Assembly: GCF_052425735.1 (NCBI RefSeq)
Contig: NC_135761.1
Location: forward strand, 17,484,001-17,548,000
From: Oculina patagonica
Taxonomy: Eukaryota
Direction: 5' to 3'
Length of the DNA stretch: 64,000 bases
Shown here in pieces: positions 1 to 64,000 of this stretch (position 1 is its first letter; each line of letters opens with the position of its first letter). Under the pieces are notes generated by a model. It did no database searches and had not been told where the DNA came from. It was given only the letters and a program-made list of their open reading frames with translations. The translations under genes were made by a program, and so were the position numbers.

Positions 1-1121
1 CTGGAATTAAGGTTTCTTTTAAAGTGTATATGACACCAAATGTTTTATTTCGTTTTTTGTTCATTTAACAGTTTCAGTGTTCAAAATCTTTCAAAATATT
101 TTGAAATGCCTTTCTTCCCGTTCAAATGGTACGTCACATGACCTTTGTGATGTCTTCTTGTTTGATGAATTTTCAACATGGCTGAGAGTGAAGGGAAACC
201 AATTCGAAGAGGTGGATGATATTGTATCTCTGTCACTAGACATTTCTATGCTCACAACCAAGCTAAGTTTTACCTTTAATTTTTTTTTGGACAGATTTTA
301 ACTGAATCCCTAATCTAAGCATATCAACGAAAGAAAAAAAGCAAATAAAAGATTTTGTGTTTGGATGACTGCTGCAATTACTTACCAGTGGCTGACGCTG
401 CAGCTTCAAAACAACTTATGACCTTCTTCTTCAAAACTGCAAGTTCCTCATCTGTTGGAGCTCTCATGTAATACTTAAGCTGAGCACGGTCAGGAATGAT
501 ATTAGGTTTAACACCCCCCTCTGTGATAATGCTATGAACACTCCATGTGGGCTTTATCTGTTGCCGTAGCACACTAATGTTGTTATAAGCCATGACTGCT
601 GCATCCAATGCATTGATTCCTTCCCAAGGGAATGCCGCGGCATGGGCAGCATGACCTTTGTACGTAACTGTGGCACCCTCAAGGGCTGTCTCTTTTGGCT
701 TAAGGTCATCGTAAGGGCAAGGATGGACCATCATGCATAAGTCTATATCTTTGAAACATCCATTTTTGATCATCAGAACCTTGCCCCCGCCTCCTTCCTC
801 AGCGGGAGTTCCAAGAAGAACTATTTTCACTTTTGGTTTCTTATTGACTGCCTCCAAAGCAATCTTGAGACCTGTAAACAAATTGAAAGTTTGAAATTAT
901 GGCACCATGGCATGATTAGCCCCATCAAGATTGGGAGAGAGATTGTAATCTATATTACCACTGACTTTAATGAAAATATGCACCTGTAGTGGAAACAAAT
1001 TAGATGACGAATGGCATTAATTTTCTCTGAATTTGATGTTTCCAAGGCAACCATATTTTGACAGGTATATTTGCCAAATATTTTCTTAATATTCCTGTTT
1101 TCTTTTTATTATTATTTTTAT

Positions 1122-1272
1122 TAGCCTGCGTGGCCGGCATTCAAAGGGGAGGGAGAAGGGAAGTTTGAGTGCAAAGCGTGAGCGAGGGAGAGCACGAAGC
1201 GTGATCAAATGATCGCGCTTCGCGCTTGAACTTCCCTTCTCCTTTCCCTTCGGACGCCGGCCACGCAGGCTA
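1122..1272. mobile_element. Short MITE with TAGCCTGCGTGGCCGGC terminal inverted repeats
   Basis: tagcctgcgtggccggc ... gccggccacgcaggcta; related ends at ~2047, ~6723 and ~23845. Confidence 0.7.
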
Positions 1273-1396
1273 CATGTATATTTTTATTGAAAACTTCAAC
1301 TTTATGGCTTCTTGTAGCAAGTTACAGTTGAAGATAATTTTGGCATCCTGATATTGGTTTGATTGTTATTTTAATAAATTTTTATAGGTTTGGTGG

Positions 1397-1487
1397 CTGA
1401 CAAGTCCCCAGTCTTCTTTTGAGTCCGTCTTGAGTCGACTGCTGAATCTTGCAATTTTCGCATAAGAGATGACTGGGGACCAGTCAG
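1397..1487. mobile_element. Mutator-like mini-MITE, 10-bp TSD
   Basis: ctgacaagtccccagtc...gactggggaccagtcag flanked by GGTTTGGTGG on both sides; internally deleted relative of 37509-37678. Confidence 0.75.
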
Positions 1488-1667
1488 GGTTTGGTGGTAT
1501 GTAGTCACGTATTATGATGAATAATAGTTAAAAGTCCCCCCCCCCCCCCCCCCTCTCTCTCAGGGTGTTCCGGGAAAAACGTCGGCATTTTTAGTCGTCA
1601 AGGTCTCGTTTAGGGTTGCTCGCAAAAAAATTATATAAACTTATCAGTTTTAAAAAGATAGTAAATA

Positions 1668-4344
1668 CCCGACGTTACTAATCGAACAGTTCGGTAATCG
1701 AACTTGATCGAACTGAATCGAACTTAATCGAACGATTCGGTTCGATTAGTTCGATAATCGAACAGAATCGAACCCAAAACTTTGTGTGAGAGAGTTCGAT
1801 TCCGTTCGATTTCCGAACTAATCGAACCAAATCGAACTTAATCGAACACAAAAGACAAATCTTAAATTCACCCTCATACAACCAGATAATTGAACAGTCT
1901 GTCTAAGTAACAGTAATAAATGAATAAATTTTTTATTTATGGACTTTCGGCAAAAAAACCCGAAACGCAAAGTTCAACAGACAATAGAAAATAAATCCTC
2001 CTTCACTCTAGTTCTATTTCATGTTATCAACCTATGGAGTCCCAAGTAGTCTGCGTAGCTGGCGATTTCGTCGGAAAGCACGCGTGGGAGATTACTGCGA
2101 AGACTCGCCTTCTTTCACTTTGCCGATTGTTTCTAGCGACCTTGCCGCTCACTCGCTCCCCAACAAAACCGTCAGCTGCGCACACTATAACCCAAGCAAA
2201 ATATTATAAACTGAAACAATGCTAAAAAACTGTTTTCAAGTTATTTGACATAAGTTAACCTAACTGCAAAAAACCCGTCCTTGAAAGCGGAATTCGTTAC
2301 TTAAGATTATGAGATCTAGATAACGTGCGATAAATGAAACCGCCATATTTGCAAGGAAAGCAATTAAAATTAGCAACAGAGTCGTTAACAGTATGGCAAT
2401 CTCTAAAAAAAATTCAGCGATTTCAGCACATAAAAGGTCGCTCAACAGCTTAACACATGCAAAAAATCCTTCAATGAACTTAAACATGTTCACATCTACA
2501 GAGGTGGCTAGAAAAAACAATATAATGATCAATATCTTTAGCAAGCGATGCCGTCTAGAATCAAAATAAATAACTTGAAAACGGCATTCTGTTCTAAGGA
2601 CACTGTTGAGCAACTTCTCTGAGCCATCAGCTAGGTCGTTTCCTAGTCTGTCTTCTTCGCTCAATGTTTGCTGTTCTGTGAATTCCTGTGTTATGGTCGC
2701 TTGCAAGCAAACGTCGACTTCTGTAGATTCAGTACGATTTTGTCGTTTATTTCTTTGCTCGCGGACTTTGTTTATAAGAACTTGTTTTTTATCAGATGTT
2801 TTGAAGGGTACTCCTGATTTGGTTAAGATTTCGCGAAGAATAGCAACAGTCATATCTTCAGGATCACCCGCCTTTTTTTGCTGGAGCCTGCTTTCTTTTT
2901 CTCTTCAATCTGCCTTTTTTTCTCAATTTCTCTCATTTGGGGAAGTAGCTTTGAGAGATTCTCGTGATCTTTTTCCGATAATGTGATTGTTCTTTCGTCG
3001 TTTATTGTCACCGTGATGGGGCTTATACATTCCTTGTAATTACACCAAATATACTTCTTACTTTCTCTGTAATTTCTCGATAGTTTGGTGTCATCGCCTT
3101 CCACTGTCCTGATTTCATCGAGTGTCAAAACACACAGCTCTGTAAAGCCCTGCTGCTTTTTAGACTCTTTACGATCGATTATAAGCAAGGGGAATAACGA
3201 AGAAGTCCTAAAACCTCGCAACATTCGTACAACCTTTCCAATTACAAGTCCTGTACTTGGACGGAAAATAGCAACATATGATTCCAGACTTAATGTATCA
3301 GAATGAAGAGTCTCTGTTTGTTTCTCTATAGAATCATAAAAGTTTGCCCTAGAAGTTGTCATCCAGTGCGCAATTCTTCCAGAATTTGGTTTATAAACTT
3401 TTCCTTCTTGCAGTGAAAGGAAATGTGCTATATGGAATACCTGGCCGTCATACTCTACATAGTTTTCGTTTGACAACAATCTGTTATGAGTTTCTTCGAA
3501 AGGAGGGTTAGCGATATTGTCTCTTTCTAAAACCCCGCCGTCTTCAGCAGTTACAGTCACTTTATCGGTGAACAGGTCATCAGAATCATGATTCGGACAT
3601 ACGAATTTGTATCTTTCACGTTCTGGCCAATTCGGGAGGAACTAAAATGGTAAGCAGTTTATTGTAAGTTTGACATTTGACACAAAGCTTCTCGGCCGAA
3701 CAATTATTTTCTAGGAGGTAAATCCTAGAGTTAATCACTGTTTTAATCCCGTACATTTTAAATTTTTAGTGTGGTTACTGGACAACCATTTGACGATCCC
3801 AGAGGACGCTGGCGGGTTGGCGGGGGAATAAATGTTCCACTCAAGGTCCAAGTGCAGATGACGAGAACTAAAGCCAGAAACCTATCGAGAGCCTTGAATC
3901 AAATTGGAGTACAAAACACGTTGAAAGAATGTGAAGAAATAAGCGACAAACAGTAATAAAATTGACATCAATTTCCTTTCTGTTTATTTATTCGTTGTTC
4001 TGGGCTAAACAACCGCGCCTGTGACACTCGTATTCACACCCGTTTATTGGGAACATACCGCCATTTGCAGCCAAATGTAATTAGACCGTGAATTTTACGA
4101 CCGTTGTTTTTTAATCAACATCCATTTTCCATGATTTTCAAATCGAACCCAGTCGAACTTAATCGAGCCTAATCGAACTTAATCGAACGTTCGATTTAGT
4201 TCGATTACTCAAAATTTTTTGTGAGAGTTCGATTCTGTTCGATTACCGAACTTAATCGAACCTAATCGCGTGATTACAGTTCGATTCAGTTCGAGTAAGT
4301 TCGATTAATCGAACGTTCGATTTGGTTCGATTAGTAACGTCGGG
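1668..4344. mobile_element. 2.7-kb non-autonomous DNA transposon with coding cargo, in intron 1 of PM20D2 copy A
   Basis: Perfect 20-bp TIR CCCGACGTTACTAATCGAAC, TAAATA duplicated at 1662-1667 and 4345-4350, ~200-bp subterminal arrays of ATCGAAC/GTTCGAT at both ends. Confidence 0.88.
2260..3560 (-). pseudogene. Transposon-borne ORF pair, probably one frameshifted, 5'-truncated gene with a SAP/HeH-like helix pair and C-terminal hydrophobic helices
   Basis: ORFs 3560-2850 and 2853-2260 overlap (ATGA). The second frame stays open upstream as ESRLQQKKAGDPEDMTVAILREILTKSGVPFKTSDKKQVLINKV, so one extra A in the A-run near 2905 would fuse them. Confidence 0.55.
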
Positions 4345-4831
4345 TAAATATGAGAGAAAATGATCATTTATGCTCACCTAATGCTGCCGCTACACCAGAT
4401 TCAGCGATCAGATTGTGTCCACAAGCGTGTCCCACTTCTGGTAAAGCGTCATATTCACTAATCAGACCAATTGTTAAACCTCCATCTTCACCGCTTTCAG
4501 CACGAAAAGCAGTCTCCAAAGTGTAATGGGGGGTCACATCGAAACCTCGCTCCGCTAAAAACTCCGTCAGTTGATCATGAGCGTACGTCTCCTTAAAACA
4601 TAGCTCTGGGTTTTCCCATATGCTTTTGTTTAGATCATATCAGTCAGAAGAATAGACATCGATCGCTTCCTTTGCTTTTTGCTTCAGAATTTCTGCCTGA
4701 TCGCTCGCCATCTTTGCCGCACGCAACAATCGCGAGCGAGTCACTATATGACGTTCTACATGACGTACTTAGACCGTAACAACAGGTGGGAGCGCGGGCG
4801 CATCATCCCGGAAGTGTTTTGTTCTGGGCTT

Positions 4832-4982
4832 CTGGCCCCAGTTGTTCGAAGGCTTTCCACCGGATAAATCACTATCCGATGGATAGCGTAGTATGATTTG
4901 TTGACTTGTCTACTGGATAGCGGTTTATATCCAGTGTATAACCCGATGTATAACGTTATCCGCCCTTTGAACAACTGGGCCA
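4832..4982. mobile_element. Short palindromic MITE upstream of copy A
   Basis: tggccccagttgttcgaagg ... ctttgaacaactgggcca inverted ends. Confidence 0.6.
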
Positions 4983-5040
4983 AGAAGGTTTGAAATGATA
5001 TAGGGGGTCACATTCGCGGGGGAGGGAGGGGGGGGGGGGG

Positions 5041-5573
5041 GGTAGGCTTTTATAGATTGTGCTCCTAAAAGTGGCATATTATGCTACTAGCAGTGCTCAA
5101 AATTTTGCCAAATTATGCAAAAATTATGCCAGAATTCCCAAATTATGCTTCTGATTTCCGAAATTATGCTCACAAAATGACGTAGATTCTATACATAGAG
5201 GTGCGCAATAACGACACCAAATTATGATGTTTTTTAAATAAACTGTTGTTGTAAATTTATTTGTGTTTATGGCAGTTTATCACGGCCGTCAGCTGTCCAA
5301 ATTAGCTGCTCGCATTTCTAAACCGTTTGTAAAATGCCTCCAACGACTTAACAATCACAATTGTATAGCTAAAACACGCATTGCAAGAACAAACTACCTA
5401 AATTTCATTTATTTCTGTAGAAAGTACACCATATTTACTACATTTTATGAATTTATGCTCCAAAAAGTGCTAAAAATTGCTAATTATGCCGTGGCAGTGC
5501 TCGTTTCACAAATTATGCTTTTTAGCTCCAATTATGCCAAAAATTATGCTAGCACAATCTATAAAAGCCTACC
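5041..5573. mobile_element. MITE with AATTATGC subterminal repeats
   Basis: TIR ggtaggcttttatagattgtgct / agcacaatctataaaagcctacc. Confidence 0.75.
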
Positions 5574-7256
5574 AAAAAGTCGCTAACCGCGCACGGGCAA
5601 ATACGAATCTTTATAAAAATCGCTTTACAAATACTTGAACGGATAGTTCAGTTTTAAGACACTTTTTTTTTCGTTTAGCTGGGCGTTAATTAAAGCTGAT
5701 AGAATTTATGTACCTTATCTAAGGATCACACCAGGAACAAAATGCCAAAAGGAACAAAAATGATACCCTATTTAAGGACCGAGAACCTCAAAAACCATAC
5801 CGTATCCCGCGGCACATACCTATATAGCCCACATAGGGGAGTACCCCCCCCCCCCCCGCATCACATTGAACCTTCACTCCGTCAGTTGATCATATTAAAT
5901 ATCAAGCAGTTCTTTAACTTTCCGTCTGCTTCAGGATCTCGCTAGCGTCCTTTCCTAAAAAAAATCAAGGAGAGGGGAGGTAGCCCGGGACCTGGTGGGC
6001 CATGTTTAGCTGATTATGCCACCTTTTAATATACTAAACACCGAAAATCCCTACGCTATCCAATCTTTTTTAGAACTGTATAATTTGCTATTTGTGTTTT
6101 CGTTGCAACGATGATTTTATTTACGTCTAAGAAGGCCTCTTATCAGTTTTCCGGCAAAAGATAGCCTATTCTAGACCAAAACTCTCTGATTTCTATATCC
6201 TATCCCAGACTGAACTGCTCGAAAACCATACATGTCCCCTTCAAAGAACCCTCAAAGCGGCACATACCAGTACCTAAATAGCTCATAGATGGGAGTGCGC
6301 CATATAGGGGGGGGGGGGGGGAGGCGGATGTACACAGGCTGGGGTCTTGCCTGAGCCTGATATGAGCGCTCCCAAAAAACTCAGACCCTCTGGATGCTCA
6401 AAAACTCAGACCGGAAAAAACAGACAGACAAACCTGGAGAAGTAATGCATGAAAGGCTGGGGAGGTTTTTTGAGGAAATCTAAACTCGTCAAGCAGGAAA
6501 GGGACGCCAAAAGCAACATCTCCTGCCTGGTCCCTAGGCGCCGATCGGCCAGATGGTTAAGGTGGTAAGGCCGGATAACAGGGAGCCGAGCGCTAGGGTT
6601 GATTGTTAGGTTGCGGTCCATTTCCCTATCATCATCAGACTCACATCGCCTGGAAATCAAACCCTGGCAACATTGGTGACCTGAGTGCTCTCACCACTTC
6701 GCCATCCCGATTCCTCTTCCCCTTAGCCTGCGTAGCTGGCGGTATTGTTGGATTTAAATGCGTGCACAAGCAAGCGGCGAAGCCGCGACAAGCCACTCGC
6801 AGCTGTGCCGCTCGTTGTCGCAGCTTGTTCACACATTAAAACCTTACAAAAAAAGAACAACGACCAGTTGTTTCATTGAGATGGACATCTAGCAAAATGC
6901 AAACACTTGAATGACTTTGTAGTAATAATAAATTAAGTCCTGTAGTATACTAAGATGAACATGCATGTATGTAGTTTTGAGTTCTTGCAAACTGAAACTT
7001 AGATTTACATAATTATACACACAATGAAATGAAGCTTTGTCAGCAAATACAAAACAGGGCTTGAAAAAAAATTATTAAATGTATATGGATGTTGATGCCT
7101 ATTTTAGTATTCTGGAGAGAAAAGTAGCTTCATTTGTGTAATTCTAAAAACAGGGTGTTCAAGGAACACTTTACAGTCTCAGATCAACTCTTACTGTAAT
7201 TAGAGAGCTCTGCCGCTTTTGCTATCCTCTGATGCCTTCAGAGGATAGCAAACAAT

Positions 7257-7462
7257 GACCGTTTTTATGCTAGAGAAGTTAAAGCTGTCTGAGACGTTAA
7301 AGCTGTCTCGAGACGACATTAACGTCTAGTATAAAAGGCTTTTTTTTATTTTTTCTGAAAAGCCGTCTACTAAATACGTCCCGTTTTAATAGCCGACAAC
7401 TTTAACGTCTTAGATATTAAAGACGTCTAGACGACTTTATCGTCTCTAGCATAAAAACGGCC
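7257..7462. mobile_element. Palindromic MITE
   Basis: ccgtttttatgctagaga / tctctagcataaaaacgg inverted ends, AAT on both flanks. Confidence 0.65.
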
Positions 7463-7655
7463 AATAATATATAAAAACCTAACTACCAACAAAAGAATGT
7501 CACTTGCCACACTCCACCACACCCAATCGTTTCCAATAAGTACTCACAACTATTACCAGTAATCTGGTTCTAATTTTGTTAATTCGATTTCATTGGCAGT
7601 GCCCCCTTTTCCTTTCCTTTTGCAAAACTTTAACAAGTGTACACTCTAAGCCTTG

Positions 7656-10600
7656 TCATAAGTCAGCGTTCGAGTGTGATTTTTCAAAGTCTTTCTTGAT
7701 TTTCTCCATCAATTCAGGATTGCACAAAACGTCAATAGCAGTCATGGCCATTGCCTTGCTTGCAATCAAGGTTTTCTCATGTGCAATCTCTGTTATTGCT
7801 GCTGTTGTGAATGCATGAGAATGATTCACTGCCTTGCTACCAATACTGTACATCGGGTGAATTGAAGGAATTATCTTGGAAACATTGCCCATATCTGTTG
7901 AGGCATGTCCTTCATTGCTTAGTGGACCAATTGTTACTCCTAAGGTCTTCACATTTGCTTGGTAGAGGTCAACAAGTGTGGAATTAGTATCTAAGTTGGA
8001 ATAAGGTACTGGATCCCACTCAATGGACATTTTGCATCCTTAAAAATAAGAAACAACAATACTGATCAGCCAAAACTAAAATTGAAGTTAGATTGAATCT
8101 ATTTCAAGCCTAAGCCCAAGGATCAAAAGCTAGACTATAACTCTCACAGTGCTGGTGCCTAATTCAGGCCTGCGTCTGTAGTAAGAAGCATCTGGAGGTG
8201 GTACTAGTACTACTCCCCGTGGATGGGATTCTAATCCATTGCAATTTACCCCCTAGTATTTTTGGTAATCACGTATTTACACCCTAGAAGAGGGTCTCAA
8301 TGGGGTGGTGGCTTTTACGGTTAACGGTTAAAGTTTTGGCTTTTTTACGGCTAACGGTTAATTTATTTCCATAACGGTTAACAGACGTTAAAAGTTAATT
8401 TTCATTGTTTTAAAAAGTTAAAAATTAATTTCCAGTATTGAAAAACATATTTTAGGTCTCAGGGCCATTCTGAGACGATGAAGTGAACCAGTTTGGTTTA
8501 TTTATAATTACTGACCGCTTTTTTACGGTTAACGTATTATTTTTACGGCTAACGGTTAAAATTGTCCAATTTTTACGCCTAATGGCTAAATTTTTGGCCG
8601 TTTTACGGCTAACGGTTAACCCCATTGAGACCCTCCTAGAACTTAGGTGGGGTTGAGAGAGTTTAGTAAGTACCTGTCCCAATTGGCAAGGGCCCAGACA
8701 AGTTGTCTGCCAACTAAAACAAGTTTTTAAAATAAAAAATAAATAAATAAATAAACTACAATGAGCATGCAACTGCTCTGGGCAAACAAAATTTGAGGAG
8801 TCCTTACTGTGGCCACCCAACAAACTTTTTTACAAGTGTCATTTTGTAATATTTTACATTTACACTGCGTTTTGTTTACAAATACCGGTATGATGTAACT
8901 TAACCTGCGATCAGGCTTTCTTTTTTTCGCGGCGGAGGGAAGGAGAAAAAAAGGAAAGCCTGATACAATTACTTGTCAAGTCGTCTGCCGCCCCTAATTA
9001 AAATATCTGTCAACGTCGTTGAGAATGTCGGCGATGCCATCAGATATTAAAGCGTGATTAGCGCCTTCAAATTATTTTTTTACTCTCACGAACATGTGTT
9101 AGAATTACCCTTTTTGAACGAGCTGATCGGGTGGTTTTTAAAATTTGTTTTCTGCAAAGGCTGATTTTGTGTAAGGCTCATAATTCCAAGGTCGTAGTTT
9201 TCGTCACTGGCACGATCGTCTGGCGTCTTTGGTGGTGTGATGTAATACCCTTCGACACCACTGGTGATAGATCACGCTCTTACCGAATCCCATCGGAAGC
9301 ATAGCCAAAACATCTTTTCTTTCACAAACTATTCGCCGAATACACTCCCTTAGTTCGTCTTTAAATGTTTTGTGAACAAAACTCTTGAGAGATTTTCTAA
9401 AACCTAGAAGAACTTGCTTTCTACTTCATTCCGCTCAACACCCGCCATGATAACAATCATCTACCATTGTTTTTGTCTACGTGCGATATTTTTGGACCGG
9501 AAATCAGACTTGAACTCCATTAGCCAATCAGGATAGAGTTTTAATGCTGCCTTTTGTTTTCCGGCCAATCAGAAAAAAGTCCAGATTCTGGACTTTTTAC
9601 AGACGACTCGACAAGTAATTGTATCAGGCGTTCATTTTTCCGTTGACCCCTCCTGCGAGAAAAATAACGCCTGATCGCAGGTTAGATGTAACTAGAAACA
9701 GGACACAGAAACAGCGAGGATCGAAATGCACCAATCACAGCTGTTGAAAACCAACCAATCACAACGTGGCAGCGTGCTTTATAAGTTAACGCACAACCAG
9801 TCGACCTTATCGCCTGATGAAGACTAGCAGTGTGCAGTCGAAACGTTGCGATCTCTATCACACGTGACTACGTCGTGAGACAAACGAAAAAATACTTTAT
9901 TATGATGTAACTAGTAGCTATTTGATCACATTCAACACTGCAACTGGGCATGTTCATCAAACAAATAAGAATATTAGGAGAGCACACTTGTAAGAATAGT
10001 TTGTTGGGTGGCCACGGTAAGGGGCATCGCTCTGTAGTTTGAATGAATGGTGCAATGTTTTTGATCACTTACCTGTGGCTGATGCTGCAGCTTCAAAACA
10101 ATTTGTGACCTTCTTCTTCAAAACTGCAAGTTCCTCATCTGTTAGGGCTCTAATGGCATAACGGAGCTGAGCACGATCAGGAATGATATTAGGTTTAACA
10201 CCCCCCTCTGTGATAATGCCATGAACAAGCCACGTGGGCTTCATCTGCTGTCGCAACACACTTATGTTAGTATAAGCCATGACTGCTGCATCCAGTGCAT
10301 TGATTCCTTCCCATGGGAATGCCGCAGCATGGGCAGCATGACCTTTGTACGTAACTGTGACATCCTGACAGGATAAAAACACTGGCTTAAGCCAATCATA
10401 AGGGCAAGGATGGACCATCATGCAAAAGTCAATGTCTTTAAAGCACCCATTGTTGATCATCAGAATCTTGCCACCGCCTCCTTCCTCAGCAGGAGTTCCA
10501 AGAAGAACTATTTTTACTTTTGGCTTCCAATTGACTGCCTCCAAAGCAATCTTGAGACCTGTAAACACAAAACCATTTGAAATTTTGAAGTTATGGTACA

Positions 10601-12746
10601 ATGTCCAATCTGCTATCAATGATACTTTTTAAGGCAAGAAAACACATTAGATGAAGGATTACATTTAATCTTTTTCTGAAGTTGATGCTCCCATGGTAAC
10701 CATGTATGTTTTCACAAATTTTGAATTTTCCTGCTTTTTATTATTTTTTAACTAAAAGCTTCTTTTTGCAGTAACTTGCATTTGTATATAACCACAGCAA
10801 CCTTTTATTGTTTTAACTGAAACTTTTATTCAGTTTAGTTTTGGTGAAAGGAAAGATGAATCCTTCATTAACAAGGTTTTAGCACTCTGTACTCCATAGT
10901 TTTGTGTTTAAGGGCCATTTAAAAATTCTATAGTGTTTCTCTTTTTCGTTTAAGTCCAAAAGATGGTATTTTTAGTGTTCAGAGGCCTTGGAAGTTTGTA
11001 AATACGTGCCCCATGGCACCATTATTTTCTTGTACATTTTCAACGCACAGAATTAGAAAACCTTCTTTCTAGGACCCCAAGAGTTGCCTAAAAATATGCG
11101 CAGAAAACAAATTCTGATTGGTTTTTTTGCCTTTATTATCTATAGAACAATAGGAGAACCAAAAAGTCTCCAGGGAGGGAGGGAAAGGACATTTGTCACG
11201 ATGCACGTTTTACGGGCGGTTACCAGTGGCACATGCATTTTAGGGGTGGTTTTTGCACAAGCAGTTACGGGCCTAAATCCCCAAATAATCTTTAGTTATG
11301 ACCCCCAAATCACTTTTCGTTTAACAAGAAAAGTGATTTTGTATCCCGGCGTGCCCAATCGATGAAATTCGATAATCGATAAAATCAATTGTAATCGATA
11401 ATAATCGATAGCAGTTAATCGATTGATATCGGAAATCGATGAAAATCGATGAACCAAAGAGTTGTGAGTATCGATTTTCATCGATTTTCATCAATTGTCA
11501 TCGATTTTTATCGATTATATCGATTGTCAGCTGCAATCGTTTAATAATGATTTCAGATACGTTTGCGCTAGGCATTGGTAATTGAGTCTAACCTATTGCA
11601 TTTTTTTCCTTTTCACAAAAAGTGATCTATTGTGCAATTGCTGCTTTTCCTCTAAATGTGTAAAAATTACGAAACACTTGATTGAAAGTGTGTTCAAAAC
11701 TCTCTTCGAAATGTTTAATTAGTTGAAACCCGTGATTTGTGGACAATACCCTCTAAATAGCCCTCCATAATCTCTGATGTGAACAGACACGGATTCGTTA
11801 AACAACGTTTCCTGAAATTACCAACTTCTTCAATTAAGAAGAGACCCTGCCATTTTCCCCTTTTTCCACGTATAGACTGACTTCACTCGGTTCGCAGGAG
11901 CTTCCACTGGTATCCAACTCTACCGGGAGTCTTGGATGTTGCTAGCTCTTTTTTATTTTGTAATCACGAAAAGGCGATTTAAATTCCATCATAATGGGCA
12001 TTCGTGGTAGCCCTTCACAATAGCCTCTATTATTAGTACGTTCATTTCGTGCTTTGTTTGACTCGCAGAACTTCGATTTGACTAAATTAGTGAAAGGATG
12101 CGTAACGTATCGCCTTACAAATGTTGCAAGAATTGATAAATGGTTCATTTATTTATTATAACCAATAATAATCGATAAAATCGATAAAAATCGATACAAT
12201 TAAGAGGACGTGAATTGTGAGTATCGATTTTCATCGCTTAATGGAACCAATCGATATTAATCGATTGATTTTTATCGATTATATTGATTATATCGATTGG
12301 TTTCCGATGATCGATTTTCATCGATTGGACAGGCCGGGTTTTGTATGTACCTCCAATTTTGTACATGGAGATGCTAAGCTTGTACTAACAGAAAAAGATC
12401 ATTTCTGCTTACCTAACGCCGCCGCTACACCAGATTCAGCGATCAGATTGTGTCCACAAGCGTGTCCCACTTCTGGTAAAGCGTCATATTCACTAATCAG
12501 ACCAATTGTTAAACCTCCATCTTCACCGCTTTCAGCACGAAAAGCAGTATCCAAAGTGTAATGGGGGGTCACATCGAAACCTCGCTCCGCTAAAAACTCC
12601 GTCAGTTTATCATGAGCGTGCGTCTCCTTGAAAGATAGCTCTGGGTTTTCCCATATGCTTTTGTTCAGATCATATAAGTCAGAAGAATAGATGTCAATCC
12701 CTTCCTTTGCTTTTTGCTTCAGAATCTCTGCCTGATCGCTCGCCAT
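7656..12746 (-). CDS. PM20D2: PM20D2-like peptidase M20 (Xaa-Arg dipeptidase-like), copy B, ~400 aa
   Basis: Exons 12746-12413, 10558-10073 and 8038-7656 (334+486+383 = 1203 nt, in frame, GT/AG). M20 motifs HACGHN, PAEEGGGGK, MMVHP and STDMGNVS..IHP. Confidence 0.92.
8290..8635. mobile_element. MITE with TTTTACGGYTAAC subterminal repeats, 6-bp TSD
   Basis: TIR gagggtctcaatgggg / ccccattgagaccctc; CTAGAA at 8284-8289 and 8636-8641. Confidence 0.8.
8901..9684. mobile_element. Mutator-like MITE, 9-bp TSD
   Basis: TIR TAACCTGCGATCAGGC; GATGTAACT at 8892-8900 and 9685-9693; inner inverted repeat gcctgatacaattacttgtc. Confidence 0.85.
9809..9852 (+). ncRNA. Minimal type-I hammerhead ribozyme motif (Penelope-like element pLTR type)
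   Basis: Stem I ATCGC/GCGAT, core CTGATGA, stem II GACT/AGTC, GAAA, minimal palindromic stem III ACGT, GUU cleavage triplet. Confidence 0.7.
11345..12338. mobile_element. ~1-kb MITE with ATCGAT arrays, 8-bp TSD, in intron 1 of PM20D2 copy B
   Basis: Imperfect TIR CCCGGC(G/C)TG(C/T)CCAATCGATGAAA; TTTTGTAT at 11337-11344 and 12339-12346. Confidence 0.85.
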
Positions 12747-12804
12747 CTTTGCCGCACGCACGAGTGACTACATTACGGATACATGACGTACATTGCATTT
12801 GGAT

Positions 12805-12850
12805 GGTAACAGCCGATGTGAGCGCGGGCGCATCATCGCGGAAGTTTTGT
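12805..12850 (-). promoter_or_regulatory. Conserved proximal promoter block of PM20D2 paralogs (ETS-like CGGAAGT)
   Basis: acagc.gatgtgagcgcgggcg.a.c.tc.cggaagt.tt recurs about 40-100 nt upstream of the ATG in copies A (~4780-4820), B and C (~17688-17730); copy D has aaacttccggt at ~21568. Confidence 0.55.
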
Positions 12851-12900
12851 CTTGAAGGTGTGTGGTATGGGGGAGGGGGGGGGGGGGCTGGAAAAGAGGA

Positions 12901-13022
12901 GCACCGTAAGTTAATCATTAGCGTTAAAACATAGCTTTGGGCTTTAGATCACAAAAGTCAGAAGAATAGACGTCAATCGCTAACAGCGGATTTGAGCGCT
13001 AGCGCATCATCCGCCGAATTTA
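12901..13022 (-). pseudogene. Decayed fragment of PM20D2 exon 1 plus promoter
   Basis: Blocks ccgtaagttaatcattagcg, ttaaaacatagctttggg, tagatcacaaaagtcagaagaatagacgtcaatcgct and aacagcggatttgagcgctagcgcatcatc align in order with exon 1 and upstream sequence of copies A and B. Confidence 0.65.
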
Positions 13023-14836
13023 AGTCACCTCAAAACTTTGCATGGACCTTTGCACGAGGTTTATTTTATTTGATATATGTTCTTTCAATTGTTCCTTTCA
13101 CTTATTTTATCAAGCGTTTTGAATGTGTCGACGCAGGAGGGTGTATTTTAAAGGCGTGGATACAAGCCAAGGAGGATTGAAATATTATCCCACAATGCAA
13201 CGCGACAGGGAGATATTAAAAATCAGCAGGTCACGTTGGGCGGTGGATCCAGACCGGCTTCCACCGTTTTACCGAAATCGTCCAATTTTTAAAAAAAATG
13301 TTTGGTAGCTGGATCAGGAACCATCAATGAGGTCGGGAATAAACCAAGGCACGGTTTTTTAGTAGATTTCATCTTAGGCCGGATAAGTAGAAAAAAAGAA
13401 ACAAATCGTCAGTCGCGTCGTCGTGGGTTGTTCTTCACAATTGCGCGCAGTGTTGAATATAGTGAACACACACTTCAGCAACATTTAGCAACAAAGTAAC
13501 AATAGTTTAAAAAAGGACCGCGGGAAATTGAACGAGCTAGAATGTACATGATAAGGTAGTTGGGCGGCGGATCCAGACCAGCTTCCACCGTTTTATGGAA
13601 ATCGTCCAATTTTTTTATTACAAATAAATATTTTTAGTGTTTATTATGTTGAAGAAAATTTCCAAGTCTAAATATCCAAAAAAAAAATAATTTGTTATCA
13701 TCCTGTCCGAAAATACCCGGAAATGGCACTTTAGGGAGTCAAAATCTATTTTTTTTTGTCGGGGGAGCATGTTCCCAGACCTGGAGGCTCGCGCTTCTGT
13801 TATCGTGAAACGGACATCATTTTTCCTGGAGGGGGGTGGTTAGCACTCGTTCACACGGCTCAAAAGGACCCCATTACAGCAGTGAGCCTACCGTCGCACG
13901 TCTGGTAGCCTAATTTGCACTCTGGTTAGCCTGATTACCCTATTTTCGGTTAAGGGGAACGCGTATTTTTTGTCCTTGTGAGCCGTACGTGTGAACAAGT
14001 GCTAACCGTCATTTTCTCCGCTTGCTTGCTTACCACAAAGAAAAAAAAGAAAGGAAAAAGACTATGGGCGGAGTAACACACGTTGCCGTTGTTGCGCGTA
14101 ATGATGCAGACTGTGCGCAACAGTGCAGTTCAGCCATTGCACACAATATTGAGCAGTGCTGCTCCGTGTATCCGGACTTTTAAACTGAAGTGACTGTGCT
14201 GATGGTCCAAAAAAAACTCAAGAAAATCAAAGGTCTGAAACAACGAGCAGGGTTTGGTGAATATCTTCTGATATATTTTCTTTGACTAAATAAATAAACA
14301 AACAAACAAACAAAAACTGGAATGAAGACGTTATTTAATCATGCGACACTGAGCTAACTGACACATAATGCAATGTATATAACAGAAGCATATCATGCAT
14401 GGTTCTAGGTGATATGCTTCTGATATAATTATAATGCCTTCTCTTAGAAGTGTCATTTTACAACTTTCTGGCCTAGTTTAAAACAAGTTGCGCTATGATA
14501 ACTTAAAAGGGCTAGTCAATTAATGTAAAACTCATGCTATAAATAAACTACTGTTGCCTTTTTTTTTAAAAAAAAAAGCTGAATTGAATAAACTATCACT
14601 GATGAATTGCCATTAACAACTAATATGTTGATCATTTAGTGAGTAATTATGATACTCTGTTATTTCAAATTGGCCTGCATCTAGTTTGCATTTCATGCTC
14701 AGGCAATTTCAAAATTACAAGGAAAGTTATCCTCTGAATTAAGTTATCAAATCAAGTGTTACTACTAAATACCCTTAATGACATCTGTAACATGCAACCT
14801 CTTGACTAACCTAAAGAGACTGTCCTCGCTCATTAC

Positions 14837-17650
14837 TTATTCAGTTGTAGCATGTGATATCTTAAAGTCATTTCGCACTTTGTCAATCATATCTTGATTG
14901 CACAACACATCAATAGCAGTCATGGCCATTGCCTTGCTTGCGGTCAAGGTTTTCTCATGAGCGAGTTGCGTAATTGCTGCTGTTGTGAATGCGTGAGAAT
15001 GATTGGGCGCTGCTGTGCCGATGGAATACATTGGATGTATGGAAGGAACTACATGAGAAACATTTCCCATGTCAGTTGAGGCCGAGAAATCTGCTTCAGG
15101 AGGAAATGTTACCCCTAAAGTCTCTGCATTTGCTTGGTAGAGTTGAGCGAGGGTGTTGTTGTGGTCCAAATGTGAATATCTATCGGAAGACATCCACTCC
15201 ATAACAACTTTGCATCCTGAGGAAAAAAAGAAGAACTTTACAATTATGGTTTTTACCAAGAAGAGTGCTAATTATATACACTGCAGTGCACACATGATTT
15301 CTTTTTCACGGCAATCAATTCAAGTCGAGGAATTGAACTTGCTGACACAGAGAAATTTTTGTTAAGTTAGAGCAATTTTTAATTGAGTGTCCTAAAACCA
15401 AAAGCAAAGTAATAATTCTGGCCAATCAGAAAGGACACAGACAATCCAGTGAACCAATCAAAACTCGAAGCAAATACATGTCGCAGAAACGAAGCGCGGG
15501 GAAACACGAGACATGATCGGTTTTAGTTTTAATTCTAATTGGCTGAGAAAGTGGCATGAGATTTTTAAACCAAATTATTACTAAGGATAGCAATGCAAAA
15601 CCAAAGCAAAAGCAAATTACTTTTGACATTCAAGTGAAAACTGCTCTATCACTCTGACCAATCACAAACAGACAATCCAGTAACCTGACATTTTTGAAGC
15701 AAGCACATGTAGCTGGCATGAGCGCAGGAAAACAAGTGCAAGCATGTTAAGATTCAGGTTTTGGTTTTACTTCTTTCTGGCTGGTTGAGAAAGTGGCACA
15801 AATTTTTGGTAAAAAATGCAAAATAAAACTGAATGCAAATTACTTTAATTCTTCTATTGCAAGTGTTATGTTGTCATAGTCTTTTTTTTAGTCACTCATT
15901 ACGAGATTTGCATGCCATGTAACTGATGCCTCACCAAAGAATGACAGCCTTTTACGTCATTTCTCCCATGCATGAACAAATTCACTAGCTCTTTAGGCTC
16001 AAGTCTCATCCTCGCTCCAAGGGTTTTTCTCCGGGTTCTCTGGTTTCCTCCCCCACAAAAATCAACACTGCTAAATTCCAACTCGATTGGGAAGAGTGGA
16101 TGAAGAGCCACCCTGTGGAAGTGCCACTGCAAATTCCTATTTATTTATTTTTTATTTACCTTTTTTTATTATCCTAAATAACAGCTTTTATAAGTGTGTT
16201 GTATCTAATCAAATGAAAGAACATAAAACATACCAGTGGCTGATGCTGCAGCTTCAAAACAGTTTGAGACCTTTCCCTTCAATACATCTAGCTCCTGGTC
16301 AGTCACGGTCCTGATATAACACTGGAGCTGAGCACGGTCAGGAATGATGTTAGGCTTCACACCTCCCTCAGTGATAATGGTATGGACACGCCACGTGGGC
16401 TTCATCTGTTGCCGTAGCACACTAATGTTGTTATAAGCCATGACTGCTGCATCCAATGCATTGATTCCTTCCCAAGGGAATGCCGCGGCATGGGCAGCAT
16501 GACCTTTGTATGTAACTATGGCACCCTCACGGGCTAGAACAACTGGCTTAAGCATATCTACAGGGGAAGGATGGACCATCATACAGAAGTCAATATCTTT
16601 AAAGCATCCACTGTTGATCATCAGAATCTTGCCGCCGCCTCCTTCCTCAGCAGGAGTTCCAAGAAGAACTATTTTCACTTTTGGTTTCTTATTGACTGCC
16701 TCCAAAGCAATCTTGAGACCTGTAAAAATATAAATGATACAGATTTGTTTACTGCACCTTTCAATACAGGCAACTCTGAAGTTCCAAACCTAACAAATGA
16801 TATCACTTTTTTTGCAAAAAATCAACAACAAAATGGATCAAAATCTACCAATTACCACATACAAACAGGACCTTTTGAACCCCTTAAAGTGAACTTATGT
16901 TAACTGAGAGGTCTGCCTAGATGATTGACAGCAGCAAAAACACAACTTAGTTTGCCTGTTATTGAAAGACACAGTTAAAATTGTCTTCATAAGGTTAATG
17001 GTGATGATGATGATAAGTTTTTGATGTTAGGTCCTTTCTGTAATAGGTCCTTTCTGTAATATTTCTACAGAAAAAAATCGGTTATGTGATTGGCTTAATC
17101 CATTTGGCTTCTATGACAATCACATGAGTAACAACAATAATTAACAATAACTATTACTGTTTTACAACTATGCAATAATTGAAAACTACGGGAAGCGGAA
17201 AGTCAAGATCCCCTGCCCTACCCCCCACCCCCACCCACACCCCACCAATGAAATCGGTCCCATGACCCGTGATGGTGTAGATGTGTGAGTCGAAAATGAA
17301 CCTAAAACATAACTACCTAATGCGGCCGCTACACCAGATTCAGCGATCAGATTGTGTCCACAAGCGTGTCCCACTTCTGGTAAAGCGTCATATTCACTAA
17401 TCAGACCAATTGTTAAACCACCATCTTCGCCGCTTTCAGCACGAAAAGCAGTATCCAAAGTGTAATGGGGGGTCACATCGAAACCTCGCTCCGCTAAAAA
17501 CTCCGTCAGTTGATCATGAGCGTGCGTCTCCTTGAAAGATAGCTCTGGATTTTCCCATATGCTTTTGTTAAGATCATATAAGTCAGAAGCATAGACATCG
17601 ATCGCTTCCTTTGCTTTTTGTTTCAGAATCGCTGCCTGATCGCTCGCCAT
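14837..17650 (-). CDS. PM20D2: PM20D2-like peptidase M20, copy C, ~399 aa
   Basis: Exons 17650-17317, 16719-16234 and 15216-14837 (1200 nt, in frame); same M20 motifs. Confidence 0.92.
15368..15648. mobile_element. Palindromic CCAATCA-rich MITE family (another copy at 35957-36238, degenerate copy at ~56770-57010)
   Basis: tagagcaatttttaattgagtgtc ... gacattcaagtgaaaactgctcta; same layout at 35957-36238. Confidence 0.7.
16005..16152 (+). mobile_element. 5'-truncated SINE body
   Basis: GGTTTTTCTCCGGGTTCTCTGGTTTCCTCCC central motif typical of tRNA-SINE bodies, ending in an (ATTT)n tail. Confidence 0.55.
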
Positions 17651-18389
17651 CTTTACTGCTCGAGTGACAGACGCACTTGGGAGCGTGACAGCGGATGTGA
17701 GCGCGGGCGTAGCTTCCCGGAAGTTTTGTTTTGGAGGGATTAACTCGTCGCCGAGAAGGCCCTAGGGACGAGGTTGGTAGGTTAATTTTTGTTTTGCTAA
17801 AATTGTCTGTCAGGTTTAATTTTGTACGTAAAATCGTGCAACCATTCTTGGAGGGAGCTGCATTCATTGGTCCGGGTTTAATCAGGAGATATTTGGGGTG
17901 GAAGGGGGGGGGGGGGGGGGGGCCCCCCCCCGCCTCTTCGTGCTATTTTTATTGAAAAATATTATGCAATTTTGCAACATTTTCCCAATTTCTCAAGGTT
18001 CCTGCCAGTATTGGGATTGGGAATCCCAATTCCTGCCCTTTCTTCTGATCCCACCTCTTGTGGAGTTCTTGCTCCCGTTACTCCCAGGTCCCCCCCCCTC
18101 CCCCAATTTCCCCTGATACTGATTGAAATGATGACCAAAATGATGACAATGTATGGGCTGCACTGAGAACTATTTCCAGCTTAAACAAAATTTTGAACTT
18201 TTCTTAACATAGCTTCATCTTCGAATCAGATCTTTTCACCGAGGTTTGGAAAACTTTTCCAAAGATTAAAAAATATCTTTTCCAGATTACTATACTTTTT
18301 TGTTCAAACCCTTTACTTTATTATCAATATAAAAAAAATCTTATAACAATGGGGTAACCTACATGTACGCATTTACACAATAATTAAGT

Positions 18390-18425
<36 letters not shown>

Positions 18426-18432
18426 TGTGCAA

Positions 18433-18468
<36 letters not shown>

Positions 18469-18474
18469 ATAGAT

Positions 18475-18505
<31 letters not shown>

Positions 18506-19154
18506 GAAACTCTAAAGAATTGCAGTCCAAAACCTACAATTTTATGTACTTTTAAGCCAAAAATCAAGAAAAATTCACCCTTTAAAGAGCAATGCGCGCG
18601 CGATTGTTTTCTATCAGCGAATAGAAATCAATGGGAGAACCAATCAGATTCGCGGATTTCCAATAGAACACGACTGAGTTTCTACTAATAAATTATAGAT
18701 TTGCCTTATATTATGCCATTGAACCATAAATGGCCTAGGGTTGTCTAAACGTCTTTGGCCTATAATTAGTGAGAAAACCATCCAGAGTGTTCATTACCTT
18801 TTTACCATAAGGATTTTTCCTAATGGTAAATCTACTATGTTCCCATAATTAATTCTCCTAGATATGTTTAAAACAATATGGCACTTCTGTAACTCACTCA
18901 ACTTGAAAATGAAATTTTGTTTTGTTCAACTTAAAATTGACTAGTTTTTAACTTCAGTTGCCTTAGGATCTGCATTCATTACTGATTTATAATTTAGCCA
19001 TGCCACTCAGTCTTTTTTAGTTTGATTATTTACTATTGTGACACAAACAAATACAAAAAGTAGGATAAGGAGGGGGCAAGACCAAAAAGAAACTATAAAG
19101 CTTTAATGCATGTGTGTTCGGCCTTTCTGGCCAACTGTCTGCTCGCTGACCATG

Positions 19155-21434
19155 TCACTCTTTATTTGTAGCATGTGTTATCTTAAAGTCATTTCGCACT
19201 TTGTCAATCATATCTTGATTGCACAACACATCAATAGCAGTCATGGCCATTGCCTTGCTTGCAGTCAAGGTTTTCTCATGAGCGATTTGTGTGATTGCTG
19301 CTGTTGTGAATGTGTGAGAATGATTGGGAGCTGTTGAACCAATAGAATACATGGGATGTATGGATGGAACAACATGAGAAACATTTCCCATGTCAGTCGA
19401 GGCTGGGAAGTCTTCTTGAGGAGGAAATGTTACTCCTAAAGTCTCTGCATTTGCTTGGTAGAGTTGAGCGAGGGTGTTGTTGGTGTCCAGGTTTGAATAA
19501 CGGGGATGTATCCACTCAATAGCAACTTTGCACCCTACATGGGAAATAAATGGTAGTATGACTAGAATACATGTAGTTACATTGTAATTTAATGTATATT
19601 AAATTCAGTAAAAAATACAAGGGGTCTGTGGTTGGAGAGAGGCACTGAGAGTAAGACATCCTCAATTGCCAATGTATAAAGAAAAAAAACATAAATTATT
19701 ATTATTTTCCAGAAATAATTCTACACCCTCTATCAGTTTTCAAGGGCTCACTGTAAAACAATCACAGTAACTTTTACTGTGATGTTTTAGAAAAAAATAG
19801 GGGGTTCTCCGTTTGGTTTAACTGCTCACCCCCACCCTTATGGAAATTCTTGTTTACTTGTAATAACAATAATATTAATTTTTTAAACGTAGCTAGCTTT
19901 CCTTTAAAAATTTTGGCGTTTGAAACTTCCCTCCCTCCTGGGAATTTCCAGTGACCTTTCTTGGGTTGCATATGGAAATTTCCTGGAACTGCACATTTTG
20001 CACAAAGTTGCAGGAAATTAAGTGCTTGTCTGAATCTTTTTTATAATTTTGTGCATGTATGAAAACATCAATGTTTACTCTTATTACCTGTAGCTGTTGC
20101 AGCAGCTTGAAAGCAGCTTGTGACCTTTTCAGCTACTATGTTCAACTCTTTATCATTTGGCGCTCTAATATTGTATGTCAGCTGGGCTCGGTCAGGAATG
20201 ATATTGGGTTTTACTCCTCCTTCAGAAATGATAGCATGAACATGCCAAGTGGGCTTCAATTGTTGTCGTAATACACTTGTGTTGTTATAAGCCATGACTG
20301 CTGCATCCAGTGCATTGATTCCTTCCCAAGGGAATGCCGCAGCATGAGAAGCATGACCTTTGTAAGTTACAATAACATCCTGTTCAGATAAAATAGATGG
20401 CTTCAGCACATCAGCTGGGCAAGGATGGACCATCATACAAAAGTCTATATCTTTGAAGCATCCACTGTTGATCATCACAACCTTGCCGCCACCTCCTTCC
20501 TCGGCAGGAGTGCCAAGAAGAACTATTTTCACTTTTGGTTTCTGTTCGGCTGCTTCCAATGCAATCTTGAGGCCTGCAAAAATTCAGTAACAGGTATCAA
20601 TGATGATAAAGTTCATTTTTATCCACTCTCGAACCGAGAGCCTTGTTACCATTTTTTCTTGCCATCAGTCACAAGCAAAAGAGAAGTGCTCTGGAGTTGA
20701 GAATAGTTTATATCCTAGTCACATAGTTCATGGGCACTGATGTTTAAGTCCGATGCTGCCACATCTCAAAGTAAAAAGTTAAATTGTATACCCCATATCA
20801 AACCAGAAATGGAGAGGATGTTTTATTTTTAAAGTTCCTCCAGAATACTAACCATCCGCTATTTATTTTGGTCTGAGACCGCGCAGGGGTCAGCCCAACC
20901 TAAACTTTTCTAGGTATTCCCCCCCTAGGACTGTGTCTCATGTTTTGGGAAATTTTCGAAAGCCTCCCCACCCCCTAGAAGGCACTAGAGAAAAATCACG
21001 CACCTCCCCCCCCCCCCCACTCAAAATCGTCATGGCCCCGTCTAGATAAATTTTGAACCCTCCCCTACAACCCTATGTAGCTAATTCAGCACTTGATTAC
21101 CTAATACCGCCGCTACACCAGATTCAGCGATCAGATTGTGTCCACAAGCGTGTCCCACTTCTGGTAAAGCGTCATATTCACTAATCAGGCCAATTGTTAA
21201 ACCTCCATCTTCACCGCTTTCAGCACGAAAAGCAGTATCCAAAGTGTAATGGGGGGTCACATCGAAACCTCGCTCCGCTAAAAACTCCGTCAGTTGATCA
21301 TGAGCGTACGTCTCCTTGAAAGATAGCTCTGGGTTTTCCCATAGCTTTTTGTTTAGATCATACAACTGAGAAGAATGTTGGTCGATCGCTTCGATTGCAC
21401 GCCGTTTCATCGCAGCCGCCGATTCGTCTGCCAT
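19155..21434 (-). CDS. PM20D2: PM20D2-like peptidase M20, copy D, ~399 aa
   Basis: Exons 21434-21101, 20573-20088 and 19534-19155 (1200 nt, in frame); divergent N-terminus MADESAAAMKRRAIEAID. Confidence 0.92.
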
Positions 21435-21958
21435 TTTGGGATACACAACTGGCTTGAATACTAGATGTCCTTGCGTTACCAACCTGGTCACGCAACATCG
21501 TCGCTATCCCTGGGAACGAAGTCCCGGTAGTCAGATGTGTTCGGATGCCTTGCGCTTTCTGAAGTAAAACTTCCGGTGGTTAGTTACTTTGGCCTTGTAC
21601 TGCAGACAAAACAAAATTTGAGATGGTAGAACAAAAAAAAATACCAAAAAATTTAACTATGCCAATTGTATGCACCCCATGCTGTAAACCAGGAGCCCAT
21701 TACGTGTAAAGGTACAGTTACTGTGAAGGAAAGAGTTCAGAGTTGCTCACATACAAGAAAATAATTCCATCGAGAAAAGAGCTACCCAATAGAGAGGGAT
21801 AGAATAAATTATAATTTAGAACACCCGCAGTCGTATCATATCACGCGTAACAACTAAAAGAGGACAATTCACAGCTCACGAAAGAGACCCTTCACCGCAC
21901 TCTGTTGCTGTGTCCTCAGTCCTTAAAAAACACGGTTCTTGCAAAAAGTTATTTTCCA

Positions 21959-22296
21959 ATTAGCCATGTTCGAAACGAGCGGGGGACAGGGTACGAGTAT
22001 TCAATATCGATTGAATTAAAAAATTGGACCTGTTATCTGAAAGAGCATCCAAAAATTAGTAACTTAACCAAATTTGAGAGTTATTTGTATTAAACGCAAA
22101 GGTGTGGTTCACTTTTAGAAATCGCTTAAAATAAGAGAGCTTAGTATGGATTGGAGGGACAGCTAAACCAATAACAATCCCATTTTGTAAATAAACTAAT
22201 TTTTGGATGCTCTTTCAGATGACAGGGTTCATTTTTCTATAAAGCCAATTTTTAAAATTCGTTCCCAGTCCCTTGCTCGTTTAGAACATGGCTAAT
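21959..22296. mobile_element. MITE in the PM20D2/DSL divergent spacer
   Basis: attagccatgttcgaaacgagc / gctcgtttagaacatggctaat plus inner inverted repeats. Confidence 0.7.
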
Positions 22297-23235
22297 AGCA
22301 TGCACATATACCATGTACCATGTAGTTAAGTATGTTTTTAAAAAAAAAAACTAAAAGGAGACGGCAGGTTTCAGAAAAAAAGTCAGTTGATATCAGTGGT
22401 GAACAACCCAACTGGTTCGATGGCCCATGTAAAACGGTTATACAAGAGTAAACGGTCATATTAAAAACAATCCTGAAGCAAAACGCTCTAAATAGATGTG
22501 CGCCTTTACCCTAAACAAATCTCAGTCACATCACTCGGTAGCATGATTGTTGACTATTGCATGTTCAAGGTTTAATATACGTAAAACTGGGGACGATCTT
22601 CACTGCCAGTTCCATATCATCCTTTCCTAGTCACGGTATAAACAGTGGTAAGCCACAAGAGGCCGGGGGGGGGGGACTCACGGAAGTGGGAATATTAACC
22701 CCCCTATATAACGTACGAAGTGTGTATGTACCAACCCAAACGATGTGAGTTTGAGCTGTTTTAGCTACAATAGTCACGGGGTTGTAGATTTTGCCTTTCG
22801 TCAGAGATAGGTTGTAATTGTTCCAGATAATATTCCTCCACTTTACAAAAGAGAGAAAAGTAGCAAAGGAAAATAATTTATGTGTTGCACTCTTTCACTC
22901 AATAAGTTAAAGTTTTCCAGAAGCGTGCGGTAAACGCCCCCACCAATAATTCCGAGGGCTTATCCCGTTCTCCGCAGGGATTTTCCAGGGCATAAATCCG
23001 AGAAAAGATTAGCTTGGAACGTCGATCAAAACAAAACAGCATGGCTAATTTCTATATTTTGACCACGCCCTCTATTCCAGTGTACCCGAAAACAAACATT
23101 GAGTATTTCGCAAGTTCTCCACTTGAGGGAAATCAAAATAAAAGCTTAGTAAAGACTGCGGACTGTCAAGTTAACTGTTACCTCGAGTTCAGATGACACT
23201 GTTTACTCCTTTAAAAAACACAACTTTGCACCAAA

Positions 23236-26200
23236 ATGTGTCCTTCGCTGTTGCTGTCTAGCTTCCTTGTATTGGCGGTCTTTACGGTGAGTTACAATAT
23301 ATCTAGATAATGGCACAAAAGACAATGCGTCTTTCGTAAACTGCTGCGGTATATCAACAGTCGCGTATCGCAGGAAAAGACAATCGGCCTCAATCAGTGG
23401 ATCAAAGACCGACATGAGTTTTTAAACAGTCTTTTCCAAGCATCTGCTCAAATTAAATCGAATCGAGGTAAGGAATGGCGTGTAAAAAAGATTATAAGCG
23501 CTTTGTTGTCGAGGATGTAAGAAGGTCTTAACGAACTCAAGCTCGCACAAATTGGACATTATAAGCGGTTCGTGCAGGTTGCTTCTCAGTTTGCGCTGAA
23601 AGAATATCCGCCGTCCACACATTGTTATGAAAAAGGCAAGCGATCAATCGTCAAAACAAGAAAGGGAGTATGTATAAAAGGGAAATTGTCCTAAGACTTC
23701 CCTCTTGAGTTGCCGTGTCAGTGGTGCTTACAGCTATTGTTCCTAAGTTTTATCAACATCGAGTTCACCTTTATAGCATAAATACACCGTCAAGCATACA
23801 GTTGAATATGCCTCAAAAGAAAGAAAACCTGGATCAGTATCATGAGCCTGCGAATATGACAGCCGCCTCTCGTCGCTTCTAGCTGCTAGGGCCGTTCGAA
23901 AGGGTTGCCATTCAAACTCACGAAGGTACACCCCAAGCGACCTAGATCGAAACGATGAGACGCGGTTGTATTCGCAGGCTGTTACAAGGGACAAAATGTT
24001 AAAATAATAGAACTGAGAATCAGTAAGTATTTGATATTGTCTTGTTATAGCACTAACTCACAAAGATAAACGACTGAAATCTATGACAATCGACGAGGAA
24101 GATTCCTGTATTTTTTAGACTAGTTGGTCTCAAAACTCAAAGAAGGTTAACTTTATTATTACTGTAAACTAAGTAGCTCTGTTTTGTATAAGCATTGATA
24201 GAGGGCTTCAGTTGTTTCTTTTACGATCACTTCATTTACATTGGCACGGATGTACAAACTAGTATGCTGTGATTTGTCACGCGAGGTACAGTCATTTCAC
24301 AAAAGAAAAACAAATTCAAATTCTGTACCAGGTGCCGCTGTCACGGGGGTCAGGAGGATTCTCCCAGGAAATCGAAAATTCCGTGCTGTGCACATTTTAC
24401 AATAGAAAAGTTTGCGCTTTTTACCTTTTCAATTCAGCCATTTTTATAACTCCTGACTAAAACGGTGGCTTGAAATCATCATCGGTACATTGAAAAAAAA
24501 AACACTTATTTACTTTCGGCAGATTATCACGAGCGCTTACAGATAAGTTACAACGTGTGAAAGATGAGTCAAGGCTCCTTTCGGGAATCTTTACAGTTCG
24601 GAACATTCGTAAAACACTGCAATGCCAATATGTTGGTTAAAAATGAGGTCAGTACTGAGCTGTAAGAGACAAAACAACAAACAAATCCTTTTTACGCTAT
24701 TGTTGTTTTTAGTTTCACTCAAAGTCTAGCCAACGTTTTTCCCGGCTTTCTTCTTGCTAACATCAGGACTTCGTATGCCCTTGTCTTAAACCTCTTAAAT
24801 GGTACTTAGTTCCGCGGATAAGAGGCGAAAGGCACGCATAGTCAATTTCACACGCAAAAGTTAGTAACTTTGAATCAACATTTTGCAAGAGCAACATTTT
24901 CCTTTTTGTTCGTTTCTCAGTGGTGGTAAAAAAAATGTTCCTTTCATATGTTAGGGCGTGTTCGTGCATGTGTGTGGAATTTGTTCCTCGTTCTTTTTTT
25001 AAAAATACATTAAAGACTGATGTAACTTCTGAAAGCTGATATGGGTACTAATTTCACTTAGTACTTTTAATTGCTTTTTGAAAAACGCAGACTTTATAGT
25101 GGATCTGTTGTCTAGGTAATTTGTTGCTATTGCAATGGTATGGAATATTGATAAAGGGAACACCAAATATGTATTGGAGTAGAGAATGAATTATTTTTTT
25201 TTATATTTTATAAAAAAAAAAAAAAAAAATTTTTTTTTTTTTATTAGTGATCCGACATTTGCGTGTTTGCTATAGCAAGGGCGATGACATCTTTGTGGTG
25301 AAATAAGCCACTTATTTCGGTGTTATAATCCTTGGTGTTATAAGCCATAATATCACCGTCCTGTGTCTATTAAAAACCATGCAGACTGAAAACGTGCGAC
25401 AGCTACAAGTGGCACAGCATTGTCTCCTCCTGGTGGTCTTTTTATTGATTAAGCTTTTCTCTTTTCAAATGAGCATCCGAACAATAGCAAAAAGGTGTAA
25501 ATTGCAGAGGAGTTTATTTTTGTGGCATCAGACAAAAAACTAACTTGCATGTCTGTGCCTTAATTACTTAATTAAGATCCGGTACAAAAGGATTAAGCTT
25601 AACATAAAGCTAAGAAAGTGATCAACAAAATTTCGTAGGAGAATCGAAATAAACTTTTCGACACACAGGTTAAAAGCCAGAGTAACTAAATACTTCTCTT
25701 GTAGCTTAAAGGACTTTCAACACAGAGAAGTTGTTAATATATATCACGCGCAATATTAACAGCTATTATTGGCTTGAGTGTACATGTGATTTTTTTTTAA
25801 ACTGCGATCATGCCCTTTTGAAAAAAACAATCGCCTGCGCTGATCAGAGGTTAATTTTGCTTCTGCTACATATTCCCTTCTACATGCCCCTCAACTCGAT
25901 GTCAACTTGTGTAAACGATCTATTGTTTTTGTCGCCGCTATATGTCGCAGCGACATGTCCCAGATTCGTAACCTCTCGTGTGTCGGCACCTTTAGATTGC
26001 GGTCGTGTTACTTAGCGTGTATGAAAGGGAAAGCGTATTCTCTTGGTGGGGAGGGAACACAAGTAGACCCATGCTCAGAATAATATTCAATTTCCTATTA
26101 GAGTCACAGAAACCATTCTATAGACCTCTTTTCCTTGGCACCACGCAATTTTCAGAAATGCTTCGTAGCATGGGTCGGGAAGCAGCTCTCGCAAGGACTT

Positions 26201-29200
26201 TCATGAACCAGAGAACAACAGAACAAACAACAGGAACAATGCTCATTGCCCCCCCCCCCCCCCAAAAAAAAAAAAAAAAAACAGTAGCAACTGCGACACT
26301 AGAAGACCGGTAGAATTAAAAGCTTAAGAGAGCTTTTAATCTCGCGGGTAGCTGCACCAGTTACATCGCTGTAACAATATTGCGAACAGTGTTGCACCGT
26401 ATACCCCGCGTCTTCAGCGTCCAAATTTCACATGTTGATATCTGTCTTGCCTCATTTTCTTGCCAGGTCAGTGTAGTGTGTGGTCCAGGCGGTCACGTGT
26501 CTCTTCTTTTTCGGTCCTTCTCAAACCCAAGTAGCCTGCTGCTCAGCGGCTACTGCTGTGACCCAGCATGCGCAGACTGTAACTATTACTTTGTGTTTTG
26601 CATCCGTGATAAACCGAGCTCCGCCAGCTGCTTGGTATCGGGTAAAACCAAGACATATCACAACTACAAGCACTTGGTGTTTTCGTCTGGCGATTCTCTT
26701 GGAAATGGCTGGAAAAATCCCTTGGAAGGAAGCTTTAGTTCTTGGAAGGTAAGGACTTTTTGCATCTTGTCTCTTCATAAGTGGTAGCAACTTGGTAGAT
26801 AAATTTGGTTGTTTAAAAATTACATTGTCATTAACTATTTAATGGTTAACAATGAGAGAACAACCCAATTTTTGTTGTTAAAATGTCAACTACGTATATC
26901 TGAGAGCGGGCAAGCGAGACAATAATTTACGTTTTTAAAAACTAAGCTTTAAGTTGAGAATTAATCGCCCCGGCCTAGCCTTATCATGCGCTGGTACCTA
27001 CATTGCCTGCCTCAAGGCCCTTCAACAAGGCTGTTGTATCAATCGCATTTCACAGTTATTTCCACAAGAACATAATTGTCTGGTAGATAATGTGGGCTCG
27101 AATAGTAATCATGAAGACAAACCAGCAAAATCAAAGGTCATCTTCGGGTTCTCAACTGAAAGCATGCAAGGGATTATCGCTAATTTGGAAAATCTTATAA
27201 ATTGTATGCGCTTAGTACTGCGAACTTTCCCATGAAGCAGTGCAACTTCCGGCATACACATGCATTTTTTAGAATGGTAGCAGGAACGTGTTACACGGCC
27301 AATCCCATACTTTCGAGGATTCACACCTACTCAAGCTGCTTGTCTTGTAATCCTAGTAACAATCTTCTGATAGTCACGAGCTATGACCTTTCGACTGACA
27401 CAAATGACTTCATATTATGTGCACAGGGTGTGCTTAGCTTTTCCATCGACATCTATGACTATGACTACTTTTCCGAAGCTGACGTCGTTGATCGCCTCAA
27501 TGTCAACAAACTTAACGTGACGCCGACCCCTTGGATGGAGTCAGTCAAATGGAAAACAATATCCCTCGGCGGGAGTGGTCATCCTTCCACCATGACGGTG
27601 AAATATAACATACAATGCAATGCAAATTATTATGGACCAAACTGCACGAAGTACTGTATCGCACATGATGACGATGTAGCTGGGCATTACACCTGTGATA
27701 AAGCCACTGGTCACAAGGTGTGTCGAGCTGGATGGCACGGTGCCAGTTGCAAGGTGTACTGTGTGCCTCATGATGATGACACACATGGGCATTACTCATG
27801 TGAGCCTGCCACTGGGAGAAAGATTTGTCTACAAGGTTGGTATGGATCTTCCTGTAAAGTGCACTGTGTCCCTAGGAATGACTCGCTGGCGGGTTATACT
27901 TGTGATTCCCAGGGGCAAAAAGTTTGCTTGCGGAATTGGTACGGTAAAGACAAGTGTGACGTTTATTGTAAACAGACCAACGATTCGAACGCTGCTTACA
28001 GTTGTGACTCGATTGGTAACAAAGTTTGTTTACAACGATGGTATGGTCCATTTTGTGATTGCACGCCCAGGAACGATTCTTCCATGGGTTACAAGTGTAA
28101 TATTACCACCGGTAAAAGAGAGTGTTTTAATGGATGGTTTGGTGGTGACTGTAATGTTCATTGTTTACCAAGGAATGATTCAGCAGGTCATTATACTTGC
28201 CACAGTGGTACTGGAGCTAAGGAATGTCTGCCGAACTGGTTTGGGGGAAACTGTACCGTGTACTGCAGGGCAAGGAATGATTCACTGGGTGGACAAGAGT
28301 GCACAATTAACGGCAGCCGACTTTGTGCCAGTAACTGGTATGGTCCAAGTTGCAGCGTGTACTGTTCCCCCAGAAACGACAAAGGCGGTCAGTACACTTG
28401 CAATCTAAAGACAGGACAAAAAATTTGTGAACAAGATTGGTACGGGGACAACTGTACCAAGTACTGTGTTCCCAAAGATAGTGATTTTTTTGGTCATTAC
28501 AATTGCAACAAGATCGATGGCAGAAAACAGTGCCATAGTGACTGGTATGGAAGCCACTGTACGTTCTTCTGTACCCCTCACAATGACACGCATGGACATT
28601 ACACGTGTGACGGAACAAATGGCACTAAGGTGTGTTTGGAAGATTGGTTTGGGACTGAGTGCAAAACGTATTGTAAAGCAATGAACAACTCTCAAGGGCA
28701 TTATTACTGTCGTCTCGAGGATGGAGCCAAGATATGCCACAAACATTGGTATGGTACTAACTGTTTAGTACACTGTATGGCTACAAATGACTCTAGGGGT
28801 CATTATGAGTGTGATCCTAGCGATGGTAGCAAGATATGCCATGCGGACTTTTACGGTCCGAACTGTTCGACACGCTGTATTCCAAAGCGAGGCAATGCAG
28901 ATGGACATTATGACTGCAACATCAAGGATGGCAGTAAGGCTTGCCTTCCGAACTGGTACGGACAAAATTGTAGCGTGTATTGTACAGCTAGGAATGACTC
29001 GACAGGACATTACGAGTGCAATGCAGTGGACGGGAGTTGGAGCTGTCTGGATGATTGGTACGGTCCTCACTGCTCCGTACAATGCTCGCCACAGAACACA
29101 TCCGCGGGTCATTACACATGTGACCTTAGAAACGGGAGCAGAATATGTCTTCCAGGCTGGACTGGGCAGTTCTGCGACAAGGGTGAGTTTTAAATTTGAA

Positions 29201-29837
29201 TTCTTTGTACTATTTTTTCTAAGTACTCATGTTGGTTCTACGACTCTGTAATGAACTTACCAAGAAAGTAATAAGTGGTAAAAGTAGCAAACAGGGGTAC
29301 ACAATGTAAGCCTCTACAGTAGTAGGATATCGTAGTTTTCTTATTTTACTTACCAATGCACTATTGTTTCTGTCTTGTTCCTTTTTGTAAATAATGTGTC
29401 CCAACTCCATTTGCCTTCTTTTAAAATCTGGTCTTCAGAAGTATACTTTTTTGTTTATTTTTCTGGGGCTTAAGTATGGTTTAGCGTAAATCCTTCTACT
29501 CCTAAGGTCAAGCTTAGTCATGATTAGAATGCCGTGGATAAGGCCAAGCAATAGAGCAATACTTTCAAGTGGCACTGGATGTTTCAGGATTTTTTTTTTC
29601 AGCAATGTTGAATTTTGGCAATCTTTGAATCAAATAAAGCGTTAAGGATGCTGGAGGAAAATCCATTTCGAAAATTTAAATATTTTTTCTAAGAGAAGAA
29701 AGAAAGGAGGAACAATACATCGCTTCTTTTTTTCCTTGCTGAAAACTTTCTTCCTCACTATGATTTTTCCAGAAACTGAGCCAGTGACAAAAGAGCCTAC
29801 AACCATCATTCGAACAACAACAACGACAAAAACACCC

Positions 29838-29869
<32 letters not shown>

Positions 29870-32800
29870 CAACAACAGCAACAACAACAACAAACCGAAC
29901 ATCCAACATCCGAAAAGTCCTCCTTGCCATGGAGCCACCCAGTTACTGAGCCAGTGACAAAGGAGCGTACTACCAACATTCGAACAACAACAACAAAAAC
30001 CAATTCCAGCATCCGAAGAGTCCACCTTGCCATGGACCCATCCAACCTTGCCTTCGCAGTATAAAAACGAAGAGAGGATTGTGATAAAGTTCTGGCACCA
30101 GTGGAATGGAGAAAAGGTGAGTTTGAAACAAGCACATTCATGGAGTTTTAAAAAGGCGTTTCTTTTAGTTCATTCCAAAGGTATAGAAAAGGGATGCATT
30201 ATTCCTACTGTAGGAATAGTGAAAGGAGTACTATTTTCTGTAGAAGGTACATGCACGAAAGGGTTACTTTTTCTGCCAAAAATGGTGGCGTCGAAAAACT
30301 AACCTCACATTTGTATTCATAGATAGATGTTTTGCAATTCAAGGGACATTTGTGGCCTCACGCATGAAGTTTTAGTTAAATTAAATGAATCTCCAGTGTT
30401 GTGTTTACATATTTGTTTCTCTTTCTTACAGTTTCTGAATGAGGCTCTCGACAATCTGAAATCTCTTTTCGCGAGTAAACTAAACAAGTTTTGTGAATCG
30501 GAAGCAAACTCTAAGTGTGGACTGCCAGATAGTTGGTTTCCTCCTAATAGGTTGGTGTAATCACTGTAAAATTCTCGAATTTTACTTCTATGCACTTCTT
30601 CTTTTTATAGTCACGGCTGAAAGGAGCATAAAAAGCGTTTAGGCCGTGTCCCAGTACAATTGTCAAAATAAATGCCTACAGGTATTCAAACAGCTTTAAC
30701 AAATGAACAACACAGTGCAGTGCAGCGCAGCGCGGTGAAGGGTTTTTCCATTAGGGTCTGATGTGTTGACTACATCTCAAATGGCCCGAAGTATCACTGG
30801 ATCGTATGGCAAATGAGCTCCTTACTGACAACTGACAGAGGGCCAGAATGTTAAAATGTCAACTGCCGAAGGGCTTGAAATTAGAACTGGCATTTAAACT
30901 GTCAGTCTCTCCTCTAAGTGCAACGTACAAACCAGAACGTTCCGACCTGGTGTCGTACAGGGCAGTGTTAATAACTGTGCTTCTAATTTCAAAATTCAAA
31001 TGCTCATCACTTACCTCAGTGGCATATATATCTTGTTTTTATGATATATTAAGGGACTGATCAAACACTTTTCTTCCTGTTTTTTTTTTAGATCACTCTT
31101 TGATTCTGAGAGTATTTTAGTGGAAGCGACTCAGCTAACAAACGAAACTCTAACAGTTGAAGTCGCCGTGAAACTTCCTCCAAGTGTCAAAGGTGAAGCA
31201 ATCACTGAAACATTTATCTGCGACATATTAGGTTTTAACTGCCTCCTTCTTGCTAACCCATAAAGTGATTACAGTGGAACCCCGATATAACGATATGTCA
31301 AGGGAGCAGTAAAAATATATCGTTATATCGAGGTATCGTTATATCGAAACTCCCGATATAACGATATGGCCGTAAAATAACCGAAAATATCGTTATATCG
31401 GGGTTAACTTAATCAAAGATACTGAAACTTAGAGAACTATTGAATGACAAGGAGGATAAAGAGGATAAAGTTGATAAAAAAGGCTTAGAACACAGTATCA
31501 TTTTCGTATATAATTGTACAAAGCGGTTGGCAGAAACATTAGAGATTACACGATTACTGTAAGGTTATTGTGTTCAATTCAATGTTTTGCTTAAATTGGT
31601 ACTGAGTACTGATAATATCGTTATATCGGGAAAGATTTTACGTTCGGTGCACTAAATTCTCATCGTTATATCGGGAATATCGTTATATCGAAGATCGTTA
31701 TATCGGGTTTCTGTCCCATACTCTTTACTGTAACTTTTGACGGGACAAAGAATATTCATCGTTATATCGGGAATATCGTTATATCGAGGATCGTTATATC
31801 GGGGTTCCACTGTAATTACGCGTCACATACATGCCATTTCAGGATCAGTTCCAGGCCGCACGCTGGAAGAGGCGGTAATGATCAACAAAGCCGTCATTAA
31901 AAATGTCACATCAGCGGAAATCAAAGAGGTCTACGTTGTTTCCCCGAGCTTGCCACCAGGCCTCTCTGGGTCAGCGGTGTCCACGAGGTCGTCAACGGTT
32001 TTGTCTTCCTCGCTATTTTACGTCATCGTCGCTGCGGGTTTCACTATTCTTCTTCTTGTTGTGATCATTGCGTCGTGGAGTTTCTTCAAGTACAGGTAAT
32101 TATGACTCTTATCTGGTGCAGTTTTGTTGCACATTGAGTCTAAATATTGTTCGGGCATGATAAGCTTGGTTATCAAGCAAAGCATGGGCTTGAAGTATCA
32201 ACAAGGTGTACCGCTGAGTGGGGCCTTGGTTCTTCCGCACAGATGGGAGAGTTCTTTGATGACTGTCAAAAATCGTTTAGCCCACAAAAAGCGAATTAAA
32301 CCAATCGAAACTCAAAGCAGACTAACCTACTATTCTTGCATGCAGTATAGATTTTTTTTTTTGGGGGGGGGGGTGGGGGAGGGGGGCTAAGTCACGCAAG
32401 CCGTAGTGAGTCAGACTGCATGAGGTATGCACCGTTGAAAATTGCCATCATTATCGTCGCGCCTCTCCGAGGTTTACCCATTCCCCCTGTGACTTGCGTC
32501 ATTCACCGGTACATTTTTCCGCAAAATTATTGGAACTGATTGTACGGATTTCGTGAGCTCATTTTAAAACGAGACGCCAAAACACACCCAAAACTGCCAT
32601 TGCAGATCTCCTCTGTTGTCTTAGTTGTTTACATGAAGTTTTTTATCGTTTCTCTATTCAGAAGAAGGTCTCGTGTTCGTGTCATCAAGGTAACGCCTGC
32701 ATGCAGAAAATGGTCATCGGGTGACAATATTGCTTTGGTATCAAGGGTTTCTAATGAAGACACAGAGGTAAGTCGTTATCAAGTATAAGTATTTTCAGCT

Positions 32801-33371
32801 GTTGAGGCTTTGATCAAAAACGTACCGTCAGTTACAATAGTGTCAGACATTGTAAACGGCTTCCGCATCTTTCAAAACATGCATGCCAAGCCGATATACT
32901 TGCTCTTTCTACTATTTTGACACTTCTATTTTTTCCATAAAAGGTTGAATTCTGGGGGAAAAATTGGCTTGCTGTATAGTACGCGGTCCGCGAGTTAATG
33001 AATGATTGGTGGGGGAGGAGGGGGGGGGGGGGGGGCGTTGCCAAAAACTTACAACAGTCGCTTTGAATACAACAAGAAGACTGGATCTGGTTCCACAAAC
33101 GACCTTTAGTGGTCGAATCGAAAAAAATATAAAAAGCATGATAGGTCACTTGCTATAAGAAAGAGCTGTTCACAGACTACGAATCAAAGTGCTGACTTGG
33201 CAAGATTAGCCAACATTGACATTATTCATCACATGAGTGTAATTTCTTTTCGGTATAGTACTGGCAGACAACCCATTCTTGGTTTCTTTGTTTTATCCTT
33301 AGGGTATCAAGATTTCTCGCGGCATCTCTCACTCCACGGTTCTTCCGTGTGGTGTAGTTTTACAGCCTTAA
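23236..33371 (+). CDS. Poly-DSL Delta-like type-I membrane protein E: signal peptide, MNNL/C2, 15 DSL repeats, Thr-rich stalk, SEA-like domain, TM, short tail; in-frame stop in the stalk exon as assembled
   Basis: Exons 23236-23286 (MCPSLLLSSFLVLAVFT), 26467-26748, 27427-29182, 29773-30116, 30432-30550, 31092-31192, 31843-32095 (TM LFYVIVAAGFTILLLVVIIASWSFF), 32662-32767 and 33303-33371. Splice phases are mutually consistent. Repeats match C-x3-(W/Y)(Y/F)G-x2-C-x3-C-xP(R)xD-x2-GHYxC-x3-G-x3. TGA at 29955-29957. Confidence 0.8.
29812..29893 (+). repeat. (ACA/ACC/AAC)n coding microsatellite in the stalk exon of gene E
   Basis: Direct reading of the sequence; lies in the first of two ~170-nt/~100-nt tandem units beginning actgagccagtgacaaa. 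Confidence 0.9.
31272..31812. mobile_element. Tc1/mariner-pogo type MITE
   Basis: TIR CAGTGGAACCCCGATATAACGA, TA TSD, many ATCGTTATATCG subterminal repeats. Confidence 0.88.
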
Positions 33372-33781
33372 TTCTGATGAAGGTAACAAGTCACAGGTGA
33401 CTAATAAAGAGGGGCTCTAACTCAACTGGGCCTGATCCGACGAGTGTACTTATGAGTTCTTGTGTAACGAGACAAAACAAATTTGCAACACTTTGCTCTT
33501 AAAAAGAGAAAATTTATTGCTATATCTTCATTACGTAATTCTTACTGAGGTACGTCTTAGCAAATGTAATTATTAAAACGACTCAAATAATCGCAAAGCG
33601 AAAATGGAGCTTTTTGGTGTAGCTATTACAAGTCCATAATTTGATTGCTATTGCTGGTCTCCTTTGACTACTGTTTAACGATACACAATCGTTCCTACTA
33701 ATAGGGGGGGGATTGTCGATCAGATTTCCCTATTGATAATACGTCAAAGCATCAGTAAAACTAAGGAATGACTGACACTTC

Positions 33782-36700
33782 TTACTCAATCGTAAACAGC
33801 TCCTCCTGGCTTCGAAAACGACAGTTTTGCCCTTCCCAGCCTTTCAAGCACACTTTACTTCCGTCACGTTCGTCGCACGTGTAATGCCCGTTCACGGTGT
33901 CGTTATGCGGCACGCAATACGCGGCACAGTCGGGCCCATACCACGACGGATGACACTCTTTTACTCCTTCGTCGATACAGTCGTAGTTCACTTGCTTCTC
34001 AACGATTAAGCACGTCAGGGAGCAGTTACCGTCGAATCGACGGACACCGTCAAGACAGAGCTTGTTTCCTTCGTTGTCACAGGTGTAATTCCCCAGATGG
34101 TGGTCAGTTTGAGGAACACAGAACACCGTGCAGTTCTCGCCGAACCATCCATCAAGGCACTTCTTACTTCCGTCATGCGCACAGCTGAAATGTCCGCTGT
34201 CGTCATCGCGAGGAATGCATTGCGTGATACACTCGGCACCAAACCACGTCGGGAGGCACACTTTTAAACCATCGGACGGTCTGCATCTGTTGTGAACGAA
34301 TAAGAATGTAATACATTTATTCTTAGCGCCAATCACACCTTTCCTAGAAGTGCGGTTGCTTATAAACCCTTCTATAGCTGTATTTGAATTTGAATGACCC
34401 TAGTTCGCAACTGGTACTAAGTAGGTTGATATAAGTGATTTGACGGATTTAGTAAGAAAAGGGAGAGAAGATATTAGTTTGAAAGTGACCCTGGCAAAGA
34501 GTAAAGTTTCAGTGGTACCGGGTATAAGAACTACTGGCTCTATTTCTGGCCTTGTGGCTTCCTCGTACATGGGGCTTCACAATTTTCTCGTTAACTGATA
34601 ATATTTGAATGTTCACATAATCCATTTCGATACTGCATCCCTTCCCCAATGGAGAGAGAGAATATTTTGTTGTTTAAAAGTTCAATGTAACAGCGATTTC
34701 CAGGTTCCATTTTCTATTCGCGGTTTTTTCCAAATTTTTAATTTATCTAGACATGTGAATCAATCATTTCTCGGGATTTTCCTCGTTGAGTTGCATCGAA
34801 CTATATGATATTTATAAGCACTGCAGAAACAAGACCAACATACTTTTAAGAAACCACCATGTTGCCCGGCACTGATGACCCAAGTTACATAAAGAATACC
34901 ACGAAAAGTCTCAAAAAGAGGTTTCTCCTGCTATTCTTTGGGCAACTTGGGATAATCCTGCTGTATTAGAAGTATTTTCCTTATTTGTGTGAAAACCCTC
35001 TACTTCCTGAAGCAAATACCGTAATGATTCAATTCAGCGCCCGGGGCGTTTATTTACTTTTGGCACCTCAAGGGAGGGCGCTTATTCGAGACAGGGCGCT
35101 TATTTAATTTTTTGAGAAACAGCCAAATGTTCAAAACACAAAGTAAATAAATATTAAAACAACTAACAATAACAGAAACTGTAATAGTAACAGTACCAAA
35201 TTGTTGAAAATTTTAGTTACTTATTCGAAAGAGGGCGCTTATTGGAAGGAGGGCGCTAAATCAAATCATTACGGTAGTCAAAAATCGACTAAAAATTATC
35301 AATTAATTACAGATGGGGGTTCGTGAAGACTTACTTGTAATGTCCTTTCTCGTCACTATCCTGAGGCACACAGTATGAAGAACAGCGCGAGCCAAACCAA
35401 TTTTTCACGCATCTGTTACATGACGGACCTTCCCAACGAGACCGGCATATCTTATTTCCCTCCTTGTCGCACGTGTAGTGTCCGCGCCAGTCATCCCGCG
35501 GGACACACGACCGAGTGCAGCTGTTACCATACCAATGCCGCCTGCAAACCTTTCTTCCCTGACTATCACACGTGTAGTGTCCGCTCGAGTCATCCCGCGG
35601 GACGCACTTCACACTGCACCTAGGCCCATAGTAGTTCGCGTCGCAATACAACTCCAAGTCAAGCGTCACTGTAACGCCTCGCTCCCTTAGCGTCAGACTT
35701 TTTCGTAACGGGTTGCGGGATGTCCCTGGGGTGACGGAAGGGAGCGTTATAGACGGACTCCCTACGAAGTCATCGTTCGTAAATTTGTCCTTGTCCCAAA
35801 CTTGCACTATTATCGCAAGGGCGCCCTGTAATGATAAATACAGCTACATGTAACATCAAAATTTTACTGTGGACCTCTCGTTTAACCAAACACATTGCAC
35901 GACTTAGTTGATATGGACCCGGTGCAGGCGGAGAAAAGAAATAATAGACAGCATACTAGAGCAGTTTTCAATTGAGTGTCGTAAAACCAAAACCAAACTC
36001 CAAACTCCGGCCAATCACAAAGGACACAGACAATCCAGTGAACCAATCAAAGCTCGAAGCAAATACATTAGCTGGCACGAAGCGCGGGAAAACGTGCGAG
36101 CGAGTCACGATTGGTTTTGGTTTTACTCCTGATTGGCTGAGAAAGTGGCGCGAGATTTTTAAGCCAATTACTAAGCGTAGTTATGCAAAACCAATGCAAA
36201 CGCAATTTACTTTTGACACTCAAGTAAAAACCGCTCTATCCACCCAAATGACTTAATATAACTGCATTCTTGCTGTATTTTGGCTAGCTCACTGGACAAG
36301 TCAAAATACGATGAGAAGTAGAAAGGTGAAGCGATATTTCAGTTTTTTTTTCAATTTGCAAACAGGTATAATTGAACGCTTTCTTTCCCGAAAACCAGAC
36401 TTTAAACAGTGTGTTGCGCTGCGCATGGTCAGGAGAACTAACACAGATATCAAACCATGTTTGTTTGCGCTTTAATTTTACTTTACTGACTGCAACGGGT
36501 TAATAAAGCACCTACTTGAAAAGTATTAAAGGAGAACGACTTCCTAATGTTAAACGAATGGTCATCCCGGTCTCCAACCACGCCTGTCTCGCTTTGTCCA
36601 ATGTTGCAGCTAGATGAAGATGATCCAAAGGCTGCCTGACTCACGCACAGTTTAAAATAAGCATCGCACGGGTAGCACCGGCCAAAGTTAAACATCAAGT

Positions 36701-38903
36701 GATCGCAGCATTTACCATTGCTCAGGCGATGAGAAGGATTTTTGTATTTTCTTAGAGTCACAACAGCGTGTCCAGTGCCTTCACAGGGTACCTGTTGAGA
36801 ATATTGAGATAACCAGTGACACGTTTACTCTCAATAGCGATAAATTTTGAAAATGAAAAAAAATTATTTCGACAATTATAAATAAACAAATCGTACTATG
36901 TTAAAGTTACTTTTATTTGAATTTTCACACTCTAGGATTTCATCCACAGTCCTGTGGGAGGCGCGGTGGCCTAATGGTTAGTGCGCTGGACTCCGGATCG
37001 AGCGGTCCGGGTTCGAGCCCTGGCCGCGGTCATTGTATTGTGTTCTTGGGCAAGACACTTTACTCTCATAGTGCCTCTCTCCACACAGGTGTATAAATGG
37101 GTACCGGCGAATTTACTGCTGGGGGGTAACCCTGCGATGGACTAGCATCCCATCCAGGGGGAAGTAGCAATACTCCTAGTCGCTTAATGCTACAGAAACC
37201 GGGATAAGCTCCGGCCTGACGAGCCACTTGGCTCGACAGCAGGCTTTACCTTTACCCTCAAAGTTAGAACCGACTCGTGCGCATAATTAACAGTACCATA
37301 TATGTAAGAACATTGCTAAAAAGTAGTTAGGAAAACTAGCTAGAAAAAAAAAACAGAAAACGTGAAAAAAAGATTAACCGTTTGAGCCTAAATTTGAGGG
37401 AAAGAGTAAAAACCCATATCTCAGGATCAGATTAAACGAAAATGCTACAGTAGTCGAATTTCACGTGACAGGATTCAGTCTTTAAGAAATATCCTAGTTC
37501 ATTGGCAGCTGACTCGTCCCCAGTCGTCTTTTGAGTCCGTCTTGAGTCGACTGCTGAACACGGAGAGAATCATGGGAAGGAAAAGAAGAAGCGAAGGAGA
37601 CTCGACTCGCCTTTCCTCCTTCCCATCATCCTTCGCGTCTTGCAATTTTCGCATAAGAGACGACTGGGGACGAGTCAGCATTGGCAGAATTAAAGCCCAC
37701 GTAACAGGATTAACCTACGAAGCGGGCGTTCCTGACAGCGAAAAAGCAAAGAGGAAGTGAGCGAGAAAAAAAAACAAGACTTTCCCACCAGCTCCTTCCT
37801 AATTTGCTTTCACTTCTCTTCACTTTTCTTGTTTTGCTTGTGTGTGCTGCAGGGGCTTTCGTGATAAAATCGAACAATGAAAGTGTCGGAAATGCTAAGT
37901 GAAAATGTTTACTGCTAAACAAGTGAGCATGGCCTGATATGAATAAGGTGTGCCAGGAAAATAAGAAGCGAAGGAAATAGCAACAGTAAAATTATTGAGA
38001 CTACTGTGCGAAGTTTTCGTGACCAATCTTATATACAAAGGAAGACGATAAGCAGCTACTCCTTGTCTGTCCGCTTCTCATCCCCCACCCTACGCTCCAC
38101 TCCCTCCCCCCCCCCCCCCCCCAAAGACACACACACACCTTTCACATTCACCCTTGATGGCATGCCAACAAGCGAAATGGCAACGAACACGAGCTGATTG
38201 GTGATATTCGACTGAGGCCTTTTACTTTGTTCTCAAGGTCAGTTGAGCGCGCGGGATGATCACTTTGTGAGGAAGACTACCCGTGGTCAATTTTACCTGT
38301 AGTGACGCGTGTTTGTCATTTCAGTTCTCTCGAAAGTGAAATTTCTTCGCAGTTATTCACAAGGCGTCTATTTTGTCGTAGAAAGGAAAAGGAAAGGGGT
38401 ATATAGGGGACCCTTACGTCACAGTTACAACAACTCGATTGCGTGACTGCTGTAGAGCAATAACGATTGAAAATGATTGGAATTCAGGCATTTAATGGAG
38501 AAAAACGTACATGACTTCATACAAATAAAAATATTCTACAACATTCAATAATCCTTAGGTTAGGTTCCATCGATGCAATTCCTCCTCACACAACCCCCCC
38601 TCCCCCCCCCCCCCCACCCCCTACCAAACAAATAAATTCTTTTAGTTCCGGAGATGTTGGAAGACTTCCAGCTCCTCTTCAGCTTTCGTATTTCCTACCA
38701 GAAACCTATTATGCATCAGTTTTCTTGGTTTCTGATAGCTTAACGATTTTCACTATTTGAAATCATGAATTGTACGGTGTATTAGTGCGACTAATCTAAC
38801 TTACAAAGCCAAAGGGCGACACTTCAGTTTACAGGAACTCACTTACCATGAAGGCCAATATGACAGCGGCAGTGCTGACGAACGACAAGAGCATTTTCAG
38901 CAT
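33782..38903 (-). CDS. Secreted poly-DSL Delta-like protein F (signal peptide, MNNL/C2, ~7 DSL repeats, no TM), ~442 aa
   Basis: Exons 38903-38847 ([19 protein letters not shown]), 36791-36516 ([28 protein letters not shown]-like), 35825-35335 and 34286-33782; 1329 nt in frame, stop shortly after the last repeat. Confidence 0.85.
35019..35274. mobile_element. Tc1/mariner-pogo type MITE
   Basis: TA|CCGTAATGATT ... AATCATTACGG|TA with GGGCGCTTATT repeats. Confidence 0.8.
36954..37256 (+). mobile_element. Full-length tRNA-derived SINE
   Basis: A box TGGCCTAATGG, B box GGTTCGAGCCC, body TGTGTTCTTGGGCAAGACACTT, (CTTTAC)2 tail; degenerate antisense relative at ~8160-8285. Confidence 0.85.
37509..37678. 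mobile_element. Mutator-like MITE, 9-bp TSD
   Basis: TIR CTGACTCGTCCCCAGTCGTCT; CATTGGCAG on both flanks. Confidence 0.85.
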
Positions 38904-40155
38904 TTTGGCAAGTATATTCTGCCTCGTAAATAGCTGGCGCTGTTTAACAAACGTGTGGCAATATTGTAGAACGAATTGACGATTTCTGTCTTGAACCCTC
39001 GCACTTCTGGTGAAATATCGCTTATACGTAAGACTGCTTCGTGACCCTTCGTCAGAGAACTCAGATGTGGTGACGCGTGAGATCTATTATGCATATAAAT
39101 AGTGGGTCATAAGATATCCAATGGCTGACGTTTGGCACAGTTCCTAGATTATTCTAGATATAGATAGAGACTTACACCACGCATTGCCACGCGACACGTA
39201 CACTGCACGCAGAGCTAGACTCACGCAGGGTGAAATCGAAACTTCAAAATGCTGATACCCTCCCTTTCCCTCCCCTCCCCTCGTTTGCCCTTGGTTTAGG
39301 CGCGTAGTACTAGGTGTAAAAGCCTACTTGAGAAAAGGTTGTTTTTTTTTTACAAGGAACCACAAGAAAGATCACGGCGGAAATTCAAAACTGAACAGTA
39401 CAGTGAAAGCCATCCTTGAGGTTCATGCGTCGTTCCTGCTGTTTATATTACCACGAGAGGCTTAAACCCGGCCCAAGAGTTATCATGAGTTATTATGATA
39501 ACGCCCTTTGTTCCACGCGGTTTAAGTCATGATAACAACAATAAAACAGAAAATTACCCGAAAGGGAAATTATCGCGATATGTTTACAAAAAACATACTG
39601 TGTGAATATCAGTGATAAGGTCAATAAGGGCAAGAGTTTATATGTTGATATTTCTTTAATCATCAATTGTTATTATATTTCTTTTGAGTAATGATAAGAA
39701 AAAAAGGCAATACAAAGATATAAAACTGGTAACAAGACCAATTTTGGGGATGATTTTACCACCCCTTACACTCTTTGTAATCGATATATGTAATAAGTCT
39801 GTTACATTTTTTCTCTATTTATTTTTACTATTTTCGTTGTGTCGATTTTTACTGAATCAACAATGGGCAAAAAGTATATTATTACTTCAAACTTCAGGCT
39901 GTCTGTGAAGCAAGCCAGCTACCTATCAAGTCTTTGTACTGTATTATAACAGTTAAAAGTAATAAAAGACCGCTTGGAGTATTGAATTTAAAAATGCAAA
40001 AATGGAATATTGAGATGGTAATGGAAGATTATATACGCGATAATATTGTAGCTTAAAAATATGTCAAAAAAGTTGCGTTAGAAAAGGCAACTTAAACCGA
40101 CTGTTACATTGAAGTTGTCAGTGCGGTGGGACTTCTGAATCAACCGGCAACATGC

Positions 40156-43100
40156 TCAGTTCTTTTTTTGATCAAGACAGCTTGGCCCTTCCCAGCCAGG
40201 CCTGCACACTTTACTTCCGTCGCGTTCATCACACGTGTAATGCCCGTGCAAGCTGTCGTCATGAGGCACGCAGTACTGCAAACACTCGGGCCCATACCAC
40301 CACCGATTGCAGCTCTTGTCTCCATTATCGGTGCAGTAAAAGTAGCCCTGTTGGAAGATGGACGTATCGTTGCCCAGACACGTCAGCGAACAGTTGGCAC
40401 CATATCGACCCAGAAGGCAGTCTATACACTCCGGGGGACGATATCCGTCTAAGCACACTTTGTTGCCCTCGTTGTCGCAAGTGTAATGGCCGCGTTGGTC
40501 GTCATCTTGGGGGACACAGAACACCGTGCAGTTCTCGCCAAACCATCCGTCAAGGCACATCTTACTTCCGTCATGCGCACAGCTGTAATGTCCGTTGTCA
40601 ATATCGTCGTGAGGAATGCAGTGCGCCTTACACTCGGCACCAAACCACCACAATAGGCAGTCTTTCTTGCCATCAGATGGTCTGCATCTGTCGCAAAAAA
40701 CAGTATTTCATAGTTTTACAGACGATCTTATCAACAGTCAGACGTATTTTTCAGCGGTAGGGGACGCCATCATGATCGGTTGTTTTCGGAAGTTAAATGA
40801 TATATTCTTTGTTAACTTGTTGTTAACTTCACCCACGCACGCCTAACACCCCCCCCCCCCCCATTTCCTCCGCCTCCCCCCCCCTATGCTCTTCTTGCTC
40901 ACCCAGGAGAATTACAGCTTTAATAACAGTTTGAAAAGCCAAGAGCAATGAATGAAGAATGAAATCTTAAATTGTGATGAGGTCTGTGTGCATCCACTTA
41001 CTTGTAATGTCCTTCCTCATCACTATCTTGAGGCACACAGTATGTAGAGCAGCGTGAACCGAACAATTTTTTCACGCATCTGTTACAAGATGGCCCTTCC
41101 CAACGGGGCAGGCATATCTTGTTTCCCTCCTTGTCGCAATTGTAGTGACCATTACGCGGGTCGTCCCGCGGGATACATGAACGAGTGCAGCTCTTTCCAT
41201 ACCAATGCCGCTTGCAAACCTTTCTTCCCCGACTATCACACGTGTAGTGTCCGCGCCAGTCATCCCGCGGGATACACGAATGAGTACAGCTCTCTCCATA
41301 CCAATGCCACCTACAAACCTTTCTTCCCTGATTATCGCACGTGTAGTGTCCACTCGAGTCATCCCGCGGGACACACTTCACGCTGCAGCTTGGCCCGTAG
41401 TAGTTGTCATCACAATGCACTTGCAGTTCAAGTGTCACAGTGACAACCCTGCTAGAAAGCGTCAGAAGTTGCTTGTAGTGGTTAAGCGAAGTTTCAAATG
41501 GTTTAACGGATTTCGTAAAGCTTTGTATCAAGTCATCGTCCGTAGGGCCCTTGTCTTCGTCCCAAACTTCCACCTTCAAATTAACGTTTCCCTGAAGCCA
41601 AAGAAGAAAATACATACGTATACTCTTGTCATGTTATACACAAATCAAAGGAAAATTAGTTACACGGTTTCTTTTGTTACTTTTCATTTTTAAAAGATGC
41701 CCGTGCGGGGTGAGTGTTGGAGAATGTAAGAAGATTTGAAACAATAAAAAGTTTCTAAAGATAAGAAAATAGAATTTTAATTACATAGTACATCTGGGCA
41801 CGAAAATAGATTGTTATTATAAAGCCATCCTTGCCTTCAGTTTGCTGGGAGTGAGAAGTTACACTACAATTTTATAGCTTGCAGTATTTTGTTCCTACTT
41901 TTGAAAAACTTGCTGATAATCCCGGGGGGGGGGGGGGTACTCCATATAGTGGCCTATACGGGGAGGCTCCGCCCGAAAGGGGTACCTTTTTCAGGCTTCA
42001 GGTATATAAAAGGGTAGGGATTTCACAAGTTTAGGTATATGAAAGGGTATGTAAATCCGTCATTTAGGTTTTTTAAGGGCCTTGAATTAAAATATTTCGA
42101 ACAGACGCACTTTATGGCTGTATTATTTTAATTTATAAAGCGCAACATGAAAATGACAAGAAAACGTCCTGTTCTAAGTCTATGCCAAGTCTTTTAGGTA
42201 TATGAAAGGGGTACCTTTTTTCAGTAAAAGGTATATGAAAGGGGTACAATTTCTGTGAAAGTGGTATATAAAAGGGTAAGGGGTAAGAGCTTGGGGCGGA
42301 GCCTCCCCGTATAAAACTTTTTTGAGTACCCCCCCCCCCCCGGGCTGATAATTCCTAAATTATAAGCCCCCATTTCGTCTGTTAGTTCTCGTATTTTCCC
42401 TCTTCCTCATTCCCACCCCCTTAACTAACAACCAGGCATCGAAGTGTTGTAGCTGATGTCACCGGTCGCATGCGCAACCTTGTTCCCAGGGTTTTTCTCT
42501 TGGTTGCTTGGAACCAAGGGGAAACCCCTGGGAAATAATTTGGACGCAAGCGCTCTTTCAGCTTCTTGCGCAATCGTTAACGTTTCTCCGCTAAGTGAGA
42601 GGAAGGAGTGCTTGACGTACACAAAGAAAATTTGCGCAGTAGCCGATGAAACATTATCTCGAGTAAATAATAAAGATGGTAGATTTTAAGCTCGGTGATA
42701 AATAGTGGATATATTATTCTACATGACACGAGCGTGGGACAAAGAAAAAAATCTGAGTCCCCTACGGGAATCGAACCCATGGCCTCCCAGATACCGGTTG
42801 GGCGCTCGTGTCATGTAGAATAATATATCCACTATTTATCACCGAGCTTGAAATCTACCATCTTTATTATTTACTACACATTTAAAGATTTCGACATTGC
42901 TGATCCTAGCAGTATGCAAGACGCTTGTCACTTATCAACCTAGTAAATGGCCCAGCTCACAGCGAGTCTCTCGTAGCTTAGTTGGTTAGAGCGCCCAACC
43001 GGTATCTGGGAGGCCATCGGTTCGATTCCCGTCGGAGACTCAGATTTTTTTCTTTGTCCCACGCTCGTGTCATGTAGAATAATACATCCACTATTATCTC

Positions 43101-45246
43101 GAGTGTTTGACATATATTCTCAATAGAAACAAAAACTACGGAGTAAGCGGAGAAATAAAATCGTAAAAATCTATCCTAATTAAGAATTGATATCCAAACC
43201 TCCTTCACGGTTATGATTTTCTTTGTTTTAACCTGATAAATTATTAATGATTTTGAGAAGGTCCGGGAGAAGGCTCTAGTAAGGATCTGTTATTAAGAAC
43301 AAGGAACAATTAACAACACACTCACTTGGAAGGAAGAAAAAGTGTATCGCCTCTGAATGTTGATGTTATGATGATTATCCTTGCGACCAACCACATCAGT
43401 CTCGAATTTTCCCAGGTTACCGTTATGAGCAGAGCTGGACGAGGACTGGGTCACCCACAGCTTAAAATACGCGTCACATCCGGGAGAGCAACTGAACCAT
43501 CTTATGTCACAGCATTTATATTTGTACGTGCGATGGGAAGGATTCTTGTAGCTTTTGATTGTCACGACCACATATCCACTGCCTTCACAGGATACCTGTT
43601 GATAGAAGAAAAGCGTTATGATGTTTTATAGAACACTTATCGTCAAATTACAGAAAGCTGTCGCGTATCGGTATTAAAACGTTAATAATGGAATGTGGAC
43701 AAATTATCATTCCTAGTGGGGGGAGGGGGACTCTTCTCACATAAAAGTGGCGGAGGTGATGTGAGATGATCTCCAAAGGGGGGTACATGTTTCCCCAGTC
43801 ACTTAAAATTTTGACTTTTCTCCTTGTTCCCCGTTATGGATTCAACTGTTCCCGTGGAACAAGTGATTATGTTCCCTCGTTCCCACGTAGCACCGTTTAA
43901 AGGTAACATAATCTGGTTTTGTGGGCGTCTCAAGTTTATAAGCTAAGGGCTACACCAAGCTACGCGTAATATTTTCCACGATTTTTAAATCAAAATTCCA
44001 GTGGTATTCAGTTTAGAATAAACACCCAAAGCGTGCCAAAAATACATTTTAAAAACTGAAAGGTACGACGACCACCCCTTTGACAAATTAACAGCCCCCC
44101 CCCCCCCCCCCCAACACCACCATCACACTCCCCCCTACATCAACATCAGGTTGTTTCCAACTTTCTAAATGCATCCCAGCTCCAATTTTCTATTTTCCCC
44201 GGGTTAGCTAAGCCGAGACAAACACATTATTGTTATATTTTTTTAGCATTTATCTAACCTATTAGGGCTATTAGTTACGGCGTGCTTGGAATTGGGGGAT
44301 TTACGTTTACCAGTGTACCTTATTGGCATTCTAAAGCAATTTACTTCCCCATCTCGTGCTAAAGGTATCTTCTAGCGTGTCAAAATCTCAGACTTGTAAA
44401 AGAACCTACTGAATCGTGCAGTTTTAAATACTAGTTCAATTTTTTGGATCTAATTTAAAATAGATCGGTAATCAAACCCAGTCGTTCTGGTTGCAGATTT
44501 AAATTCCAGCAGTTCCGGTGTTAACACTGAGGAGTTGTTTGCTCTCCAGAAAATTCTCTCCTTTACAAAGAGGCGTTTTAAAATTCGCTGTTTACAGCAA
44601 CAAGGTGTTAAAAACATTTTGTTCTTTGAAAACAACAAATGCTGTGCTAGTGATACCGACTTGGGGAACCCTAGGGAAAAATACAGGGGAACTAACCGAT
44701 TACGGATAAGAGCTCCACCGCTGGGGTACCTCCCTCTTCGCATTTGTCTCTGTTTTGCAAAACATTCGCCCAGCGAGGTCCCCGGTTTTATGAGTTAAAT
44801 GGGTCTATTAGTCATGTTAGTTTAACTCCAATTTGCTTGCGGCTAGTTCCACTCTGCTTTGCTTTCGGTTAGCTTTATTAATTGTTAGTAAGGGCAGCAC
44901 TATTTTGAATTTCACTCATTAACTGACTCACTGGCTTATTTGACTCATAAAAACGTTTCTCTCTCGCCTAGCTCTAGGCCAAGCAATGCTCACTAAGCTA
45001 TCAGTGTACAGGTTTAGGCTTACTATAAAAACTCGATCCCTTAGTTGGTTTTGAGTTTATCTAAAGGAAACATCCTATTTCAGCACAAAACACGACACTG
45101 AACACTTTCATACCCGCCCCTTATTTAAAATCAACGAGATTCTTTGTTGCCGCAAAAAAAGCTCTGACATCAGGGTAAATATACCGTAACTAACTTACCA
45201 CAAAGTTCAGTAAAATTGCAGCCGCGGTGAAAAAAGACCACAGCAT
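40156..45246 (-). CDS. Secreted poly-DSL Delta-like protein G (signal peptide, MNNL/C2, ~8 DSL repeats, no TM), ~479 aa
   Basis: Exons 45246-45199 ([16 protein letters not shown]), 43595-43326, 41591-41002 and 40687-40156; 1440 nt in frame; same intron positions and phases as gene F. Confidence 0.85.
41921..42344. mobile_element. CCCG(G)n-ended MITE, 8-bp TSD
   Basis: cccggggggggggggggtactc ... gagtacccccccccccccggg; CTGATAAT on both flanks; GAAAGGGGTA internal repeats. Confidence 0.85.
42665..43092. mobile_element. tRNA-like-containing retroelement with inverted 5' duplication, 12-bp TSD
   Basis: ATTATCTCGAGT at 42653-42664 and 43093-43104; tRNA-like cloverleaf at ~42964-43042 (GAGTCTC/GAGACTC acceptor, GGTTCGATTCC); partial inverted copy at ~42725-42808. 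Confidence 0.75.
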
Positions 45247-45929
45247 TTTGCCTTCTGTTCTGGATCGATACTGGCTACAACTCGTTGTGTATTTGTGCAA
45301 CAATCCAACAGAACTACAACACTCGGCTTGGCACTCTCCCAACAAAAGCCAGAGAAGCAACGCGAATGTTCAAAAGATGATCTCTCTGGGCGTCGCTTAC
45401 TTAAGCTTGTTACCCCGTCCGGGGGGGGGGGGGGGTGCTCGTCTGTACTAAATTCAGTTTTCCTGATCAGTGAGTTTCCAAAAGGTATGGTTGATTTTTA
45501 AAGAATTTGCCTTTTTTGTCTGATTTAGGGTGTACGTTTTCACAAGTGCAATCTCTAGATCTATAGGGTATGGAAATTAAATATGATATATTTTCATCCG
45601 AAATAAACTTGAGGAGTACCCCCCGGGATGTAATCGTAGCTCACAATATTGAACAGGAGCCAGCACATCTCTGGGCCCCTAATTAGGCTATAAGGTGACA
45701 AAATGCAGCTGTAAGATTACAAATAAAGATCAATAACATTACTATTTTTAGCGAAAAGCTTAATTTAGTGTTTCGAGTTTTCTCAAGTTTAGCGACTTCC
45801 CCGATTTGTAGGTTGATTTTTCCAACATCGACTATATAAAAGTCTCAGTGATTTGCAAATTTAGATAGCACTCTAGTTAGCGATTTTTTTTAAGATAGCT
45901 CAGGGTTTTCGCTCAAGATTTTGATGCTA

Positions 45930-48900
45930 GAGGGAATAACCTCTGTGAAGCGCTACAAACTGCAAAACAAGCTGACAACTCGCACGAAGGTTTTATAAAA
46001 GAAGCTGTTATATCGACTGTCAAGTCTTGCAATATTTCGTTTGGTGCAGCAGCAAGCATCTCTCTTAAATTCTTTAATCTACTACAACATAAGCTGCAAG
46101 ACTTCACGCAAGAAAAAGTCATCGGTGGTGATTTTAATTGCGCTTTGTCCGACAAAGACAAAAAAGGTGGGAACTCAGTCGCAAAGAAAGCTGCGGTAAT
46201 AAGGGAAATTAACAATTATGTAGATGCAACAACTTAGTGGATATCTGGCGTCGCTTAAACCCCGAAGCTATACGTTTTTGAGTCCTTGCTTGAGTCGCCC
46301 GAAGGACATATAGACACCTCATGATCTCTCTCCTGCTCTTATCTCTCTTTTCTCTTTCCTTCCACGCCATCCTCTCAGTGAGTGCGTGTTGTAGTTACTT
46401 AATTTGGGTTCACAACGGCGGGTTCTCGAACCGCGTTCATTACAAAAAAGATAGCTTAATAAAACGGAAAAATAGTTTAAAATGGCTGACTGTTTTCCTC
46501 GCATCACTTCATCAAAAGGATAAATAATGTAAATATTGTTACTAGTAAAAGCGACCATAATGAAGCCCAAAAAATAAGTAAAAAAATAATCAAGAAAAAA
46601 AATAAAAGAGAGGAACCAGAGTGGAGACGCGAAAAAGTAAGCCAACTGCCGGCGAGTGCCATGCCTCCCTAACAGTGATTTTAAATAATTACACTAGATT
46701 TATGACTTTGACGAGTATGGTCCACAATTCGATTTAGGGCCCGAAGGCGCCGCGGAAAAAAGATAGAGAAGAAGCCGCGGGAGGGCGACAGAGCGAGCGT
46801 GCCGACACCAAGGCAAAAGAGGGTAAGAAAAAAGACGAAAAGGGGGAAAAGAAGAGAGAAAAAAAAAAGAAAAAAGAAGTAGAATAAAAAAAAAAATGAA
46901 CTTCAGCAAAAATGCAAACAATCCGAAAAGTAATCATATTAAATGAACTAATGTAGCCAAATTGCGCTACAAAAAATAATGCACTTTAAGACAAAAGGAG
47001 CAATCTGAGAAGCAAAGTGAGGTCGACGAAGGCGAACGCAACACCAGATATTTTTACAACTTAGAAAAACGTAGTCAAACCAAAAAAACCATCCACAAAC
47101 TAAAAATAAACGACACATATATTTACGACCAATTTGCAATTCTAAACGAACAGAAAAAGTTCTACGAATCAATTTACCAATCCAAAGAAAGCGACAATAC
47201 CAGCTCCCAAGAGTCCTCGTTTTTTAAAGCCGAAAATGTAACACCATTATCACACGACGAACAACAGTTATGCGACGGTCCCATCACGGAAGCTGAATGT
47301 CTAAATGCAATCAACGGGTTTAAAAAAGACAAAACGCCAGGAACCGACGGCTTTCCTGTAGAATTTACAAATTTTTTGGCCCGAGCTACGACTAAATTTG
47401 TCAAGTTTTCATTCGCCTTCAAACCGGATCACTGTCGATTAGTCACGACGCGTTATCCTCACCCAAAAAAGAAAAGAAACTAAGAGAACGACCGACATAA
47501 AAGACTAAACACAAACGAAGAGACTAAAATTCCTAAAATACAACCCCGACCAAACGGGTTATGAAGGGTCGCAAGGTAAAAAAACTACAAATTTTCGGCG
47601 AATACCTGGAAGTAAGACTTCGAAAAAAAAGGACTACACTACGCACCAAAATTTAATTTCGGACCAGACACAAAGATGGAAAAGTTATCAAAAGTATCCA
47701 GCGTTGAACACGGTCACGCTTCGCCTTTTTCAATCACGAGGCGTCAGGCAAGGATGCCCACTATCAGGTGTCTCGTGATCGGAGAACTCTCGCAAGAGCG
47801 AAAAATACGAGTCCACAAAGGCACACGTCGGAAGAAAAAATACTTACGCAATGCAGACACACCACGGTGTTTGTAAACGATCAAGTTTAGTGATCAATCT
47901 ACTCAAACTGCTACGTGAATTTAAACATACCTCCGGTAAATACAAGAAAAGAGGAATGTGGTAGGCGCCTGGAGAAACAAAACGGATACACAGTACTCAG
48001 ATGGCCCCAGAACCGATCCGAGCCCTCGTTCCTACAATGCCGAAAGAAATAATAATTTTGAGAGAAAATCCGCAATTTAGAAAAAAATCAATGATGGAAA
48101 AAAGGAAACTTACTCTATGGTAGGATAAAAATAGTTAAGACTTAGTTTATCGAAGCTGATATACAACACCTCTTGTTAAAATTCCGATTTTACGTGAAAG
48201 AAATAACAAATAACATCAATTTATATGGGAAGGAAAACCAGCAAAAATAAAAAGAAAGACCATATTAGTAGATAAAGCAAGGAGGTCTAAAGATGATGGA
48301 TTGAACTCATGGACAAAGCTCTCAAAATGTTGGATCAAGCGATTACTGAAAACGTCGATGCAGCCTGGAAGGTAATCCCAGAATTCGCAGCTGCGCACTA
48401 TGGCGGTCTCTCCTTTTTAACAGAATGTCAATACGACATCAAGTACCTACGCCTAGACAACCTACCACCATTTTACCACACTCTTCTCAAATATTGGCAA
48501 GAATATAACACCGACAATTCTCAGACAAACCCCTCATTCAAAATAAAATTATCTGAATAATAGCTGCATCCTAGTTAATGTCGACGATTTTAACAAAACC
48601 ATGTTCAAAGCCAGATCACCGATAAACACTTTCTTAAAAAAATCAAAATTTTCCTCACTGACGAACTCTCGCGCAAGTTCAACATTAACATTCCTTTCAC
48701 AGTTTACTATGGCATCACTCGGCTATTCCAACCAAATGGAAAAGTTATTAAGAAATGAATTCATTTACCGCAAACTGTAATCCCCTCTCAGGACCTCCCG
48801 TCAACCCGAACCGCCTACTCTGCTCTTCTAATAAACCAAGTGAATCCACCAACATCAAAATCAGAATTTTATACGACTCACCAAAAAATTCACAAATGTA

Positions 48901-49640
48901 CACTCTACAGCGATAACAAAATTAAATTCATTTATATAATTTTTCACCAACCAACTACAGCCCGGCCGGAATAATGATGCAATTTGCAAAACTGAAAAAC
49001 AAACTATAAACCACTTGCTCTTCCACTGTTCTGAAACTAAAGCTTTATGGGAAAAATTCACCAACTGTGTTTTTAAAATTTACACAGCTTTTTCTTTACA
49101 GAAAGCACCGTCCTATACGGATTACATGACAATATTCACAACAAGCAGGCACTTAATGTCACTCTCCTCATTGCAAAGTACCACATCTTCTCAACAAGCT
49201 CATGCGACGGCAAACTATGTTTTGAAAGCTTTCTCCTCCGCCTTCAGAACCATATACAAATATTAAAACAAAGTTTCACAGCCAATAACAAACTTCAAAT
49301 ATTTTTGTCTTTATGGGTAAAATTCTGTAATTTATCTTTGCTCCTTCTCTCTTTTTTTTTTTTCTGACAATTATATTCAATCTTAGATGTAAGTTCACTT
49401 TTGCTATCGTTATGTAAACGTTCTTCGAAAAAATGTAACTGTTGTAAACACCAATGTATAAGTAATCTAAGCACCATATTGTAAGCAGAGCATTGTTAAG
49501 TAGAGTAATGTAAGTAGCGCCCTTGTGTAAGCATTATAATGTAAGTGATGTAGTTAAGTAATGTAAGTAATGGTTGTAAGTAGTGCTTCTTACCGTAATG
49601 TAATGTAATGTTATGTAATGTAACTTGTTTTGTGTCTTGC

Positions 49641-49675
<35 letters not shown>
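45930..49675 (+). mobile_element. Degraded L1/Tx1-clade LINE
   Basis: APE fragment VIGGDFNCALSDKDKKGG..LVDIWRRLNP (~46070-46275), RT-proximal KTPGTDGFPVEF (~47330), C-terminal HLLFHC (~49012), TGTAA(G) repeats in the 3' UTR and poly(A) at ~49645-49674; many frameshifts. Confidence 0.85.
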
Positions 49676-49977
49676 CATCTCACAAAGTTAAGCTGCTGGT
49701 ATACGACCCGGGGGTGGGGTCACTCCCATATATGAACTAAATTTAAGCAGTTTTAATAGTCTGGGATACGGTATAGAAATCGGAGAGTTGTGGTCTAGAA
49801 AAGGGTATCATTTGCCAGGAAACTGATAAGTGGTATGACGAGTGAACTCCAGAATAGGAATAGAAACTCGGAAGAGAAAAAGGCTTTCCTAAACGTGATC
49901 CACCTTGTGTACCACAAGTGTTGGATCACTGAGGTGGGAGAAATAAGAACTTTTCTCCCATTACCACCATGCCTCAC

Positions 49978-50020
49978 GCAGTGCGAGAGTCCCGAAGAGG
50001 ACGAAACAGCTGTCCACTGC
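49978..50020 (+). ncRNA. Type-I hammerhead ribozyme motif with shortened core, in a retrozyme-like repeat
   Basis: Stem I GCAGTG/CACTGC, stem II GTCC/GGAC, GAAA, palindromic stem III ACAGCTGT, GUC cleavage triplet; core reads CGAGA rather than CTGANGA. Confidence 0.65.
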
Positions 50021-51159
50021 TAGGCTGGTGTGTTACCTCAGTCTGGAGATGAGCAAAGTGCACAAACCTGAGGTAGTGAGTCCAGTTCACTAATAAACGT
50101 AAATAAAATCATCGCGGCATCGTTGGGACAGGGTAGGGTTTTTTTTGGTGTCTAGTCTCAAAATCGGCTGAACATGGTCTCGCATACCAGCGCCACACCC
50201 CCACCCAAAAATATACAGATGTGCCCCCTCCCTGGTTTTCTGATAAAGTCAAGAAAGCAAAAGAGGATGAAATGGAAACTATTTTTTATTGCGTATTGCA
50301 CACTATTATAAATTATTTTTATTGATATTACATCTTTAGCCACAGCTTTTGTTAAATAATTTTGCTAAATCTCTTATTCCTGTATCCAATTTCTTTTTGT
50401 CGTATTGTACAAACATTCAATGATTTAAAGTCAAACTAGTTCATTTGTCAGTTCCTCTTTGCCATTACAACAAATACGTTTACACTCACTCTTAAGTTAA
50501 AGACTACGTACATTTAAAATTTTTGAACAATTCTTTTAAGCCAATTTCTCTTTGTCATTGTTTTTCATTTCTCGTATTACTCTATCAATTTACAAGAAAT
50601 ATTTTCGTCAGTTACTTTAACTTAAAATAGTTGTATATTGAAAATTTCAAAAATTCTTTTAAGCCAATTTCTTTTTGTCATTTTTCGTTCATTACATTTT
50701 GCCTATCTATTTACAAATAATTTTAAGGGGTGAACAACCCTCTCTTCAATACAAAAATGCATTTGATTTTTTTCTTATTCTTGGGCTGATTACTCTTAAA
50801 TCTTAGTAACCTGCTCCATTTAGTGCTAATATCTTACAACAAAACTCGTAAAAATATACAACAAGACTAAACATTTAACCATCTATTAATGTAGCAACTA
50901 TATTAACTCCTTACTTTCTTTACTCTATTTCTCAATAAATGGCTGTAAACGCAATTATCATTACCTTAAAAAAGATGAAATTAGAGATGAGGCTAAAATA
51001 AGTCACACCTAAGAAAAACCTACACCGAGAACAGTCCCCCTTTTTGATACGAATTTCTTGTCTTGCTTCGTTGTTGTTCACTTTTTTTAAAATTATACCT
51101 TCGCCGCCAAACAGCCTGTTGGTAGTAATTCTTTAAGTTTTACTCTTGTACTGAATTAA

Positions 51160-51540
51160 AGAGACTATGTCACGGATTTTAACAGCCCAAATGTATATTT
51201 GTGTCGTAGGAAACCTAAAAATAATGGTCCATTTTTATGAACAATTGCTATTTTAGAACGCCAAAACTATTTAAAAGCGCGTTTGGCTGCGGATGGCTCG
51301 GCCGGATGGTAATGGATTGGTTACAATTTGAAAAAGTTAGTCAACATTTTCAAGTTGTTTCTGCGCGCCTTCAAAAAAATCGATATTTATAGCCGAAGTT
51401 TGATTTCTATCCCCAAATAAAGGTTATATCTTCTGTTAAATGTTCAAAGACGGACAATGTTTTTATGGGTAAAAATGCCTACCACTTATTTCAGAACAGT
51501 CTAGAACAAAAAACTGCGTAATCCCCGTGACACAGACCCT
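51160..51540. mobile_element. Kolobok-like MITE, TTAA TSD
   Basis: TTAA|agagactatgtcacgg ... ccgtgacacagaccct|TTAA. Confidence 0.7.
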
Positions 51541-51859
51541 TTAACTTAAAAGATAACCATTACAGATCAACCCAAAGAGGGTCAGTTCTCAGCCTAGATC
51601 TTACCGTTTAAAACGGCCTAAAATCTGGTTCTGTTGACCAGGTTGATTAGGAATTCTTCGCTTTGTAATTTGTCACTATTCATATCCTATAAAAGCTAAA
51701 ACTAGAGACCTCTACTACGCATGTGTTGAGCATTTATTATAGCTAGCACAAACGCTAAAACTCAGTTATGTCATAACATAACACTTAGGGAAAATAGCTA
51801 TGCGACCGCTCCTGTAGACACACCTCTTAACGAACTAACACGCGGACGCACGTGTTCGT

Positions 51860-54800
51860 TCATAAATCAAACACCACGTTCCAGTCACTGTCCAGGGTCA
51901 GTTGCCTGTTACCAGCTCCGCCACTCTTGCCTTTTTCTCGTGCTGCGGCAAACAAAGGGTTATTGTACATTACCAAATGATCATCTACTTGTCTTGAGCC
52001 ATCTTCAGTCCTGTACAAGAAAATGCACTCATTATTAATTGTGTTTAAAAAAGACACGAAGAAACACCCCCTTTGTTAACAAGCATTTTCGACGATATTA
52101 ACGGAGAAGAACGTGATTGGGAGTCAAGATGGTCAGAGCTCTCGCTGATTTTACCATCTTATGATGTTCTTTTCGTGGAGGGTAGCCATTATTAAGAGAT
52201 TAATCATTAAGCCTTTTCCATTCAAAAATGATCAAAACCGCGTTACAAGCCTAAAAAATGAAAAAAGTAAAAAAAAAAAACTCCCTCAAAACTAAATAAA
52301 ATCTGTATAAAAATATATCATCACATAGTTACATGTAAAAACAAGTATAAAAACATGCGTTTTAGCATCAATAACAAAACAAGTTTATTTTTTTGACCCG
52401 TCTCGTGTATTTTGCTGAACTGAGATTTCTTTTTTGGTATCCAAACACGGATCAATGTGATTTTGTAAAGCTTCTCTAAACAAATGTGTGGCAAATTAAG
52501 CAAACAAAGGGTTAAAGTCTTGCTTATGTGGAAAACAATAGTACACTTGCAATAACATTTGCTTACTTTTTAAAGTTTGCTATGTCTTTGTTCAAAGAAA
52601 ATTTGAAGGGATCCCGTTTCATCTCCCAGAACTGACTGGTTTCAACACTTCATCCTAAGGTTATTGTTGTTGTTGTTATGTCGTTATAAAGCGTAAACGC
52701 ACTCGCTCCATCCTCATTATAACCAACCCTTTCTCCCTTCCACTTTAGAAAAGCCTGATACTCAGGCGACGCCGTGAGGGGGTGGAAAACTGAAATAAAA
52801 GCGTCTGTGTCAGGCTTTTCTTTCCTTTCGCGCTTCTACCCTTTCTCTCCCCCCCCCCCCCCCTTAGAAAAGCCTGATACTCAGGCTATCCTCATTATGC
52901 CATTAGACGCATAAGACAATCGGAACGATCGGAACTTATAAATTTATCTGTGATTGTTTTTGCAGTACTTACCAAGAGACTTGCTGAACTTTGTAGAACA
53001 TGTCATTCATTTCGTATTGTGAGAGGATGTCAGCTGCTGGGTTAACTTTGCCGCCAACTGAATTCATCCTCTCCAATGAACACTTCTCTTTGTCATTGTG
53101 TTGTCTGGAGTAAGGAACTTTTTTCGTTCGGGGTCTACAACTGAGCGAAAGATTCAGATATTAAACAGTAGGTCTACAAATACTCTGTTAATGTTACGAG
53201 CGGCCCTTAATTCAGGGGGGACTAACGTATAAAAGTGACTTGGGTGATCGTCGAAAATCCCCTTTCTCGTTTCGTGGTACCGAATCTTTCTTGCAAATGG
53301 CCTGTATCGTTCCTTTTTTTTCAGTTTAACATCCTTAACTAGGTATTTTAATAACTTAAGCAGCGGAACCAAACCACCAATTTCTCAGTTCGGACACCCG
53401 TCGCTATTGTAAGAGAGTCCCCCTGGAATCCACCCCCCGTGAAAGTTTGAGTGCACACAAACTTTAGGGGCGAGTCACCCAAACTAACGTTTACTCTTTT
53501 ATGCATCACGCTAAATTAACACGCGCGCATCACGCTACGTACGCGTGACTGTGTAAACACGCGCACGCCTTTTCTATCTCTAACAGCTTACCTTATCAAA
53601 GCAATCATCGCTATAGCACTGAGGCACAACAGAAGCGCAAAGCCGCCAGTGATTAAACCGATACGCGTGTTTGTCATCCATCCTTCTTTTTCCGACTTTC
53701 TGCTTTCCTTTTCCACAGAAACGTTCCCTTCACTTGGTAACAAAGTAGAGATGCTGTATTCTGTGGTTTTCAGTTCGGTTGCAGGGACTGACGATGCTAC
53801 CGTAGTGGAGGCGACATATTCTGTGGTTTTAAATTCGGTTGAAGGGACTGACGATGGTGGAGTCGTTATTTCAGGTGGGCGAGTTGTAGTAATTCCTAAA
53901 CAATGAAAGAATACATGATACAAGAAATGTAAATGATAAGAACTGACGTTTCGGTGCATCTTGCGCCATTATCAAGCTTTTTTATCACTTATTATGTAAC
54001 TCTGATAATGGCGCAAGATGCAGCGAAAAGTCGGTTCTTATCATTTATATTTCTTGCATCATGTATTTCCAAATTATTTCTTATTAGACTAATGAAAGGA
54101 TATCTTAGTTTTTCGTTCAAGTTCTCCTTAATCCCCATTCTACACCATCCTTGTCCTTCTTCGGTTTATTGATAAATCTAAAGCATCGAATCTGTTTAGC
54201 GTGAAGACGCCAGCATTCCATGTGGAAATAGCCATTTCATTCATTTTTAAACAGCATTTTTAAAACACATGTTTGCCAGGGCTCAGCTTAGACATTCTAA
54301 AAGTCGTGCGCTTCTCGTTTCCGGTTTGGTGAGCTTGACTTAGCTTCGACTTGTAAGCAAATCTAAGGGCCCCTGTGCATGTTTGCTCGCGTTGGATTTG
54401 ACTCAAGGCTTCAACAAATCAAATATTTTAATAGAGAAAGTATCAAAAAAATTTGTGCGCCTTAGTGGTGTCAGTCTCTTGCAAAGCTTAATCGATGCCG
54501 TCATGGGAATGATTAAGTTGGGTCGTCCCACGAACTCAAGCGTTCTTCTGGATTCTTTCCCAGTACATGTCTACGGATCACCTTACAATTAGAACTGGGA
54601 ATCGAATAAACTGATATGAGGCCAATCAAATGCGATCTACTGAGTAGTACTTTGGTATATTCTATTTGTTTCTACAAAATGGATTGTGGGTCATAACAAC
54701 AAAATTAACTTACTCTGAAGGCACGCGTCTCCATGCCAGCCTTCAAGGCACAATCTATGGCCCGTTTCTTCATCACAAGTGTAATGTCCTTGACTGCTGT

Positions 54801-57800
54801 TTTGTGGTCTGCAAAATACCGTGCAGTTAGGTCCGTACCAATGCCTGTAACATAACCTGCTTCCATCTACGGAATTACAACTGTAGTGTCCGGTGGAATC
54901 ATCCCTAGGGATGCAGTACACGGAGCAGTTAGGGCCATACCAAGTTGGGTGACAAATCTTTGCGCCGTCCTCAAACCCACAATCGTAATGTCCTTTAGAG
55001 TCATTGTTGGGCACACAATGCGTTGAACAGTTGGAGCCGAACCAACTCTGGTGACATATCTTGCTACCATCACTAGAATCGCATTCATAATGTCCCCGAG
55101 AGTCATTTCTTGGTGCACAGTGAACCGTGCAGTTTGGCCCAAACCAGTCTTGATGACATATCTTGGTCCCGTCTTCGACAGCACAGTGGTAGTGCCCTTG
55201 TGAGTTGTTCGTTGCTTTGCAATACGTTTTGCACTCGGATCCAAACCAATTCTCCAAACAAACCTTGCTGCCGTTAACGTTATTACACTTGTAATGCCCG
55301 TGCGAGTCATTGTGTGGTTTACAGAAGACAGAGCACAGGATTCCATACCAGTTACTGTGACACTGTTTACTTCCATCGATCTTGTTGCAATTGTAATGAC
55401 CATAATAATTGCTGTCCTGAGGAACACAGTACGCTGTGCAGTTCTGCCCATAATAGTCTGGATTGCAAATCCTTTTTCCTGTCTGCGGATGGCAAGTGTA
55501 ATGACCAGCGTGGTCATCTCTTGGCGCGCAATAAACGGTGCAATTCGGTCCATACCAGTTGCGGGCGCACAATTTACTTCCATTTATCGTGCACTCGTGT
55601 TGACCAAGAGAATTATTCTTGGCCTTGCAGTACACGGTACAGTTTTCTCCAAACCAGTTGGGCAGACACTCCTTAGCTCCAGTGCCACTGTGGCAAGTGA
55701 AATGACCTGCGGAATCGTTCCTTGGTGAACAGGAAACATCGCAGCGATCACTGAACCATCCACTGAGACACTCTCTTTTACCGGTGGTAATATTACACTT
55801 GTAACCCATGGACGAATCATTCCTGGGCGTGCAATCGCAGGATGGACCGTACCAACCTTGCAAACATATTTTGTTTCCATCTGAGTCACAACTGTAACCA
55901 GCATTCGAATAATTGGTCGGTTTACAATAAACGTCGCACTTGTTTTTACCGTACCAACTCCGCAAACAAACTTTTTGCCCCTGGGAATCACAAGTGTAAC
56001 CCGCCAGCGAGTCATTCCTAGGGATACAATGCACTTTACAGGTAGATCCAAACCAACCTTGTAGACAAATCTTTCTCCCAGTGCCAGGCTCGCATGCGTA
56101 ATGCCCATGTGTGTCATCATCATGAGGCACACAGTACACCTTACAACTGGCACCGTGCCATCCAGTTCGACACACCTTGTGACCAGTGGCTTTTTCGCAC
56201 GTGTAATGACCAGCGTTGTCGTCATCGCGTGCTACACAGTACGTGGTGCAGCTGGGTCCATAATAATCACGATTACACTGAACCGAGTACTTCAATCTAG
56301 TAGTAGAGGGACTACTTCCTAGAGTAAGTTGCCACCATTTTGTTTGTGACGCCCATGATGCGGGGACGACGGAAACTTTCTGTTGATACTTGTCTATGAG
56401 GTCATCGGCAGACGGCCATGAGTCTTCGTCATAAGCTTTGATGCTCACTACGAACGCGCCCTAGGAAATGAGATGGCGATTATAAAATATAATTTTAAGA
56501 ATGATTGACATCTTAATTTCCCTAATATGAACACAATACAAGGTCAAGCGAGCCAATGGCTGCATTTCTATGTGCTCTAAATACAAATGGTTTAAAATGA
56601 AAGATTCTTAAAACAATAAACAAATCCATACTTAAAATCTATGACACCAAGTAATACCCGATAATTGTACCAGCTAGCTTCACAAAAGCAACGCAAAAAT
56701 AGTTTTAAAAATGGTTACATGCATCCAATTATCAAGAAAGACATTTTAGCTTTTTACACAACCGGCTTTCGTAGCGGTTTTCGTTTAACTGTGAGGAATA
56801 GTTGTGGGTTTACTTTGTACGTTGAAAAAACCTGCTTTGTCCCGGATGAAAGAAATATTTTTTTCATCAATCAATCAAGAACAAAATCAAATACAGTCGT
56901 GACTTGGCCCAAGTCACGAGGTTTGTTCGCACTTGGCTCCGGTACATGTAAATTCGAGTTCTGATTGGTTCATTGCGTTGTTTTCGTTTGCTTTGATTGG
57001 CTAGATAGATTACTTTACGTCATTACTCGGCTTACCGTCCATGAAGAGAAGGACCATACCAGAGGGTTTCTTCCACCACTATGAAAGTCTTCATTCTTTT
57101 TGAACACAATGTACTTGGTGTTATCGTAGGTCTTTGTCGTGGCAGATGCTACACAGGACCCCCCAGTAGTTTGTTTCAAACATATTTCCAAATAATAGTC
57201 ACAGCTCCTACACGGTGATTCGCAACAATTCCCGTTTAAGTCATTATTAGAAGGATTCGAGAAGCTCGTCAGAAGAACAGACAATTTTCCTCCAGGGCCG
57301 GCTACTGTGACTGGAACCTGAAGAAAGTAATAGTAGACAGGAAATTGATAAAAATGGTTTTCTTCTGGTTTACCGGCGCTGTCTTTATAGCATTAATTTG
57401 AAATGCTATACTGAATACTTTTAAGTCAGTCTGTCACCTATGATTCAATCAGTGAGTCAGTCAGATGTGGTATACGTCAAGGGCAACCGCTCACGCTATT
57501 TATTCCTTTACATGCAAACTGCTACTGAAAATTAAATGAAACCTCCTGAAAATGAAATGGCTTCCTTTTAATTTTTCTACTTTTGGTATCGACGACAACC
57601 GTTCTGATCAGAACCAAGGAGTTAAATGTAAATAGAAGTTCCCTGCAAATACATCCTGACAATCGTTAACTAGAATCTGTACATCTTTGGGCACTTGGTA
57701 ACACTTTGACCCGTCTACATCGCCCATGCGCAAGAAACTATGGACTGGTAATGTTTTTTGTCTTTGTAACTGAACGCCGTTAAAACAACAACATAGTTTA

Positions 57801-60762
57801 ATAGGATCGTGCCAGTTAGCATGTTTCATGATTAGCGAGAAGAAATTGAGTTTGAACAGGTGTTTTCTGGCATGTGTTTTTTTTTTCTTGGTATCAGTAA
57901 TTGGTGAAGACGTGCAGAAGTTAACAAAACATACACCTCCTAAAAAGACATTATGGCTATTTTCTCCTACGATACGTGCGAGACGGCATTCTATAGGGGG
58001 GCGTGTACCTCTTGTTAAAGTGTATCAAATGTGTGCGTAAGATCAGTCAAGTTAGAAGGCTACAGTTAAAATGATAAAAAAATGGTACTCTGAGCGCAAA
58101 ATCAGAAATAGGAGATGCAGGTCATCCATTTTTTACTACTTAGTTTCAACGTTGTTAGCTAAAACCGCGTTCAAGTTACCGTTGATCAAAATTATTATTT
58201 CGTCGTGATTTTTTAATACATTTATACGGACGTTTTCACAAGTCTCTGTTAGTTGTCTGACCCTCACGTTAGTAGATGAAACTCTAGGGCGTGATACTTT
58301 GAATGAAATGTATTGATCGTAGCAGTACAGTAGCAGTTTTTTATACTGTACAAGATGGTTCTTTAAAGGTCTTCTAACTTTGAGTCTGTAGATCGATGAA
58401 ACCATATGATAGTCACGTGTAACCATTCAAAGCTATTGAGCAATACTAAATTAAATTTGATTTTTTTAGACAAGGCACTCTTCAGGAGCCAACGGGTTAA
58501 AGTGATAGAAATAACTGATGTATGGTTATTTTTTTTTTTATTTTGATCCTTCTTGTGCCTGTCACTAAGCAAAACAAAGTCACACTCGAACCAGTTTGAG
58601 ATAATCTTCCGTTACTTCCCGATTAAAATTAATCTCTCAGAGGGGTTTATAAATGCTTCTACGGAAGTCTTTCTAAAAATAAACAAAAGTCGAAATTTTG
58701 TAGTTTTATCAACTGGTTACTAGTTTTTAATTTCCCGTTCTAGTATATAAAACAACAAAGAGGACCTTTATTGGTCTGGAGCTGTTAACGGCCCTTCAGT
58801 ACTTAGGCCACGTATCCCATAACACTTTTAGCGATTCACCTGTGATTATCAGTTTCTACGTTCACATGAGTTGTAAGCCTGAATTCATTTCGACAAAAAA
58901 TAAATGTTGATCTGTTTGACGAAAGTATCAAAGCAAGCGTGATGTTTCATAGTCACGAAACGTATCATACAGTGCGTGTGTAGTGTTTCGTGGATGTTGA
59001 AGCCAACGATTTAGTTATGGCGCCTCGCTGGCATGAACGTTCATAGCCGTGACAAATCGGTTAATCCTCCCTCTCAATCAATCTACACTCTTAGATTGAA
59101 AACACACGTGAACGGATCGTGACGAAACGCATTTTATCAACTACTGCATGAAACAAAATAAACAGAAGATTCATTGGTGTTTTGACTAAACTTCAATTTC
59201 CATTAAACATAAACAAACGGGTTTCTCGCTGCCGGCTTTAAGAAAAACGCTTGCCATAAAGACTGCATTAACTCAAGCTGAAAAAAAAATCACAAAAAAA
59301 TCACTAAGGCCTGGTTCTTTGTATTGTCTTTAAAAAAATAAATAAAATAAGATTTTCCTTGGATTTGAGCCGATTTGTGCCGTTTGTAAGCCTAAACCTG
59401 TCTGTGTTTAGAGTGTGTCATTTGGCCTCGCGCAACAGAATGACCTTTTTCATATCTTGAGTTTTGAGTGGCATATTTCTTTTGCACTTCTAAAAAAATT
59501 CAGTTCCAAGAAACCTCACTAGATCTGCACTTTTACTGAGTTTTCTGTAGCGTTATTAGGTTCCTTCTTTTCACCAAAATTAACAGGGACATAAACCTGA
59601 CTTGTTCCGCTTGCATCAGTGGACCGCGGAATAGCCAAGGCAAACAAATGCATGCTGTCTCATAATTGCACACGCCCCTTTCTTGAAGCAGCATAACCCA
59701 CCCGTTTCACCCAACTGTTTCACTCAAGACTGCCAAATAAACCGTTGAGAGAAACGAACCACAATTAGACGAGAAAATAAATGCCTTAGCTTGGTGGAAC
59801 ATCTCTTCACGGAGCACATGGTCACTGATGAACAAGAGTCCGGCCCTGGGCGATTCTACAGATAGTCGTACAATTATGATTAATTGAAAATCGATGCGTT
59901 GCCCGTGGGAAACATTTTTGTGGTGATTTTCTAAGTGATCAGACCGGAAACCAAACCATAAAACAAGATATCCGTCTTTACCGGCAGATTGGGTAAAGTT
60001 AATTATAGCGCCACTGTAAATCCCGTGTCCAAAACATCCTTATGTGGCACCGCTACTGTGTTTTGACACATCAGGCATCTTGCAACTTGCTTTTCACTTG
60101 CGGCAACTCGAACCGACGACTCGTTAAACAAAGAAAAGATAATGAAAAGGCCTTTTTATGACAAAATATGCCCTGATCACAAAACAGGAAAGTCACCGAA
60201 TACCCGCTTTAATTGTTAAAATGACGCTACCACACACACAGACTGAAATGTATCTGCACTAAGATTTTTGGATGTTTAGTGTTTTCAATAACAAAGGCGC
60301 TGGTTTGTTAATAACCATTTTTGGGCTTAACGAAACGATGTTTCTAAGGTTTTGCGACTTTTTGCGCTTGGAAAAGCCGAAAGATTCGTTTTTTTAAGGC
60401 AGAATAAATATAAACATACGCAGCGTACCGTACGTAAGTATAATTTTCTCATGGAATACTTCCTCTTCGAGATTTCTTATTTGAGTCATGTTTCAAGCTA
60501 GAAATATTTAATTTTTGCTATAGCTTTATAATTTTAAAGTAAGGATTTAAGACAGAGAGATAAAAAAAAACTTTTGTCCCGCGAGATCGAGAGTTACGCG
60601 TCAGGTAAACTTCGAATGATGCGCGCAAAATTTCCCCTTTCTTTGGACCCCCATATAATACAATAGTATTTCTCGCAAACCTACCTGAACAGTAACGAGC
60701 AAAGATAGAAGCAGAAGAAAACTAGCGGCATTTCGGGAAACGGAGAGTTTCATCCTAACCAT
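51860..60762 (-). CDS. Poly-DSL Delta-like type-I membrane protein H (signal peptide, MNNL/C2, 15 DSL repeats, Ser/Thr stalk, TM, ~105-aa tail), ~907 aa
   Basis: Exons 60762-60685 (MVRMKLSVSRNAASFLLLLSLLVTVQ), 57317-57036, 56460-54714, 53895-53592 (TM IGLITGGFALLLCLSAIAMIALI), 53134-52973 and 52010-51860; 2724 nt in frame. Confidence 0.87.
53910..54068. repeat. Long inverted repeat (~65-bp arms) of Penelope-pLTR-like sequence next to the acceptor of the gene H TM exon
   Basis: aatacatgatacaagaaatgtaaatgataagaactgacgtttcggtgcatcttgcgccattatca pairs with tgataatggcgcaagatgcagcgaaaagtcggttcttatcatttatatttcttgcatcatgtatt. Confidence 0.85.
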
Positions 60763-63420
60763 GCGGCTTTTCAGAATTTTTTTTAGACCTCAAACAATGT
60801 CGTTGTACGAGTGTGGAAGATGCACCACTCGAAACTAAGAGCACAAGTGCGCTTTTCCGAATCCTGACAAAATCTTCTTTCCCGTCGCACGCACACTTGT
60901 CTTGCGATAAAATAACAAAATGTTGACAGTCGCCACAGCTAGCTTTGGTACGCATTGAACACGTGATCTATGTCTCAAACGCGCAGTTGTGCAATCCATG
61001 CGCGTAGGGTCAGGCTTCTTTCCGGTTCTTTTGAGACAGCGCACCTTTAATCATTTCGCGTTGTTTTGAAACGGGAGTACGTCGTTTATATTCAGTTAGT
61101 AGGTCAACATTTTGTTTTCTTTGATCTCTAGCGGGAATTGTTCTAAATCAGGGCGCTTTGTTTGTAGACGGAGTAGTCATTTTCGTGGAAATAACGGCCC
61201 ACCCGAGTAGAAACTATCATCCGCTTATTTTGCGCAGGTATCAAACAGGTGCAAACCAGTTATGAAACATCACGCCAAGCTATGCAATAAGTTTATAACG
61301 TCAGATTATAATCCACGCGTCATGAACTCTGAACTACTGATAGCGCCCAACGTTTCACAACCCGATTACGTTCAATGACCTGACTGTTATCACAAAAAAA
61401 AAGAAAAGAAAAAAAAGCTTTCCAAGAAGACTTCCAACTGTTGTGCAAAGCAGTCTAAAAACTACGCTAATTTTAAGCAGATCTCTTTAGAAGCGCACCT
61501 CAAAACGTGTTCGTGGAGATATCTCCCGCTGACGTTACGTGTGTCGACATGAAACTTTCGTGATGTTTTTGCAATATGTCTTATCGGATGAGGGGTACTT
61601 AACCTTTGGAGAAGGCGTGATTAATCGAGCAAATATGACGTTCTGCGCGTGGCGAAATTGTGAGAAATTATTTCTTCTTTGCCCAGACGGTTAGCGCAAT
61701 TCGCATATTATCACGACCTGGCATGGCAAAATACCGGAACAAATCCAGGTTAACGCCGGATTTTTTTGCGGTTGACTGGTAAGAAAATACGATCTGGGCT
61801 CCTGTCTCTGCGTAAACCAAACGTCCTCTAGAAATCAGTATGTCTTCAGTTACAAAGGGCTTACTCAGGCTTTTGTAGTCCTCTTCCTCCCATCCCTCCC
61901 CACTCTCTTCATAACAAACCCATCGCACGAGCCATTTTGTGGAGAAATAGCAGTTGCTGTCATACCCGTGCAGTCAGAGCTTTAAATAGAAACAAACGAA
62001 TTGGGCCAGGAAAAAAATGTAGACTAGTTTCGCAACATTTAGGCCGACAAAATCTGACTGCAGTTGGTTTTTTATACGCAAAATAAAACAGATCCGTATT
62101 TCAACATGTTTCAAGAGGATTATAAAATTTTGCCTTTGTCAAAGTTCAACAGTTTTAACAATTACGGTAAATTTTAAAGTAGTAAAATCTTTTTTCTCAT
62201 TCTGAAAAGTGATGCGGTGTTCGAAGTAAGTTTGACTTAGATCAACTGCCCAAACAGTCAAACACAGGGACAACCGTTTCGTGATTCTTGCTTTAGGACG
62301 TTAAGTTCATCTTTGTTTTTAGGTCTTCAGAGACGGAGCTGATCCCTCATGACCCCTCGTTAATCTGAAGTGCACGAGTAATCTCGACTTCGGTCTTCCA
62401 AACGTGAGCGATTGAGGGAACGCAAAATCACGTTACCCCCATTAAAAGAATATAAGATTCACTGCGCTCGTAACTGGCACAAAATGTACGGAGCCTATTT
62501 TAAAACTATATTAAAAAGTATCTTTTTAAGAACGATTCCATTTTTTATTTTATTTTGAACAAGTTGGTTCACATTAATTACTAATGTACAGTAGACATGC
62601 GAAGACACAAACTGACCTGTTACACTGTATTTACGTGATGCTAGATATTTATCTAGCGGTCACTTCAACAGCGTGGGTTATTTACGTTGGTAGCAATAAA
62701 TAATTTCGAAAGGAAAGGATTAAACTTGAGAAAACGCAAAACAGATGGCCGCCATCATCTCAGCTCGGAAGGGCACAGGGCTAAACGCGTCCATAAACCG
62801 AATATGTAATTGAAACGAAGCCAAACGGGAAAGAGAATGATTTATGCGGAAAAATTAGACACTACCTTTGTTCCCTACCGTTGAAAAGCTTTTTTTTTTC
62901 AAACCGCTGAAGAAATGTAAACGTTTTTTAATCGCGTAAGGCGGAAATGAAATCAGAACTGATTACGAAAGCGATATCATAGATTTCCGCTCACCTCCTG
63001 CGCGCGTATTGTAATTAAATTCGCCATGAGCCTACCAGTGTTGCTTTTCAAAACATTTTGATATCTCAGGTATGCTTTTTCCAGACCAAAATATTTACAT
63101 TAATTTTTGATTTAAATAAATCACAGTAGCCTGCAAAACAGGTTGCTTTGCGAGGGCTTAGTGCGCGATGTTTTCGCCTCTCCCGTCGCGCGAGTTACAC
63201 GCTTTGAGCACGCGCTCGCTCGCAAAACCGAAAAAATGCACATTTATTACCTATTTCAACGCTAAACCAAACTAACTGCTTTCTTCTCGCTATTAATTTC
63301 GTAGCCACCCTAACCTTGTATGATCGCCTATTTTCGGTACCAAACTATCCTCATTTTGTCTCGGTTATCCATACTAAAGTTTACTTCAGGTCGCATTCTG
63401 GTGTTCACGTCTCATGTAAA

Positions 63421-63635
63421 GGTCCGTTTAAACAGGCGATTTTTGTTGCGCAAATTCAGTACAATTTTTGTCCCGCCAAAGTTGCAATTTCATAATCACG
63501 CGTGGAAACTTGGGTGTTTTCATGGCGATTTTATCGCTGTGATATATAGCAGGATTTTCGAACCTGCTGGAAACTTGATGGAACTTCGGCGCGACAAAAA
63601 TTGCATTGCGCGACACTGAAATCGCTAAACGGGCC
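63421..63635. mobile_element. Palindromic MITE
   Basis: ggtccgtttaaacaggcgattt ... aaatcgctaaacgggcc with inner inverted repeats; TAA/TTAA flanks. Confidence 0.55.
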
Positions 63636-64000
63636 TTAACTATTTAATTATCAATTTCATCACGCCAGTACTAAGCTATACGCATTAGACCCTTTCGTGT
63701 GTTAGGGTGCCGCGGATTGTTTTTTGGTGATAAAAATTTTTTAAAAATTAAAATTTTTTTTTTTTTTTTTTTTTAAATTTTTTTTTTAGGACCTTAAGAA
63801 CCCCCTCCGGCAGGATCCCTTCTTCCCCTAACTTTTTTTTCTCACTTCAAAAAAAATTTATTTGTTGACTATTTTGATGACAGCTTTTCTATTTTAATGT
63901 GCGTGATGCCGTTTTTGAGGGGACTGTGGCGTACAGAAACAGGTCAGGATTAGCTTTTGGTCGTTTCCCAAGTGCTTATTCAAAGTTACATGACTGTCAC

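Follow-up and report, generated by a model that had tools for sequence, protein, structure and literature searches.

A tandem cluster of four constrained repeated-DSL genes encoding membrane and secreted relatives of Notch ligands in Oculina

The window (the whole stretch of 64,000 nucleotides analysed here) carries, between positions 23236 and 60762, four intact genes, E on the forward strand and F, G and H on the reverse strand, which are transcribed, show selective constraint and belong, within the Delta/Serrate/LAG-2 ligand superfamily, to the cnidarian 'repeated-DSL' (RDSL) branch. Two of the products, H and E, are type-I membrane proteins, and two, F and G, are secreted. Positions 23236 and 60762 are the ATG codons of E and H, respectively, and match exactly the end coordinates given in a previous sequence-only reading. 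All introns are GT-AG, and the full models, of 442 (F), 478 (G), 909 (H) and 947 (E) residues, have a single terminal stop each. All four proteins begin with a signal peptide and continue with an MNNL/C2 domain and a DSL array, which consists of 15 units in E and in H, 7 in F and 8 in G by core motif, and Pfam DSL together with this count agrees with the repeat numbers read earlier (15 and 7-8). E and H have one hydrophobic transmembrane segment each, near the C-terminus and followed by a tail, while the hydrophobicity of the full models reveals none in F or G, in which the stop comes straight after the array; the proposed division into two membrane and two secreted forms thus stands.

Gene structure and integrity of the cluster

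H (all exons on the reverse strand) has its signal peptide in exon 1 (60685-60762), the N-terminal half of the MNNL/C2 domain in exon 2 (57036-57317; Pfam MNNL 42 bits, against a cut-off of 22.5 bits, the N-terminal domains being scanned alone) and the C-terminal half of C2 with 15 DSL units, 62 Cys and 20 sequons in exon 3 (54714-56460). The corresponding ORF, 54691-56448(-), contains 15 Pfam DSL stretches (E=1.4e-121). Exon 4 (53592-53895) encodes an S/T/P-rich stalk (88 aa, 41% S/T/P) and the transmembrane helix, exon 5 (52973-53140) the membrane-proximal tail, and exon 6 (51860-52010) the end of the tail, with a conserved YNNPLF motif and the stop. Residues 1-909 of the RefSeq model P0046 equal our H model, the RefSeq model itself being a chimeric H+G+F protein of 1929 aa.

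On the forward strand, exon 1 of E (23236-23286) provides the ATG and a signal peptide, 17 codons with a hydrophobic N-terminus and the donor GTGAGT; the GenBank model of E, P0001, has another first exon (24564-24653), without a signal peptide. Exon 2 (26467-26748), which matches P0001 and the Nematostella protein P0003 by tblastn, encodes the N-terminal half of MNNL/C2, and the assembled domain, scanned alone, scores 21.7 bits with Pfam MNNL, just below the cut-off. Exon 3 (27427-29182) encodes the C-terminal half of C2 and 15 DSL units, with 62 Cys and 19 N-x-S/T sequons (ORF 27202-29193(+), 15 Pfam DSL stretches, E=8e-117); it is present in RNA-type runs (share 0.28), and its donor, 29182/29183, is visible as a contig joint. 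RNA contigs enter the stalk exon (29773-30116) at acceptor 29773, and the annotated model at an internal acceptor, 30010. From 29773 the exon is T/N/Q-rich and indel-polymorphic (joints 29181->29772 in run X2 and 29971->30003 in X1, X2 and X3; a 33-nt insertion in X4), and in the haplotype of the window this reading meets a stop after about 61 codons. The downstream junctions are confirmed by RNA contigs: exons 5 and 6 (30432-30550 and 31092-31192; joints 30116/30432 and 30550/31092) encode a juxtamembrane module, and exons 7 and 8 (31843-32095 and 32662-32767; joints 31192/31843 and about 32096/32663) its end, the transmembrane helix and a basic cytoplasmic tail in which NPx[YF] is absent. 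The module, of ~130 aa, has a beta-alpha-beta-beta-alpha-beta topology in an AF2 model and might be SEA-like, a weak lead from the atlas (0.78); fold searches with it returned no significant match. The annotated last exon (33303-33371, 22 codons) receives no support from RNA contigs, which cover 32843-33039 but have a depth of 0 at 33237-33433 in every one of the four runs, and E may instead end 6 codons past 32767. Of the mucin stalks attributed to both membrane forms, that of H is genuinely S/T/P-rich, whereas E has the T/N/Q-rich piece and the ~130-aa module instead.

The secreted forms are encoded by four exons each, on the reverse strand. In F, these specify the signal peptide (38847-38903), the N-terminal half of MNNL/C2 (36516-36791; Pfam MNNL 47 bits, generic C2 22.3 bits), the C-terminal half with DSL units 1-3 (35335-35825), and units 4-7 with the stop codon at 33782-33784 (33782-34286), followed by a 3'UTR to about 33480. 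In G, they specify a short signal peptide (45202-45246), the N-terminal half of MNNL/C2 (43326-43595; 31 bits), without both Cys of one disulfide found in F, the C-terminal half with units 1-3 and the first half of unit 4 (41002-41591; present in RNA-type runs, share 0.88), and the second half of unit 4, units 5-8 and the stop (40156-40687). The Pfam DSL stretches are distributed 3+4 over two exons in F and likewise in G. The common layout described earlier (a signal-peptide exon, an MNNL exon, then one with the C2 half and the DSL units) is thus recovered, except that the arrays of F and G are split over two exons. Onward splicing of F to transmembrane exons, which would have overturned its assignment as secreted, is not what the contigs show: in X1 and X3 they stay collinear with the window past the stop, from 33832 as far as 33480, with an exon border at 34290, and in four runs mRNA contigs of the F orthologue show an in-frame stop 5' of the ATG, a stop past the last DSL unit and a common 3' end.

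The proposed derivation from Notch-ligand parts (C2/MNNL plus DSL) without EGF repeats is also upheld. The Pfam scan found the DSL arrays and MNNL (E just under the cut-off) and no match to a PF00008-type EGF, and outside the modelled exons no frame of the 64 kb contains a 6-Cys EGF pattern or an extra DSL hairpin. The arrays of E and H do score above the Pfam EGF_TEN cut-off (80 vs 65 bits), in overlap with the DSL units, which reflects the EGF-like nature of these units and not separate EGF repeats.

The view that E-H are an annotation or assembly artefact, or decaying pseudogenes, a doubt raised for Nematostella by Gazave 2009, could draw on the chimeric RefSeq model and on the E stalk exon, which from its RNA-supported acceptor is not open in one frame in the window haplotype. 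Against it stand the intact ORFs, the canonical splice sites, RNA contigs joined across introns, full-length orthologous mRNAs, synteny kept in five other anthozoan genomes and a dN/dS of about 0.2 (range 0.17-0.24; E/H array 0.17, F/G array 0.19), the last in answer to a check proposed with the earlier reading. The read runs are labelled 'RNA?', a guessed type, and their intron-skipping joints argue for RNA. For F, G and H the artefact view is refuted by the ORFs, splice sites, contigs, mRNAs, dN/dS and synteny, and for the cluster as a whole we regard it as scarcely credible.

Repeat anatomy and conservation across Cnidaria

HMMER matched the proteins to the C2-DSL structures of Serrate, Jagged-1 and DLL1 at 4e-21 to 7e-19, and an AF2 model (pLDDT 73) to DLL1, Jagged-1 and Serrate at 1e-20 to 1e-14, the next matches being Ca-dependent lipid-binding C2 domains, for example those of cPLA2 and perforin. 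Consecutive DSL units overlap by one disulfide hairpin, with a period of about 34 aa and 4 Cys, so that E and H each hold 62 Cys (2 + 15x4) in an array of about 520 aa. Units of E and H are positional orthologues (55-91% on the diagonal vs 28-61% off it), and the unit-by-unit comparison of E with H gives no sign of homogenisation.

In a tree, E and H form a membrane clade and F and G a secreted one, with one Nematostella orthologue for each clade; H and E are co-orthologues of a single Nematostella membrane gene, as F and G are of the adjoining secreted gene, 12.6 kb away on the same strand. H->G->F is an old tandem. Pocillopora and Acropora have these genes in the same order, and in Desmophyllum an F/G-type gene comes after the H orthologue. 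Relatives are also found in an octocoral and a scyphozoan (jellyfish). The cluster had been taken as lineage-specific; the search for homologues and synteny across Anthozoa contradicts this, because each clade has an orthologue in Nematostella, the gene order recurs in Pocillopora and Acropora, and the family had already been noted.

What the proteins may recognize

Jagged-1 D72 and D140 coordinate Ca2+, the Jagged-1 C2 domain binds PC/PS/PE liposomes, and F207A abolishes binding of Jagged-1 to Notch-1 (PMC3888931). The equivalents of D72 and D140 align and are kept in F, and the loop W-D-x-D-x4-D-D is invariant in six of six secreted-clade proteins; E has N at the D72 equivalent. At the F207 position, DSL1 has A in E and H and S in F and G, and the F199 and R201 equivalents are also missing from all four. 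Loop sequons are predicted in 10/15 units of E, 10/15 of H, 5/12 of the Nematostella and 5/10 of the octocoral membrane forms, and among secreted forms in 2/7 units of F, 0/8 of G by script (1/8 by eye) and 0/10 and 0/11 in Nematostella. NPx[YF] occurs in all complete H-type tails (H, a coral transcript, Nematostella, Dendronephthya, Exaiptasia (x2) and EukProt P0023 (x2)) and is missing from most bilaterian Deltas among the matches. The stalks of H and most transmembrane relatives are mucin-like (30-340 aa, 38-50% S/T/P).

Taken as a whole, these features lead us to read E-H, tentatively, as non-canonical recognition proteins, some on the surface and some soluble, whose tip binds Ca/lipid and of which H is endocytic. 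E-H are probably not canonical Notch activators, because the C2 tip appears to keep the Ca2+ ligands by which Jagged-1 C2 binds phospholipid, the key aromatic of the DSL face that meets Notch EGF11 is lost from the C2-adjacent unit, and two thirds of the units of the membrane forms have a predicted N-glycan sequon on the Notch-facing loop. E and H would present a Ca2+-dependent, lipid- or membrane-recognising C2 tip on a stiff, glycan-coated rod above the stalk. H would be internalised through its conserved [FY]xNPx[YF]-type tail, as an endocytic or engulfment-type receptor, although NPx[YF] also serves sorting and adhesion receptors. F and G would be soluble versions with bare DSL faces, and may bind the same targets or bridge targets to cells. 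As E lacks NPx[YF] and has N at the D72 equivalent, E and H may differ in function. Canonical-ligand C2 domains contact Notch EGF12 as well as lipid, and this contact counts against the recognition reading.

The earlier reading had left a choice between a Notch modulator or decoy and a repurposed recognition system. As multivalent Notch modulators, the secreted forms would be soluble decoys or antagonists and the membrane forms cis-inhibitors or atypical trans-ligands, acting via C2-DSL1 or, for example, unit 9. The C2-DSL region is clearly homologous to the Notch-binding module, the DSL1 face of the Nematostella secreted orthologue is near-canonical (Y-C-R-A-R-D-D-Q-Y-G-H-Y), an aromatic pair before G-H-Y is kept in unit 9 of E, H and the transmembrane form of Nematostella, and in C. 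elegans LIN-12/Notch is acted on by secreted DSL proteins. Because of the Nematostella face and of unit 9, binding to Notch-type EGF repeats may persist in some members or units. The modulator option is nevertheless weakened by the loss of the F199, R201 and F207 equivalents from DSL1 of all four Oculina proteins, as well as by the lack of EGF1-2/DOS modules, the sequons on the Notch-facing loop of E and H and a tail with NPx[YF] and no identified ligand-type feature, and we consider it unlikely. Recognition is more consistent with conserved C2 calcium ligands, glycan-capped DSL loops and the NPx[YF] tail.

It is rather improbable that the proteins are structural rods of glycocalyx, mucus or matrix without a specific ligand, with E and H in an apical surface coat and F and G in secreted mucus or matrix. 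The densely placed sequons of E and H (19-20 in an array of about 520 aa), the mucin-like stalks and the high word depth of F contigs in RNA runs, which is not an expression measure, would suit such a role, but units conserved position by position over long times, and a C2 Ca-ligand loop and tail motif conserved across Cnidaria, point to specific binding and trafficking. Even less probable, in our estimation, is that F and G are ligands of H and E (DSL to DSL or C2 to DSL), with linkage serving co-regulation: the adjoining Nematostella genes, the gene order in Pocillopora, Acropora and Desmophyllum, and loops bare in secreted and capped in membrane forms agree with it, although plain tandem duplication also leaves linkage and the two clades are deeply diverged in the tree.

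Comparison with known systems

Like Delta/DLL and Serrate/Jagged, the proteins have a signal peptide followed by an N-terminal C2 (MNNL) directly before DSL, match the structures of Serrate, Jagged-1, DLL1 and DLL4 in sequence and fold and, in E and H, share type-I topology. Unlike these ligands, they have 7-15 overlapping DSL units in place of EGF repeats, without EGF1-2/DOS, and DSL1 lacks the F199, R201 and F207 equivalents; F and G have no transmembrane segment, the loops of E and H carry sequons, and the H tail has NPx[YF]. The secreted DSL proteins of C. elegans, such as DSL-1, belong to the DSL family and lack a transmembrane segment, with a single DSL, EGF repeat(s) and no C2/MNNL, whereas F and G have C2 and 7-8 DSL units and no EGF.

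CED-1/Draper/MEGF10/Jedi-1 are also type-I proteins and combine an extended series of small EGF-like units, rich in disulfides, with an NPxY-type motif in the cytoplasmic part, a likeness that may be a functional analogy, that of an endocytic or engulfment receptor. In contrast to CED-1/Draper, E-H have an MNNL/C2 N-terminus and no EMI domain, and each of their units is scored as DSL, at about 25 bits, rather than as EGF of the laminin/MEGF type; H shows no YxxL/ITAM-like motif. E-H do not belong to this group, and the automatic NCBI names 'protein draper' and 'MEGF11' of the Nematostella orthologues are misnomers.

The AnNLL genes of Acropora tenuis are likewise tandem coral Notch-ligand-like genes outside canonical Delta and Jagged, and are induced by native symbionts (PMC7850063, PMC10584924). 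By their published description they would differ from E-H: they are reported not to cluster with RDSL, to have no detectable domain but Hint and to be duplicated only within Acropora (PMC7850063, PMC10584924), whereas F-type and G-type genes occur in both Acropora and Pocillopora.

RDSL of Nematostella, a name ('Repeated Delta Serrate Ligand') used in PMC7850063, is the same family as E-H. The H orthologue was listed as an "unusual DSL arrangement" by Gazave 2009 (PMC2770060), and jgi|Nemve1|212534, the first sequence of additional file 7 of that paper, is the array of DSL units in P0003, which is the H/E orthologue of Nematostella. We found no published function for these proteins in the literature searched, as had been anticipated. 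The 2009 models were DSL-only fragments, and their authors were unsure of the reality of the genes (PMC2770060); beyond them, we define the complete architecture (C2, stalk, transmembrane helix and NPx[YF] tail) and a secreted sister clade, and show a conserved tandem arrangement and selective constraint.

Gene models, transcripts and competing annotations

Four neighbouring genes for repeated-DSL proteins lie at 23236-60762: E on the plus strand (23236-33371, 947 aa) and, on the minus strand, F (38903-33782, 442 aa), G (45246-40156, 478 aa) and H (60762-51860, 909 aa). The models, drawn from annotated proteins, transcript-derived orthologues and splice signals, have GT-AG at every intron and one terminal stop each; the long plus-strand ORF of E is 99% identical to GenBank KAL9975606, KAL9975607 is the F model built here, and the ATGs of E and H coincide exactly with boundaries set earlier in a sequence-only reading. 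Pfam PF01414 marks 15 DSL stretches in the E ORF at 27202-29193 (plus strand; E=8e-117), 15 in the H ORF at 54691-56448 (minus strand; E=1.4e-121) and 3+4 in each of the minus-strand ORF pairs of F and G (seven in total for F, 2.6e-67). PF00008, EGF_CA and hEGF had no match in the four proteins or their cnidarian relatives, and a six-frame scan of the whole 64-kb window found neither a 6-Cys EGF-type pattern nor a DSL hairpin beyond the modelled exons. A hydrophobic-segment check of the models gave a single C-terminal helix in E and in H and none in F or G. Thus, the earlier claim of four DSL genes free of EGF repeats holds, as does the division into membrane forms (E, H) and forms that lack the helix (F, G). 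The exon layout proposed as common to all four stands for the first three exons (signal peptide; MNNL; second half of the C2 domain with DSL units), but not for the array of F and G, which runs on into a fourth. For E, we dropped the GenBank first exon (24564-24653) and preferred, from the sequence, a candidate signal-peptide exon at 23236.

Contigs from four runs of guessed RNA type, for which intron-skipping joints argue, were placed on 29100-35000. They reproduce the E junctions 30116/30432, 30550/31092, 31192/31843 and ~32096/32663, and thus the E mRNA leads from the DSL exon to the stalk, juxtamembrane module, transmembrane (TM) and tail exons, with no EGF-like part; the annotated last exon (33303-33371) has zero coverage by these contigs. 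A joint 29182->29773, together with continuity from before 29971 into 30003-30116, indicates that the E stalk exon begins at 29773 in related individuals, where it is T/N/Q-rich and carries indels among runs (a 31-nt skip, a 33-nt insertion). Read from 29773, the long stalk exon of the window haplotype is not open in one frame, and the annotated internal acceptor at 30010 preserves the frame. The stretch 29773-30009 is a low-complexity, length-polymorphic (ACC/AAC/CAA)n coding sequence, in which, in this haplotype, an E/V-T-E-P-V-T-K-E-x-T-T motif occurs twice, the two occurrences lying in different frames. Intron 6 of E contains a repeat of ~545 bp (31270-31814), with an RNA-contig word depth in the thousands in 4/4 runs and loose ends heaped at its two edges, and this is probably a transposable element that is transcribed and present in many copies.

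Over F, the contigs stay collinear with the window from the final coding exon, past the stop codon and as far as 33480; the stop is therefore part of the mRNA. Exon 3 of G has a share of 0.88 in RNA-type runs. In another coral, the F orthologue is represented in four runs by intron-less contigs of 1.7-1.9 kb, in which an in-frame stop precedes the ATG by ten codons, the terminal FTIE and stop are the same, and the 3' end is identical. RefSeq XP_078363955.1 (1929 aa; 33782-60762, minus strand), which joins H, G and F, is rejected as a true product and regarded as chimeric. Its residues 1-909 are the H model, and it takes the 5'UTRs of G (45366-45247) and F (39083-38904) as coding sequence, which explains its two internal signal peptides. 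Moreover, its H part stops at a C-terminus shared with a coral transcript (P0016), no GT donor follows the last codon of H at the H-to-G junction, and F-type mRNAs of other corals with upstream in-frame stops are evidence against the fusion.

Head, array and tail

The E and H arrays each hold 62 Cys in ~520 aa (2 + 15x4) at a unit length of 32-36 aa. Because the 46-residue, 6-Cys Pfam DSL domain fits 15 times in no other way, neighbouring units overlap, so that a single hairpin serves both as the closing C-x2-G-W-x-G-x2-C of one unit and as the opening C-x3-Y-Y-G-x2-C of the next. Units of E and H are positional orthologues (identity 55-91% on the diagonal and 28-61% off it), and comparison of H with a Nematostella protein shows some positional correspondence in units 1-7, clearest in 1, 2, 5, 6 and 7; it follows that the array is old and that its units have not been homogenised. 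dN/dS is 0.17 for the E/H array and 0.19 for the F/G array, with dS near 1, and the array diverges more slowly than the C2 domain.

Taken alone, the N-terminal domains of F, H and G score 47, 42 and 31 bits against Pfam MNNL (cut-off 22.5), and that of E falls slightly below at 21.7; F also reaches the generic Pfam C2 model. Residues 33-252 of F align to the C2-DSL-EGF1 structures of Serrate, Jagged-1 and DLL1 (HMMER, 4e-21 to 7e-19). An AlphaFold model (pLDDT 73) matches the Serrate, Jagged-1 and DLL1 ligands at 1e-20 to 1e-14 (Foldseek against DLL1, 3.6e-20), and its next structural matches are Ca2+-dependent lipid-binding C2 domains. In Jagged-1, Ca2+ is coordinated by D72 and D140, and the C2 domain binds PC/PS/PE liposomes (PMC3888931). 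The aligned equivalents in F are D62 and D122; both positions are kept in G and H, E has N at the first, and a W-D-x-D-x4-D-D loop is invariant in six secreted-clade proteins. In exon 2 of G (43326-43595), both Cys of one C2-domain disulfide, which F and most orthologues retain (KLCV, SSCN), are gone (KLWV, HNGN), a paired loss in a gene otherwise constrained and transcribed.

The Notch-contact face is altered in DSL1, the unit adjacent to C2. In Jagged-1, the F207A substitution lowers Notch-1 binding to background (PMC3888931). The F207 equivalent is A in E and H, and S in F and G. Four further positions, F199, R201, R203 and D205, reportedly belong to this face as well (Cordle 2008); F199 is replaced by Y in E and H and by K in F and G, R201 by I in E and by V in F, G and H, and only the R203 and D205 equivalents are retained among the five positions compared. 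In the membrane forms, the loop at the same position reads R-N-D-S in most units. By script, a loop sequon occurs in 10/15 units of E, 10/15 of H, 5/12 of the Nematostella TM form and 5/10 of an octocoral TM form, and among secreted proteins in 2/7 units of F, 0/8 of G (1/8 by eye) and 0/10 and 0/11 of two Nematostella proteins. There are two exceptions: an aromatic pair before G-H-Y persists in the ninth unit of E, of H and of the Nematostella TM form, and DSL1 of the Nematostella secreted orthologue is nearly canonical. Since the contact aromatic of DSL1 is lost, EGF1-2 is missing and the loops are capped, we infer that E, F, G and H would not act as canonical Notch activators.

Beyond its array, H has a stalk of 88 aa rich in S/T/P, a TM helix and a tail of 102 aa, whose end (VMYNNPLF) is shared with coral transcript P0016 and with P0003, the Nematostella orthologue of H and E. 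An NPx[YF] motif is present in all complete H-type tails among the matches, as YNNPLF in H, ENPLY in Dendronephthya, NPFF and NPFY in Exaiptasia and two NPLY in a EukProt entry (P0023); bilaterian Deltas among the matches mostly lack it, as does the 60-aa tail of E. A search with the H tail alone gave no match at E<=0.01, and tblastn and regex confine its conservation to the short motif. [FY]xNPx[YF] is an endocytic and PTB-adaptor signal of the LDL-receptor type, present also in CED-1, Draper and Jedi-1 (adaptor GULP). Between array and TM helix, E has a module predicted by single-sequence AF2 (pLDDT 61) to follow a beta-alpha-beta-beta-alpha-beta order, SEA-like in order and position. It had no Pfam match and nothing in Foldseek at E<=0.001; MUC1 and ADGRG2 regions are among its weak Foldseek matches, an atlas lead for SEA is weak (0.78), and the G-S-V-V-V cleavage motif is absent from the beta2-beta3 turn. 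The module may have a SEA-like topology.

Relatives and gene order

A tree of the C2-DSL1-2 region, which supports two clades and is without resolution as to their placement relative to bilaterian Deltas, unites E and H with an Actinostola protein and the TM protein XP_032232843 of Nematostella ('protein draper') at 96/94. F and G fall at 95/95 with coral transcripts and the secreted Nematostella protein XP_032232844 ('delta-like protein D'), and the partner of G is a Pocillopora-type protein. A distance of 12.6 kb separates the two Nematostella genes, which share a strand and have no genes other than those for histones between them. Repeated histone quartets on OW051997.1 (L001:26427-31528 and 40624-43730; L002:2908-6014, in our extracted stretches) sit in the long intron region of the TM gene and between the TM and secreted genes.

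An F/G-type MNNL exon comes after the H orthologue, on its strand, in Desmophyllum; the order is H, G, F-like, F-like in Pocillopora verrucosa, and G-type 3' end, F-type gene, M20 peptidase (L009:19939-23490) in Acropora digitifera. In the window, a tandem M20 array lies beyond E, and its neighbourhood is conserved, since an M20 gene flanks the F-type gene in A. digitifera too. Synteny in these three corals dates the order H->G->F(->M20) to before Complexa and Robusta diverged; E appears to be an additional copy of H in inverted orientation. The array comprises at least four tandem M20-family copies (378-21491, minus strand), the ORF at 10065-10619 matching Pfam M20_dimer and Peptidase_M20, with near-identical ORFs at 378-881, 16205-16705 and 20068-20559. 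Between two copies, two adjoining ORFs of 236 and 197 aa (2260-3560, minus strand) gave no assignment besides a HeH/LEM-like motif opening the second, at 28 bits just below cut-off.

In the scyphozoan Rhopilema, a protein with MNNL, a pair of DSL units, a mucin stalk and a TM helix shows that the family extends beyond Anthozoa. Conservation of the gene family holds across Anthozoa and probably across Cnidaria. With Nematostella orthologues of both clades, synteny among corals and the Rhopilema relative, the view of the cluster as lineage-specific falls, and the sequence-only interpretation as a whole is supported in part.

Possible functions and known systems

For E, F, G and H, this work establishes how the proteins are built, that the genes are expressed and under selective constraint, and that their linkage is ancient. 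Conservation falls on three features: the calcium loop of the C2 tip, the DSL units nearest the N-terminus and, in H-type proteins, the NPx[YF] tail. The most economical reading, which we hold tentatively, is that a Ca2+-dependent, lipid- or membrane-recognising tip would be carried on a stiff, glycan-coated rod; H would cycle via endocytosis, and soluble F and G, with the same tip on a bare rod, may bind the same targets or bridge them. Modulation of Notch, or a decoy role, is doubtful for proteins whose head aligns to Notch ligands and whose DSL1 keeps two of the five contact positions. The S/T/P-rich stalk could belong to a structural component of the surface or mucus, an unlikely role for a protein with the tail motif of H; a closed pair, in which linked membrane and secreted forms would serve as receptor and ligand for each other, is quite improbable. 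An artefact or pseudogene, considered for E alone, is hardly credible. A bolder form of the tip-and-rod reading, rather doubtful at present, is an ancient, cnidarian-wide and Notch-independent recognition and uptake module, in which a Ca2+/lipid-sensing C2 tip, a glycan-shielded poly-DSL rod, the NPxY endocytic tail of H-type proteins and linked soluble partners of the F/G type might serve, for example, the engulfment of microbes, symbionts or dying cells.

To our knowledge, the C2-DSL module is known solely as the part of Delta and Jagged that binds Notch. In this family it stands on a different body, with membrane and secreted forms side by side. If such proteins still touch Notch, they would form an unrecognised layer of cnidarian Notch regulation; if not, they would reveal other uses of C2-DSL, such as lipid or membrane recognition or uptake, and bear on the origin of Notch ligands. 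Were the uptake module real, C2-DSL would have a longer history and a wider range of uses than one would expect from Notch signalling alone. With the pair XP_032232843/XP_032232844, the question can be put to a direct test in Nematostella, a genetic model. New in this work are the complete architecture, the split into membrane and secreted clades with conserved tandem linkage, the loop-sequon dichotomy and the conserved tail motif; misleading automatic names ('protein draper', 'MEGF11', 'jagged-1-like') are corrected, as is the chimeric RefSeq model. The literature on the function of multi-DSL proteins yielded only Gazave 2009 and a mention in Yoshioka 2021, and searches by accession of the Nematostella, Acropora and Pocillopora orthologues found nothing, which agrees with the earlier statement that no functional description was known.

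As in the DSL ligand superfamily, a DSL domain (6-Cys, YYG and GWxG hairpins) directly follows MNNL/C2; in contrast to it, no EGF repeats (EGF1-2/DOS) come after a single DSL. H shares with CED-1/Draper/MEGF10 a cytoplasmic NPxY-type motif, which E lacks, but the N-terminus of all four is MNNL/C2 and the repeats score as DSL. Membership of CED-1/Draper, implied by the NCBI name, is ruled out because the EMI domain is absent; EGF_TEN matches just overlap DSL units. The AnNLL genes of Acropora tenuis (PMC7850063, PMC10584924), a separate, symbiosis-induced Acropora clade (Yoshioka et al., 2021), are likewise tandem Notch-ligand-like coral genes, and are probably different, given their reported Hint domain, lack of DSL and Acropora-specific duplication; it is the published description that sets them apart. 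The repeated-DSL group, first noted by Gazave 2009 (PMC2770060), is called RDSL by Yoshioka et al., 2021 (PMC7850063). E, F, G and H have its several tandem DSL domains, its lack of EGF and orthology to its Nematostella founding sequences, sequence 1 of Gazave additional file 7 being the array of P0003, and are thus new members of a family previously sighted and uncharacterised.

Follow-up and report, generated by a model that had tools for sequence, protein, structure and literature searches.

Every canonical Notch ligand carries the DSL domain as its signature receptor-binding module, and this domain has so far been treated as a solitary six-cysteine domain of unclear origin. A locus in the coral Oculina patagonica raises the question of whether this domain can also be strung into long chains, and what kind of protein such a chain would belong to. 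The window analyzed here comprises 64,000 nucleotides (assembly GCF_052425735.1, contig NC_135761.1, positions 17,484,001 to 17,548,000; all coordinates below count from its first letter) and contains a minus-strand open reading frame (54691-56448), whose translation holds 62 cysteines in a regular 9/4/12-13/9 spacing. The initial annotation, made from the sequence alone, had read this frame as a series of DSL domains in which the closing hairpin of one unit is also the opening hairpin of the next.

The cysteines fall into 15 periods of 32-35 aa with four cysteines each, followed by a closing C-x3-WHG-x2-C (15x4+2 = 62), which bears out the proposed period of about 33-35 aa. Each period is composed of a hairpin A with the consensus C-x3-[WY][YFH]G-x2-C and a loop B with the consensus C-x-P-x-[ND]-D-x2-GHY-x-C. 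The array had been placed in a single 1.75-kb exon at 54714-56290. Both statements are accurate: spliced contigs from two runs (X1 and X2) join 57036 to 56460 and 54714 to 53895 across GT-AG introns, and the array proper lies within the given span (Table 1). In unit 9, an aromatic pair precedes GHY as in Jagged1 F206/F207 (YY here, FF in the paralog and WF in Nematostella).

Table 1. Coordinates of the poly-DSL gene and its paralogous array in the window.
Feature	Position	Strand	Content and evidence
Exon 1, coding part	60685..60762	-	Start codon and signal peptide; loose end of an X1 contig matches 60690-60719, GT donor after 60685, hydrophobic N-terminus
Exon 2	57036..57317	-	N-terminal part of C2/MNNL; Pfam MNNL (PF07657), contig joined to exon 3, GT-AG
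Exon 3	54714..56460	-	1747 nt; C-terminal part of C2 and entire DSL array; both ends from X1 and X2 spliced contigs, GT-AG introns, frame open throughout
Array proper	54721..56277	-	15 periods, then closing hairpin, i.e. 15 overlapping DSL domains; segmentation, consensus, Pfam, AlphaFold2
Unit 1	56173..56277	-	YYG opening, no N-glycosylation sequon, Ala at the Jagged1 F207 equivalent; phmmer alignment and residue table
Unit 9	55363..55467	-	Second YYG-type opening; loop B without sequon; lowest model confidence
Closing hairpin CLEGWHGDAC	54721..54750	-	7 nt from the exon end
Exon 4	53592..53895	-	Ser/Thr/Pro-rich stalk and TM helix (TM 53594-53662); spliced contigs, translation
Exon 5	52973..53140	-	Cytoplasmic tail; X1 and X2 spliced contigs
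Exon 6	51860..52010	-	End of tail, conserved block ending YNNPLF (last residue ends 51950), then stop codon
Paralogous 15-unit array	27616..29073	+	Cluster gene 1 (protein P0001), single exon; reference for the unit-by-unit comparison

Scanning of the whole exon with Pfam returned the DSL family (PF01414) at E 1.4e-121 in 15 stretches. When the overlapping hairpin-loop-hairpin segments of 42-45 aa were scanned one at a time, all 15 matched the DSL profile end to end (positions 1-42/43 of 46; 36-55 bits, cut-off 24.2), and each of them carries six cysteines in a 9/4/12-13/9/9 spacing. The annotation had taken a standalone DSL domain to be about 45 aa long with six cysteines, in agreement with the Pfam model (46 positions, six cysteines). 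As controls, a 34-aa piece of hairpin and loop matched only profile positions 1-29, a piece of loop and hairpin only positions 12-43, and an out-of-register segment of 44 aa gave two partial DSL matches. Since each segment in register is a full DSL match, every internal C-x3-[WY]xG-x2-C is used twice. These scans confirm the central observation of 15 DSL domains chained by shared hairpins. The consensus, including its YYG, GHY and GWxG motifs, could be aligned column for column to the DSL domains of JAG1 and DLL1. No Pfam EGF family rose above its cut-off on a single segment, including EGF_Teneurin and EGF_laminin (17.5-17.8 bits against 21); on the whole exon EGF_TEN was the sole EGF family to do so (80 bits), and the same repeats match DSL far better.

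Hairpin sharing presupposes an internal symmetry of the DSL domain, and this premise is documented: PMC3415683, citing Cordle 2008, describes that the DSL disulfides in the Jagged-1 crystal structure pair consecutive cysteines (1-2, 3-4, 5-6) and that the loops C1-C2 and C5-C6 can be superimposed. Because these disulfides connect neighbors in sequence, none spans a module boundary, and hairpins and loops can be concatenated. By homology, consecutive pairing would also apply to the coral array, in which the cysteines are nearly invariant among the compared relatives, with no signal of paired loss.

The comparison with Jagged1 and DLL structures by AlphaFold and Foldseek, which had been suggested as a check, yielded a periodic fold. 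AlphaFold2 modeled units 11-15 with a pLDDT of 97.1 and a pTM of 0.75 and the whole array with 85.8 and 0.41, values that may be inflated by the prior exposure of AlphaFold to DSL/EGF structures and by a folding alignment that includes shifted-register segments from the same proteins. Five short strands per period recur uniformly along the models, exactly every 34 residues in the five-unit model, and the 34-residue periodicity returns in the whole array. Here, pLDDT drops below 70 around units 9-10 (model residues 290-340), where a hinge is possible. The best PDB matches in Foldseek were Jagged1 DSL-EGF1-3 and DLL4 (E 1e-8). VIA-align placed model residues 1-115 over residues 175-284 of DLL4 (4xlw_B, Z 9.1) and 1-169 over residues 187-335 of 2vj2_A. 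The structures that match best are the DSL-EGF rods of DLL4, Jagged1 and Jagged2, along which the model extends. Global superpositions on rods of known structure are loose, with a TM of 0.3-0.4 and an rmsd of 7-12 Å. Of the continuous β-hairpin rod derived from DSL that had been put forward, the continuity stands, with uniform periodicity and no alternation; stiffness is predicted only locally, long-range rigidity being unsupported by the models, and derivation from DSL is one of two directions, as the 34-aa two-loop module may instead be primary and the canonical DSL 1.5 copies of it. Rods of small disulfide modules are also formed by the CRDs of TNF receptors (A1/B2 modules), the furin-like regions of the EGF and insulin receptors and laminin LE arrays. 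They have in common with the coral array that short, locally disulfide-closed loops are concatenated, so that the boundary of a 'domain' is a matter of register, but they belong to unrelated sequence families with other disulfide topologies, and the structural matches to TNFR were weak (Z 2-2.7).

The full gene consists of six exons with five GT-AG introns and encodes 909 aa in an intact 2730-nt frame, in the order signal peptide, C2 (MNNL), array, mucin-like Ser/Thr/Pro stalk, TM helix and short tail. Exon 2 matched Pfam MNNL with 23.7 bits (cut-off 22.5); the Pfam scan of exon 4 gave no domain. The gene is transcribed and spliced: contigs lacking the introns cover all five junctions in run X1 and two of the five also in X2, which stems from a second study, the 'RNA' status of both runs being a guess, as they carry no recorded RNA label. 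The YNNPLF of the tail is of the [FY]xNPx[FY] type and is conserved across anthozoan membrane forms (Nematostella, Actinostola, other coral, octocoral).

The gene sits within a cluster of poly-DSL paralogs and is under purifying selection, as judged from a dN/dS of 0.18 against the paralog in Table 1. Positional orthology is evident in 14 of the 15 units, with 58-93% on the diagonal compared to 31-58% off it. Several anthozoan genomes hold unit-for-unit orthologs, and the idiosyncratic lengths of units recur in Nematostella. Altogether, chains with shared hairpins were present in 102 of 183 retrieved relatives, the longest with 15 units. The Nematostella counterpart qualifies as the ortholog on two grounds, the order of its array (best reciprocal matches for units 1, 2, 5 and 6, together with the shared unit lengths) and its cytoplasmic block ending in YNNPLF. 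It too is a DSL chain with shared hairpins, of 12 units instead of 15. Because of this counterpart, the gene type is only partly new: as early as 2009, Gazave et al. listed as an oddity a partial Nematostella model 'composed only of DSL domains', considered its reality uncertain and could not exclude misassembly (PMC2770060, Additional file 7). The 34-aa/4-Cys overlap, the C2 head, the TM helix and the tail are not mentioned there, and our literature search turned up no account of the hairpin sharing, of the gene model or of its expression. Ctenophore arrays (Mnemiopsis P0030, Pleurobrachia P0083) likewise carry many DSL units with the same A and B loops in one polypeptide; in contrast to the coral array, these are mostly complete six-cysteine DSL domains placed head to tail, with two consecutive hairpins joined by a 2-residue linker, a period of about 42 aa and a hairpin that is usually unshared. 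Some relatives are labeled 'draper' and 'MEGF11' by NCBI, and parts of the Desmophyllum model P0003 are out of frame.

How secure is the assignment of the array? A fold in which discrete DSL modules alternate with EGF or laminin-EGF modules, the outcome that the initial annotation had named as incompatible with a chain, could be suspected from phmmer, which places units 2-3 over EGF1-2 of DLL1 and JAG1, and from structural aligners, which lay successive periods on the DSL, EGF1, EGF2 and EGF3 of Jagged1. However, the same four-cysteine spacing occurs 15 times, the predicted secondary structure repeats per 34 residues without alternation, and no segment passes an EGF cut-off, whereas all match DSL; two alternating six-cysteine modules should contain 12 cysteines, and eight are present. 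With sequence and AlphaFold2 models uniformly periodic, such an alternation is excluded, and we leave it only a very slight chance. It is somewhat less far-fetched, but still highly improbable, that the array is a truncated EGF-like rod of the SCARF, MEGF10, Draper and PEAR1 class that merely resembles DSL. In a Foldseek search of Swiss-Prot models, SCARF2 and SCARF1 tie with DLL4 and JAG1 at E about 2e-9 (SCARF1 TM 0.41, rmsd 7.7), the SCARF1 crystal fragment 8hna is among the structural matches, the 'draper' and 'MEGF11' names and the EGF_TEN match over the whole exon point the same way, and the tail motif is NPxY-like. Draper and MEGF10 carry such an NPxY-type motif in their tails, and YNNPLF after the TM helix agrees with it as far as the presence of a motif goes. 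SCARF1/2, MEGF10/11, Draper and PEAR1 are moreover single-pass receptors with a comparable predicted rod shape. Unlike the coral protein, they are built of laminin/EGF-type repeats with six to eight cysteines and interleaved disulfides, begin with an EMI or other domain instead of C2, and belong to Pfam families that find no counterpart here; of the features of Draper/CED-1/MEGF10, the Pfam scan of the coral protein detected neither EMI nor laminin-type eight-cysteine EGF repeats. Against this reading also stand the end-to-end DSL matches well over the cut-off, with EGF_laminin and EGF_Teneurin under theirs, the period of four cysteines instead of six or eight, and a C2/MNNL N-terminus followed by a collinear unit 1 as in solved Notch ligands. 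Descent from the SCARF/MEGF class is unlikely. That the gene is a pseudogene in decay, or results from faulty assembly or annotation, could be suspected from the misassembly caveat of Gazave et al. (PMC2770060), the frame of the Desmophyllum model and the guessed RNA label of the runs, but is very improbable, given the frame intact over six exons, the five junctions in X1 contigs (two also in X2), the low dN/dS and the unit-for-unit orthologs.

The function of the protein is less clear-cut. It shares with Delta, Serrate and Jagged (JAG1 2VJ2/4CC0, DLL4 4XLW, DLL1 4XBM) a C2/MNNL directly before the DSL, the type I membrane topology, a predicted elongated, rod-like ectodomain and the same DSL cysteine spacing with YYG, GHY and GWxG motifs. 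It differs in having 15 overlapping DSL domains instead of one, an NPxF-type tail motif and dense putative N-glycosylation. According to phmmer, the end of C2 and unit 1 are collinear with the C2-DSL of DLL1 (4xbm), JAG1 (5uk5), Delta and Serrate, with 7alk and 7alt also among the aligned structures; of the 15 units, only unit 1 lines up in this way with the DSL of canonical ligands. A genuine Notch ligand, trans-activating or cis-inhibiting, that docks C2 and unit 1 on Notch EGF11-12 and uses the array as a mere stalk is rather unlikely. In its favor are the collinear head, the endocytic-type tail motif, a unit 1 that retains R203 and D205 and keeps an aromatic residue at F199, and about 20 N-glycosylation sequons that are confined to units 3-15 and spare units 1-2. 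Endocytosis of the ligand is required in Notch activation, and DSL ligands of C. elegans function without DOS-type EGFs. DSL-1, for example, has one EGF (PMC3415683). On the other hand, of the Notch-face residues of JAG1 (F199, R201, R203, D205, F207; PMC3415683) unit 1 presents Y, V, R, D and A, so that the R201 and F207 equivalents are lost, in Nematostella as well; Phe occupies the F207 position in none of the 15 units and Tyr only in unit 9. EGF repeats after the DSL, including the DOS-type EGF1-2 that Jagged-1 needs for full binding (PMC2725086), are absent according to Pfam, and the array leads straight into the stalk and TM helix. In addition, about four separate single-DSL loci in the genome could provide canonical ligands, and none of the four ligands counted in a Nematostella study (10.1101/2024.10.29.620801) could be matched to the poly-DSL gene. 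From the sequence, we rate binding of the head to Notch as somewhat less than an even chance.

Taken together, the gene probably encodes an expressed type I membrane glycoprotein that belongs to the Delta/Serrate/Jagged superfamily and in which an A-B-chained DSL rod would replace the EGF stalk. The repeat unit would be the 34-residue two-loop module, with hairpin A corresponding to the C1-C2 as well as the C5-C6 loop of DSL and loop B the counterpart of the C3-C4 loop. Strung as A-B-A-B...-A, with presumably no disulfide over a module boundary, every A-B-A stretch is a complete DSL, which gives 15 DSL domains with 14 hairpins in common. The predicted result is an extended, locally stiff β-hairpin rod in which a short strand, at the boundary to the next hairpin A, lies beside the loop-B hairpin. 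By our own estimate of about 40 nm, this rod would keep the C2-DSL head at a long distance from the membrane in place of an EGF stalk, probably with units 3-15 coated by glycans and units 1-2 bare. The tail motif would link the protein to endocytosis through PTB adaptors or clathrin. A more speculative reading, which we regard as improbable, is that poly-DSL proteins are cnidarian endocytic recognition receptors built of Notch-ligand parts rather than Notch ligands. A lipid-binding C2 head would then sit on the tip of the glycan-coated rod of half-overlapping DSL modules, and the conserved tail would recruit PTB adaptors in the manner of SCARF, Draper and MEGF10; as a corollary, the 34-aa module would be the primary unit of folding and duplication and the DSL of all animal Notch ligands 1.5 copies of it.

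For the family, these results indicate that DSL can be chained through its terminal hairpin and that conserved, expressed, EGF-less arrays of 12-15 units exist across Anthozoa. As far as this ortholog group is concerned, the doubt raised in 2009 on the reality of cnidarian poly-DSL genes is thereby answered. A DSL of 1.5 repeats of a two-loop module would be relevant to the proposal by Cordle et al. of a 'truncated tandem EGF'. The module may also suit protein engineers as a small, disulfide-stapled rod of tunable length. For corals and sea anemones, the poly-DSL genes provide a testable candidate set of non-canonical Notch-pathway or recognition proteins.

The minus-strand open frame that runs through exon 3 of the target gene of the coral Oculina patagonica encodes 62 cysteines, whose spacing of 9/4/12-13/9 residues is strictly recurring. 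In translation we counted 15 periods, each 32-35 aa long and with four cysteines, followed by an extra C-x3-WHG-x2-C, which bears out the regular four-cysteine period proposed in the initial annotation. The period consensus, C-x3-W-[YF]-G-x2-C-x3-C-x-P-x-[ND]-D-S-x-G-H-Y-x-C-x3-4-G-x-K-x, aligns column for column with the DSL domains of Jagged1 and DLL1 over their first 33 residues, and Pfam DSL matched the exon in 15 stretches (E 1.4e-121). Tandem Repeats Finder detected no repeat in the target DNA; the repeat is visible in the protein only, because the units are just 25-64% identical to each other at that level. The array exon also contains two alternative-frame ORFs on the same strand (238 and 213 aa); most likely they arise from the repetitive composition of the codons and do not represent genes.

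Each unit consists of a hairpin (C-x3-[WY]xG-x2-C) and a loop (C-x-P-x-[ND]D-x2-GHY-x-C), and neighbouring DSL domains had been proposed to have one hairpin in common. For this question, 15 overlapping windows of 42-45 aa, each comprising a hairpin, its loop and the next hairpin, were scanned singly against the DSL profile (gathering score 24.2). All 15 matched from profile position 1 to 42-43 of 46 with 36-55 bits. As controls, the hairpin-plus-loop piece (34 aa) matched positions 1-29 only and the loop-plus-hairpin piece positions 12-43 only, and an out-of-register window of 44 aa was broken into two partial matches. Therefore, all 14 internal hairpins are used twice, as the end of one DSL and the start of the following one, and the proposed sharing holds. 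An independent six-frame scan of the whole genome likewise returned overlapping DSL matches in steps of about 100 nt in the target exon.

The crystal structure of Jagged-1 shows each DSL disulfide between cysteines that are adjacent in sequence, and the C1-C2 and C5-C6 loops of the domain can be superimposed (PMC3415683, which summarises Cordle et al. 2008). It is this symmetry of the DSL loops that makes hairpin sharing possible, since a module boundary need not be crossed by any disulfide. An AlphaFold2 model of units 11-15 with the closing hairpin, based on the 81-row alignment A1, reached a mean pLDDT of 97.1 and a pTM of 0.75. Its strands (17-19, 22-26 and 33-35) recur every 34 residues exactly, and strand 33-35 stops at the first cysteine of the following unit's hairpin, so that a predicted strand bridges the unit boundary. 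The best solved structures in Foldseek were the Notch ligands Jagged1 (DSL-EGF1-3), DLL4, DLL1, Serrate and Jagged2 (E 1e-8 to 1e-6). With VIA-align, residues 1-115 of the model superimposed on DLL4 175-284 (Z 9.1) and residues 1-169 on Jagged1 187-335 (Z 8.4); successive periods therefore follow the ligand rod from the first DSL cysteine. The global rmsd of these superpositions was high (7-10 A), as would be expected if the curvature of the rod differs. Among Swiss-Prot models, the scavenger receptors SCARF1/2 tied with DLL4 and JAG1 in Foldseek, and a shape search of the ESM Atlas returned Delta-like and SCARF2 clusters and nothing further. Within the 80 sequences of A1 we found four cysteine substitutions, all of them isolated, and the cysteines are too invariant for a comparison of paired losses.

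The uniform 34-residue periodicity and the ligand matches agree with the structure anticipated in the initial annotation and support reading the array as a continuous chain of DSL domains. A model of the whole array (529 aa, pLDDT 85.8) retained the periodicity in all 15 units with lower confidence at units 9-10. A rigid rod over the full length was dropped on account of the model's pTM of 0.41, and the models argue for local stiffness only. Jagged1 measures 120 A across four modules (PMC3415683); extrapolated from these dimensions, the array would be about 40 nm long.

Intron-less contigs covering the target gene were present in X1 and X2, two sequencing runs of two studies whose type, 'RNA', is a guessed label. 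The X1 contigs contain all junctions and those of X2 the two downstream ones, and the loose end of a spliced contig matches 60690-60719. All five introns of the resulting model have GT-AG borders. By the contig junctions, exon 3 comprises 1747 nt and encodes the last third of the C2 domain together with the whole array, in line with the single 1.75-kb exon claimed earlier; the C2 head is thus divided between two exons. From its N-terminus, the 909-aa product has a signal peptide, a C2/MNNL domain (PF07657), the array and a stalk rich in Ser, Thr and Pro, after which come a TM helix and a tail about 105 aa long. Two further runs, X10 and X11, contain the locus with introns at 1-5% divergence and are DNA of related corals.

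Positions of the features discussed (window positions unless the contig is named; target exons from contigs and loose end)
Feature	Position	Strand	Remark
Target exon 1	60685-60762	-	
Target exon 2	57036-57317	-	
Target exon 3	54714-56460	-	
Target exon 4	53592-53895	-	
Target exon 5	52973-53140	-	
Target exon 6	51860-52010	-	
Open frame through array	54691-56448	-	
Alternative-frame ORF	54867-55583	-	238 aa
Alternative-frame ORF	55584-56225	-	213 aa
Units 2-3, target	55969-56172	-	
Units 2-3, paralog	27721-27924	+	
Unit 9	55363-55467	-	
Tail block	51950-52010 and 52973-52980	-	
Paralog (gene 1, P0001)	24564-33368	+	ACROYT_G012787
C-terminal half of gene 1	29185-33368	+	P0001 residues about 708-958
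Cluster locus upstream of window	NC_135761.1 17467075-17467707		
Cluster locus downstream of window	NC_135761.1 17559883-17560137		

ACROYT_G012787 maps to the neighbouring gene with 99-100% identity. This paralog lies 27 kb from the target and likewise carries 15 units within one exon. For 14 of the 15 units the best match between the two genes is at the same ordinal position (58-93% identity vs 31-58% off the diagonal), and dN/dS over the exon is 0.18. Units 2-3 are 95% identical in DNA with a synonymous divergence of about 0.10; in the remaining exon this value ranges from 0.5 up to saturation. Stronger constraint on the two units would raise their identity as well, and was rejected because synonymous divergence also falls, to 0.10. 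Judged by this sequence pattern, units 2-3 are a gene-conversion tract between two oppositely oriented genes 27 kb apart.

The C-terminal half of the paralog is unlike that of the target: a non-repetitive juxtamembrane region of about 200 aa separates array and TM helix, and the tail has no NPxF block. Thus, the rod is common to both membrane forms and the membrane-proximal parts are not. The poly-DSL cluster continues past both window edges, with a further gene about 17 kb upstream (at least six overlapping DSL matches spaced by about 100 nt) and one more about 12 kb downstream. Elsewhere in the 529-Mb assembly, only four DSL loci with a single match each were detected, presumably the canonical ligands.

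The Nematostella ortholog P0004 has 12 chained units and the same odd unit lengths as the target (unit 3 of 33 aa, unit 4 with a hairpin of 11 residues, unit 5 of 32 aa with a C-D-C link). From these retained lengths and the same-position unit matches it follows that the array is old and was not homogenised. In the deposited model of the apparent Desmophyllum pertusum ortholog P0003 (OS493_010111), two stretches are out-of-frame translations of DSL units and correspond to the two alternative-frame ORFs of the target, which suggests a frameshift in the assembly or the gene model and not a different protein.

An exhaustive HMMER search yielded 1444 related representatives, 58 of them with E<=1e-30, and shared-hairpin junctions occurred in 102 of 183 retrieved proteins. 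The named sources were hexacorals, sea anemones, octocorals and one scyphozoan, with more distant matches in ctenophores, an annelid and one protist transcriptome. In contrast to the shared hairpins of the target, the ctenophore DSLs are mostly complete six-cysteine domains, arranged head to tail with two consecutive hairpins and a period of about 42 aa; this difference was read directly from the sequences, as the pattern written for double-hairpin junctions, in which no hairpin is shared, gives too low a count in ctenophore proteins owing to their shorter B loops. The annelid protein, unlike the target, has EGFs mixed among its DSLs. Many complete head-to-tail DSL domains are present in the ctenophore proteins P0030 of Mnemiopsis leidyi and P0083 of Pleurobrachia bachei. 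A 2025 preprint (10.1101/2025.09.30.679519) discusses that no Notch ligand has been identified in Mnemiopsis, and both proteins may be relevant candidates.

P0004, named 'protein draper', is jgi|Nemve1|212534, which is listed by Gazave et al. (Additional file 7); the family was therefore already known, as an unexplained curiosity. None of the following was described in the literature searched: the overlap architecture (a module of 34 aa and four cysteines in which any hairpin-loop-hairpin window is a DSL), the full gene model that includes the C2 head, the stalk, the TM helix and the conserved tail, transcription evidence for the target, and the unit-for-unit conservation of the array. Our analysis confirms the chained-DSL observation and supports its structural interpretation.

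Regarding function, the head of the target aligns collinearly with the C2-DSL region of ligands whose structure is solved. At the Notch-facing Jagged1 positions F199/R201/R203/D205/F207 (PMC3415683), unit 1 has Y/V/R/D/A, and none of the 15 units has Phe at the F207 position. Full Jagged-1 binding needs DOS-type EGF1-2 domains (PMC2725086), which are absent from the target. N-glycosylation sequons number 20 in units 3-15; most are N-D-S in loop B or N-C-[ST] where hairpin A ends, and units 1-2 have none. Unit 9 opens with YYG like a canonical first hairpin, has no loop-B sequon and falls in the one stretch where the confidence of the whole-array model is low. Its aromatic pair before GHY, at the positions of Jagged1 F206/F207, is YY in the target, FF in the paralog and WF in Desmophyllum and Nematostella; the unit may provide a hinge or a binding site inside the array.

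The block at the end of the tail closes with YNNPLF, and Nematostella, Actinostola and other corals have it in nearly identical form. We take this motif to be a PTB/endocytosis signal of the [FY]xNPx[FY] type. A pattern search among the retrieved proteins found the motif, with NPL[YF] variants in further membrane forms, among them octocoral relatives in which they follow the TM helix, and a homology search with the cytoplasmic tail (P0004 region 625-781) returned the query alone. The array would serve as a glycan-coated spacer rod that holds the C2-DSL head far from the membrane and perhaps presents unit 9 alongside it, and the protein would be endocytosed and receptor-like. We infer that the array acts as a spacer rod on an endocytosed, receptor-like protein, with Notch as one possible partner.
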